A DNA stretch of 64,000 bases. It comes from Oikopleura dioica (lineage: Eukaryota > Animalia > Chordata). Positions within the stretch are counted from its first letter, which is position 1. Each line of letters begins with the position of its first letter. A program made the translations under genes and the position numbers. The notes under the pieces were generated by a model. The model saw only the letters and a program-made list of their open reading frames with translations, did no database searches and was not told where the DNA came from. The stretch covers positions 8,246,001 to 8,310,000 of the forward strand of contig OU015568.1 of assembly GCA_907165135.1 (NCBI GenBank), in the 5' to 3' direction. Of the stretch, positions 1 through 64,000 are shown one piece after another.

Positions 1-1749
<1,749 letters not shown>

Positions 1750-2448
1750 TTCTGCTTTTCCATTTCTGTGTCTTCGCAAACAAGCAATAAAATCCTTCAC
1801 TCCAAAGATAGAAACTGGTCAATATGTAAACAACAGTACAAGTGTGCCTGTAATCTCAAAGATTGCCAAGCTCGAACGGGCACGAGGGCAGCTGCAACAA
1901 GCGCCTTCGAAAAATTTGCTCAAGTGTAAACGGCGGTATTGATCGGGCGAATTCGTCTTGAAAATTTGAGAATTTCATGAATTTTCTATTTTGCTTTTGA
2001 AATATTTTATGAGCTCGATTTATCAAAATCTAGCGCAAATATGCGTCTGCTGGCTTCGTTTCAGAATGATGACGGATAATGGTTGACCTGTGTTTATTCA
2101 TGTTATTTTTGCAATTAGAATCGGACCCACGTGACCGAATGAATATTGAAGGACGAGAACTTGAGTTTGGAATAAGTGGTTGAAAATGACCTTTAGTTTT
2201 TAATTAGCCATTACGGATGAGTCTAAGTAGACTCCGCTTTTTTATATGAATAAGGGTGTCACTTCTTATTTCCAAAAATAAAAATTCAAAAAAAGGTTAC
2301 TTGGATCGAGGATTTTTTTTTTGTTTTTCGAAATATTTTATTTACAGTACAATTTTGTAAATAGTCCGTTATTGAAGAAATTGACGAAAAGAAAAATATA
2401 AACCGTGGCCATTTTCTGGTTGTTTTCGAACTGGAAATTTGGACTTCT

Positions 2449-2664
2449 TCAATCAACTTGGTCAAAATCGACGGGGATGAGCGGCGAAGAAGCTTTGGAC
2501 GAGTATCTGGAGCTTTTCTCGCTTCGGAGGAATTCGTTTCGGTCTTGCTCGTCCTCTGACTCAAGAATCTGGTGGCGGCGGCCGAAGAATCGTCCGGAGA
2601 GTCTCTTGGACTTGATTTTGAAGAGTTCTTTGAGGTCGTGCTTGTCGATGACTTTGAAGGCCAT
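2449..2664 (-). CDS. Small hypothetical protein (71 aa)
   Basis: ATG-initiated ORF with C/G-ending codon bias in AT-rich surroundings; no recognisable domain. Confidence 0.35.
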   Translation of the reverse strand: MAFKVIDKHDLKELFKIKSKRLSGRFFGRRHQILESEDEQDRNEFLRSEKSSRYSSKASSPLIPVDFDQVD

Positions 2665-4517
2665 TTTAGAGTCTCTTTGCTTTCTTTTCTTATTTTTTGT
2701 GAAAATGAATAAAGAATGTTTTTGATATTCTTCCTTCTTCGCAGCGGGGATTTATAGCATCGAAGCGAGCTCGCGCGCCATCTCGCGACAGAATGAAAAT
2801 ATGGGGGCCGCGGCGCAGGCCATGTGATCGCAAGTATGGCCAGCAGATGACTTCCTACAGTAACCATAAAGATCCCTATCGGACATGGAACACCTTTAGA
2901 AGGTGTTGGAAGCGGATAATTTATCTGATACGAGTTGAAAAGCGTCTTTGAAATTGAAATTTATGCCGTTTTAAAAGATCTCTGATCAAATCTGCTGCTT
3001 CCAGTAAATTTTGCTAGAAATCATGAACATAAAACTCAAAAAAGAAAATGCCAAAGACTGTACCTAATCATCTAAAAGCCAAAAACACAGGCAACAGCAA
3101 GTCATGTGCTTTAGTAATCGACTCTTTCCACTTTCTAATTATCTGTCAGTCGACCCTCTTTCATCCTTACGCAAATTAATCCTCCGATGACGTCTTCGAC
3201 TTGACGTTCCGTCGACGGCTGAATAAAAGGATCTCCTTTCCTCGGAGAATTTTTGATCCTTCAGATCCTTGACGAAATTGGAAAAAAATTAGTGCATGTT
3301 TGATGAATGAAGGATTAGCCGATTTTTTGATGGTTCAAAGTTGAGACGGAGCAGCAATTCAACGCTCGAGTAGCTTGGGAAAAAATGATGCACTTGGATC
3401 GCGGGCACATTCATCAGGTTCAGGGACAACGATCCACAAACAAACACTTTGTAAATAAACAACAACCAGTTCAAACAACAAGACCTCGTGCCACGAGAAA
3501 AAGACGAAAACAACAAGTTCTCATCCTCATCTGGATAATTGGCGTGTAATGACATGGAAGGCCAATTCTGTCTTTTGGCTAATTTCGCGCTCATTCCCTA
3601 GCGTATCAAAATCTGCTGCGATTTTTCAAACGCATGTTTTTTATGTTGAAACAAACAGCTGGAACAAGCCGAGCGTGGTAAATTCAGCGCAATTTTCGCG
3701 ATTGGAATTCTGTTTTCAAAATTAATCAAAAAGGAAAAAATTCTCATTTCTGTTCTGGCAGATTCTTCTTTAATTATCTTGAGGCAGCTAGACTTTTTCG
3801 ATTTTATTTTAGGCATAAAAGACAAAGAAAAAATGACAGCTCATCATTTCTAATTGGAAATTTTAGACGCGTCAATTATCCAAATCCCAGGTCCAATAAC
3901 GACCCGTAATGATCCCTCAGTACCCGCGGAAGGGGCCGTTTCCTGGGACCGTCAGTGTTCACAAATCTCGTAAAAAATCGGGCCTCTGCTTTGAAATTTC
4001 GGGGATTTGTGACAGAGCCATAATTTCGCGACGGGCCTCTTTTAATTTCCAGAAAGAGCAACTGAGTCTCTGCGCGAAAAATCGTCGACGATCCTCCGTG
4101 GAGTTAATCAATCCTCACGTGATTAGCTACTGTAATTAGAAATAATAAATCAAACTTGTTCGACTTTAGCGACTGCGAATCTCAGCCAGATTTTTTATTT
4201 GAAATCGAAGCCAGAAAATTTTCAAAAGCAACCGGAAAATTAGGTCGAAACTGATCGTTTCCTACAATCAATTGGTTTCTTGGTACGTTCCGCTGGTGTG
4301 AAATCGGGCTTTTTATGGCCAAGGGGATACATTTCCGGATTGAGGGGGTTATTTATGCTTCACGGACTGCCACGCGCTGGGCTTTCTCGATTTTATGCTT
4401 TAGAATTTCTTCAATGAAATTGAAGCTATTCGAAATATTGAATAAATAAGGCGAGATTCATTTATCTTGTATTGTTAAATCAACGATTTAAATTCGTATT
4501 AATTTTAGGGGGCGGCT

Positions 4518-4575
4518 TTAGGATTAGGGTTAGGGTTAGGACTAGGGTTAGGGCTAGGGTTAGGGTTAGGGTTAG
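4518..4575 (+). repeat. Interstitial telomeric-type repeat (TTAGGG)n, ~8-9 units with CTAGGG/TTAGGA variants
   Basis: ttagggttagggttaggactagggttagggctagggttagggttagggttag read directly. Confidence 0.85.
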
Positions 4576-4802
4576 ATCTTTCTTTTTCAAAAATTTTGAA
4601 ATGACCAATCTTCATTTTGAACAAGTTATTTCTATAAAAATGACCAGCGAAAGACATGTGGCCTTAGTTCCATGCATGAGCTGTTCGCTTTCAATGGTGA
4701 CCGTTTGGCTTTCCCGCGGGCGCTCAACATTTTTATTTTCTTCCTTTTTTTTGAATGTACGAAAATCTCTCCTGAAATGAGCCGTTAGAGAAGAGAACGA
4801 AG

Positions 4803-6639
4803 ATGGCCACTGCATATCAAGTTTTAAAGGGAATCGTCGTTACTGTCGTTTCTTTGGCGGTTTGGTTCTTTATCTCGACGCATTTAAAATTCGAGATTGA
4901 TGTTGTAACGGAGTTGCCTGATAAAAGTCTCAGCATTAGTGAGATTGAGTATTTGAGGAAAGAACTAAGGAAAGGGTTTCTTTTGTAAAAAATGAATTAT
5001 CTTCGATAAACATTATCGCTTAGTCTTTTGAAGAGAACCAAGCAATTTGCTATCGTAAAATTATCATAATTAAACTCAATTTTATAGAGATATGGACGCA
5101 CTTGCCATATTTTATAAGCTATTAAACATTCTCGCAACACCTTCAAGACAGTAAAAACTCGGGTCAGCCGAGTTGGTTGCTGATCGTTATTTGAAAGAAC
5201 CCTTTTTACAGAATTCAAACAGAAAACGTCCAGCGACTCGCAAACGGCCAAAGCACTAGTGTTCAAACTGCCCAATATCAGATGCTAGAAAAGCGTTTGT
5301 CAGAAGCATCGAAGCGCCATTCAGAAACAAAAACGAAACTTACCAAAGTCGAAAAATCTCTTCAGAAGACGAAAACTTTGGCAATCGACACACTCGCGGC
5401 TTTTGATGAGTTTTTGGGAACTGAGAAACCGGATAAATTCGTCGAAACTTATGGCGTTGGCGAGTTTGTCAAGTCCATCAAATTCGTCTTCAACGAGCTC
5501 AGAAAGCACCTGAAGAATTCGTCTGGAACTAACTTGCTGGTTTCTGACTCGCGTCTTCGATACAGTGAGGCTCAAGCAAGCTGCAGAGATATTGGTGCTC
5601 AATTAGTGACGATACTGGATGAAGAGAAAATGCAAATTGTTTTAGATGCCGTGATGGGTTTCAAAAGATGGGACATTTGGATCGGACTAAATAGGCTCAA
5701 CAAGGTAAAAACGCACTACAATTGACAGAGGCTTATAGTATTTTTAGAAAAATATGCGTGGGATACTGGCGAGGATCTACAGTACTCATCCTGGGGCGAT
5801 GGCCAACCAAACTGGCGAGATCCTTACGGAAAAGACGGCGAAGAAGAGTGCGTGATCATGTGGTCAGATGGAACTTGGCATGACTACAATTGCCGAGTAT
5901 GTTTGCTAAGAAGAAAAAGGGTAAAATTATTCTAGGTCCGTGCCTATTTCGTCTGCGAAATTCCGATTCACGAGGAAGGCGATATTCTCCAAGCTTCGAA
6001 AGTTGCTTTTGACGAGAAAAACAAGCAAATTATCGACAAGAGCATTGATCAACCCAAATCTCCGGAAGGACCGAAAACTTGGAAAGCGAAACATCCTAAG
6101 TACACTCAGTCATTTTTTCTAGCGTTACTCTTTTTCAGCACGATTTCTGAGCAACAAGAAATGGCTAAACAAAAAGGCTCGACGGTAAAATCCTTCGAGA
6201 AACCTCAAAAATCACAAGCTGGAAGAATTGATACCAAGGCAGTTTACGATGATAGTCAGAACAAGAAGAAACTGACCGACCCTAATTACAGAGATGCTCT
6301 TATTGCGGAAGTAGAAAAGCAACGAAAAGAGCGGGAAGAGTTGAATGATAAGAAACAAGTTCAAAAGAAGACTGAAAGGGAAATGATAATTGAAGATATT
6401 CTCAACTTAGCCGGGATTAAAAAAGGCAGCTCTAGTGAAAAGTAACATCAAGGATAGTTTCCCTTCTTTAAATTTTCTTAAGAAAAATGATGGAGGAACT
6501 GAAATTGATGGACGATGAAGAGCTAGAAGAATATCTCGAGGATTATGACGACTATGACTACGACGATTACGACTACGATGATTACGAAGACGAAGACTAT
6601 GAAGACTATGAAGATGAAAACTATCAATCCGAGCCATAA
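4803..6639 (+). CDS. Type II membrane C-type lectin-domain protein with coiled coil and acidic D/Y-rich tail, multi-exon
   Basis: N-terminal TM (IVVTVVSLAVWFF); CTLD motifs YSEAQASC..GAQLVTI, WIGLN, WGDGQPN, EECV, WHDYNC, YFVCE; last exon DDYDDYDYDD repeats. Confidence 0.8.
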
Positions 6640-6914
6640 TGTACTGTAAGCCCTTTGCAAAGTTCTAGTGTTTAATTTTTCCATGAACAGTTCCAAAAAG
6701 ACAGAAATACAACCAGAAATTTATTTTAAAATTTGTTCACGAACAGAGTCCATTTTTGAATAGTGATTCTGCTCAACTTCTTTGTCAGGAAAAACAGCAG
6801 TGTTATTTTTGCACGGAGGGCAGGCGCATTCAAAGCCCCAGCGAGAGAGTTCTAGTTTTCGTTCTTCAGCAGTAAATTCTGAAAGACTTTAATTTGACAG
6901 CGGAAAGTTTTTGG

Positions 6915-7870
6915 TTAACCTGACGGATCATCAATGTAACTAATGCATATTTGCTCGCCCTTCTCTATCGTTTTTGTCGAGTACAGTATCTTCTCTGAAC
7001 TTACAAAGGACGAAAGAAATCTTGCATTGTAGTCACACGAATGGTTCAACATTGCAGCTCCTAAGTACAGTCCAGATCCTCCTGTGTAGCCATAGTCCGG
7101 TGCGACGATCGAGAAATGATGCGAGTTCAAATTGACAATCATGAAAACTTTTTCAAAGCTTTTTCGGTTGAGCCAAGAAAACCAGTGTTGAAAAGTTGGG
7201 AAGACATCGTCTAGGCGAGAAGCAATTTTTGAATTCAGAGCAGTGAGATTTTTCCGTTCGTCAAGGAAAATAACATGAAGTTTCCAAGCTTCAAGAAACC
7301 GCCTTGGCTGCTTTTCTTTGATCGTCAGAAGTTTCAAGACATTTGTGTATGTATTCAATAGTGGTTGTTGTGCCGACGGATTACTTGTCTTTTTCCTGGA
7401 TACAGACAAAATTAACACTTGAGTCTCTGTTAAAACTAACGTTCTCAAGGTCGTTTCCACACTCCTGGAGTGCTGGATGCGTTTGTAATATTTTTTCTTT
7501 TCGCTTAAATTGGATGAAATCGCCAAAGTTGCTCATGTACTTCATTATGCATTCTTTTGAGCAGACATTCAATTGTAGGACCGTGGGATCGTAGTTAGTG
7601 TTTTCAGTGAATCGCCAACAATATGAACAGCATGAGTATTTTTTATTCAAATGATGAATCGAAATTCCTTCTCCTTATGAACTCTGCTATTTGAATAAAG
7701 TAATTATTCTTCCTACCTTCGTCAGGGTTGCCATTCACTTTTGCAACGATTGGACTCTCTCTCAAAATTTCTGCCCCTTTTTGAATCGTCTCTGTAGCTA
7801 CTAGTCCTCTTCCCTGGCCTTCTATTTCGCAGACTCGAAACTTCATTTTGAAAACATTTTTCCATATCAA
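6915..7870 (-). CDS. SMYD-like SET/MYND lysine methyltransferase, multi-exon
   Basis: GRGLVATETIQKGAEILRESP (SET-N), CSYC..VCSKEC (MYND-like), GLYLGAAMLNHSC, IEKGEQICISYID. Confidence 0.8.
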
Positions 7871-8071
7871 GCTGTTTAGTTACAGTAAAAGATGTGACGA
7901 GGTGACAATTGAGTCACCAAGTCCAAATTCTGCATTTTCTGCATTTTTTTCTGGTTCCATATGAGAATGCCAATTTTTTTAAGAATAAGAACTTTAAGCG
8001 ATAATACAAAATTGAAACGAGATGTTTATAATATCTTCGATAAAAATACATCTTATGCGAACCGTTATGAA

Positions 8072-8630
8072 TAGGGAAAATCACTAATAAATGAGCTTAG
8101 TAGGGTTGGAGTATAAAACAGTTTTAGAATTCCCATTTTTGGTCAAAAACTGTGAAAAATTCAGAAAATTGTGATAATTGACCCGATCTGACCTCAGATG
8201 ACCCCAAATGACATTTTTAACATTTTAAAATGAATAAGCATCGATAAAAAGTCTTTGGAAGGCATTTCTGATATAAATCATGTACTTTTTCGGAAAAAGC
8301 GCTCAATTTCTGTCGAGTTGCCCAATTTCAAGAGCCTCTAGCTCCCCAGAGACCCACCCCCTCACTACTTTTCTAGGGCTCAAAATGACCGTCAGAGCCT
8401 AGGCTACAATCTAGACTACACAGCAACCTCTTTTTACACAGCAAAAATTCCCATTTCCAAAATTGGTCAGATTTTGGGACTTCTTAGGTACCTAAATGCC
8501 CTCAGGGTACGAGATCACGCCCCACTATCAATAGTCAAAATGATACCCAGCTTCTAGGGATTCTAAAACTGTTTTATACTCCAACCCTACTAAGCTAGAA
8601 AAAAAGCTCATTTATTAGTGATTTTACCTA
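8072..8630. mobile_element. Non-autonomous hAT-type MITE (559 bp)
   Basis: ~60 bp imperfect TIRs starting TAGG(G/T)AAAATCACTAATAAATGAGC; 8-bp TSD GTTATGAA at 8064-8071 and 8631-8638; no ORF. Confidence 0.88.
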
Positions 8631-8751
8631 GTTATGAAACTATTACATGAAATATGCGTAAAAAATAGCGAACTAGATCGTTCAGGCATATAAGATTTTA
8701 ACGACGCTACGATCGTAAACAAAAGGGGTCATTCATCAAATTTGTTCAGTC

Positions 8752-10890
8752 TTGAGAATAAGACCGAGCTCACATTTCAACAAAAAAAAAAACCCTAAGA
8801 GTATGAGCGTTCCTAGCATGACAAGAGAGTCAATACTACATTGGTTGAACAAAATAATTCCGAAGCTAAAGAGAACAACATCCCGAGCACAAACATGCAG
8901 ACTACTAATTTCAATAGAAAGAAGCAATTTGAAGAAAGATAATCATGCTTCCACCTGGAGATATGTTGTTTTTACTATCAACAAATTAATTTTATTTGAT
9001 GAAAATGATTCAGAACTCGAGAAATCGGGAACGACAGCTTTTCAAAAGAAGATTCTCAAGAGAAATCCAGGTCTTTCTGGAAAAAGATTAAATCGCTATG
9101 ATATCAAAGAAGAGACTGGAAAATGGATTTATGGTATTGAATTGGAAAGAAAACTCATCTCAGCTGGAGGAGAAGCAATTGTATGGAAAGAAAGATTTGA
9201 TGATCTTGATGTTGCTGTTCGAGTTCAAGCTTTTGACCCTTATCTTTTCACGGATAATTATGAAACGGCCTTCAAAATTTTCTTCGCATCAGGTAGATAG
9301 ATTTCAAGACGGTGTGAAATTTGAGAACGGAAATAATGAACATTTAAGATTATCGCACGAAAAATAACACAATTCCATTGCATAAAAATGTCATCAAAAA
9401 CTTTGTTAATATCGAGGTTTACGACAAAGACGATATGTACAAAGAAGATTGTGTTGGATGGATAACAATCATGGAGAAATGCGACAATGATCTGAGGACT
9501 TTATTGAGGAGTGGAAGATTGAATTTAGAAGAAAGGAAGAAAATCGCAAATGGAGTACGCCAAGGAACTCAGCATTTGAAGCGAATAGATATTCAACATT
9601 ATGATTTGAAGCCGGAAAATATTTTGATAAAGAATGGCGAAGCAAAAATAATTGATTTTGGTGTTGTAATGAACGCCTCTGGAAAGAAAAGTTTTCGGGA
9701 AATGGGCTACACCCGGAAAGGATCAAAGTACAAGTATTTTTACAGTTTGTGTAAGATTATTTTTTGCTGAGCAATCCTTTAAAAGTTTTAGTTTCTGGTT
9801 CACCTGCCTTTTCCCAAGTTCCTCAGCTAACAAGTGGTCATGGCGATTTGATAACAACTATCTTCGTGTTCATTTTTTGCGAATGGAAAACTGCTTGGAC
9901 TCTTTTATACAGGCCAGTCGAAAAAGAAGAAGAAAAAAGAAAATTTGATCTAATGATTAAGCAAACCAACGCGGACTGTATCCTCAGACAAGACCCGATT
10001 GAAGAAGAGATGTATGCAATTAAAAAAGTTGTTTCTCTTAGGGATTCAAACCCATATTTTTGCCTCGACGATCCAAATTTGACCAAATCATCTCAAATGT
10101 CAAGCTTGAAGCAACAGATGACAAAAGTGCATAACTTTAGTTTTCAAAATGTAACAAGGAATGTTGTTGACCAAAAATCATCGAACCTCTGTGTTCCAAT
10201 TACAGTTTCTTCTCTCATCAGATATTCAATTAAAGCAGATATGGGCTTTCTTGATAATTATAACAATCATTCATTTGAAAATATATTCACTACATTGGTC
10301 ATGATTGTTTATCCTCGAAGTTTGGCTGGAATGAATCTTGGCTCCGACGATAGAGAAAAAGAATATCAAGGAAGTGAAATAGAACTGCTTCTGAAAAGGA
10401 TAAAGTTTCCAACTTATTTGATGAGAAGTGGGTGGGAGATTATCAGAAAAATGGGATATCCGATGGTACCCGAGTCATTTTTCGATTATCAAAAAGGTTT
10501 GATTCAATATATATTCGATGAAATGGTGTGTACGTCAATAAAATATATTTAGAGACGCTTAACAGAACATTTTTCTTTACAAGGCCTCTATCTGTTACTG
10601 GAGCTTATCTTCTACCTGATGATTCTATTATTTTTCATCAAATGATTCTGGATCGCGTCGAAAACGATGAATATGTTCTCCAAAACACTATGTTATCAAT
10701 GGACGCACCAGTTATTCGAGTACCAGTTAATAGACTTTACTATAAGCCTGTTAACACTGTGAGATATAAAAACGGTATGATTAAAAAAATAATTGACGAC
10801 GATGGTGTAAATGAACAAATTGGAAACATGGAAACAGCAGAATGGTACCTTCTTCCCGATGCTTTCTCGGTCCGACTTACTCCAATTTAA
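8752..10890 (+). CDS. Protein kinase-like domain fused to C-terminal papain-like domain, multi-exon
   Basis: Kinase motifs SAGGEAIV, VAVR, IMEKCD, HYDLKPENIL, IIDFG; downstream VVDQKSSNLC and HQMILDRVENDEYVLQNT resemble papain Q-x5-C and H..N motifs. Confidence 0.75.
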
Positions 10891-11152
10891 ATAAAAACGA
10901 GAAGACTAATCAAAACCTCAAAATAATTTCTGATCAATGTTATGACCTTATTATTATATGATTGTTTAAAATATATTGTCGGACGCATTTCGGTGGTAAA
11001 GGGGCCATCGTCCGCTCAAAGTTCTGAATTATCATTTGAGCTCAGTAAAAATTGTAATGGGCTGACGATGGCCCATTCTCTACCAGAACGCGTCCCATAA
11101 TAAATTTAAAATCATCATATCAACAATAGTGAACTACCAACATTCCATGTTG

Positions 11153-11913
11153 TTACAATTCATCGTGTTTATATTTGTAGTATCCATGAAAAACCTCTTT
11201 TGCAGTTTTAAGAATTTCCGACGAGTGGTTGTAGTAAAAAGCCTTATCATCTTTACGCATCGTATTCACTGCCCATGGGATGATGTCTCCATGGGGCTCC
11301 AAAAAGTAAAATCGCGGGAAATAATGAGCGTTCGCAATTTTAGGATCCCAGTGAGATTGCGACTCTTCGTAACCTATTAAAAATATTTTTGAAGAAAGGT
11401 ATAAAAAAGGCATCACCTAAGAAGTTCACAACATGAAAATGCTTGCTTATGCGCAAGAGCTCTTGATCATTCTTGAATTCCTCTCTAATTGAGCGGCAAT
11501 GGACACAATCGTCGCAATCTTCTGGAATAATAAGGAGCAAGATAGGTTTATCATCCGCGAACTCTTCGGTAGCATCAAGAATATTAACCCAGTCGTAGTA
11601 CTCGCCCCAACCACGTGGTTCACGAGCGCCTGCCCAGCCAAGATCAACGTTCTCTAGAAATATTTAGTCAATGAAACCTATCAGAAAAAGTCCGGACAAG
11701 TTGTTTCCGGAAAAAAGTCAATTCAACACTACCTTCTAACGAAAAAAATCCTTCAAGTCATTATTCTAGCCATCTTCTGTAAAAATTTTATTTACCGGAG
11801 TGATGAGGGATCTCCGCGATCTCCGCATTATCCAAGTTGTTGACATTTTCCTCATCATAAACCACATCGAAGCAGGAAGCGACCGTGGCGAGCCCTAGCT
11901 TCAAAAGCTTCAT
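11153..11913 (-). CDS. ER thioredoxin-fold protein, ERp18/TXNDC12/AGR family
   Basis: Signal peptide MKLLKLGLATVASC; RGWGEYYDW; KPILL..CVHC; YFPRFYFLEP; C-terminal HDEL. Confidence 0.8.
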
Positions 11914-12125
11914 ATTTTCCTTCTCTCTTTTCGAAAAATGAACAAAGATGAAAAAATAGTATGCACGAGATTTAAAACCCTAACGCCACATCGCCTAGCG
12001 CCTGTACCGGCACCAAAAATACCATCAAATGTCAATTTATTAAAAGATTGTTCCGCTCAAGTGAATCTGAGAAATCTCATATTAAAAACTGGGCCACTGA
12101 ACTTTTGACCTTGTTTACAGAAAAT

Positions 12126-13572
12126 TTACTTTCGGGAGGAAAGCTCCTTGGAGACTTCGATGAACATGGCGACGGTTTCTTCTGCGGTGGGGATGATTTG
12201 GTCGGCTGGGAGGAGGAAGCCGTAAGCACCGGTATCTCGGAGCTCAAGAACCCAGGAGAGAGTGACGCCTGAAAATATAGAGCGAGGATTTTCAACAATA
12301 AATTACCAAGATCTCTGTAAGAGTAATCCTCAGTAGTTCCACCAGCGGGGTAGCCAACGACATCTCTGGATTGTCCGACTCGGTAGACCTTTCCGTGGAC
12401 GTTGTAGAGCGCGGTCTGCATTCTGTTTGAAACTCGGGTCTGGTACTCGATATCTGCTGGGTCTTCTGGAATGGCTGTTCGGCCAGTCGCCCATGGAGGC
12501 ATAATAAGTTGCGAGTAACTACAGTAAAATTAGGTTTTCACTCTCTCAATAAAGTATGGAAAGTAAGATTACCTGTGGACAGAAAGTTGAGCTTCGATGT
12601 CTCCACCTCCAGCATTTCTAAGTTGATGAAACCAATCTCTCCAAATTGAAGCTTCTTTAGTAGTGAATGGTGCTTCACCCGCGTAAGTACTGGAGCACTG
12701 GCTCGAACTGCCACCAACAGTCAAATGACCAACCGGGAATTGTCGGTTCAAATCGGTACCAGGACAGTTGCTTCCGTCATTGGGCTCTCGGTTTTTTCGC
12801 CACATTCGGTCGGAATCGTGGGAATATTGGTAGCCGTCGGGGTTGGCGGAAACGATGATGTACCAGTTGTGCTCGAGGATGCTGGTGAGGTCATCCATTG
12901 AGTAGGAAGGAGGAGTAAGATCGACGCCATTGACTGCAGATTTGACCATGTGGATAAAATATCGGCAAGTAGCTAGAAATTTTATTGTTTTCAAATGATA
13001 GGTGTTGGTTTTTTGTAACCTGGGGTAATCCATTCTCGAGCGTGAACATTGCATTCAATAAAGATCTTCTTCTTGTCGCTAGTTGGATCTTGATCGCCAA
13101 TGTGGACACCGTAGACGTTGTTGCCTCCATAAGTTTCGCCAAGAACTTCGGCAGAAACGAGCACGTTATCGACATTAGCAAGAATCCAGCTTTCCAGTTG
13201 AGGGTAAGTCAAATACTGGTCATATGGAAGGTCGAGATCTCTGAGTCCTTTGGTGGCTCGCTCTTGCTCGTTTTTCTGCTGATCGATGACGAAACCGACA
13301 TCGTCGATGATCGGAAGGATGTCCACGTGATCGCCGAATCGCTCGATGAAAGCCTCGGAATCCTCCTCGGAGAGCATGAAATCAGCTTTTTGAGTGTACG
13401 TAAGATACTCGACATGTTCCGGCTCCCACATATCGACACTGGTCAATCGCTCAAGAAAAGCTCCGACTTCGATGCTCGTGTGTGCATCGTCCCAGGATGT
13501 TCTCAAAACTTTGTAGCCGACGTAGTCCTGTCGGCCGAAAGCCAAAGGAGCGAGTGCTGAAAAAATCTTCAT
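12126..13572 (-). CDS. M14A zinc carboxypeptidase A/B-like, paralog 1 (appears intact)
   Basis: Signal plus propeptide; [43 protein letters not shown]. Confidence 0.93.
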
Positions 13573-14256
13573 TTTTTGAGATCAATTTTGAAAGCGCGGA
13601 AAAAGAAGTAGAAATAAGTGACATCTGAAAGTTTCTCAGCAATTTTAGTAGCGGAAGTTTTCAAACAAAACTCAGACGTGGGAATCACAAAGTAAAAAGC
13701 AGGCAATACAGTACTTAGTTAAGAAGGTGCATCGAGTGATCGTGAAGAAGATTTTTTGTTAGAATATCCTTTTTTTCCAGAATATCACCTATGAAAAAAT
13801 ATGGCGAAGTATGAAACAAACTCAATTAAAGTTACGATAAATTTGATAAAAGCTCTAGAATAAAAAGTTAAAATGCACGAAAACAAGTTCGACGAATTCT
13901 CAGCTTCATTGACCTTGCGCCATGCTGAGCGAGAGCAATGAGTCACAAAAGGGAAAACTACGGGTGTGGGAAACATCCCTCGGCTAAACGAACGCTTGCA
14001 AATTTGATTACTATTTTCACCAAGAGAAATAGGTAGAAATGAAGAAAATTTACTGTTCATAAAAATCATTGTCACTGCGCTCGCTCATTTTTGATCCATT
14101 TTTATGGCCCTGAACGACCTTTTCTATTTATCTGCGACTCATCTGTCGCGTCAGAGAATAAATACAGAAGACTTTTACATTTTTCACATAGATTTGTGAT
14201 TCAGACCGGTATCCGTTACGACCTCAGACTTCAACACCTGAAGAGAAAACGTAAAA

Positions 14257-17200
14257 ATGGACCGTGGCCGCGGAAATCGCGGTTCACGAGGCCGTGGGAA
14301 CTCTGGACGTGGCAGTAGGGGCGGAAGAGGCCGAGGAAGAGGTGGTGGAGCAGGTGGAAGTCCTTACATTCCAAAATTCCCAATCGGCGCTGGAAAAATC
14401 CAAGAAGCACTTGATGATCCCTCAGCTGATCTTGGTGCTTTAGTGAGTTCACCCGGGTTCAAAAAGCTTCTAAGCACAGACTCGTTTACTGGAGAAAATA
14501 AGATCTATGGTCAGTTCAAGAAAACTCTAGCGCTGATGCAAAAGCTTTTTCGAAATCTTCCAAGGAAAGGCTCTCAACTTTATCCAGAATGACGACTAGG
14601 TTCGTGAGGACTTGGTCCGTGTGACTAGGTTCGTGGTGGGTTCTGCCAGAGTATTGAAATCGGCCTATATTTTGGGGCAGTAAGGGAGATGGGTTGATGA
14701 CTAGGTTCGTGTGACTAGGTTCGTGAAATTTTAAATCGAAAAATTTTGGGGCAATAAGGAAATGGCTTGATGACTAGGTTCGTGTGACTAGGTTCGTGAA
14801 AATTAAAAAATAAAAAAATGTGGGACTATATTTGCCAAATGAGTGAACTTCACGAACCTAGTCCCACGAACCTAGTCATCAACCCATTTCCCTTACTGCC
14901 CGAAAATGCTGAAGATAAAAAAAATACATATAAAAATCCAAATTCCACGAACCAAGTCTCACGAACCTAGTCACACGAACCTAGTCTTCAAGCCATTTCC
15001 CTTACTGCCCCAAAATTTTTTCTATTTAAAATTTCAAGAACCTAGTCACACGAACCTAGTCTTCAAGCCATTTCTCTACTGCCCCAAAATTGTGAAGATA
15101 CAAAAAAATACATATAAAAATCCAAATTCCACGAACCTAGTCCCACGAACCTAGTCATCAACCCATTTCCCTTACTGCCCGAAAATGCTGAAGATAAAAA
15201 AAATACATATAAAAATCCAAATTCCACGAACCAAGTCTCACGAACCTAGTCACACGAACCTAGTCTTCAAGCCATTTCCCTTACTGCCCCAAAATTTTTT
15301 CTATTTAAAATTTCAAGAACCTAGTCACACGAACCTAGTCTTCAAGCCATTTCTCTACTGCCCCAAAATTGTGAAGATACAAAAAAATACATATAAAAAT
15401 CCAAATTCCACGAACCTACTCACACGAACCATTTTTTCCGACATGGCACCCACGAACCTAGTCACACGAACCTAGTCCTCACGAACCTGGTCATCGGTCT
15501 CACTTTATCCACCTCCTAATTTTCTAAATGCAAAATATGGAAAATGATAAAAGCCAAAAATAGTACGAGTGCAGAAGTTGCACTTCTTCAAATCGCCAAA
15601 TCTAAGCTTTTTGAACAAACTCTTCCTATGCATCTAACGACATCGTCTGGCTTGAAAAATCTTGTCAACGAAATCAATGCGATTTTGGACGTTTGCTCCG
15701 ATTATGTGGAGTTTTTCTGCATCTCGCATTCTGATGACATCGAGTGGGTGGAGATGGTATGCAACACCATGAGCTCTCACAGAGTTGCAGTTATGAATAA
15801 AAATGCTCAAACGAAGGCAATTGCAATTATGGAGAAACAAGAAGAACTCAAAGAAAACTATCAAGCCAGAGTTACAAACTAAAATCGATAAATTATATAC
15901 TATAATTTACCAACTCTTATTCAAGCTCAAGAAAATGATCCGGACAACATCAAGAAAAGGCCAATCTATCCAACTGTCCAAGAACTTACTTCCACCAACC
16001 ATATTCACCAAGGAAGGGACGAACGAGATCGAGAACTCGACGCTTTGGCATTGAAAGTAAATGGGCCTTACAACTCTATCGAAGAATATGCGAAAAAACT
16101 ATTTGATATAACCCGAGAAGATTTCATGCGCCCTCTGCGCAATGGTATCCGGACGTTCATGGAAAACAAGAAGGTTGAAGAAACCACAGTATATCAACGA
16201 AGCAGTTACAGAGACAAAAGACAGATGCTAAAACGTATAACTGATGTCAACATCTACACTGCCGAACCATTAGGTGGATCAAAAGCCAAAAACAACAGAG
16301 GGTCAGTATTCAAGCTTAAATTTACTTCTCGTCGAAAGATCAACTGGGATCGAGCAAAATGCCTGATGCACGGATCCTTGCTTGTGTTGACCTGCGATCT
16401 TTTCAAGATGATGAAAACCTTGTCTTGGCCGTCGTCGCTGGAACGGATAATGCTAAAAGGGTATTCTTGAAATACAAATTATGCAAGGAAACATCAAACC
16501 AGGAATGTTAAAAATGATTTAATTGATGAATTTTGAATTTCTTACTTTGTTATTAATCTTGAAAAGCTACCGAATACGACATGCTTGAGAGCAAGGCATT
16601 CTTCCTCCCCGTGAAGAATGTCCTCGAGCGACTTCAAGCTGATGATTTCAACCGAATTCCCTTTCAGAATATCCTTGTCACTGGAACTGATGGCAGATTG
16701 GATCGAACTCCAAGCAATCCGCCCTACTTGGATGATCAGGATACAATTTACAATATGAACTCATTGTTCAAAAATCCGCCAGAGAATCCGAATATTTTTG
16801 TCCGAGACCAGAGTTGGAATAATGAAACAAGCATGATAATCAAAGAAGAACAGCTACGAGCCATGAAATCCGCTCTTCAAGGCTCTGTCAGTGTCATTCA
16901 AGGACCTCCTGGCACTGGCAAAACCTTCATCGCGAAGCTTGTCATGCGATGTCTTCTCGATAATAAAGACCATTGGTATGGTGACCAACGAACACCGATC
17001 CTGCTCATTTGCTACACCAATCACGCCTTGGATCAATTTCTTGAAGGAATACACGAGTTTGAGCAGTCTATCGTTCGATATGGGGGCCGTACTAAGAGTG
17101 ACATTGTCCAACAGTACACAATTCACGAGCAGCGAAGAAGAGTGACATTCAACAAAAGTCTCTGGAAGCAAGTTAAAGTAGCAGAACGATCAGTGGAAGA

Positions 17201-20200
17201 GATTCAAAGCAAGCGATATGTCTTCGAAAGAGATTTCGAACTGGCCTTTACGGATGTCATTGCTCCTGAAAAATTGTACGATGCAGACGCCATCACAGAA
17301 GAGCAGTATCAAACAATTGTTGGTGATTTACAAGCAAGCATGGATGCTGGAACTTTTAACTACATCTCTCAGCCGATTGGTGAACAGCCAAAGAGCCACG
17401 CGCTCAACCTTCTGAAAGTCTGGCTCAGACTTGATTACTTGAGCCAGTTGAATAATCTTGTTCAAAATTTGCATGCAATGGAAAACTACGTCGAAGAAGA
17501 ACTATTTGATGATGAGGATGAGGAAAATGTCGAAAGAATGAGTTTTGAGCACATAGAAGATCAGAGAAGAAAGAAAAATGCCCGAATGAGACACGAGGAA
17601 AATATTCGCAAGGAAATTATTCGACATGTTTTCAGCCAACCTTCAATGAAACAGCATGAAGAAAATGAAAGAGCCAAATGGAACAGTCAAGCAAATCAAA
17701 CTAACCAAGGACAGAAAAAATCTAAAAAGAAGGGGAAAGAGGAAGAAAACAACAACAATGCTCCTGGATTCTCCCAAGAAATGTTTAATGCGAAGTATGT
17801 TCACTTAGCAGAGAAATGGATTCGCAAGTTACGACGAGAGGAAAAATGGGTGATTGACACTGCATATGAAAATGCTGGCGCTTGCCGAAAGACTCAAGAA
17901 CAACTTTGGGATGAAGCACTTCGAGGAAATTATCAGAATCGTCAGCTTTGGTACGGAAGCGTCATCGAAAAATATCAGGAAAAAATGCAGTCGAAGCTTG
18001 AAGAATCCAACAACGAGATAAAAGAGGCAGAAGAAGGACTTGCGAATGTTCGTATTCTTCAGGATACGCACATCTGCAAGCAATTTAGACTTGTAGCAAT
18101 GACAGCAACTATTGCGACCAAGAATTTCAGACTTATTCAAAACCTCGGTTGCAAAATCGTGATGGCAGAAGAAAGTGCCGAACTTCCAGAAAGTCATCTT
18201 GTCGCTTGTTTGACAGAACATACTCAGCAGATGATCTTAATTGGAGATCACCAGCAATTGCGGCCAAAAGTGAACTGCTACGAGCTTGAAAAGAAATGTA
18301 ATTTAGACATTTCGCTCTTTGAGAGACTCATCAAAAACAACTTCGAATTCGTCCGACTCGGCGAGCAACATCGAATGCAGCCGAATATTTCAACCTTCAT
18401 GTCAACTTGCTTCTACGAAAATCTCAAGAATCATGTCTCGACTAACAATCGCGAGTCTGACAAAGTTCTCTATTTCGGCGACCGTGGGCGGGTGCAGTTT
18501 ATAAATTATGGACTTATTGAAAACCAATTGCCAGAATACTCTGAAGCTGCTGATGATGATGGCACCTCCAAATCAAATGCGATGGAAGATGAGTATGTTT
18601 TCCTGATCGCTGAGCTCCTAATCAAAGCCGGTTACGACGCCAGTAAAATCACCATCCTTACCTTCTACATCGGTCAATTTTTCCAAATCAGGGAAAAAGT
18701 TCGCTTACTACCTAAAGATAATCGTCCTGACGTTCAGACCGTTGACAACTATCAAGGTCAGGAAAATCAAGTGGTTATTTTGTCAACTGTCCGATCAAAC
18801 TCTGACTTCAAAGGTGGCTTTGCTACGATCAAAAATCGAGCCTGTGTTGCACTCAGCCGAGCTCGAAGTGCACTCATCGTTGTTGGCAACTTGGAAATGC
18901 TCCGAAATGCGGGAAGCTCGGACAATGTTTGGATAAAGATCATGCGACATGCTGAAAAAGAAGGAGTTGTTTCTGAAGGACTGAAACTCGAGTGTCCATG
19001 GCATCCAATTTACAAGACTGTGATTCCCTACGTTAAAAAGCAAGAGTTCCAAAGAGCAGTGAAAGCAGCTTTTCCATTGGGCGGCTGCACTTTTCCATGT
19101 CCAACAACTTTTAGTTGCGGCCATCGTTGTCCGAAAACTTGCCATAATCCTGAAGAGCATCAATTATATCAATGCGGCGTTATGGTTCGAAAAAATCTTC
19201 CATGTGGACATGAAGCTACAATCAAATGTCACATAAAGCCTGAAAACTGGAACTGTCAGGCGAATTGCGAAAGAGAAATAAGCTCATGTGGCCACGGTTG
19301 CAAGGAGAAATGCTATGTCAAATGCTCGTCGAGTAACTGCAAAGAACCGGTTCAGAAAACCTGTGGTGTGTGCAATAATACTGTCACCAAAGAATGTCGA
19401 AAGCGAAAAGAGCTTGAGAAGCCATGCAAGCAGAAGTGCATTTTCAAAATGAAAACTTGTGGTCACGAGTGTAGAAAGTACTGTCATTCCGAAGCAGATC
19501 ACCATGCTGATCCTTGTTTGAAACCTTGTGAAGACAAGTTGCCTTGTGGTCACCCGTGTCCTCTTCTTTGTAAGGATCACACGACTAGCGATGTTCATGA
19601 AAAATATCAATGCAAAAAACAATGTGAACGATCCTGTAAGAAGTGCGGAAAAGCCAGCTGCAATGAATTGTGCTTTGTTGAATGCAAAACTTGTGTTCTT
19701 CCAGTGGATAAAAAGCTGCCTTGTGAACATGTCGGGAAGAACGTGCCATGTAATGTGGCTCCTGAAGATTTTCCCTGTCAAACTAGCTGCAAACGAATGC
19801 TACAGTGTGGACATCAATGCAATCTTAGATGCTTCGAAGACTGTGCAACTGCCAAGTGCCAGAAAATGGTACCGAAAGAGCTCCCATGTACACACAATGC
19901 AAAAATGCCATGTTTTATTGACCCTCAAGACTATCAATGTAAGAAGAAATGCAAGAAAGAGTATGAATGCGGTCATCCTTGTGTGCAAAAATGCTTTGAA
20001 AGTTGTGACAGAATGAAATGTACAGTACTCAAACCATTTGAAAGAAGCTGCGAGGAAATTTTTCAAATTATTATTTATCAAGTTAATAAGACTTCGGTCA
20101 AAATTATATTTTAAAGAACTATTTTTGAAAATCAAACAGCACATTATCGGTGTCCCATGCAATGGAGATTTTAAACTCGAACCTTGCGACGTCGTCGTCA

Positions 20201-22961
20201 CAACGACTCTTGAATGCTATCACAAAAAAAATGTCCGCTGTCATGAGTTGGAAGGTACCATTTTATGCGAAGAAAAAACCTGGAAATTGCTTCCTTGTGG
20301 TCATCAGGCGGAAGACTTCTGCCATAAAAATCCGGATCAAATATTCTGCCACGAAAAAGTCCAAAAGAGCTTGAGCTGTGGCCACACTAGGTTTTCATTC
20401 ATATATAAACTCGAGGTACTAAAAGGAAATTTATTTGTTCGAATTCAACATATGCCGTTTTATAAACTTAAAATTAAAGAGATGCTGAGTGTGGAAAAAC
20501 TGATGACGAGTTGGTACGAGAATGCAAGCAGCCTTGTTTGAAAACTCTAACTTGTGGACATAAATGCAAAAGAAAGTGCAATCAAAAGTGCGATGCGAAG
20601 AAGTGTAAAGAGCCTATCGAAGTAAAATGCAAAGACTGCGATGGATTCCTGACAGTTGAATGTAGTTCCAAGAGGATTGTGAAGGCCTGCACTAATCAAT
20701 GTAAAGAGCGACTTGCTTGTGGACATCAGGTGATTGATAGTCAAGTTTTGCACGAGAAAAATATCTCTAGTGTCCCTTACAATGCCATCAAGGAGTTGAT
20801 TTTGATCATTCCAAAGTAAAATGCATGAAGAGATGTGAGAAGAGCTGCGGCCAGTGTGGAAAACGAACTTGCACGAAAAAATGCCATGAAAAATGCGAGG
20901 AATGATTTACAATTAGGATTTTTATAGAGGATAAGATACTAAGAAAAATATTCAATAGTCTGATATTTAAAGGGTATAAATGTTTTGTCAATCATAGAAG
21001 CCTTGTCCAACTAAAAATGTAAGAAGAACTCTTCCATGCGGCCACCAAGGAATTGCAACTTGCTCGGAGCAACCAATTTGCAACGAAATGTGCGAAAGAA
21101 AACTGAAATGTGGACATCAATGCGAATCTCTTTGCAGCGAGCCGTGCACTAAAAAGTGCCCAGTAAAGTGTAGTCGAATGTTGAACTGCGGTCATATGTG
21201 CACAAAAATCTGCTCTGAACCATGTAACAGATCTTGCTCAAGATTGGTTGATCAAAACTGTCTCACATGCTCGAAGAAAGGTGAAGTGGGGAAAGTTGAG
21301 TGTAGAGTCGAAGGCGCCGTTCGTCAGTCTCAAAGCTGTGTTAAACCCTGCAAAGCCACTCTCGAATGTGGACATGAATGCGAAGGAAATTGTACGGATT
21401 GTTTCGGAGGACTGTTCCACAAACCGTGCCAGAAGATATGCGATCAAACAAAGGTTTGTGGCCATATCTGCAAAGACAAGTGTCACAAAGACTGTCCTCC
21501 ATGCGAGGAAAAATGCACAAAACGATGCGCTCACTCTGTCTGCAATCACCCCTGCTTCGAAATGTGTACTCCTTGCATGGAAGAGTGTCCCGAGCCGGGT
21601 TGCGGAAAACGCTGCTCTGACGATTGTGATCATGAACTCTCAAAACCTGAACGATGCTCGGCCAGACGATTATGCGGCCATCAATGCGAGCTGATTAGAC
21701 ACAATCGAGCCTTCGACAGATTTTTACACACAGACAACCAATGCGCCCAATGTCACCCTGCTATTTCGGTGAAGTTTCACTCTGTGATTATGATGACAGA
21801 AGAATATGAAGAAGACGAGCTGTACGTGTATTTGCCGGACTGTCAGCATCGTATCGAATGGGAAGGTCTTGATGGATGGGTTCAGTCAGTTTCGCAAGAA
21901 TCAGAGTTCAAAGGATTTGGTTTGAAAAAGATACAGATTTGATAGTAAGCTTTTCTGGATATATTTTAGCAAACCAAAATTAAAGCTATCTTATGTCCAA
22001 AATGCAAGGCAAGAATGGCTTCCAGTCGCTACACTAAAATATTCAACAACTGGAATAAAAAGTACGAACGAATCAAAGGAACCTACAGAGAAGCCGACAG
22101 AAAAAGACGAGACGAGCTTAGCAATGCTCTTAACTCTCTTACTCCCAATTTTCCTAGTGGAAGACTCTCTCAGAAAGCATTGCGCGCTCGCTCAGCAAAA
22201 GCGAAATTTCAGCTTCTAGCGAGGGCACAGTTTATGGTGAAAACGCAAAAATCAATGACGAAAATATCTGAAGGCTTGCAGAATATGATTGATCCAAACA
22301 AAATCTTCTTTGCTCGAATTAACCAAATTGCGTCGTTGGACGGCAGAGTGGAATTTTCGCCGGACTCAATACTACAGTCAAAAGACATTTTGTTGAAGGT
22401 ATAAAGCAACATTCTCATGAACAAATTTTTACATCTTTTCAGCTCAATTTATTTGCCTCTTGGTCAAAAGGAATGGACAAGCTCGGCTTCAGGTTCCAAA
22501 GGCTTTTTGGTGCAAGTTCCGAGAGGCAGTTTGAGGCTTTGGTCGAGATTTCGAACAGTATTCTGTTCAAAAAGCTAGAGCCGCAACATCAAGACATCGT
22601 TAAGCGGAGCGAAAAGATCATTGGCGCTTTTACAATAGTAACAAGCGAGGAAGTAGAATCTGTCGCAAAGGCTATTGCAGCTGCTGAAAGGGGAATGAGA
22701 GGAGGTATGGTCTTCAAAATAACCATCAATAAATTGAATTAAGGACATTGGTTCGAGTGCCCGAACGGACACCCTTACTTTATTGGCGAGTGTGGCGGAG
22801 CGATGGAAAATGCAGTTTGTCCTTGTGGCGCTAGAATTGGAGGAAGAAGCCATCAGTTGACTACTGGAAACAGAGCTAGTAACCTCGGCGGCGGATACGG
22901 CGCGTACGACCGTATGATGCGTATGAATCCTGCCCCAAATCCAAATGATTTTAGATTTTGA
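14257..22961 (+). CDS. ZNFX1: NFX1-type zinc finger-containing protein 1 (SF1/UPF1-like RNA helicase, NF-X1 fingers, RZ finger), multi-exon
   Basis: RGG-rich N-terminus; IYPT..REDFMRPLRNGI; QGPPGTGKT; EESAE; LIGDHQQLRP; QHRM; TVDNYQGQE; VALSRAR; many CGH repeats; C-terminal GHWFECPNGHPYFIGECGGAM..CGARIGG. Confidence 0.92.
14587..15500. mobile_element. Foldback-like non-autonomous element, copy 1 (in ZNFX1 intron 1)
   Basis: Left arm of GACTAGGTTCGTG subrepeats, right arm of the inverse CACGAACCTAGTC; internal 279-bp tandem duplication; no clear TSD. Confidence 0.75.
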
Positions 22962-23045
22962 TTCATTCATATTGAAGACTATTATTGAAATAAAATATTA
23001 TTCACTGATTTCTGTCTTTTTTGGCATTATTGAGACACTTTTCGA

Positions 23046-23798
23046 AGACCGATGACCAGGTTCGTGAGGACTAGGTTCGTGTGACTAGGTTCGTGGGTGC
23101 CATGTCGGAAAAAATGCTTCGTGTGACTAGGTTCGTGAAATTTGGATTTTTATATGTATTTTTTGTATCTTCACCATTTTGGGGCAATAAGGGAATTGGG
23201 TTGATGACTAGGTTCGTGTGACTAGGTTCGTGAAATTTTAAATAGAAAAATTTTCGAACAGTAAAGGAAATGGGTTGATGACTAGGTTCGTGGGACTAGG
23301 TTCGTGAAGACTAAGTTCGTGAAGACTAGGTTCGTGTGACTAGGTTCGTGAAGACTAAGCTCGTGAAGACTAGGTTCGTGTGACTAGGTTCGTGAGACTA
23401 GGTTCGTGAAATTTGGATTTTTATATGTATTTTTTGTATCTTCAGCATTTTCGGACAGTAAGGGAAATGGGTTGATGACTAGTTGATGTTAGGCTTTAAA
23501 TAAAACAAAATTTGAGAGCCTAGCGGCTTATACAGGGGGGGGTGTGGGGGGTACTCATTTGGCAAATATAGTCCCACATTTTTTCATTTTTTAAATTTCA
23601 CGAACCTAGTCATCAAGCCATTTCCCTTACTGCCCCAAAATTTTTTCTATTTAAATTTTCACGAACCTAGTCACACGAACCTAGTCATCAAGCCATTTCC
23701 CTTACTGCCCCAAAATATAGGCCGATTTCAATACTCTGGCAGAACCCACCACGAACCTAGTCAGCCGAACCTATTCCTCACGAACCAAGTCGTCATTC
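23046..23798. mobile_element. Foldback-like element, copy 2, inverted relative to copy 1
   Basis: Ends are reverse complements of copy 1 ends (agaccgatgaccaggttcgtgagg ... cctcacgaaccaagtcgtcattc); same subrepeats; different central segment with a G-run. Confidence 0.75.
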
Positions 23799-24138
23799 CC
23801 CTTTCTCGGCATTTCGATTCGATTTATTTTGATAAAGCTTTTGAAACTTCAATAAACATAGCAACTAGTTCTTCAGCAGTTGGAATAATTTCACTCGCCG
23901 GAAGGAGAAATCCAAAGTCTCCAGTATCTCGAAGTTCAATCAACATTGAAAGTTTCACTCCTAGGAAAATTAGTTTCGTTCAAAAAAAGTTTCAAACCAA
24001 GATCTCCATAAGCATAATCTTCAGTCATTCCTCCAGCAGGGTATCCGAGAACATCACGTGATTGTCCAGCAATGTATACTTTTCCGTGAGTGTTGTACGC
24101 TGCAGCTTTCATTCTATTGGAAACTTCCTTTTGATAGT

Positions 24139-24342
24139 TAAAGGGTTAGCGCATTCCGGGCGAACCCGTTGAACTTTGATACTGATCAGTGGGACGTTGC
24201 GCGCGCAGTGCCAGTCTCGGCTGGTCAGTTGTCTCTCGAATAAAGTAGAAGCAGCAGCTAAAATACTAGAATTGTTGTCTTTTATTCCCAGGAGCTAGAG
24301 TCTCAGTGGGAGAGTGTTTCCAGCAGATGCATTGACCCTTTA
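24139..24342 (+). repeat. 5' LTR (204 bp, TAAAGGG...CCCTTTA)
   Basis: Identical by eye to 27212-27415. Confidence 0.92.
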
Positions 24343-24343
24343 G

Positions 24344-24354
24344 TGGTGTCAGAG
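24344..24354 (+). promoter_or_regulatory. Primer-binding site, tRNA-Leu-like
   Basis: TGGTGTCAGAG just after 5' LTR; complementary to the ...CUGACACCA 3' end of metazoan tRNA-Leu(CAA/CAG). Confidence 0.65.
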
Positions 24355-24977
24355 ACTTCGCTCATAAATTCGACATAGAGAACTCCCGCGGCCCCAAAAC
24401 TTACACCTTCAACCCTCCACCTTGTCTACCGCTCGACACATCCATCTCATCCCTCCAAATTCTCCAAAATCAGCTGAGTACCCTACGATTCGTCAAAGAC
24501 CACCCGCCCTACCCAACGTTTGATCGTCTTTTACCCTGTCCAGCGTTTTTCTCCGCCCAAGGCCGTTACGAACCTGGATAAGCACTCGTGTTCTCACTTC
24601 CGGTACTCGTCGCGTGTGGAAAAGTACCGCCGCGCCAACCGTTTTGCCACGTCAACTTGTGCAACCGCTGCGATTTCGATCTCGCGCCGCCGCTGACGCC
24701 TATTTTCAACGACATTTCGCGCTCTCCAAGTCCGTTATCTAACTTTGACCCTCAAAAGTCTCAGTTAGTCGGACCGGTCGAGGTAATTTCGCTCGAAAGC
24801 AGTAAATCGGCCTTTCTTAGCCCGGCAGCTCTTCTAAATCGCACATCTCCCGCCAAGTTACGACATCAATCAACTGCTACGACCACTATTGAATCTTCAT
24901 TTGCTCTTCAAACCCCGTAAATTTCTCCTAGACAATTCTTGTCTTTGAGAAACGGGTCGGTCAAGTACATCTCGGTG

Positions 24978-27002
24978 ATGCCAAATCTCCCCGAAACCGT
25001 CGAAAGATGCGACGGCGCCCTGGAACAAATCGCCGACTTCATCGCTGATCTCGACAAGAAGCTCAAATCGGCTCCGACTGATAAAGCACTACTCACAATG
25101 AAGGAAGAACAGCTCCAAAAAGAACGCGAGCTATTCTTGCACTACAAGGACCTGGTCCGAAAACGCAAATACGCCAATCCACCGGCCGAAAATTCCAACA
25201 GGGAATACGACCAGCGCGAGCAGCACATATGCAACTTGTTCTACAAAAGCTTCGCGTCAATCCAGCCCTTCAAAGGGAATAGCCCCGGCCAGTTTGTGGA
25301 TTTCATAACAGCAATGAGGGTATTCAAAGACAGTCATCTACGCCGCGACGGCGACGAAAAAATATTCCTCAACGCTCTTACCAGCAAACTAGCTCCGAAC
25401 GTCGCCCGTTTTATCGGTAACGATCTCCGCGCCTGTGACGACGTCGACGCCGCCATCGGGCTTCTCAAAAAGCACTATGGCCCAAAAATCTCGCATTTTC
25501 TACTGATGCTCGATGTCAGCGACATCGTTTTTGACCGATCGCGCCCCGTGACTCATTTTACATCCGAGCTAGCTACAAAACTTGCTGAGGCAAAAGCCGC
25601 GTTTCTCGAAACCTTCAAAGCCGCTAACAACGATGCTGAGCCAAATGTGGAAGATATCCACGAAGCATGGGCAACAATGTTCGCTGTCAGAGCCCTCCGA
25701 GACCAGGAGCCCGACACTTACAATGCCCTTCTGACCTCCATCGACAAAACCTTCACGCTTAACGACCTCGCACTCAAAGCCGAGACCAGTCGCCGAAACC
25801 GCGTTTCTTCAGATGTCATCAACGTCAACAAAACTCAACCCGGATCCAACAACAAACAGAAGCAAGGTTATGGAAAACATGGCGAGGGTAAACGCTCTTG
25901 GCACAATCGGGACCAGAATTCTGCGCAGAAAAAGGACGAGAAGTCCGAAAAGCCCGATCAAATGCAGCGTAAAAGCCACTACAACGTGGAACCCGATAAT
26001 TTCGCCGATGTCCATGCCCTCTTCTCTGCAATTCCAGTGCACCTGACCGAAAAGGTCGAATCCCGCCCTGGATATTTTCTACGCGCCACATTTGAGTCAG
26101 GACAAGATTCGTTCGACTGCAACATCGAATTCGATACTGGCGCATATTCAACAATTCTACCTTCGCATGTTATCCCCCAAAACGTGCTACGCAATTTGAG
26201 CGCTCCAAACCACGATGTAGCCGGTATTAGCGGAGTAGCTGAAACTCCAAGGGGAACCCTCTACTGCAAGGTTAGATTCGACAAAGGCCCTCAGTTTGAG
26301 CTCGCCGCAACTGTGATGGATGGACAATGCCGCCCAGCACTCTTAGGACGAGATTATTTGCGCAACAGCAATATCTCTTCCTACTCGATAAACAATTTAC
26401 TTGGAAACGTCAAGTTCGAGTTCACCGAAGCTTCGAAACTAAAACCCGAAGTTGTCAAGCTACGCCCACTCGCCGGAGACGCCAAAAACTCCAATGCAAA
26501 ATGGAGTGGCCCCTCCACCCTCAGATCCACCAACCAGCAGGTCTGCCTCGTCGAAGATGCAAACGGCACCGTCGACCTCATTCACCGTTCCCATGTCGCC
26601 GCGATCGAGGAAAGAGTTCCTTTCCTTGATAACTTTGATCAAAATCTGGACTTGACCGAGTGGCCACACTTGATCAAAAACTTCAAGTCGAAAATAAAGC
26701 AGAACGATCATGTGACTAGGGGAGGTAAGGGTATCGAGTCACAATCTCGGTCACGCAAGCCCAAACCGCCCGAAAAGATTCCATCCTCTCTCCCTCCGAT
26801 CGCTCCGCCAAAGCCTCTATTCGAAGCTCAAAAATCTGGCTCGGCGACGGATTCAACATCTCTGATACCATCTTTGCTCCTGATCCTGGCTTCGTCACAA
26901 CCCCAAAGGTCTGCTTCCAACCCGTACTCCTCGCCTCAAGCGGAATATTCGCCGTCCATCTCCCTCTCGCTGGATTCTACGAAGAAACAGTATGAAGGCT
27001 AG
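24978..27002 (+). CDS. gag-pro: Gag-aspartic protease polyprotein fused in frame to an integrase C-terminal remnant
   Basis: Gag-like helical region; FDTGAYSTI and LLGRDYL protease motifs; then KWSGP (GPY/F-like) segment with no RT motifs. Confidence 0.8.
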   Translation: MPNLPETVERCDGALEQIADFIADLDKKLKSAPTDKALLTMKEEQLQKERELFLHYKDLVRKRKYANPPAENSNREYDQREQHICNLFYKSFASIQPFKGNSPGQFVDFITAMRVFKDSHLRRDGDEKIFLNALTSKLAPNVARFIGNDLRACDDVDAAIGLLKKHYGPKISHFLLMLDVSDIVFDRSRPVTHFTSELATKLAEAKAAFLETFKAANNDAEPNVEDIHEAWATMFAVRALRDQEPDTYNALLTSIDKTFTLNDLALKAETSRRNRVSSDVINVNKTQPGSNNKQKQGYGKHGEGKRSWHNRDQNSAQKKDEKSEKPDQMQRKSHYNVEPDNFADVHALFSAIPVHLTEKVESRPGYFLRATFESGQDSFDCNIEFDTGAYSTILPSHVIPQNVLRNLSAPNHDVAGISGVAETPRGTLYCKVRFDKGPQFELAATVMDGQCRPALLGRDYLRNSNISSYSINNLLGNVKFEFTEASKLKPEVVKLRPLAGDAKNSNAKWSGPSTLRSTNQQVCLVEDANGTVDLIHRSHVAAIEERVPFLDNFDQNLDLTEWPHLIKNFKSKIKQNDHVTRGGKGIESQSRSRKPKPPEKIPSSLPPIAPPKPLFEAQKSGSATDSTSLIPSLLLILASSQPQRSASNPYSSPQAEYSPSISLSLDSTKKQYEG

Positions 27003-27211
27003 TGTTGGCAATTGGGTTTTCTGATGCTTTTTGGGGATTGGAAGTTGTCTACTGCTTAGGATCAAAAATGTTTGCTGCTTCATCACCGTACAAAACCCTC
27101 TTCAAAAATCTGCCGCCGACTGTCCCAATTCTACCGATGTTCCTCCGAGCCCGAAAGGGACATTCTACCTGTATCTTACTTATTGTCGCACTGTTCTGTA
27201 TCAAGGGGAGG

Positions 27212-27415
27212 TAAAGGGTTAGCGCATTCCGGGCGAACCCGTTGAACTTTGATACTGATCAGTGGGACGTTGCGCGCGCAGTGCCAGTCTCGGCTGGTCA
27301 GTTGTCTCTCGAATAAAGTAGAAGCAGCAGCTAAAATACTAGAATTGTTGTCTTTTATTCCCAGGAGCTAGAGTCTCAGTGGGAGAGTGTTTCCAGCAGA
27401 TGCATTGACCCTTTA
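27212..27415 (+). repeat. 3' LTR (204 bp)
   Basis: Preceded by PPT aaggggagg, followed by TSD. Confidence 0.92.
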
Positions 27416-29063
27416 TAGTCGATATCTTCAGGCTCATCAGGAATTGCGAGTCTGTCAGATGCCCATGGCGGCATGATCAGTTGAGAATAACTTTAATTTT
27501 TTAAGACTTGAGTCTTCTTTGGTGATAGAATCACCTGTGAACGGAAATCTGAGCATGCATATCTCCTCCTCCTGCATTTCTCAGCGCCATGAACCAATCT
27601 TTCCAGATATTCGCCTCTCTTGTAGTAAAAGGCGCGCTCCCAGCGTATCCAAAATGGCATGGATTTGGACTTCCTCCTTCAGTAAGATGACCAACAGGGA
27701 ATTGTCGATTCACGTCTGTTCCGATACACTGGGATCCGTCGTTCGGCTCTCGATTCTTTCGCCACATTCGATCGTGATCAAATGTGTACTGATACCCGTC
27801 GGGGTTCATTGAAACGATGATGTACCAGTTGTGCTCGAGGATGTCTAATAGATCTTGCATGGAAAACGATGATGGAGTTAAATCCACGCCATTCTTTGCC
27901 GATCTGAGCATGTGGATAAAATATCGACAAGTGGAAGGAGTAATCCATTCTCGAGCGTGGATGTTGCATTCGATGAAAACTTTCTTCTTATCACTAGTTG
28001 GATCTTGGTCGCCAAGATGGACACCGTATATTTTTCGACCTTCGATGGTTGTTCCAATGACTTCTGAAGACATCAACTCTTCATCAGAATTCTCTGAAGT
28101 CGGGTTTCAGAATTTCTGAGAAAGTTATCTTGATGAAAATCAATTTTATGAGTAATCAATCTTAAACTCTGCCTAAAATCCATTCTTCCAACTGAGGATA
28201 GGTCAAAAACTGATCATATGGGTACGAAGCGCCTCGAAGTCCTTGAGTTGCTCTTTTCTGCTCGACTTTTTGCTCATTTATGATCTTTCCTGCGTCATCG
28301 ATGAGTGTTTTAATTTCACTAAAGCTCCCAACTTGCTCACGAAACAGCAACGCTTCTTCTTCCGAAACCATAAAATCAACCGCCTGAGTGTACTTAATAT
28401 TCTCCAATGATTCTGGCTCCCAGAGATTCATCGTTTCAAAACGCTCAAGAAGCGATCCAACAATTTCTGTCTGCTCTGAGTCTTCCCATGATGCTCTTAG
28501 GACCTTGAATCTATCATAATTCTTCTCTGCTACAGCGAAGCCGAAGAGGACTAGAAACGCTAGCCTCATTTTTTATTGAAAACAAGAGTTTTTTTTTGAG
28601 CAAAGAGAAAACCTGCATCTGCGCAGTTCTCAGGAAATTCTGTTTTTTTTTTTAATTTTCAAAATTTATTATTGTACAATTATTTAATCAAAGAATTGCA
28701 ACAGGCTATTTTTGGAATGAAATCAGCGTGGAAGAAAATTCGCAGCGTGACCGGTTTTTGGTTGTACAGTTAGTAACAGGAAGCGTGAATATTTCAAGAA
28801 AAAGGGTTGAAAAAACGAAAAGGGAGGAAATATGTCACATGATGTTAATTTTATGTTCGTATTCAGAAGACAAAAAGAGAGGTCGCTTTTTTTTGAGAAG
28901 TATGATTTCGTAGTTTTTGAGTTTTCGGATTTAAAAAATTATTTTTTTCGGACTTTGAGTTTTGAATTTTTCGGATTTCAGGAAATTGTTGAAGACGATT
29001 TTTGCCCGTCAGAAGCATTCGTAGGCACTTTTCCTAACTGTAATTGACTGAGTCAATTTGACT

Positions 29064-30914
29064 CTACATTACAGTGCAGCATCCCCCACTTTCTGGCTTG
29101 TCGGAGCTTCCTTTGAGCGCTTCCTTGGCGGCTCGCTCGAACACTTGTTGGACATTTTCGTCGTTGAGGGCAGAGCACTGGATGTGAGCGACCGCCTTGA
29201 TCTTCTCGGCCACCTCGTCGCCCTGCGCCTTTCTGAAAAGAAAAATAATTTACATCTCAAGTCCAAATCGAAGTCGACAACTTCAAAGACACTTTTGATC
29301 AGCGCACATTATTTTTAACAAGCGAGTTATCATTAAAGAAACGAGTTTTAAACAACTCGATAATTGAGTTTCAAACGCGTGGACACCCTACTGTATTCTC
29401 AAGGTAAAGAGAATTTTCACAATACCAGAGGATCATCCTCTTTGACGGCCGTTTTCTTTTTGGTATGTGGATAAAACTTACGTGACGGTTTGAAGAGTGT
29501 CCGAAGCGAGGTCAAGTTTATTTCCAATCAGTAAAACTGGCGTCTTCGGACAATAGTGGCTGATTTCTGTGATCCAATTTTCAGTGACGTTGTGGAGTGA
29601 TGCGGGCGAGTCGATCGAGTAGCAAATTAACGCTACGTCTAAAATACAATTCTCAGTAAAGTATTCCAAAGCAATGATGTTCTTATTTAGTAAATTTGAT
29701 AAAGTTATTATTAAAAGCCTATCCAAGAGTTTCAACTAGGAAATAATTTTGAATATACTTTACTTGCATTATTGTAGGCTAGCGGTCGAATCTGATCGTA
29801 TGCTTCTTGCCCAGCCGTGTCCCATAAGGTCAAGTCAATAGGCTTTCCATCTACCTAAACAAATAAAGTCAATTTTTATAAAGTCAAAAACTTGAAAGAG
29901 ACCATGACATTTGCCGAGGCGCGATTCTTTTTGAAAGCATTTATTTTTTCAAAAATCAAGAATTAAACTTGACATTTTAGACTTTCATTTTTGTGTACGT
30001 AGATGTGGATACCCTTAATCCCAAAAGTAGACTTCAATCACCCTTAAAACTTGTGCCCTCTGGGCCCGGTGTTGTCGAAACCTAAATGTATATAAGCTTT
30101 TATTTGTTACACGCAAGAGCGAAGTATAAACAGCCGGGACACCCTTAATGAGTCTAGAGTGCCACTCAAAAAGTAGACCGGAGATGCGGTTTTCTTTATA
30201 TTTGCCCGGGCAAGTTTTATATTTGAGCGGAGTCTTTATTTTTTGACGAGCGAGACGTAAAAATTCCATTGTTATGGTGACAGCACTCCGATTTCCTGAC
30301 CATTTATGAAGCAAACAAAAGGTCTGGTTTTGAGTTGCAATAAATTGTTAAAGATTTTCAACTGAAAAAAGGCCATCAAAAATCATCCAAAATTTGAAAT
30401 AAACCGAATTTAATTAGGATATTTCACTTCCGAAATCACTTGAATTAGACTATTAAACCTCTTTGTCATGTGACGTAAGAAAAAGCCTGACAAGTAAGAA
30501 GACAGCATCGTTAATTATACTGTCAGAACAGAGTGGGCATTTGGAATTACCGAGATCTCTTTTGCGCGATTTTCGAAGATAGTCGGGATGTAATCAGGCT
30601 CAAATCTTTCTTCGGCAAATCTGATCAGCAGACAAGTTTTTCCACATGCTTTTAAAAGGGTTAGATTTACTGCTAGACAAAAAAATAAATAAAAATTCTA
30701 AAAAGTCGTACTAAAATTATCGTCAAAATGACCAAACTTGAGTCATAAAATGTCAATAATGCCTTTTCAAGAAAGAAAAATCGACAATTTAGGGCTCTTT
30801 TGAGAAGCTTTACCAACAATTTATGCCGAGAAAATTAAAAAGTTGAATTGAATTATGAACCCTTCCTCCATCGCCAACAACGACGAGTTTCTTCCTGTCC
30901 GTCGTTGAACTCAT
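29064..30914 (-). CDS. Rho-family small GTPase (RhoA-like), multi-exon
   Basis: [10 protein letters not shown]|[48 protein letters not shown] box CCTVM. Confidence 0.93.
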
Positions 30915-33900
30915 TTCTCAATAGCCAGGTGTTTCAAATTTCCGCCGCTCCTCGTTCGCTTCTTATTTTTCCTCTAAAGGTTCTCCACTTGAAATTGCCT
31001 TTTCGCCGCTTATATAAATTTCCCCGAAAAAAAAGTGCTTTTTTTTGGAAGATGGCGATCTTGGATCTCTGGCTATTTTTTTCGTGAGTCACACACAGGC
31101 GACTGGTCTCTTTTTTCCCTCCTGAGTAGGTGAGGTAGCTGATTATTCACTTTGTCAACGGCGAAATAGGGTGGGTACGCCCCTTAGCCACCGTAGATGC
31201 AGACGAACACGACAGTTAGATCTTCTGGATTGGCAGTGATCCGGACAGACTGATGAATGGTTCTGTAGGTTTATTATTGTATATCTTGACAGAAGGTCGA
31301 CCTGGATGATCTAATTTAAACCCTCCGTCTTAAAAATTAACCAAAAATATGCTGAAGAAGATGAATTTTTAACTTGTTGAACTAGTAGCTGATATATTCA
31401 TCTACTTTTACGCAATAAAAATGATGAAAATCAAATATCTGTTCGAGCAATTAATTCCTAATCGACGACGAGAATCGGGATAAAAGTCTGAAAATCATAT
31501 TTTCCCAATTTCATTTTCTATTCCAATAGCTTCAAAAACAGCTCTGCACTTCTTAGTCAACTATTTTTACTAAAGCACCAGTTCCTTTCTCTTTTCAGCA
31601 AAAATATCTCTTTTTCGAAATAAAATATTAGTACAATTGTCGATTGTCAGCAAAACTGATACTTTCCTCAAGTGAATTGTTTTAGTTCGTTGCTCGAGGA
31701 GTCTATCTAAATTGCTCGACCGTAAAGAAACATAATGTTTGACGTGAATAATGGCTATCTGACGTACAATGCTAGTTATTTTCCTACTGTCATAAACATG
31801 CCTCTTTATGGGTTAAATTTTCATTGAAAAATAATAAGGTCTAAGGCTAAAAAATGGTTAAAAATATTGGGAGAAGGTCAAGAGTCAGACGAGTATAAAT
31901 TTTCAGACGGTAGAAAAATGCGTTTCGAGGGGCGCTTGAAAAAGAATGTGAAATATGCACGAGTTAGGATGTTCTTTTTATCCGGAGTGGTTGGGTCAGG
32001 CGCCTTCCCTTATGCAAGTGAGCCGGTGTTTATCCAGCTAACTTCCTCTAGAATGCTGTTGCCCATTCCTTGTACGGCCATTTCCTGGATTTATTTACTT
32101 TTAGTAAGCATTTCTTTTGTAGGAAGCAAGTTGAATTGAGTTGAGATCAAATTTTGGTGCTTTCTGGCCACGTAATTTCATCCGAAGAGAATCTATCAAT
32201 CATCGTATTTTCTTTAAAATTGCGCATCAAGTTTCTATCTTCAATTTTTATTTTTGCTTTTGCGGGAAGATAATTTTAAGATTTTCAATCAAGAACCTTT
32301 CGTTTTTCGACAGAATTAAGGGGGTAGCGATCGAAAAGTTTTTTTTTCGCGGAACCCTATATTTTGACCAGAGCTGAAATTTTTACCTTGGATAGTCAAT
32401 TATTTTAGTAAATAAATCCTTGAATCAAGAACTTTGGTGAATATTTTTGTGAAAATAATTATTTCGTGAGAATATTTAATTGATGAATACACTTTTCAGA
32501 CGGCGGCTTTCCAAATTGATAAGTTATTTTCTCATCAATGCGCAATGTTATTGTGCATTCCGCAGAAAACATCGATAAGAAAACTAGTCTTTCTTCACAT
32601 CCCACGGTTCTATCCACGTCAATCTAACGACATCAATTGGGGCAATAGAATTTATGCGTCGATTTTTGATAAAAAAATGATGAAATTTACTGTCAATATT
32701 TGCATCTCATCATATTTTAACATCTTTACTGTACTTTATGAAACTACAGTCATTAAGAAATAGAATCGGTAACCTCCTATAACGCCGTCATCTGTTGCCA
32801 CCCTAAAAAATCGGCAAAGGCCAAGGGCGAGCGAAATTAGCCCCCAACGGGATAGCCAGCTCCTGGTTGAAAACTCCTGGTGTGAAAATTTATCCCCACA
32901 GCGGGTGTATTTACAAATCCGCCCGGCGGGGTCAGTTGTTTTGCCACGTCCTCGGCGGGAGCAAATTTGAACTTTTTAAAAAACTCACAAAGGCGATAAA
33001 ATTTTCCAAGTGGTTTCATATTTTTGCGCCTTACCAGTAGTCAGTCCAGTTTTCAATAGATCGATCCAAGACCATTTTTATTCGTGGAAAACTAAAATAA
33101 GTTTGAAAAATTTTCCAGCCTAAAATAGAATCATTGATTTGTTACAGTCTATGTCAGCTGATTTAAAAACGGAGCTGCTCCAATTTGCGTGAATTCGGTC
33201 GAGTTGCATCTGCTGCCAATTGATGTCTATTGGAGGGTCATTTACCCAGTGTCGGGAATTTTTCACCGTTGCCGGGTCATTAAATCTTTTAGGACACGCC
33301 ACTCAGGCCACACAATGGCCGCCTATTATGCGATTTTTTATGGAAGCACAGACCTCAACAAAATCTTTTTCACGCTCTTCAAATCTGCTTGCTAAGTTGA
33401 TTTAAACTATCGAAATAAATAGATTTTAGCTTTATCAAGAGCGGAAATGAAATTTGAAAAGCCGCTCTTCAAAATGCTCGAAATGCCATTTTTAATTAAT
33501 TAAATTAATTCGCCTTGATTAGGAGTAAAAAAAAGGATAACATTTTCAAGCCGCCTATTATTTCAGCAAGGGCGGTCTCGGTTACTTAACCCCCTTTTCG
33601 GTATTTTCACGGTGGGTTCACTCAAGACCGCGGACCTAAGCACAAGCCCGTTAAACTTTTTAGACGTCAAGACGTAGCGACTTTCCTGGGGGAGAAAAGT
33701 AGCTTTCTAAAAAGGAAAGATACTCATCATTTTCTTCTCTCCTTGGCCTGGAAAAAAGATAGAACCTCTGTTCAAAACAAAAATAATAGTAATAAAAAGA
33801 CGAATCTTTCTTCGATTATTTTCAAAGCCTAAGAAAGATCTTCTTAGATTGAAGCATGCTTTCTCCAAAAGTTAAGAGAACTAAAACGATAATGAATACA

Positions 33901-36900
33901 TGCTGAGGTAAACTAAGAGCAAGAAAGAGTTCCTTAGCTCAAGAGTTCCATAGTCCATAGTTGGTCTTGGTGGTTGGTAAATTGATGGTGGACCGCCGTG
34001 GCGCGCGGTAGTTGTCTAGCGCACCCTAGCCACCCCCGCGCACTGGGGCCCCGCCGGCCACGAAGGGCAAACGCGAGCCGAGAGCCACGACTACACAATC
34101 AACACGCCACGATGCCAACTCTCACACAGCATCTCACACACACACATAGCCGCACACGATAGATAGATCCACGCAGGGTCCTTCACCTTAGTTGAAAACA
34201 ACGAGGAGTACCACTTTAGAGAGCTCAAAATCAGCAGAGAATTCTGACAGAAGCCAACTTCCTTCAGAGACCCTTACCGTACCCGCTGCTCCTCTTAACT
34301 CTCATTCATCGCTAGAATTAAGGGGAGCAGCGTGAAGGGTCTCCTCCAATGGACTATCGGTGATTTTTCGTTAGGCAGTGAGTTGATAGCGCCCTGTAGA
34401 GTGGGTTTAGCAACTAAACGAGGCCTATCCTTACTCGCCACAACGAAGCGCTGAATGCTCGACTGCCGCATTTATTTACATTACGTAATAACCCCCTTTC
34501 CTTGCTTCGTTTGCAGCTGACCTTAGACCCGGGCGAATAATTGAGTTATCCAAACTGGAGAATGCAAAATAGCATTATTGCCAAAGCACTTTTTATTTCA
34601 GGCGATGTTTTGGCAACTCAACAATATCGCTGCCGCGTCGCTTAGAAACTCTTGTCGAGAGCCTTAGTCTCGAGCTCGTGTAAAGGAGAGCTCACTGGCG
34701 TCGATTTTTTTTAACTACCGGCGTGGCATTTTTTAAGGGTGGCTCGTTTTCTTCTTTTGTTTGAGAGTTGATCAACTTGAGTTTACACTTTTGCCGGCAG
34801 CGTCTCTCAGTCCGCCGAAACGTGGCAAGGGTCAATCGAGTGCTGCACTGCTGAAATTGTCATTGTTGACACTGAAACCCTTAATTTCAGGCTAAGCTAA
34901 GGGGAAAGGGTTGAAGATTGAAATGGCTAAACATGTCAAATTTCAAATTAGGATTAGTTTTGAAGAGAAAATAGGAGAAAAACCCTTTCGGTTTATCGCC
35001 CTCTACCCCCTTAAAATCTTTTGTAAAGCCTGATTTCTATCTATTTTAAGGGCTGATTGAAGGGAATCCCTTGGAAAATTAGCAGTTGTATGGTATTATG
35101 TCTAAATAAATCGCAAGTAAGCATTTGTTACGTAAGAGCGACCTTAGACTCGTCCCAAAGCCGGTATTGAGATTCTCAAGGAATGAATTTTTCATTTCAA
35201 AGAACTCCATTCCGCTTGCAGCTGGACACGTTCACACAGGCACAACTGATGTTTCCGCACTGTTTCAAGTGTTCCTGAAATATAGGAATTTCTTTAGGGA
35301 CTGCATCGATTGCACAGTGACTTTTTCACCAAAGAGGTTAATTTGGTTTCTACTGAATTTTCTTGCAAAAGAGATTTCTCTTTCTTTTGCTCTTGGCGTA
35401 TTTTGGCAGTTGGCCAGAGTAGAGTCAAGTAAGCGGGGCTCAATTTTATTTAATTCAGTGATCAATATCCGGAATAGCAATTACTAAAAAGGGTCGATAA
35501 CGGAAGAGTTAATGAGCCGGGGCCCACTGAACCACAGAATACTTCAAGTCAAAGTGGGGAAGTGTGAATGCACCTGCAACCGGCCTCTTCAACCGCTGAA
35601 TCGCGAAATCGCGGCAAAAATGGTCGAAATTATCGACGCAGCTTATGTGAACCGATCCTTCAAACGCTCAGTTTGCAATAAAGTTTCGGATTTATGTCTT
35701 TTTTGATAGATTTTTGGCCAAAAAAACGGTCAGTTCCAAGAAAGAAGCTTTTCAAATCAGCTCATTTCGAGGGTTTTTTCCCATTGCAATTTCTGTCGGA
35801 CGAGAGTGGGCTTCGAGTGGTGAATTCAACTGCCTTGCTGGCCAACAACTTATACAATAGGAGTTTTGTTTCCCAAATAAACAGAATGTCACCCACCGGT
35901 CGTGGTTCTAACCCAGCGCCGCCAATCGCCGCAGCATTTTTAGATACGCGCTACATTCGCGCGCTCGTGTTTTTGAAACATTTTGCTTTCAACAACTTGC
36001 AACAAGAATCACCTAAAAAGCCCTGCCTAAACAGGACGTCACGTGACAGGGAAATTAATGGCCGTCTTCTAGCCGTTTTCTGTTGACGTTTCGAATTTGA
36101 CATTTTGATTATAATCTAAGAAAATATCGCACGCTTTCTCAAATTTATTCAAATGCTATCCGCCTCATCAGCAATTCTGGACTCGTTTCGCTGCCTAACT
36201 AGTGCTTTTCCACTCTTCAATATACCCTGAATTTGTATTTTTACGGATGGACAAGAAAAAAATGGATATTTTTTAACCAAAAAGGTCGAAAATTGGGCCG
36301 GTAATTGTGGATTTTTAGAAATAAATGAATTTTGTTCATTTCAAGAGGAGAGCCTTAAGAATTCTTGTTCATAAAAAAGTTCGCAGCTGGTAGTTTTATT
36401 TTGACGACATGTTTACTGCTGCCGGTAATAACTCAGAAAAAAACCAAGTCTACGCAAAAATCTTAATCAAGCTATAAAAGCTCAAAAACCTTCAACCTTT
36501 TGGAAAAGAAACCCCCCTTTGTCTTGCCACTCGATTGTGGAATCGAATCGAGCTCAAAGAAATCCGCCGCGGGAAAAGCTTCCTTTTACAAACAGAATTT
36601 TTTTGTTGCTGAGAGTCATGATTTTCCGGTCTAATTTTAGGGAGAAAATAGGGCGCTTCCGCCCTTTATCTTTTTCATAAAGAAAGATGCTCGATTTTCA
36701 GCACTCATGTGTGAAAAAAGGGATCATAATCATTAGGACTCTTTATGGGTATCCATTGATCTGTTCCACATTGACTCTGTCTGACTGTAATAAACATTGC
36801 GTAATGGACTTTCTCGCCGGGTTGGTTTTCGGCAAAAGTATTCGACTAATCCATCTTTGAAATAAATTTGCAAGATGCTAACTTTGATCGATCAATAAAC

Positions 36901-37160
36901 AAGGATAAGTAATCACGTTGTTAAATGTGCAAGTTACTCGCCCCAGCGGGCAGGGCACCTCTGAGCACACCAAACATCTTTCCAAACTAGCAAATTTGGC
37001 AATCTTTTTCATATTGCGATATTGGAAAAGTGTCATCAGCTGACCCCCGATATTTCATATTTCAGAAGGCATTGATTTTAACACATTTTTTTAGGGGCAA
37101 GCGGTCCAAAAACTGATTTATTGAGCTTTCTCTCTTTTAGAAAATTTACCTAGTGACACC

Positions 37161-37282
37161 CGTCGTAATTATCTATTTAAGCCGACTACTAGGACACTAA
37201 TGTAAACACCGGAAGGTCACCGGATGTTATTCTCTTCCGGTAAACTTCCGGAAAAGAATAACATCCGGTGACCTTCCGGTGC
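37161..37282 (+). repeat. Left terminal inverted repeat with internal 75-nt hairpin (37207-37281)
   Basis: CGTCGTAATTATCTATTTAAGCC...; one mismatch versus reverse complement of 62331-62452. Confidence 0.95.
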
Positions 37283-39055
37283 GTATGGTTAAACTTCCTG
37301 TTATGAAAATAAAATGAAAACATAAACAAAAAAAAAAGCATTCGTCTTCATCGTCTTCTTCTTCCATCGTCTATGAACTTTTTCCACGTGACCATATAGT
37401 TTCTAGAATAATTAAAAGCATATATTTTTTATTTTATAAACAGCATTCTTATTAATTTATCGTCATGACTAACTTCCCGATTCCTTGTCCGATTTGTAAC
37501 GAGCAGGTAACCAACAACCGAATAAAGGGGGATCACATGGAAAAGGTTCATAGGCAGGGTCTCCGCGAAAAACCTTAACCCTAGCCGGCCAAAAATGATT
37601 TTTCTCGGGTACCAGTCAAGATACTCCATATTTGGCGTCAGGGATTTACCTGCAAATAAGAATATACAAATGATAAAGGTCAAATTATATGGTCTTGGGG
37701 AATTAGAGTAAAGCCTGTCTATCAAGATGTAATAGAAAAAAAACCGCTCCAGAATGATTTTCTAAGAAAATTTACGTTTAATATTGTGAGGTACTTCCGC
37801 GTAGACCCTAATCAAAGACGATGGCGAAGATACCAAATTTGGGTGCGAGAAGACGATGAAAGCGACGAAATAGAATGCAGGATAGATTAAAATTTTACTT
37901 TTACCTTAGTGGGTCAGGGAGCACCATCTATGGATCACTGGTCAAAAAATCAGCACTTAGGACGAAGTGATTTTTAACTTAAAAAAAAGAAAGAAACTGT
38001 CGGGTATTTATCGATTAGCTACCCTTTTGCCACTTAGCAACTATTCTCACTTAGGGTTAGGCTTAGGAAACAGCCTTACTTGGAGAATTACTCCATGCAT
38101 AATCTTCGATCTCTCAGTCCTGACTCGTGGTTCCAACCTGGGCTCGGCAACCTGTGTGGAAAACCTGAGTCAGGTCCGAAAGCTCTCTCCAAAGTTCAGA
38201 ATAGATAAGATAGGTAATTATACGTCGACTAGTATAATAGTCTAGTCCTCTTCTAGTTGGATGACTTTATCCGATGCTGAAACCAAAACCCAAATCCAAA
38301 CCAAATTTTAATCTCAGACAGATGGAACTGGGACAAGGATACCCAAGCGTTCCGCGAACGAAGGCGAGGACGTCGAACTGAGCTCGACATGAGCGAAAGG
38401 AACGGTGATAGAGATTAACTCTGCGTGGAAAGGAAAATTGTATGTGTAGTATATTAACCTTTTCCCGCCAGGGTGCATCTTGACAAAAATTACTTTTTCC
38501 GAGAAGTACTTTGACTTTTGCAAAAGTTAAAATTTGTAGAGCTACGTTTTGTTTCCAAATTTCCTGAGTCCGAATTTCCGGACATTTTTTGGATTTTGCG
38601 GTTTTTTAAGTGGGACACTGCAAAATCGACCATGGTCAGAATTTCTGGGCAGATTCAAATTATTTTTATCCGTATACCATCATTTTTAGAATAAAAATTT
38701 TAGAGGCTCATATTTCAAGCGATGCGCCTCCTGTCGTGCATTTGGCAGATTGACTTTAGAAATTTTTGTTATAATGATCAAACGCTTTTCTTGAATTTCT
38801 GAAAAACTCTTAAAACGACGCTTTAAATAGCTTTGAGGTATACATAAAAATAATCAGCTAAGTCTCATTTTTTTTAAAATGAAAACAATCTTGATCAAAA
38901 GTCTATCGAATATCTAGCAACTCTTAAATCTTCAATCTAGAATATCGATTTCTCACTCTTCCTTAGAAATTTCGTTTATGTCGCTGGAATCAAACATTTG
39001 TGCGTTGAACAAGAATTGTATTTGGAAATTTTACTTCCGACGGAAGGCGCGGCGC

Positions 39056-40530
39056 ATGGCAACTCATGCGTCGCAAGTTGTAAGCGCACTGATCTCGCCG
39101 ATAAAACTCGACAAAGATAAGGAAACTTCATCAGATATCAAATTGAAAATGTTCGATCTACCTTCTAATCCTGACGGCATCGCCCAAGCTTACAACCTAA
39201 CAAACCAATTTATACTTTTACTGGGAGCACTCTGGACTACTATCAGAGACCAATACATTTTGGCGGTCGATAAAGAGACCTATCTTCGTCGAATTCGTAA
39301 GTTATTCTTGTTCCACTACTATCAATCATCTCATTTTTAAGGTGGTCTTCTCGACCATTTGGACTTTGACATGCCCCTTGTGGCAAGACTCGAAGACATG
39401 ATTGAGAACTCAGACGGAGAAATTGACATTGACGATTCCAGCGACGCATCCTCCTCCTCCGAAGATGACTCTGATGATGATGAAACCTACTATCCTAGCT
39501 CTCCTCCAAAAACAAGATGTAAGAGTCAACGTTCAAGCAAATTCTTGATTGTTTTTTTAGCTGCCAAACGAAGATTGTTCGAATCTGATGAGCCGGAACA
39601 AAAGCGACCAAAAATTGACCAGCTCGATCAGCTTGAAAATGATGAAGTTGACAATGGAAGCGATAATGGGGAAGACATCGACGCTGAGGCTGAAGAGGAC
39701 GACGCTGCTGGAGATTCTGACGTTTTTGAAGCTGACGACGCAGCTGAAGAAAACGACGCAGCTGAAAGCAACGATGATAGCGGCGCTGATACTGGTCCTG
39801 ATAGCGAGGAAGAATGGGCGACTCGTCCAAAGTCGCAAAAGAATCAACTTTGGACTCAAACGACCTGGGACATGTGCCAACCTTCCACGAGTCGAGCATC
39901 AATGTTCACACCGCCGCCGACGCCTCCTCCATTTGACTCTCCCCGTCCTCAACCATTTGAGTTTCCTTCTCCGGCTGGACGACCATCTGTTATTCAATCT
40001 CCTCGGGTTCCCGAATTCCGACCGATTTCCATTCAACAAATGATGGCTTCAGCAATCCCAACAAGTAAATATTTTTATTTAAGCTTCTATTAATTTTCAT
40101 CAAGTTGATTTGACTGGAGATTCGTCTTCCGACGATGACGATCAAGTTGTCCCAGGTAATTTGAACTTTCGAATCCCTCTCTAACAATTATCTAGCGATA
40201 GACATTGCCTACGCTGATAGTACTTTCGACTCCTTGGACGGCGAACAATTCCAGCAGATCGTCGATGAGAACGACGCTCAAGCAAGAGCAGAAGAAATCC
40301 GTCAGCTGCAATCGGAGCTGGAGAATCCGTCAAGAGGAGGTACTCCTGATACGATTATCGATGCTTGCTTATCGCCGTATCTTTTAGGGGAGACTCTGGA
40401 CACAGCACTCAGCATGGGACTCATCACACGAGAAACTACCGAGTTCATCGACGAAGTTGCTGAGATGATGGAAGACGAAGAAGATCCTCCCGCCACCGTG
40501 ACGCCAGAAAAAACCTTTACTGAGCTTTGA
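39056..40530 (+). CDS. Polinton accessory acidic protein (~435 aa, 5 exons) with RxL, SP/TP sites and SIM-like motif
   Basis: GT-AG introns 39297-39341, 39519-39560, 40065-40104 and 40156-40195 join into one open frame. Confidence 0.7.
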
Positions 40531-40697
40531 ATTCCTTCCTCTTTGCAAACTCTTCTGTTTCCTTACTTCCGGTGATTTAGTTTCTTTCAATAAACATGCT
40601 TTGGTGAACTTCCGTTGTTTTTTTAGCACTGATTTGAGGCATTGATTTAGGGCATAAAAATGAGCTTGATAGCTCAAAAATTATCATTAAAAAAAAA

Positions 40698-40943
40698 ATG
40701 AATCGCAGCGCACCAGTCTCAGAAGAATTTCCTTTTCTCGACTTGATTTGCAAAATCAACGAAGAAATCATCAGCCAGAACAAAGCTGCTACAACCCTTG
40801 TTGCACTCGCGATCGCTGGTTACTGCTGGATGGCAATCAAGATTTGCAAGATGAAGCCAAAGAAGAAGTCGACTGCGAAAAGAGCCTCGATCGTCGTTAC
40901 TGATTCTGATCCTGCTTTGTCTCCTCAAGATTCTTGGGTATGA
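40698..40943 (+). CDS. Small single-pass membrane protein (81 aa)
   Basis: TM LVALAIAGYCWMAI followed by basic KMKPKKK. Confidence 0.55.
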   Translation: MNRSAPVSEEFPFLDLICKINEEIISQNKAATTLVALAIAGYCWMAIKICKMKPKKKSTAKRASIVVTDSDPALSPQDSWV

Positions 40944-41344
40944 TATGCTTTCTATCCTGCTCGAACTCCTGCTTGTTAAACACGTTGGATTCTTTTTTTA
41001 GTTTTTATTGTGTCTGTGATTTGATAAATATGATTTGGAACTGTTAAGAAATATATATTTCAATAAATTTGAACATGATTAGGCACTTGAAGTTAAATAT
41101 TTATGGCAAAAAAATATCAGTTTTTGGCTAGTTTTGAAGTGGCAGGTTGTTATTCGCTTGCAAAAAAGATTAGCTGTTTTACATAAGGTTTTATCGTTGA
41201 CGTTTCAATTATGTTTTATCAATAAAATATCAGTTATGGCTAGTTATGAAGTGGCAGGTTACAATACGCTTGAATTAGCTAGTTTCAATAAGGTTAACGT
41301 TTCAATTATGTTTTCCGTGAAAAGTAAAATGATCTTGCAATATT

Positions 41345-41796
41345 CTACTCTTCCATCATGTCGATCTGGTCACCATCACATTCCATCTCTTCATCCACGC
41401 TGTCGACTTCCATTTCCTTGTTCACGCTGTCGATTTCCATTTCCTCGTTCTCGGTATCTACATCCATTTTCGCGGTCATTTCCCATTCCATTCCTTCGTT
41501 GTTTATTTTCATCTTGGCCATCATTTGTGTTGCTAGCTCGACATCCTTGTTGAATTCTACTTCAGCTTTAATTTGATTAACTTTTGAATTTCGGCTGTTA
41601 AAATACCTTTGATAAGGATGAATAGGTCGGAAACTGAGCGAAGATTTTCGTTTTTGATTGCGTCTATGATCTTTCGCTCCCACGGGGTCAAGGGGCGCTC
41701 GGAATCGAGTTCTCTCATCTTGCTTCGCTCTGCGCTTTTTTTGGCGCCAGTTTGGCTGGTCCTGCGGTGCGCGCGCCTGCCGCAGGCTAGGTTCAC
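41345..41796 (-). CDS. Hypothetical 2-exon protein, basic N-terminus and EMEVD-like repeat tail
   Basis: ORFs 41557-41796 and 41345-41683 separated by a short GT-AG intron-like gap; EEMEID/KEMEVD/EEMECD repeats. Confidence 0.45.
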
Positions 41797-42008
41797 GCGT
41801 GCGGGGGTTGAAAAGGCGAATCAGCGGAGCGCCCGCTCAAGGGCGGGCCAATTTCAAGCACGCACTTTGCCCTGCACTTGCATCTTCGAAAGAGAATCAT
41901 TCTGCAGAGAAACAAAAAGAGAAATATCGAAATTTCCTTTCTGCCTTTCAATTTAAATTCTTAGGCTGACTATAAATAATAAATAGAGATAAACTGTCAT
42001 ATATCAGC

Positions 42009-42127
42009 AGCCGCAAGCGGCTTGTTGATTAAGCAAGTCTTTCTGATTCTTATATACGCAGTCGCGAGCGACTTCTTGATTTTTTTTTAGCTCATCTGAT
42101 TTTTTCTTTACGCAGCCGCAAGCGGCT
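42009..42127. promoter_or_regulatory. Three spaced 14-bp dyad motifs AG(C/T)CGC(A/G)AGCG(G/A)CT
   Basis: Copies at 42009, 42060 and 42114 between divergent genes. Confidence 0.45.
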
Positions 42128-42198
42128 TCTCGATTTTAAATTATCTTCTCTTCAACTCTTTACTTTTAATAAGAGCTAAACAAGTTTTGGGTTCAGAG

Positions 42199-42825
42199 AT
42201 GAGACGATTCGTTGTTCATCTCCCAGGTGGAGACGATGATGTCTCGACGACTGACTTTCCCTCGACGTCCAAGACTGGCTTACCCTGGGAGTCCACCACC
42301 AGCACAGCCGAGGAAATGACAAGGACTTTGTTAGACAATCCAAAGTCGGACAACTCAAGCTTGCTCAAAGCAGCCTGCTTGCAAGGTAACCGCGAGTGTA
42401 TGAGCGATAGTTTCAATTATCTTACTTAGCCGCAATCGGGTCAACGATCTGGCTCATACTCATTCTGATGTACAGATATCGAGTGCGTATAAGAACCTGG
42501 ATCTGGGACTGCAAGAGAATTCTCACCCAGGGAAGTCCTCACCCGAAAGGTAAATTTCAATTCTTTAGTCTCGAACTCATACAAGAATAATAGATAACAG
42601 AAAAGACGAAACAATCAAAGAAGACGAAGGTTCAAGAAAGGACGAGGGCAAAAGGAACGATGAAGACATCCAGGAAGTTGACGAGAGCAAGCCAAAGAAG
42701 AAGAAAAAGTATGAAGAATGGGGTCCAAACGAGAAGCACGAGTTCGTGATGCCCGAGTGGCTCAAGTGGAACGGTACCTGGCGAAAGAAAAAAGAAGATG
42801 GAAAGCCAAAAATTCAGGAAGTCTG
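42199..42825 (+). CDS. Single-pass membrane protein, T/S-rich N-terminus, charged tail, 3 exons
   Basis: Spliced reading ...KAACLQ|AAIGSTIWLILILMYRYR...|DNRKDETIKEDEG...PKIQEV*. Confidence 0.5.
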
Positions 42826-42889
42826 AAAAGAACTGTTGACATGAAAGTTTTTGAATGATGATAGCGAGTTTAATGCAATACTTTTTCAT

Positions 42890-43350
42890 TTAAAAGACTG
42901 AATCTCGGGTGATTATGTGCGACTCGTGGACTGACTACAGATTCGATTACATCGCCCAAGACGAGCTTGAAGAATTTTGCTCCTGCCAAGGTAAAGCCTT
43001 TCAATAAAGAATTTTTGCTATTTACGACTCAAGCCACATTTACTAAAAGCTTTCATACAGTCATTAAATTTGAGAGATATATTTCTACAGAGCTCCATTT
43101 ATACGATTCTTAGAGCCGGCGATGAAAGCAAAGATCGAGGAGATTATGAACATCTCAATTCTCGCTGCCGTTGGCGTCTCGATCCTGATGATGATCATCC
43201 TCGTCTGCCTCATCGTCAAGAAGCAAAAGAATGAACCTCCACGAAGAAGTAAGCAAATATCAAAAAAACTTTATCTCAATTCAACTTAGACTTGCTGATC
43301 TCACGACCTGTTCATCTTCCAGAAGACATCTAAACTCCTTGAAAACAAAG
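42890..43350 (+). CDS. Single-pass membrane protein, multi-exon
   Basis: CDSWTDYRFDY..FCSCQ|EPAM..ISILAAVGVSILMMIILVCLIVKKQK. Confidence 0.5.
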
Positions 43351-43652
43351 TAAGTTTTTTGAAATTATTTTCTCTCATTTCTAATTCACTTGAAGGCTCT
43401 CACATCTTTGTTGCCGCTCTTCTTCTCATTCCTGTGTGCGAAACGACAATCCTCCTTCTTCCATCTCTCAACCTTTGTGTGCTTCTCCCGTGTGCCGATT
43501 CAATACCTTCTTTCTTCCCAATCTACAGGACATTCACTCTCTTCCTCCGTGTGCCATCCTTTCAATATCCCGTGTGCCGCCATCAATTTCTTCATCTAAA
43601 AGGACACTCTCTTAAACATTTATTTCTATTTAATTTCAGAGAGTAAAAAAGA

Positions 43653-44630
43653 ATGATGGGTCGAAGACCAATACCAACGATTTCTCCTACGACAGCTACA
43701 ACAGAAACAGGCCTGGAAACAACAACTTCTCCTGAGACAGACAGCGGCAAGACAGACGTGATTTTTTTGTATCTCATACGCAGAACAAGGGTTCAGACAA
43801 TCTTAAAGAGTTTTCTTTTTCACGAATTTTCGAACCCAGTTCAGACTGCTTAGTTAAGTTTTTCTCAAAAGAGGTTGCTCTCATCGTAGTGATTTTGGTC
43901 TGGCTTTACTTCGTTTTTCGTCTTGTAATTCAAGGTGAATTGATTTCCTGCTCCGTAAAAACTAAAATTGAGTTTCAGCCATTGTCCATGTTATTACCAT
44001 CCGACACGCTCGTCAGCCAGAAAATCAGCCACCAGCAACAGAACCGCCAGCAAGTCGACAATCAGAAGCTCATCAGCCACAAGGCAGCCTACCAGGTTTG
44101 AGATGTCCTGAAAAACAGCTTATTATATGATATTTAGTACAATCTCCTTCTCCTGAACTCGAGTGGGACGGTTCATTTGACGCCTTGCCCCTTGACCTGT
44201 CCTCGACCGCTCCAAGATCGAATACCAATCTCCTCACTCCGTCTTCTGCTTCCCCTGCTGCCAACAATCCGACTACTGCGACACGCGATCCGACGGTCAA
44301 CTCTGCTGCTTCCGCTCTCAATCTAACTCCTGCCCGTCAAACTGACAATTCCGCCGCTCGCCTTTCTGCTCGCAAACCAAGTGCCGCTTCTTCAATTGCT
44401 ACGCCTTCAGTTTCGCCAGCAAACCCTGCCACTTCCGGCCTCCGAAAAGCTCCAAAGAAAACTTCCACCCGCCTTGCCGAGCCAAAAATCACAAACAGTC
44501 AACCGACCTCCATGGAATGGATCAGTTCGCACGACTTCCGCCGCGACAACAAAGACTCAAACCAAGCGAGACGTTGAGCAACCAGGTTAAAGACACCAAA
44601 AGAAAATTGAACTAACAAACATTCTAGCTC
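43653..44630 (+). CDS. Mucin-like single-pass membrane protein with Pro/Ser/Thr-rich tail, multi-exon
   Basis: PTTATTETGLETTTSP; VALIVVILVWLYFVFRLVIQ|AIVHVITIR; low-complexity tail. Confidence 0.45.
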
Positions 44631-44891
44631 GAGCAGTTCGCCAGCGTAAACAGACGTCCTCCCTGTCGATCAACCATTCCCGGAAAAAATATTAGCTGCC
44701 TTTTCAAATGCCTTCCTTTTCTTTGACTGATAATATAGAACATAAGCTATCTACCGAAAGTCCAGATAAAGAATCTCAGAGGTTTGCAGGAATATATACA
44801 AATATTTTATGCATAAATACTATAGAAACATCAAAAATGAAAAGTTAAGGGAGTTTAAACGCAAATCTTTATATTATTGGCCGGAAGGTAG

Positions 44892-46115
44892 CCAAATTTG
44901 GAAATATGTATATTGATATACATGTTTTCTTTTTCCTCAGAGAAAATTTTTGAAACGAGATATGATATTTTTCTTTCTTGATTTTTGAAGCTTAAGAACT
45001 ACTCTTTAAAAGCCATCATTATAAAAATCTCTGGCATGAATGGTTCCACCAGAAAATTTGCGTCAAAATTGACCGAAAACCGAGAATTTTCGGAAAAATT
45101 CTGAAATTTCGATTTTTCGAAAACCATCAAAATATTCGCTTAAATTGTCTCTTATGGATGTTTTTCACCAGAAATGGCAAAAAAGGCTAGAAACAACAAA
45201 CCGTGAAAAAATCATCCAAATTTGGAAATATGTATATTGATATACATGTTTTCTTTTTCCTCAGAGAAAATTTTTGAAACGAGATATGATATTTTTCTTT
45301 CTTGATTTTTGAAGCTTAAGAACTGCTCATTAAAACCCATTATTATTAAAATCTGTGGAATGAATGGTTCTTCCAGAAAATTCGCGTCGAAATTGGCCAA
45401 AAATCGAGAATTTTCGGAAAAATTCTGAAATTTCGATTTTTCAAAAAACCGTCGTAATATTCGCTTAAATTGATCCTTATGGTTGTTTGGTCACTAAAAA
45501 TGGTAAAAAACATCTAGAAACAACAAACTGAGAAAAAAATATTTGATTTTGGAGAAAAAATCATCCAAATTTGAAAATATGTATATTGATATACATGTTT
45601 TCTTTTTCGTCAGAAAGAAATTTTGAATAGAGATATGATATTTTTCTTTCTTGTTTTTTGAAGCTTGAGAGCTACTCTTCAAAAGCCATCATTACACAAA
45701 TCTGTGGAATGAATGGTTCCACCAGAAAATTTGCGTCAAAATTGACCAAAAATCGAGAATTTCCGGAAAAATGCTGAAATTTCGATTTTTCAAAAACCGT
45801 CGTAATATTCGCTTAAATTGATCTTTATGGTTGTTTGGTCACTAAAAATGGTAAAAACAGCTAGAAACAACAAACTGAGAAAAAATATTTGATTTTGGAG
45901 AAAAATCATCCAAATTTGAAAATATGTATATTGATATACATGTTTTCTTTTTCGTCAGAAAAAATTTTGAACAGAGATATGATATTTTTCTTTCTTGTTT
46001 TTTGAAGCTTGAGAACTACTCTTTAAAAGTCATCATTACACAAATCTCTGGCATGAATGGTTCCACCGGAAAATTCGCGTCAAAATTCACCAAAAATCAA
46101 GAATTTTCGGAAAAC
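44892..46115. repeat. AT-rich tandem array, ~3.6 units of ~325-350 bp
   Basis: ccaaatttg(g/a)aaatatgtatattgatatacatg recurs at 44892, 45216, 45565 and 45910. Confidence 0.85.
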
Positions 46116-46451
46116 CGAAAACTTTCATTTTTGGGAAAGAAAGTTCCACTTTCATTTTTCTTCATCAAAGAAAATGTTTATAAACAATATGCAGGGTCGA
46201 TTGCTCTGTCTTTGCCTCAACGATAAATAAATTACTTTTGAAATTTTATTTCTTTGTTTATTTGGAGACTGGCAGAAAGTGATGTACTAAAGAAACATGT
46301 GGAAAGTTATTGAGAATGATAAAGCAGTGCCATACATCCGAGACGAGGGAAAAAAATGCAAAGAAAAAGAAAGATAGTGAGAAAGGCGCAGAAAAGGGGA
46401 GAAAAGCAGGACATGGATACTCGTCAATCGAGTAAGGGAGTCTTCGTTGTT

Positions 46452-46985
46452 TCATTCCAGCTGGTAAGTGTAGATTTGCAAGGTTCCAATGGTCAAATCA
46501 GGCTTGATCTCCAGGGCGACATCGAATTTGGGATTCTTGATTTTGTATTTTTTTCCCTCGTCTCGAATGTATGGCACGTCTGTATCAATCACTTGCCGAA
46601 AGTCACCGCTGCCGCGGAAGATTACGGAGACGTGGCGACTTCTTGTCATCGAGCGTTCCCGAACTTTGACGGTTCTTCCTTCGTAATTTTTTGATCGGCA
46701 TGACGCGAGGTTGATTTTGTAGAAGCATGGATGGTCCTGCATTCCAAGTGGATACGTGATGACCTGAAGAAGGTCCGTCTTGAATCCGCGCATGACGACC
46801 GGACCTCTCCAGTCAAGAAGGCCAGGGAGAGATTTCGAGCGTTTTATCCATCTCTCAAGGTATTTCGTCGATCCGCTCACTTCACGCTCCATGGACCTCG
46901 CTATGTCCATGTGATTGTATTCAGCTTTATTCTCTTTTTCGACGTCGCTGTCAGCAAGATTCATGGAGGAGAACTTGTCATTCAT
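46452..46985 (-). CDS. Hypothetical protein (177 aa ORF) inside Polinton
   Basis: ATG-initiated ORF; no recognisable domain. Confidence 0.5.
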   Translation of the reverse strand: MNDKFSSMNLADSDVEKENKAEYNHMDIARSMEREVSGSTKYLERWIKRSKSLPGLLDWRGPVVMRGFKTDLLQVITYPLGMQDHPCFYKINLASCRSKNYEGRTVKVRERSMTRSRHVSVIFRGSGDFRQVIDTDVPYIRDEGKKYKIKNPKFDVALEIKPDLTIGTLQIYTYQLE

Positions 46986-47189
46986 TTTCTGCTTGCAAAA
47001 AGAGTGTTTCGATTTTGATACTTCTGCCCAAAACTCTCTGCTTTTATCAGTATCTTCATTTCTAGCGCCTCCATTAGGCCATATGGCACCTGCAAGATTT
47101 AACGCAGCTTAAATTTCATGCACTGGATTTTATTGAGAACAGCTTGCCTAGGTGCACAGGGAAAGACAGATTGCAGCGTTTAAAAAGTT

Positions 47190-47801
47190 TTACTCGATTC
47201 CAGTTTCATGAACGATGTCCATAAAGTTGGTGTACTCAAACGGCAAATTGCAGAAGGAGCATCTTTTGAATTCACGTCGGATTTTCTCGTAGCATTTCGT
47301 GCAGTAGAAGTGTTTGCAGGGGCTGTGTGTCTAATAAAAGCGTCCGTTAAAAATGTGAAGAAAAAAAGTTTAAGTTACCATTGGTTCTTCTTCTCCATGG
47401 CAAATCATGCAGTTTTTCATCTCTTCATCGTCGATCTGTCTCGCAGCCATTCTTCTTTGTCGAAGTTTCGTAACCAGTGATCCAAAGCAGTCTGCAATCG
47501 AAAAAGTTTTGCAGAAATCCGAAACTGTAAGTGGGTACGAAAAATACTCGTCGTCGCATTTGATAGCCTGTTTCTCGAAAGCTCTCCATTCTTCGGGCGT
47601 CAAAGGGACATACGCTTGTCCTTTGCACAATTCACAATGTGAATATCTTGTAGCTTTCGTTCCCTCTTCGTTCTTTGCATACTTCACGTCGGGATGAAAA
47701 ACACCGAAATTCCGAGTAATTTTCTTATTGCATTGCAGGCAGAAAATTACAATCTCATCTTCGGTGAAGTCTTCATTTATAAGGTAGTATTTCCGTGGCA
47801 T
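47190..47801 (-). CDS. C3HC4 RING-finger protein with N-terminal CxxC pair (187 aa, 2 exons)
   Basis: Intron 47331-47378 joins CMICHGEEEPM|THSPCKHFYCTKCYEKIRREFKRCSFC; N-terminal CLQC...CELC. Confidence 0.8.
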
Positions 47802-47989
47802 TTTAGATGAAAAGTTTGCGAGCACGAGTTTTTTTATAATTCGAGGTTGAGCCCAAACTCTTGATGGCGCCGAGTTTCGCGGCGTGCTTTCAGATTTGTG
47901 GCGTTCTTTCCGGTTACGCAGTGTGCGTTCAGAGCTCAATTGCGACGCTAGAAATTCAAAATAAAAAGTCTGGGTAGAGAAGAAAAAGA

Positions 47990-48493
47990 ATGAAAAAGTA
48001 CTATTTGAATTTTTCCGAGATGGAATCGTCTGACAGCGAGGTCGAAGAGGTCGAACAGACAAACACCGGACTGGAATTTCTGCTCAGGAACGCCCGATCT
48101 CACCCACTCCCTCAATTACGTCCTTTCTTGGAAGAAATCTATCACTTCTCAGAGCGCGAACCGTGGATACTCAAGTTCAAGGGATTTTTCCTGGTTAAAA
48201 GCGACTCAGGGATCTTTCAACTGGTCAAGTTTCCCCTTGGACCTCGTCATTGCTGGACCTTGGAAACGACCATTGGATCGGACCACCTCACCGATCTGGA
48301 CAACCGTCTCTGTGCGCGAATCGCGGAGCAAGAAAACAAAGTCCTTGTCGTTGTTGATTCAGCCGTACTTATGGTCAACTCAGTTCCTCGACGACGATCC
48401 CGACTTGAAAACGACGGCTACGAGCTTGCCCTCTCGATTGAAAACGGCTTAGCTGTATTTTACTCTGTTGGAACCTACTCACTTGTTGTCTAA
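47990..48493 (+). CDS. Hypothetical protein (~160 aa) upstream of pPolB
   Basis: Open frame with acidic N-terminus; no recognised domain. Confidence 0.5.
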   Translation: MKKYYLNFSEMESSDSEVEEVEQTNTGLEFLLRNARSHPLPQLRPFLEEIYHFSEREPWILKFKGFFLVKSDSGIFQLVKFPLGPRHCWTLETTIGSDHLTDLDNRLCARIAEQENKVLVVVDSAVLMVNSVPRRRSRLENDGYELALSIENGLAVFYSVGTYSLVV

Positions 48494-48629
48494 TACAGTT
48501 TTTCTCCATACCTTTTTGTTGATTTTTATTTATAAGCAGGAAGTTGACCTTGTTGTATTGGTTGAGCCGGTGGCGCAGGTGAACTCGAGTGGAAAACGAT
48601 AATAAAAAGAGCAATCGTTTTGATTGAGC

Positions 48630-51600
48630 ATGAAGAGATATAATTTGTATTTTCCTGGATTAAATCCATGGATAACTTTGGGAGAGATCCAGAGATTTGG
48701 CGGCGATTTCAAAACCTTATTCAAGGACGGAAAACTCGCAGAGTCTCGATTTATTTCTCATATTCATAATCTTTCATTAGTGCATTCGGCGTTTAGCAAG
48801 GAAGAGATCATAGCATTTTACAACCTTGACATTGTCAACGTAAAATCTAAGTTCAAACATACGATAAAACTCGTTCTTCTTGAGGAAAGTGTTCTGAGAA
48901 GAACAAGCGTTATAATCGAAGAGGGTGAATGCTATTTTTATCTTTACCCATTTGACACATTTCTCGCAAAATTATACAGAAAGAAATCCAATATCAATAG
49001 CATAAATGATTTCTCATTCAAAATAGATGGTCTGAGTCTTTTTGAAGGACCAAATGATGTTTTTTCGAAAGATCTATCAAAAATTGCGAAAAAACTTGCA
49101 GCAGAGGTAAATTTTTTCCAATTAATCACTAATCACATGAATCTTTACAAACTTGAGCTACTACAAACTTTTTCAAGCGATAAAAACTCGAGGATCCTCA
49201 ATTTTATTGTTGATAAAGACGAACTTCTTTCCACAAATAAGCTTAATCTAAGATATATTTTTGATATGAACAGTTTGGGCAATGTGTACAAATGTTCGAA
49301 CTCCCTCTGTGGATTTGAAACCTTTTTCGAATCATACTTGCAGAATCATGAAAAGGGATGTCAAAGGCGAGTAAAAAAGATCACTCCTAATCAACGAGTC
49401 TACGGTACATCAATTAATCCGATTGAAGAGGCGATTCAAGCTGGGTTTCTTTCACCTGAGATGAGAAAATACAGAAAAACCAGATTTAGTAAGTTTCATC
49501 TATGATGACAAAAAATAAAAGGTTTAAGTCACTTTTGATATCGAGACCATGGAGCGTCAGATTGAAGAAACCAACAAGTCAACAACAGTTCACTCTGAAC
49601 TTCGACTTCTTTCAATCGGAATAGGAAGCAACTTCGGATACCAGCGATTCTTGATCCGACGGAATGACGAGAATGACGGGGCAAAAGAGCTTGTTCAAAG
49701 ATTTGTTGACGAAATTGAATCTCTTGCAGTCGCTGAAGAAAATTATCTCCCATCTGAGCTAAGAGACTCGATTCAAAACCTCCAAAACATCGATATGAAT
49801 TCAGGTAGTATTTTTCTCCCAATAGTTGCTGACAATTTTGAAGTGCATGCTGAGCAAAAGATGAAAATCCGATATTTACGTCGAGAACTCACAAATTATG
49901 CAAAAATGGACATCTTTGGTTTCAATAGTGCTAAGTTTGATTTGAAAGTCTTAAGTCCGTATCTTATCCCAATTTTGATGAAAAAACACGGGTCCAAATT
50001 TACAAGTATTAAAAAAGGCAGTCATTACTTCTCTATGTCAACCCCGAAATATCAATTCAAAGATGCAAAACTTTTTAGCACTCCAACTGATCTTGCTGGA
50101 TATCTTAAACAAGGAGGAGTCGACGAAGGAAAGGCGATTTGGCCTTATGAAAAATATCATAGCGTTTTTGATATCATGAATGACAAGAATTTTCCTCCTC
50201 GAGAGGATTTCTTCTCGAGTCTTAAAAATAAAGCTATTTCAGAAGAAGATTATGAAATTTTCAAAGATGAATTTAACAAAAATCAAAGAAGAGACCCCCA
50301 TTATTCCATGGCTCATTGGCTTCAGCACTACAATTTGGCAGATGTCACTCCTTTTGCGAAAGCCATCGACAATCAATTCAAATTATTCTTTGAGACTTTC
50401 AAAATTGACCCTTCTTTTTGCATGAGTCTACCAAAATTTGCGATGGCGTGCGTTTTTGAAGGGTATTCGAAAGATTCACCGCTCACATGTAAGTTATTTT
50501 TTGTGAAATTGATTTTAATAATATTTTTCAAGTTTCCTTCCACCGTACTTGTCACAAAGAACATAAACTTCTCCGCGATAATATCATCGGTGGTCTGGTA
50601 AACGTCTATTCTCGCTACACTGAGCTTCGACCCGAGGTGGACGCTCCGAGAAATGCCAAGTTCGCGCCAAATGGGGATCCTTTTACAAAGATAGTCTTTT
50701 TTGACTTCAATGCTTTGTACTTGTACGCACAGAAGATGCTATTACCGTCCACTCCAGGTAATTTTTTTACTGTTTCTGAGCTCACTCTTATGATAAGGTA
50801 TCAGATGGCAGAAAATCGACAATACCGTCTTTCGAAAATCCATAATGACGTCGGACAACTCTCTTGCTGCGCTTCAATGGCTTACATACATTGACGAGTT
50901 CAGCCCCTTGTTGGTTCAGACTAATGGAGAGCGGGTCCGACTTGAGCATCAGTATTTCAGGGGAGAGCACCAGGTCCTTAATTATAAAATTGACGGGTAC
51001 GCTTGTGTTGATGGACAGCATCATTATTTCGAGTTTTTAGGATGTTATTTTCATCAATATTGTGTTGATTGCAACCCCGGTCAGATTGACCATGGGTTTG
51101 AGAAGAAACGTCGAATTTTGTCCAGAAAAGGGACTGTTCACATCATGCGAGAATGTGAATGGGTTCACCGACGAAATAAATATTATGTTGACCGAGTTTC
51201 TAAATATTGGGGACATATTTTCAAGCTGAAAGAATCAGAAAAAAGCATTCTTGAAGGAATAAAAAATGATGAGATATACGGATTTATCGAGGCCGATGTT
51301 TCTTGTCCGAAAGAAGTTTTTGATCAGATTTCGTACATAAATTTTCCTCCGGTCATTCAGCGTATGAAAATCACTGACGAGCATTTGAGTTCATATATGA
51401 AAGCTCAGTTTGAGAAAACTGGAAGCAAGTGCGACCAGGAAACTGTTGTTCAGACTTACAATGGTAAGAAAATGTTTCTCTTGACAACATTAGTGAAATT
51501 TTATCTTGAACTTGGTTTGGAAATAACAAATATTCGATCTTTTACTCAATTTCGAGCGACCAAAAGTCTAAGCGATTATGCCAATAATATAACCAATGGT

Positions 51601-52559
51601 CGCGTAAACGCCCTTGATGCCAATAACTCTGCTCTCGCTTTGGCTTTTAAGACCATCGGAAATTGCGGAGGATTTGGGAAGGCGATCGAGCAAGTTGATC
51701 GTCCAAATACAAAATTCAACGACGATAAACAGCTCAAGAAATCTATTGTTAAACCAACTTATAAATCATCGGAGGCTCTCTGTCAAGAAAACGGAGAGTA
51801 TGAAATTTCAGAGGTCATTTTTGACAAGTTGCGGATCAAAGATGATAAGCCAACTGTTCTCGGTGTGGCTATTCTTCAAAATTCAAAACTCCATTTTCTC
51901 TCCTTTGTTTACAATTTTCTTCACAAATACCTGAGACCTGGGTCCTACAAGCTAAACTACTGTGATACTGACAGCTTAGCAATATGTAAGTTTGTATTTT
52001 CTGCCACTTATAAAAATATTTCAGCGTTTACTCGAAGCGGAACGGATGGACAAACAACAAGGTCACAGATGGAAGCCGCTCTGCTACCATGTGTTCGAGA
52101 GGAGCTTATGGAAGAGTTTCTTCAAGTTTGGCACAAATGGATTGTTCTTGAAGACACCACTCTTAATCATAAAACTCCTGGTCTTCTCAAAGGTTTGATC
52201 ATTTTGCATCTGGATTTTAAACTCTAATAGCTGAGTGGCAAACAAATAACGGCGCCCTTGTCTGCCTCGGAAACAAGATGTACTTTGGCTTTGATGAAGA
52301 AAAGAAAGAGAGCAAGCGATCGACGAAAGGAGTTCCTCATAATCACGAGCTCAAACTTCAAGAATTTCTCGACTGTTTAAAAGGGACCATTGCCACAAAT
52401 AATACTTGTCAAGTTCGCATGTTACGCTCGACCAACGACAATATTGTTAAGCGGATTTCGATTGAAAAAAAAGTTCTTTCGAATATTTTTGTTAAACTTC
52501 GAGTCATGTCGGACGGCGTGACATGTAAACCACTGACCCTTGACGGTAAAATCCTTTAA
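48630..52559 (+). CDS. pPolB: Protein-primed family B DNA polymerase (~1242 aa, 6 exons)
   Basis: After splicing: TFDIET (ExoI), FNSAKFD (ExoII), YNLADV (ExoIII), IIGG, FDFNALY, KTIGNCGGFGK, YCDTDS, KMY, KGV; introns 49489-49528, 50489-50532, 50758-50797, 51986-52024, 52193-52230. Confidence 0.93.
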
Positions 52560-52621
52560 TCTGTTCCATTTCAATAAATCTTGGTGCATATATATCAACT
52601 GGCTTCACTCTTTTTTGCAAA

Positions 52622-53167
52622 ATGCCTTTTTATCCATCAGAGCGAGCTGATCTTGAAGCGCTTCGAAAAGAATATGGAGGAACTTACCTTCCTCTCGCCG
52701 AAGAGGAGCTCGATTTTTTCCGACAAACCGAGAGAGTTGGTCAGCTTCACAACAGGCTAATCATACCTCCTCCGAAACCTGGGCGAATCGTTGAAACTGC
52801 TCATTTGAGATTACTCTTAAATAAAAATTTTGATTTGAACAGCCTCATCGAAGACATCTTCGATGTGATTTCTCCAGTATTTCGAATCAAAATTGATTTC
52901 GGTTTTCTCATGGAAAATATTTTGACTGAAGATCCAGATTCCCGCTACCGATTTCACTGGCCTCAAATATCAACTGGACTTCCGATCGAGCCACACTTGA
53001 TTAAAGACAAATTTTCCAAGAAAGCCTTTCTTGAAAATATTCCAAGCTGGTCCGAAATTCCTCAAATGGTCGAGATCGAGCACGAGAATCAATCAAGCTT
53101 CAGAAAGAGCGGGTTCAATCTGACTAAACTTCTCACCTGCAGCGTCTACGTTACAAAGATGAAATGA
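52622..53167 (+). CDS. Hypothetical protein (181 aa) downstream of pPolB
   Basis: Clean ATG ORF containing FRIKIDFGFLMEN..RYRF. Confidence 0.7.
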   Translation: MPFYPSERADLEALRKEYGGTYLPLAEEELDFFRQTERVGQLHNRLIIPPPKPGRIVETAHLRLLLNKNFDLNSLIEDIFDVISPVFRIKIDFGFLMENILTEDPDSRYRFHWPQISTGLPIEPHLIKDKFSKKAFLENIPSWSEIPQMVEIEHENQSSFRKSGFNLTKLLTCSVYVTKMK

Positions 53168-53712
53168 AACCAAGACGCAGCGGGACTCTCAGTGTGACCT
53201 TGTTTCTACTCTGCGCGCCCTCTTTTGGATACTCTACTCGATTTAACATCTCAAATTTCTTAATTCTCATCAAATCCAAAAAATGAAACTCAAATTTTTA
53301 TATCTATCATTATGATCGCTTCTGCAAAAATGGAAATTGAATTCTAAAATGAAACACTATCATTAAAAACATTGTTGTTATCACTTCGGGATATAATTCT
53401 TATCAAATGAAAACTGTTTTGACAACTTCGTCTTCTGTATCAACCGCTTTCTTAAAATGAAACAGTATATTTTTTAATCGTTATTGTCATTGGCTTACCG
53501 AATACATTCCAAATTTCTGAAATCTCTTTGCTTTGATTGCATAAAAAAAAACGCTTAATACAATTTATATTTTCACCAAATTTTATTTTCACCAGATAGA
53601 AATTGAGTAGAAAAAACAAAGAAGTATGAAAGATCAGAAATTTTTAGGAGCAGAAATTTTGAGAAGCAGAAACAGAAAAGAGCCGAAATTGAAAAAGCTT
53701 GCATTTGATTAT

Positions 53713-54264
53713 TCAGAGGCTCCGAGACTTTTTTGGTGGTGGAACAGCTTGGTAGTCCTCGTTGATGTAAATCGTTCCTGTTTGCTCGGGCTGCGTTAGA
53801 ACATCATCGTCGGGAGTTGTACGCAAGTTCCATCCAAGAACGGACGGAGATTGGAAGACATTTTCTTGACCGCAGATGGGACAGTCATGAGATGGCTCTT
53901 CTTCAGGTTGGAATGGCATAGTGTACCTGAAAATGTACGCTTTTGGCTCATTTCTCATCTGTTCAGAGAGTGTTTGAAGAGCCTCGCGTTCGATCTCGAT
54001 CAGTAGCTGCTTCTTGGTGTGGCGAAACTCGAGCAGGTGAAGGAACTCGACTTCGAGCTGATGTTTAGTTGAAACAGGCAGACGGAGCTCAATTTCTTCT
54101 CCTGAGAATCCATCAGGAAAAAATTTATCGTCATTCGAGATCACTGAAGCGTCGATGTAGAAAACTCCTCCTTTATTGGCGGTGTGAAAATCAAAGTCTT
54201 TGATTGTAACGATCATTTTGCGAATGAGAGAAGAATCGATTTTGCTCCTGAAGTTCAAATGCAC
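53713..54264 (-). CDS. Tandem paralog A (unknown beta-rich domain plus CxxC)
   Basis: MIVTIKDFDF..GGVFYID..EIELR..EFLHLLEF..CPIC. Confidence 0.7.
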   Translation of the reverse strand: MHLNFRSKIDSSLIRKMIVTIKDFDFHTANKGGVFYIDASVISNDDKFFPDGFSGEEIELRLPVSTKHQLEVEFLHLLEFRHTKKQLLIEIEREALQTLSEQMRNEPKAYIFRYTMPFQPEEEPSHDCPICGQENVFQSPSVLGWNLRTTPDDDVLTQPEQTGTIYINEDYQAVPPPKKSRSL

Positions 54265-54504
54265 TGGTTAACCAGTGCTCTTTTCCTAGCCTTGACACCG
54301 CTTCTACGCTTCCTTTGTTTATAAATAAAAGATCCTGCTTCAAAAAACTACAAAAAGATTTATCACCGACATTTATTTTCACCGAAAAATATTTACAAAG
54401 GAAAGCACGACAAAATAAAAGTAAAGTAGAGCAAGCACCACAGTTTATCTAAGAAAGTATAGAAAAGCAAAGCACCACAAGAAAAGACAGTTTCATTTGA
54501 AGAT

Positions 54505-54960
54505 TCAATGATTATACTTTGTCACCTTCCATTCTTCAAGCTTGAATATTGGTGATCCACAGTTTGAACAATCCTCTGGAGGAGTCTGCTCGAGTTGCAT
54601 CGGGAAGTTGTATTGAAACGTCCAGCAACCAAAAATTGCTTCCCCTTTTTTTCCCTCGGAAGTGAGCACTTTTTCAAGAAGAATTATTGGTACGGGCTTT
54701 TTTGAGTGACAAAATTCCAAAAGCTGAAGGAATTCCGTCTCAACCTCTTGTTTTGTCGAGACTGTTATCCGGAGATCAAGCTCTGCTGCTGGGAATCCAC
54801 CAGGAAAGTGAACGTCGATAAGCGGCATGCACATGGCATCAATGTGAAAAACTCCTCCACAACCTTTATGCTCAAAGTCGAAGGCTTCAATTTGAACCAT
54901 AAAATCAGCTGAGGAGACTTCGGAACATCGGAACATTTTTTTTGTTGAGAATGAGATCAA
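54505..54960 (-). CDS. Tandem paralog B
   Basis: MVQIEAFDF..GGVFHID..ELDLR..EFLQLLEF..CSNC. Confidence 0.7.
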   Translation of the reverse strand: MISFSTKKMFRCSEVSSADFMVQIEAFDFEHKGCGGVFHIDAMCMPLIDVHFPGGFPAAELDLRITVSTKQEVETEFLQLLEFCHSKKPVPIILLEKVLTSEGKKGEAIFGCWTFQYNFPMQLEQTPPEDCSNCGSPIFKLEEWKVTKYNH

Positions 54961-55159
54961 CTAAGAATTCTTCTATGAGGTTCAAAAGCGCTGGATACTC
55001 AGTGCCTGCTTTTGACCACTGATTCTACTCGAGCGGAACTTCGCGTCTTGAATGTTTATAAATAAAGGAACCTGCTTGAAAGAACGACAAGGAAATAAAA
55101 AAAACACCAAATTTTATTACTCGAGTAAAGAAGCAGAAAACGATCAGAAAAGGAAAAGA

Positions 55160-55750
55160 TTAGATGTCCATTTGTTGCTCGGAAGCTGGCTGAATCGGAG
55201 TTGGTTGTTCGTAAGCTGGCTGAATCGGCTGAATCGGAGTTGGCTGGATTGGAGTTGGCTGAATGGGAGTTGGCTGGATGAGAGTTGGCTTGATAGGAGT
55301 TGGCTGAATCAGAGTTGGCTGAAGCGGAGTTGGCTGGATCGGAGTTGGCTGGATCGGAGTTGGCTTGATCGGAGTTGGCTGAATGGGAGAAAGCGGAGCC
55401 GGAGTTGGCTGAATGGGAGAAAGCTGGGTCGGAGTTGACTGAGTCGGAAGTCGACTGAATCGGAAAGTGTAGGAAGCGGGGATATTGTGCTCTCTTTCCC
55501 AGTCGGATTGCTTTGACTCGGAAGTAAGGTTGACGGACGCAGGTTGATGAGATTCTGTGAAGGAAAGAAGAGTAGCGAACGTTTCAGAAATTTCAGCTGC
55601 AGTCCTTTCATACATTCTCAAGTTGATTTCTGAAGCAGGTTGGGTATAGTCAAAATGACTCTCAAAGCCTGGGATAAAAGTTCCCTTGACTTTGAAAAAT
55701 CCGCCTCCGTTGTGTGATCGAAAAGTGAAAGATTTAATCGTGACAAACAT
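55160..55750 (-). CDS. Tandem paralog C with (IQPTP)n tail
   Basis: MFVTIKSFTF..GGGFFKV..EINLR..TFATLLSF; 15-bp unit repeats at ~55180-55445. Confidence 0.7.
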   Translation of the reverse strand: MFVTIKSFTFRSHNGGGFFKVKGTFIPGFESHFDYTQPASEINLRMYERTAAEISETFATLLSFTESHQPASVNLTSESKQSDWEREHNIPASYTFRFSRLPTQSTPTQLSPIQPTPAPLSPIQPTPIKPTPIQPTPIQPTPLQPTLIQPTPIKPTLIQPTPIQPTPIQPTPIQPIQPAYEQPTPIQPASEQQMDI

Positions 55751-55851
55751 CTTTTTGAGAATGACGAAAATGACAAAATCAAGTCCAGAAGTGCTAAAGC
55801 ACTGGTTAGTCAGTGCATCTTTTATAACCAGTGATTCTTTTATGTTTACCT

Positions 55852-57162
55852 TTACAATAGCGTTTTTTCGACTTGTTTATGTTCGTCAATCGTAAGTTTG
55901 ACAGACACAATTGACCATATAACAATGTGATAGTCATCGTCGTCATCTAGTGGTTTGTTGAAATCGAATGTGAAGGAGAGCCATCCTTGTGATATTTCCT
56001 CGCCCTCAAATTCATGAGCGAAAATTGCATTGCTCTTGTACGCATCCATGGATGTCACATAAGACAAGTTGCTTTGAGAGATTCTTCCAAGAGCATTTTG
56101 AAATTTCCAATAAGGGAGAATTGGATACTGATTCGTGATTTTCTAGAAACATGATAAATTTTTTTTATTCTTCTATGTTATCTTACCTGAGGATATCCAT
56201 GGAGCGACTGCCCATTTAATGTGACGTTTATTTGAGTAAGATCCTGATGAAAACTGAAATTTGTGGACTCAAAAGCATCCGATCCAAACAAGGCATCTGT
56301 TTTGATGAGTCCAAAGAACATGTACGCGGGTGTATTTCCACCAGTAACATTGAGCAGCTGAACTTGCTTACGACCTTTTGGTAAAGCCATTGTCTTTATC
56401 ATAGTGTCATTGAATTTGTAGGAGATCGGTTTTGATTTGATTCTCGCAAAATGATTTCTCAAGCTTGTAGAGGACACATATTCAACCATTGCATAGGCAT
56501 CTGTTATTTTGAGAGCTTCTCCAGCCGGCAACTTATCATTTGGGTCGCTTCCAATAAAAATTGTAGAGAACTCATGCTTTAGACGGTAGAGCGTCAGTGA
56601 TAGATCAGTGTTGAGAGGAAGAGGTTTATTTTCAAGGAAGAATCCGTGAGTAGGTAAGAAGATGAGTTCGTAAACATAATTCCCATCGGAGTTGACAAAG
56701 CAGCCTGGTCTCCTACCGTCTCTGATTTCTTCCTTAGCCGCATCTGTCGCAAGTGTCTCAAAATTGTACTCGTCATAGTACCCTTCGATCTGGAAAGCAG
56801 TCATCACATATTGAGGATCGTAGTTTGTCAGCTTTGTCAAATAATCAGCTAGCATATAATGCGCGCTAAGAGAAAAAGTAAGGCTAATCTATGAACAAAA
56901 ACTCTTACTTTGAATTGGAGTTATCAATTATCTGAGAATTCACGGCAACTTCTGTTTTTCCAAACTGTTTGCTTGCGAATCCATTGCAGGGGATGTAGTT
57001 CTTGTCAAGTTCGATCGTGAAATGAATCGCAATGTTGTTTTTGACGAGAAAAAGGTTTGGATCAGCATCGAAGTGGAAATGAAGACGTCCGGTTAAACTA
57101 TCTACCTCTCTGGGATAGTGACGCTTTACGACTTTCTGGTCGTAGTACTCAACTTCTATCAT
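55852..57162 (-). CDS. MCP: Major capsid protein (double jelly-roll type), 407 aa, 3 exons
   Basis: Introns 56143-56186 and 56866-56908 restore frame; Maverick-capsid-like YMLADYLTKLTNY..EGYYD, LPLNTDLSLTLYR, TPAYMFFGL..F; position next to protease. Confidence 0.75.
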
Positions 57163-57213
57163 AGTTTCAGTCTAAACAAGTAAAGATTGAAGATCGTTTT
57201 TCACCAATTTTAA

Positions 57214-57633
57214 TCACCAAATTTGAGAGAGTTTGTCAAAAAGAAGTTGATCGTTCTCAGTAAGATTTTTAGAAAAAATAGAGGAAAGTTTTTTCATAGA
57301 ATAAAGAGAGCGAAAGATAACATAGAAACAGACGTAGAAACCACAGTAAAATGACGCATCTGATTGAATTTTTTTATAAAAATATTTTTTACGATCACCG
57401 AAAAAGTCGGTTAATTCTTTTGGATATTTTCCTAATTTCAAACTATCAAAAATCTCGATTTTTGACTTTTCAATACGAAGTGCTATCCAGTGAGAACCTT
57501 TTGACTTTTCCGGTGAAAGATTAACAACGAGAAAAGCAGGATATTCATTAAGAGTGGAAAGAGTATCAATAGAGAAAACACCAAGGAAATTTTGTACACG
57601 TTCTAAACGTTTAGCAATATAGTAAGAGTTCAT
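57214..57633 (-). CDS. PRO: Adenain-like (clan CE) maturation protease, 139 aa
   Basis: VVNLSP..GSHWIAL..IFDSL..IQS..YCGFYV (H, D, Q, C catalytic order). Confidence 0.88.
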   Translation of the reverse strand: MNSYYIAKRLERVQNFLGVFSIDTLSTLNEYPAFLVVNLSPEKSKGSHWIALRIEKSKIEIFDSLKLGKYPKELTDFFGDRKKYFYKKIQSDASFYCGFYVCFYVIFRSLYSMKKLSSIFSKNLTENDQLLFDKLSQIW

Positions 57634-57845
57634 GCTCTTTTCTTTTTGGACGACTTCTTTGACTTTTTCAAGTCTTTTGTTGTAAAATTTCTTTTTTTCT
57701 TTGGTTTTGAGGAAGGTTTTTTTCTTGCTGGAGTAAGTTTTAATTTGGTTGGAGCTTTTTTTGATTTTCTTTTTCCTGCGCCCGACTGAGATTTGGGAAA
57801 CCATTTTTTTGGTCGACTTTCGAGCGCGGAAATAATGGTTTTCAT
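57630..57845 (-). CDS. Small lysine-rich putative core/DNA-condensing protein (71 aa)
   Basis: Very K-rich; QSGAG motif; ATGA overlaps with both neighbours. Confidence 0.6.
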   Translation of the reverse strand: MKTIISALESRPKKWFPKSQSGAGKRKSKKAPTKLKLTPARKKPSSKPKKKRNFTTKDLKKSKKSSKKKRA

Positions 57846-58207
57846 TCTCTTGTTGTAATCTGGATCTGCAGAGAAAATTGTTGGACAACGTGTTCACTTT
57901 CTAAGTCGATTGAAAATGTCGTATCCCGCCAGTTATATACGTTTAAAGGGAAGAAAAGGGAGCGTTGGTCGGAAAAATGGCACCACCTATCGTTTGGACG
58001 GATTTGACCCATCATGAGCGTATTCGGTTCTCCATAGCAAGAAGCAATTGAGTTACACGTTATGAAAGCAATGCCAACGTCACGTGGAGTGGTCATAAGA
58101 TTACAGACAGCGCTTACAATTTGAACACAGTATTCTTCGTTGTTATCAAATAAAATTTCAGGGACTTTTAGTTCCTTGCTTCTTGTTCCGAAAAGATTCA
58201 ATATCAT
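57842..58207 (-). CDS. Probable minor capsid (penton-like) protein, ~121 aa
   Basis: Position between integrase and protease; alternating hydrophobic beta pattern (YCVQIVSA, FITCNSI, FFPLN, FSIDL, LQIQI); short for a penton. Confidence 0.45.
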   Translation of the reverse strand: MILNLFGTRSKELKVPEILFDNNEEYCVQIVSAVCNLMTTPRDVGIAFITCNSIASCYGEPNTLMMGQIRPNDRWCHFSDQRSLFFPLNVYNWRDTTFSIDLESEHVVQQFSLQIQITTRE

Positions 58208-59474
58208 TGGCGACAAGATTGAGTTCGAAATAATACTTGATTCGAGGTTGACGATTTCCTTCTTCGTCAGCAATTTTATACCAAACTATACCAGCTCTTT
58301 GACGGATGTCCGTGATGATGTAAACTTCGTCTGACCAATTTTGCGTGTATCCTTTTTCGAAAAGTTCTTTTTTCTTTTTTACTCTCACAACGTTGCCAAC
58401 TTTTAGTCTGGGCTTGACTTTTAAGTCAATGTCGGGATATAGTCGAGTGAAAACCTGTGCTCTATTTTTTGATGAGACTTGGTTTGGAGCCATGCCAATT
58501 GAACGATGAGGAGTTGAATTATATCCTTTTGTTATAGCCGGAAGAACATCGATCCAAGTTTTAGTCCTGTTTCTTTTCATGAAAAGATGTATACGTTTTC
58601 TGAAAGTTTGAATCGCACGTTCTGCTATCGCTGCCTTCATTTTACTTTTGATACTATAGTGATGCAGTCCATATCGATCCAGAATTTTGCGCACATTTGA
58701 GTTGTAGAATTCCAGACCTTCATCTGTAATCAAAGAATTCGGCCACTCAATAAAATCTTGAAATATGTCGTTGAGAGCGTTTGCCACATCCTTCCCAGAT
58801 TTGGTTTTGAGAGGTCTTGTCCAAACATAACGTGAAAAACAGTCGATAATGAGAAGAATAAAAACGTGATGTCGATTAGAGTATTTGAATTTTTGGTAGT
58901 CAATAAGATCACCCTGGAATATTTTGAATGCAGTGTCAACAATAAATCGTCGACGAGGAAATCGCTTTTTGGATATGCGACGATGAGTACTAGACACTTT
59001 ATTCTTCCGGAGAAATTCCGCTACTTTCGCTGAGAATGCTGGAGCGCTTGCCACGTTTTCGTACAGGGCTTGAATCTGATCCTCCAGAGCTGACTTCTTC
59101 GGAGGTTGGACTTTCGGATGAGCTTGAATTTCTTCTTCGCTTCGATTTTTTTGATTTTGAATCGACTTCGTCTGAGCTGATGTTTTCGCTATCTGATTCG
59201 CTTGAGGTTGAAGGACGTCTTCGCTTACTCTTTTTTGATTTTGATTTCTCTTCCTCGTCGGTTTCCGAAGACGCTTCGCTTGAGGTTGAATGTCGTCTTC
59301 GCTTCTTTGCTTTCCTTTTTGATTTCTTGTCGTTACTCGACTTCTTGTTTCGCTTTCTGGATCTTGACCTTTCAACCTCCGACTCTGACGAGTCTTCGGT
59401 AAAACTGTCGCATCTGATCTTTGATTTGACTCTTGTTGACTCAATAGTTTTGCACTCCGGGTATTTCTTCTCAT
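58158..59474 (-). CDS. INT: Retroviral-like (rve) integrase of Maverick type
   Basis: FQGDLID, IDCFSRY, LITDEGLEF, KAAIAER, YNSTPHRSIGMAP; no C-terminal chromodomain evident. Confidence 0.93.
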   Translation of the reverse strand: MRRNTRSAKLLSQQESNQRSDATVLPKTRQSRRLKGQDPESETRSRVTTRNQKGKQRSEDDIQPQAKRLRKPTRKRNQNQKRVSEDVLQPQANQIAKTSAQTKSIQNQKNRSEEEIQAHPKVQPPKKSALEDQIQALYENVASAPAFSAKVAEFLRKNKVSSTHRRISKKRFPRRRFIVDTAFKIFQGDLIDYQKFKYSNRHHVFILLIIDCFSRYVWTRPLKTKSGKDVANALNDIFQDFIEWPNSLITDEGLEFYNSNVRKILDRYGLHHYSIKSKMKAAIAERAIQTFRKRIHLFMKRNRTKTWIDVLPAITKGYNSTPHRSIGMAPNQVSSKNRAQVFTRLYPDIDLKVKPRLKVGNVVRVKKKKELFEKGYTQNWSDEVYIITDIRQRAGIVWYKIADEEGNRQPRIKYYFELNLVANDIESFRNKKQGTKSP

Positions 59475-60225
59475 GTTTCTTTTCGACTGCTTCGAAAGTA
59501 TTGTCTCTGGCGATAATATCGAAATTCTGCTTGAAATCGTTGTATGGTACGATGCAGGCCTTCATTCCGCTAACTGAGAAAACAACCGGATAATCGGTGA
59601 ATATATCTGTATAGAGACGATAGCTCGAGGCATGGCCTCGGGGTGATTGATCCAGAAACATGTACGGATATTGTTTGTTCTTGTTTTCTTCCGTTGCTCT
59701 TTTGTAAGCTTTTAGAAGTCCAGCTTGACTACATGCACGTTTATTAACTGTCCCATCAAGACAGTTTCTGCATAGAAAGGTAGCGTTGCAGTTGAGCTTG
59801 ATGTTTCTCCCGAATTTTCCTTGAGCATAGTTATTTTGCGTCATTATCATCACATTTAAATTCCGCTTCCCACTTGTCACTCGAAACAGATGATCGATCG
59901 CTTGACTTTGAATCGCTTCTTCATATAAATCATCGAGTACAATTGTTGAATGTGACGGAATCTCGTCAATTTCCTCTTGAGAAGGAAGTCCAACCCTGTA
60001 GCTTACAGGGACACAAAGATCATCCCACTTCACTGGTTTTTCTTCCAAAAAACAAGGATAATAATAGAAAACTCGTTTAGTCTTCTTTTGAAATAGATGT
60101 CTGTTCAAAAGAACTTGTTTTGCGATATAAGTTTTTCCTGCTCCAGAAGATCCACTGAGCAAAATACGAAAAGGATATGTGAAGGTTGCGTCTGGTAGAA
60201 GTTCTCCATTGATAACGGTGCTCAT
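58999..60225 (-). CDS. A32-like DNA packaging ATPase with long R/K/S-rich tail
   Basis: GSSGAGKT, IVLDD, IMTQN..RNIKLN, YMFLD. Confidence 0.9.
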   Translation of the reverse strand: MSTVINGELLPDATFTYPFRILLSGSSGAGKTYIAKQVLLNRHLFQKKTKRVFYYYPCFLEEKPVKWDDLCVPVSYRVGLPSQEEIDEIPSHSTIVLDDLYEEAIQSQAIDHLFRVTSGKRNLNVMIMTQNNYAQGKFGRNIKLNCNATFLCRNCLDGTVNKRACSQAGLLKAYKRATEENKNKQYPYMFLDQSPRGHASSYRLYTDIFTDYPVVFSVSGMKACIVPYNDFKQNFDIIARDNTFEAVEKKHEKKYPECKTIESTRVKSKIRCDSFTEDSSESEVERSRSRKRNKKSSNDKKSKRKAKKRRRHSTSSEASSETDEEEKSKSKKSKRRRPSTSSESDSENISSDEVDSKSKKSKRRRNSSSSESPTSEEVSSGGSDSSPVRKRGKRSSILSESSGISPEE

Positions 60226-60449
60226 TTCTCTTTTGCTTCAATTTTCTTTTGCTCATCCTTTTTATTTATCAAAAGAAAGCATTGGATCGGAACTGAAAAT
60301 AATCAAATCTTAAATTTTATTCTCATATCGTAACGGATACACAACGGAAGTTGTTGATGACATATTAATAAACACTGAACTTCCGAGTTTATATTTATAA
60401 ATACCGGAAATAAGTATTTATTCACCATCGAAGACTCGATGGCGAGAAC

Positions 60450-61352
60450 ATGGAGGTGGACCCCGGTCATGAGTCCGACGGCGAGCTTCCTGACGAGGGG
60501 CCAATTGAGGACCCTCTTGTTCCTCCTGAGGACGAAGATGACGAGGCCGAGGACGACGATGTTCGTGAGGTCATCGACGATCGTGAGGACGACGACGTTC
60601 ATGAGGTCGTCGAGGAACCCATCGAAGTCGCCCCCTGGGATCTAGTTGACCCCGACTTTTTGTCAAACAAGCACCTTGCGGATCGAGGATTCATAAATAA
60701 GGGAGAGAAAGCCGGCGAAGCGGAGCATCTTGCTTACTCTACGTGTTGGTTGTCTGCAGCCGGTATGTGTATCTTTGTTCGAAATTTGCGAACGCCGTTC
60801 GTAATCTTGTGAACGCCGTTCGCAACGGAGAAAATCTTACCATGAGTGTTCGTTTCAAGCATTTTCTGGTATAAAACTCATTTGGTTGACAGGAGCAGTG
60901 TTTCTCTAGCGCTCGGACACGTGATGAAAAAAGTTGTGAACGATTATTGGTCAAAATTTTCTCCTTGTGAACGGTGTTTACAAGATAACGAACGGCGTTC
61001 GCAAGTTGTGAACGAAGCCGCTTGCTCCCTTAAAAATAACTGAACTCGTATTTAAGTGAATCTTCTTCTCATTGCAGGCTGTATTCGAAAGCTGAAGCCG
61101 GCCAACTGTCTCATCGCAGAGATGCAAAAACTGACATTTGTCAACAGTAAGTCTTTTTTTTTTATTCCGCGACGCATATTTAACAACCTGCTAAGCGGTT
61201 CAAGCACTCGATGATGTCGTCAAGGAAACAAAAAGGTTACTCTGGGAGAGCGGTTTTAGATGGACTAAAACTGGACTCGGAGTAACCGAAGGTCTACGAG
61301 GGTTATTGAAAAATTTTTCCGAAAGGTGTGGTTCATTAATAAAAATATCTTA
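60450..61352 (+). CDS. Acidic hypothetical protein, multi-exon (may extend to ~62170)
   Basis: D/E-rich exon 1; in-frame GT-AG joins at ~60763-61077 and ~61147-61195. Confidence 0.45.
60772..61020. repeat. Small inverted-repeat (MITE-like) insert in an intron
   Basis: ttgcgaacgccgttcgtaatcttgt and reverse complement acaagataacgaacggcgttcgcaa; arms extend ~55 bp imperfectly. Confidence 0.55.
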
Positions 61353-62330
61353 ATCAAATTCTCAATATGAAATCTTTTATCGTTAGAAGAAAGATTCTTA
61401 ATCAAATGAACAATGAGTATTTTTTCAAATAAGAACCCCAAATAAGTGACGGTGAAAATAAGCAGAAGATCTTGGAAGATTTTCGTTGTTGCGAGTCTTG
61501 CATGGTAATTCGCCCTTTTTTTTTTCTTGTTCTAAGATTTTTAGGAGCCCTTCTTCTGTGAAATTTTCATTGAAGACGCCTTGGACAGCAAAGATATAAA
61601 TTTGCAAGAAATAGTCGCGAAGGGAGAATGCCTCCTGTGTGGCAATGAGGAAATACGACCGGCAGAATATTTATTCCTTGTCGTGAACGGAAGGAAACGC
61701 ATGAGATATATATATATATTTTTTTTTTTTGCAAATATGAACGCTTATATAATATGCCAAAAAGATATTTTGAGGAGAATGGACGATGGGTGCAGCGAAA
61801 AGATGTGGTGAAGGGCGATTCAATTCGCCTGATGGGTCATGATTACAAAATGATTGGTAAGAGAGATTATATATTCGGAACATTTTTATTGATTTAGCAA
61901 AAAGCACGTATAAAATGCAAAAAAATCAGGAAGCTCACACTTATGTTGACTTCCAGGTGGGCTTAAAATAATATCGCACGAGTTTTATCTTCATAGCCTT
62001 CTTTATTATTTTTACGTGAAATTATTCAAGCCAACATAAGAAAAAAAAGAAAAAAAGAGCGCGAAAACTTCTGGCTCGAAGACTGGATGACTATCTCCGC
62101 TCGACGGACGTCACGTGGGAGCCATCTTCTGAGGATCACGTCCTACTACTCTCCCGAGCGCGAATTCAAGATTGAGAGATTTATTTTTATATTTACTTAT
62201 TTGGTGACTGAAGTTTTTATCTAAATATTTATTTATTTGGTGACTGAAGTTTTTATCTAAATATTTATTTGTTTATAATAAATTATATATTTTCACTTAT
62301 AATAAAACAAGACTGATTTAAACCGGAAGT

Positions 62331-62452
62331 GCACCGGAAGGTCACCGGATGTTATTCTTTTCCGGAAGTTTACCGGAAGAGAATAACATCCGGTGACCTT
62401 CCGGTGTTTATATTAGTGTCCTAGTAGTCGGCTTAAATAGATAATTACGACG
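62331..62452 (-). repeat. Right terminal inverted repeat with internal hairpin
   Basis: Ends ...TAGATAATTACGACG followed by TSD GACACC. Confidence 0.95.
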
Positions 62453-63807
62453 GACACCCTTAATTCATTTTTCCTACAGGTATCAGAAGCGTTCGTAAAG
62501 TTGCCTCCAAGAAATTTACTTTTAAAATTGTCGATAAAACGCTAGAAAGCCGCCACATAATGGTCTATTTTGAGACTCGGAATCAAGATATTTTAGAGTT
62601 AAATTGCTAATGACATAACATTACAGTAAGTTTGAGTCTCTAGCTAAGCGACTCTGCGAACAAAAAGTGCTAATACATCACGGGGCAAGACTTGATCAGG
62701 TGTTAAAAGGTCTTCTTCTATCTATTTTGGGCTGGGCGCTCTTGACGAGTTTTGGGAGCTTTTGAGTTCATTTGAAGTACCAATTCAATAACCACTTTGT
62801 AAAGCAGGATTCAACCAGCAGCTCCCCTAAGTGCATCGCAATTGCTACAATCGCCTCTTAAAAACATGGGAACCCAACATGCTATAACCAGAGCTAGGGT
62901 AGCTACGCATTTATAAAGAAAAATAGCCGTGGAGAAGCTGACTTTCAAATACTTGTTATTTTTGACTGAACGACAAGATCAAGCTTTCTCATTACGTTTC
63001 ACAACAAGAAAGAGCGCTCCTACTCTCCCCGTCCCGTCTCACTTCCCCTGTCTCTCTCTTATTCGATTACGCGCAAACCATTCCATCATTTTTTGCCCAT
63101 TCATCAAGTTCTATATTTTTCTATTCCTCTTTCTCCGAGCAGTTCAAATTCCCTCCAGAGGAGGCATTTATTGAAAAGTTCAAAGCAAATCGAAGCTGTC
63201 AAAAGCCGTGAATATTTAATCCTGAAGGTTTGGCTCTGACCTTCGAAATAGGTGTCTTTTCTCCTGAGAAAACGACGGTTTTTTTGCGTCAGAGTCTTCT
63301 GAAACCCTGATTAGCTTTGGTAGAAAAATCTGAGGAAGAAACTGGGTTGAGAGCTGAAATTTTGGCGGAGTTCCAGACCAAGATTTGGAGCAAAAAAGTA
63401 AATGCTAATGCTGGCCACAAAGAGAATCGAGCACACTTATTTGAACTTTATTTTATAACAAACAAAATACGGTTTGCGCTTCGTTTCGCCGAATTCTTTG
63501 GTCACGTGACGGTTCAACCAGGAAGAGGTCGTGAAATCAGCGGTGCTCGACGAAACCAATTCATCAAATTCGCTGATTTTTTATGAATAATAAAATGTGC
63601 TCCATTGACCATTGATGAATGAAAATGACATTCTCGGGACAAAATCCTGACCCCTATGTTTCTTATGCTTTTCTGAAAGCCGGTGATCTGGCGAGTCGAA
63701 TGGTATAAGTAAGGGGTCTTAGTCATCACAAATGACGTCATAGGTTCCCTGTTATTGGTTGAAACCGACCGGGACCTGTAACTTTTAATTTTGTATATAA
63801 AAGTATA

Positions 63808-64000
63808 CTGATTTTAGGCTCATTTAAAAGAGCAGCTCGAGATCTATTTGCGGAGCACTTGCGGGTTGAAAAATTCCCAGGGAAGAAAATTCTAGAACCA
63901 CCTAACCACGTGCTGAAAAATTGAAAACCGGTTGGTTTGCCCAGATTTATAGATCCGCAAATAGATCTCGAGCAGCTCTTTTTAATGAGCCCAAAATCAG
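63808..64000. mobile_element. MITE-like inverted repeat, cut by window end
   Basis: 63808-63854 versus 63954-64000 match at ~44 of 47 positions in inverted orientation. Confidence 0.65.

What the first reader, a model, noticed from the sequence alone, without database searches (positions are those of the whole stretch)
37161..62452. Intact-looking 25.3 kb endogenous Polinton-type virus with a large accessory region
Seen: exact boundaries (6-bp TSD GACACC, TIRs differing at 1 of 122 positions) and uninterrupted frames for polymerase, ATPase, integrase, protease and capsid. Established: this gene set defines Polintons/Mavericks, and having MCP, mCP, ATPase and protease together implies virion potential. 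Inference: this is a recent, possibly active tunicate polintovirus. About 11 kb of its left arm is accessory cargo, arranged loosely like an adenovirus early region beside a compact late cassette.
Basis: partly seen in the sequence, partly recalled or inferred. Interest (0 to 1): 0.88.

Follow-up and report, generated by a model that had tools for sequence, protein, structure and literature searches.

The report
Polinton virus-like element in Oikopleura
This is a complete-looking 25.3 kb Polinton/Maverick virus-like transposon in a larvacean tunicate genome, a known kind of element whose polymerase and capsid genes are each interrupted by tiny, probably spliced-out, host-style introns rather than being single open frames.

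Summary
The boundaries are exactly as reported: 122-nt terminal inverted repeats (121/122 matching) at 37161-37282 and 62331-62452, flanked by the 6-bp duplication GACACC. It is a Polinton/Maverick. It has a protein-primed family B polymerase, an rve integrase and a double jelly-roll major capsid protein (structure match E~1e-14). It also has a P-loop ATPase and an adenain-like protease, both only weakly supported. "Uninterrupted frames" holds for ATPase, integrase and protease only. No frame exceeds 476 aa. The polymerase has 4 interruptions and the capsid gene 2. All six are 38-44 nt of extra DNA that shift the frame without losing coding sequence. Two are shared with relatives, and Oikopleura gene models read across a third. 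Host introns are about 47-50 nt, so these are most likely mini-introns, not decay. A penton gene is not established; there is only a 121-aa candidate. The 11.3-kb left arm has no recognisable domain or nested insertion, but it has many more long plus-strand open frames than chance. Its content is unknown, and the adenovirus "early region" analogy is untested. The host is probably Oikopleura dioica. Verdict: a new member of a known kind, and activity is unproven.

The parts
37155..37160 (.). Left target-site duplication GACACC
   Evidence: Read directly; identical to 62453-62458.
37161..37282 (.). Left terminal inverted repeat, 122 nt. Its inner ~75 nt (37207-37281) is itself a near-perfect palindrome.
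   Evidence: 99% complementary to the right arm; one mismatch; 33-bp hairpin, -41.8 kcal/mol, z = -12.4, 0 of 200 shuffles as stable.
37283..48629 (+). Left arm, 11.3 kb of unknown content. Includes a run of consecutive plus-strand open frames at about 38.9-44.6 kb, a ~340-bp tandem array x4 at 44892-46180, and ORFs 46452-46985(-), 47370-48062(-, Cys-rich) and 47990-48493(+).
   Evidence: No Pfam or PHROG family. No nested long TIR/LTR pair. Plus strand 37283-44890 has 11 ORFs >=100 aa against 2.0 in shuffles, 0/200. Codon score is coding-like for a few ORFs only. Tandem array.
48630..52559 (+). [quoted passage not shown]
   Evidence: The largest piece finds 22 relatives, including O. dioica models at 69-74% identity. 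8 of 14 aligned relatives match Pfam PF03175, and the profile hits E. coli Pol II at E = 1.6e-4. Pieces map consecutively on relatives. Spacer sizes are 40, 44, 40 and 38 nt.
52622..53167 (+). 181-aa ORF downstream of the polymerase, function unknown.
   Evidence: The O. dioica polymerase models end before it. No family. Codon score 0.16.
53713..55750 (-). Three tandem paralogous ORFs (53713-54264, 54505-54960, 55160-55750). The last has a tail built from a 15-nt repeat.
   Evidence: 27-41% pairwise identity, E down to 1e-25; alignment A3. The only kin are Oikopleura and unnamed assemblies. Repeat.
55852..57162 (-). Double jelly-roll major capsid protein gene (about 400 codons), interrupted 2 times by 43-44 nt frame-shifting spacers.
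   Evidence: 137 relatives. The pieces together cover residues 8-394 of the 397-aa relative P0026. The AF2 model of P0026 has pLDDT 92.6. Foldseek matches SGIV, PBCV-1, Sputnik and mavirus MCPs at E~1e-14, and adomavirus, virophage, NCLDV and adintovirus entries. Spacers.
57214..57897 (-). Cysteine protease-like ORF (227 aa), adenain/Ulp1 type, with a lysine-rich N-terminus.
   Evidence: Over the C-terminal domain, Peptidase_C5 E = 0.0013 and Peptidase_C48 E = 0.007, both below Pfam thresholds. No PDB sequence hit.
57842..58207 (-). 121-aa strand-rich ORF between integrase and protease; penton (minor capsid) candidate by position only.
   Evidence: One 88%-identical 121-aa relative. AF2 pLDDT 57.5. 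Only weak Foldseek hits (best E = 0.0066), mostly small jelly-roll capsid proteins. Expected position from PMC4028283.
58158..59474 (-). rve-family (retrovirus-like) integrase, 438 aa, one open frame.
   Evidence: Pfam rve E = 3.4e-10, 40.5 bits against a cut-off of 32.6. Foamy-virus and Ty3 integrase cores at E = 2.5e-5 to 5.6e-4 over residues 184-333.
58999..60225 (-). P-loop ATPase-like ORF, 408 aa, with a Ser/Lys/Glu-rich tail; putative packaging ATPase. Its last 473 nt overlap the integrase ORF in another frame.
   Evidence: Walker A and B motifs are visible in the translation. Only P-loop-level family hits, including Pox_A32 at E = 0.036. No informative PDB hit.
60226..62330 (.). Right sub-terminal region, 2.1 kb, with no established gene. 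Contains an acidic 120-aa ORF at 60450-60812(+) and a 70-nt inverted pair at 60773-61017.
   Evidence: no excess of long ORFs.
62331..62452 (.). Right terminal inverted repeat, 122 nt.
62453..62458 (.). Right target-site duplication GACACC.

Best explanation
The region is one integrated copy of a Polinton/Maverick (polintovirus-type) element in a larvacean tunicate genome, most probably Oikopleura dioica. Shown: 122-nt TIRs and a 6-bp TSD, a protein-primed family B polymerase gene, an rve integrase gene and a double jelly-roll major capsid gene. Weakly supported: an adenain-like protease and a P-loop ATPase in the same minus-strand cassette. Inferred from what is established for Polintons: the polymerase copies the linear element from its TIRs by protein priming, the integrase inserts it and makes the 6-bp duplication, and the capsid module may package it. 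Special to this copy: the polymerase gene carries 4 spacers and the capsid gene 2, each 38-44 nt, that break the reading frame. I read these as host-type mini-introns. That would mean both genes are expressed from the nucleus through the host spliceosome, and that the lineage has lived in larvacean genomes for a long time. The 11.3-kb left arm and three tandem paralogous genes are lineage-specific content of unknown function.
For: Boundaries. Polymerase. Integrase. MCP. Protease. ATPase. Intron reading: all six interruptions are 38-44 nt of extra DNA with no coding residues lost. Relatives P0001 and P0023 carry a 14-residue read-through insert at a shared junction. O. dioica gene models P0003 and P0009 run across a third junction. 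A host carboxypeptidase gene in the same window has a 47-nt insert where its paralogue is continuous. Published O. dioica median intron length is 48-51 bp (PMC8008620). Host: named relatives are O. dioica only, and the window-encoded P0163 sits on a 17,092,476-bp contig, the length of the PAR scaffold.
Against: Splicing was not shown: no transcript data were available, and no intron predictor was at hand. The penton protein expected of a virion-forming Polinton was not identified. ATPase and protease matches are below curated thresholds. Pfam does not match PF03175 in the window's own polymerase pieces; it matches only their relatives. The ATPase and integrase frames overlap by 473 nt, so one gene model there may be wrong. 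Some relatives lack the spacers, so the spacers are not universal to the family.
Confidence: 0.85

Rival explanations
1. A dead, decaying copy: the six interruptions in the polymerase and capsid genes are mutational insertions that inactivated them, and the element is a genomic fossil.
For: Neither gene is a single open frame, and every piece runs into a stop. Several metagenomic relatives are continuous across the same junctions. No expression data exist here.
Against: Six independent insertions all falling within 38-44 nt, with no deletions, no stops inside the pieces and no lost residues, is not what decay looks like. Two inserts recur at the same junction in relatives at 59% and 91% identity. 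Annotated O. dioica models read across another. Three further genes are fully open, and the TIRs are 121/122 identical with an intact TSD.
Confidence: 0.1
2. A transposon without a virus stage: the element moves only within the genome through its polymerase and integrase. Its capsid gene is a retained relic, and the set of virion genes is incomplete.
For: No penton gene could be established. ATPase and protease support is weak. Introns in the capsid gene and diverged copies elsewhere in the same genome (69-83% identity) fit long vertical residence.
Against: The MCP coding sequence is complete relative to a 397-aa relative, whose model is confident and fully double jelly-roll. A conserved 121-aa strand-rich ORF sits where a penton gene is expected. 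Introns do not prevent nuclear expression.
Confidence: 0.3
3. A composite: the 11.3-kb left arm is not cargo of the element but captured host DNA or the remains of unrelated insertions, so it is not an 'early region'.
For: No domain or homologue was found for any left-arm ORF. It contains a 1.3-kb tandem array and low-complexity acidic stretches. Codon scores are mostly near zero.
Against: No nested TIR or LTR pair or internal boundary was found. The plus strand has 11 ORFs >=100 aa against 2.0 expected, 0/200 shuffles, while the host flank shows no excess. GC content matches the rest of the element.
Confidence: 0.25

Closest known systems
Polintons/Mavericks of animals (self-synthesising DNA transposons; 'polintoviruses', PMC4028283)
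   Same: Protein-primed family B polymerase plus rve integrase, long TIRs, 6-bp TSD, 15-40 kb size range, and a double jelly-roll MCP together with an adenain-like protease and a P-loop ATPase.
   Different: The polymerase and MCP genes are split by six ~40-nt spacers. The MCP is short (about 400 aa) and only 8-15% identical to catalogued viral MCPs in structure-based alignments. The penton was not recognised. There is an 11.3-kb arm and a triplet of paralogous genes with no kin outside Oikopleura-like sources.
Adintoviruses / MELD viruses (PMC8502044)
   Same: Animal-associated, with the same polymerase, integrase and virion-protein modules. An 'Adintovirus sp.' entry and a 'MELD virus sp.' entry are among the MCP fold matches.
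   Different: There is no evidence here for a free viral genome. None of the membrane-active accessory gene types described for adintoviruses turned up in Pfam scans of this element. Phylogenetic placement was not done.
Introner-bearing Maverick-Polinton-like proviruses of dinoflagellates (PMC11957031)
   Same: Full-length, TIR-flanked elements with polymerase, integrase and capsid genes that carry introns acquired in the host genome.
   Different: Those introns are copies of identifiable introner transposon families in protists. Here the spacers are 38-44 nt, the size of ordinary larvacean mini-introns, in an animal. I did not test whether they resemble one another.
Mavirus-type virophages
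   Same: Double jelly-roll MCP fold (mavirus MCP E~2e-12), rve integrase, protein-primed polymerase, cysteine protease.
   Different: Virophages are free viruses of protists that depend on giant viruses. This is a germline insertion in an animal genome, larger, and with introns.

Membership tests
Polinton/Maverick | [quoted passage not shown] | tested here: met
   Relatives of the largest piece match PF03175 (8 of 14). The profile hits a solved family B polymerase at E = 1.6e-4. Pieces map consecutively on relatives. The window's own pieces do not reach Pfam on their own.
Polinton/Maverick | Retrovirus-like (rve, DDE) integrase | tested here: met
   Pfam rve at 40.5 bits, above the 32.6 cut-off. 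Foamy-virus and Ty3 integrase cores at E down to 2.5e-5.
Polinton/Maverick | Long terminal inverted repeats | tested here: met
   122 nt, 121/122 matching.
Polinton/Maverick | 6-bp target-site duplication | tested here: met
   GACACC on both sides.
Polinton/Maverick | Double jelly-roll major capsid protein | tested here: met
   The window pieces cover residues 8-394 of a 397-aa relative. Its model (pLDDT 92.6) matches DJR MCPs at E~1e-14 with probability 1.0.
Polinton/Maverick | Single jelly-roll penton (minor capsid) protein near the MCP gene | tested here: inconclusive
   The 121-aa ORF one gene upstream of the MCP is conserved in one relative. The model is low-confidence. Only sub-threshold jelly-roll-type fold hits were found.
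Polinton/Maverick | FtsK/A32-type genome-packaging ATPase | tested here: inconclusive
   Walker motifs are visible and the position is right, but only P-loop-level matches were found (Pox_A32 E = 0.036).
Polinton/Maverick | Adenain/Ulp1-type cysteine protease | tested here: inconclusive
   Peptidase_C5 at 18.9 bits (cut-off 21.3) and Peptidase_C48 at 16.7 bits (cut-off 20.7) on the same domain.
Adintoviridae (exogenous animal virus) | Free linear genome or virions outside the host chromosome | not testable with these tools
   Only one integrated copy is in hand.
Adintoviridae (exogenous animal virus) | Polymerase and virion proteins cluster with adintovirus clades | not tested
   The fold matches include adintovirus/MELD entries among many other DJR viruses.
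Autonomous (intact) element | All core genes able to yield full-length proteins | tested here: inconclusive
   ATPase, integrase and protease are open. The polymerase and MCP need removal of 4 and 2 spacers. Splicing is supported indirectly but was not observed.

The most novel reading that the evidence does not exclude
A still-functional larvacean polintovirus lineage that has taken on host-type mini-introns in its polymerase and capsid genes. At least one polymerase intron would be old enough to be shared with relatives only 59% identical. Its 11-kb left arm would encode large, multi-exon, lineage-specific protein(s). This would be a virus-like element whose replication and capsid genes depend on the host spliceosome.
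Probability: 0.25. Interest if true: 0.65.

Novelty: new member of a known kind. Interest (0 to 1): 0.45.

Why it matters
Polintons are central to ideas about the origin of eukaryotic dsDNA viruses, yet whether animal copies still behave as viruses is unresolved. This is a complete-looking copy in Oikopleura dioica, one of the most compact animal genomes and one with few DNA transposons described. No paper in the held library links larvaceans with Polintons or Mavericks. The copy gives a well-bounded locus where expression, splicing and presence/absence across the highly diverged O. dioica lineages can be read from existing kinds of data. The six uniform mini-introns also bear on intron gain in larvaceans: some relatives lack them, so the element records gain or loss on a datable mobile sequence. 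For annotation, prokaryote-style ORF calling will report such elements as broken when they may not be.

Tried and rejected
1. Pfam on 60+ ORFs and pieces of the element found only rve above threshold.
2. PHROGs gave nothing useful.
3. Rfam gave no match in the whole window.
4. Single-sequence PDB searches of the polymerase pieces, the ATPase and the protease gave chance-level hits only. The MCP profile found nothing in the PDB by sequence, so structure prediction was needed.
5. Penton search: the 121-aa candidate has only one close relative, the AF2 model is poor, and no fold match reaches E <= 0.001.
6. I first took the 460-aa ORF for the capsid gene. It is the polymerase palm region.
7. I considered that the three tandem paralogues might be pentons. 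Nothing supports this, and they have no kin outside Oikopleura-like sources.
8. I looked for a nested transposon in the left arm and found none.
9. The codon-usage score separates coding from non-coding only weakly, because the training set is small.
10. Another copy of the element elsewhere in the window: none.
Full report
**Observation.** The inverted-repeat search finds one long terminal pair, 37160-37282 against 62331-62453, 99% complementary. Reading the ends shows the element proper runs from 37161 to 62452 (25,292 bp). Its TIRs are 122 nt long and differ at one position. GACACC lies directly outside both ends (37155-37160 and 62453-62458). The extra base pair is the last base of one TSD copy pairing with the first base of the other. 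The inner 75 nt of each TIR is itself a near-perfect palindrome: a 33-bp hairpin, -41.8 kcal/mol, z = -12.4 against shuffles.

**Reading frames.** The claim of uninterrupted frames for all five core genes does not hold. No stop-free frame in the element exceeds 476 aa, whereas a Polinton polymerase needs more than 1000. Three genes are single ORFs on the minus strand: a P-loop ATPase-like ORF (408 aa), an integrase (438 aa) and a protease-like ORF (227 aa).

**Polymerase.** The largest plus-strand ORF finds 22 relatives. Two of them are predicted Oikopleura dioica proteins at 74% and 69% identity. Eight of 14 aligned relatives match Pfam PF03175, the protein-primed family B polymerase, and the alignment profile reaches E. 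coli Pol II at E = 1.6e-4. I searched the plus-strand frames piece by piece. Five pieces map consecutively onto the relatives, about 1290 codons in all between 48630 and 52559. The gene therefore has four interruptions.

**Capsid.**
- A 236-aa minus-strand piece finds 137 relatives in the exhaustive search.
- Together with its two neighbouring pieces, each compared separately, it covers residues 8-394 of the 397-aa relative P0026. That makes two interruptions.
- I predicted the structure of the intact natural relative from an alignment of natural relatives, with the window pieces as separate rows. The model has mean pLDDT 92.6 and pTM 0.88.
- Foldseek matches it to the major capsid proteins of Singapore grouper iridovirus, PBCV-1, Sputnik and mavirus at E about 1e-14 with probability 1.0.
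- In the viral library it matches adomavirus LO7, virophage, giant-virus, adintovirus/MELD and bracovirus-borne proteins, at only 8-15% identity.
- The gene at 55852-57162 (minus strand) is therefore a double jelly-roll MCP.

**Nature of the six interruptions.** For each junction I measured how much DNA lies between the aligned ends, beyond what the relative's residues account for. The script printed counts only. The excess is 40, 44, 40 and 38 nt in the polymerase and 43 and 44 nt in the MCP. Every spacer shifts the frame, and no coding residues are missing.
- Relative P0001 (polymerase, 59% identical) carries a 14-residue run absent from three uninterrupted relatives. Relative P0023 (MCP, 91% identical) carries one absent from P0026. 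Each run sits at a junction shared with the window, and each looks like an in-frame read-through of a 42-nt insert by an ORF caller.
- The O. dioica gene models P0003 and P0009 run straight across a third junction.
- A host carboxypeptidase gene in the same window has a 47-nt insert where its paralogue is continuous.
- Published O. dioica assemblies have median intron lengths of 48-51 bp, with 11-12% non-GT/AG introns (PMC8008620). In another larvacean, 95% of introns are non-canonical (PMC13326754).

Six insertions of one narrow size class, three with support from relatives, in a genome whose ordinary introns are that size, are best read as mini-introns rather than decay. I searched the model exon by exon. 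I did not choose splice bounds or join the exons, and a dinucleotide check would not be decisive in this clade anyway.

**Other core genes.**
- Integrase: Pfam rve at E = 3.4e-10, above threshold. Foamy-virus and Ty3 integrase catalytic cores match at E = 2.5e-5 to 5.6e-4 over about 150 residues.
- Protease: on the C-terminal domain, Peptidase_C5 at E = 0.0013 and Peptidase_C48 at E = 0.007. These belong to the same clan, and both are below Pfam's cut-offs.
- ATPase: Walker A and B motifs are visible, but only P-loop-level matches were found, including Pox_A32 at E = 0.036. Its assignment as the packaging ATPase rests on position and size.
- Penton: Polinton penton genes usually lie next to the MCP gene or one gene away (PMC4028283). 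A strand-rich 121-aa ORF (57842-58207, minus strand) lies one gene upstream. It has one 88%-identical relative of the same length. Its model is poor (pLDDT 57.5). Fold matches are all sub-threshold, though mostly small jelly-roll capsid proteins. The penton is not established.

**Accessory content.**
- Directly downstream of the MCP lie three tandem paralogous ORFs (27-41% identity). One has a tail encoded by a 15-nt repeat. Their only relatives are an O. dioica chr1 model (83%) and unnamed assembly proteins.
- The left arm (37283-48629, 11.3 kb) has no Pfam or PHROG match in any frame tested.
- It has no nested long TIR or LTR pair.
- It holds a ~340-bp tandem array at 44892-46180.
- Its plus strand between 37283 and 44890 carries 11 open frames of at least 100 aa, against 2.0 in dinucleotide shuffles (0 of 200). 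The host flank shows no excess.
- It probably codes for something, perhaps multi-exon genes, but nothing identifies what. The adenovirus 'early region' comparison is an analogy without evidence.

**Host and context.**
- The only named relatives are O. dioica OKI2018_I69 models.
- P0163 has sources and name masked, as the tool does for proteins the window encodes, and it sits on a 17,092,476-bp contig. That is the length of the contig carrying the PAR models P0003 and P0009. The window is probably from that scaffold.
- Diverged relatives on PAR and chr1 (69-83% identity) show that the family has several old lineages in this genome.
- The flanks within about 1.5 kb have no recognisable gene.

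**Comparison and novelty.** All defining features of Polintons/Mavericks that I could test are met: polymerase, integrase, TIRs, 6-bp TSD and DJR MCP. Introns inside Maverick-Polinton-like proviruses have been reported in dinoflagellates (PMC11957031). I found no paper in the held library linking larvaceans with Polintons or Mavericks. This is a new member of a known kind, with an unusual gene structure.

- I did not run the listing of cluster members on relatives, because I could not tell whether that look-up is barred.

Noticed in passing
window 14587-23798: A second TIR-bounded element of about 9.2 kb. Its complex terminal inverted arrays (14587-15500 against 23046-23798, 92-97% complementary) are built from short subrepeats. 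It carries one 1177-aa ORF (16581-20114, +) that is a superfamily 1 helicase (Pfam AAA_12 5e-42, AAA_11 3e-18)..
   Followed up: partly
window 24136-27415: Two 207-nt direct repeats, 100% identical (24136-24342 and 27209-27415), flank a 687-aa ORF (24939-27002, +) with a gag-type aspartyl protease domain (E = 2.8e-5). GC is 0.48-0.50 against about 0.40 nearby. It looks like a short, very young LTR-type element..
   Followed up: partly
window 12077-13581 and 27531-28572 (minus strand): Two paralogous M14 zinc carboxypeptidase genes with different exon structure. One copy has a 47-nt insert where the other is continuous, an example of host mini-introns and intron turnover..
   Followed up: partly
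window 37207-37281 and 62332-62406: The inner 75 nt of each TIR is a near-perfect palindrome rich in TTCCGG/CCGGAA motifs. It forms a 33-bp hairpin as a single strand (-41.8 kcal/mol, z = -12.4). It may be a recognition or origin structure..
   Followed up: partly
window 58999-59474: The ATPase-like and integrase ORFs overlap by 473 nt in different frames. The overlap lies in a low-complexity stretch containing three ~80-nt repeats (59113-59334). One of the two gene models may be wrong there, or a further intron may exist..
   Followed up: no
window 53713-55750 (minus strand): Three tandem paralogous genes share a conserved ~115-aa N-terminal domain and have variable tails. One tail is built from about 16 copies of a 15-nt repeat, and two carry a small Cys pair. 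Relatives were seen only in O. dioica (chr1 model, 83%) and unnamed assemblies..
   Followed up: partly
window 44892-46180: A tandem array of four ~340-bp units (66-90% identity to the reference copy) inside the element's left arm..
   Followed up: no
window 38918-44574 (plus strand): Twelve consecutive plus-strand open frames of 79-250 aa tile 5.7 kb with short gaps and changing frames. The polymerase and capsid genes show the same pattern, so this may be one or more large multi-exon genes. No homologue was found..
   Followed up: partly
window 46452-46985 (-) and 47990-48493 (+): Two divergently oriented ORFs of 177 and 167 aa show weak similarity to each other (pairwise E = 3e-4), so they may be distant paralogues. 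A Cys-rich 230-aa ORF lies between them..
   Followed up: no
window 46314-46590 and 60773-61017: Two small inverted-repeat units inside the element: 49-nt arms at 88% with 179 nt between them, and 70-nt arms at 79% with 105 nt between them. They may be MITE-like insertions or regulatory hairpins..
   Followed up: no
window 1197-1631, 5282-5725, 6915-7526: Host gene fragments upstream: a copine domain (2.6e-36), a C-type lectin domain (6.3e-5) and a SET domain (1.1e-7)..
   Followed up: no
relatives P0001 and P0023 (protein database): Database ORF calls for relatives read straight through a 42-nt in-frame insert, adding 14 spurious residues. Prokaryote-style gene calling on such elements mis-states their proteins..
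   Followed up: yes
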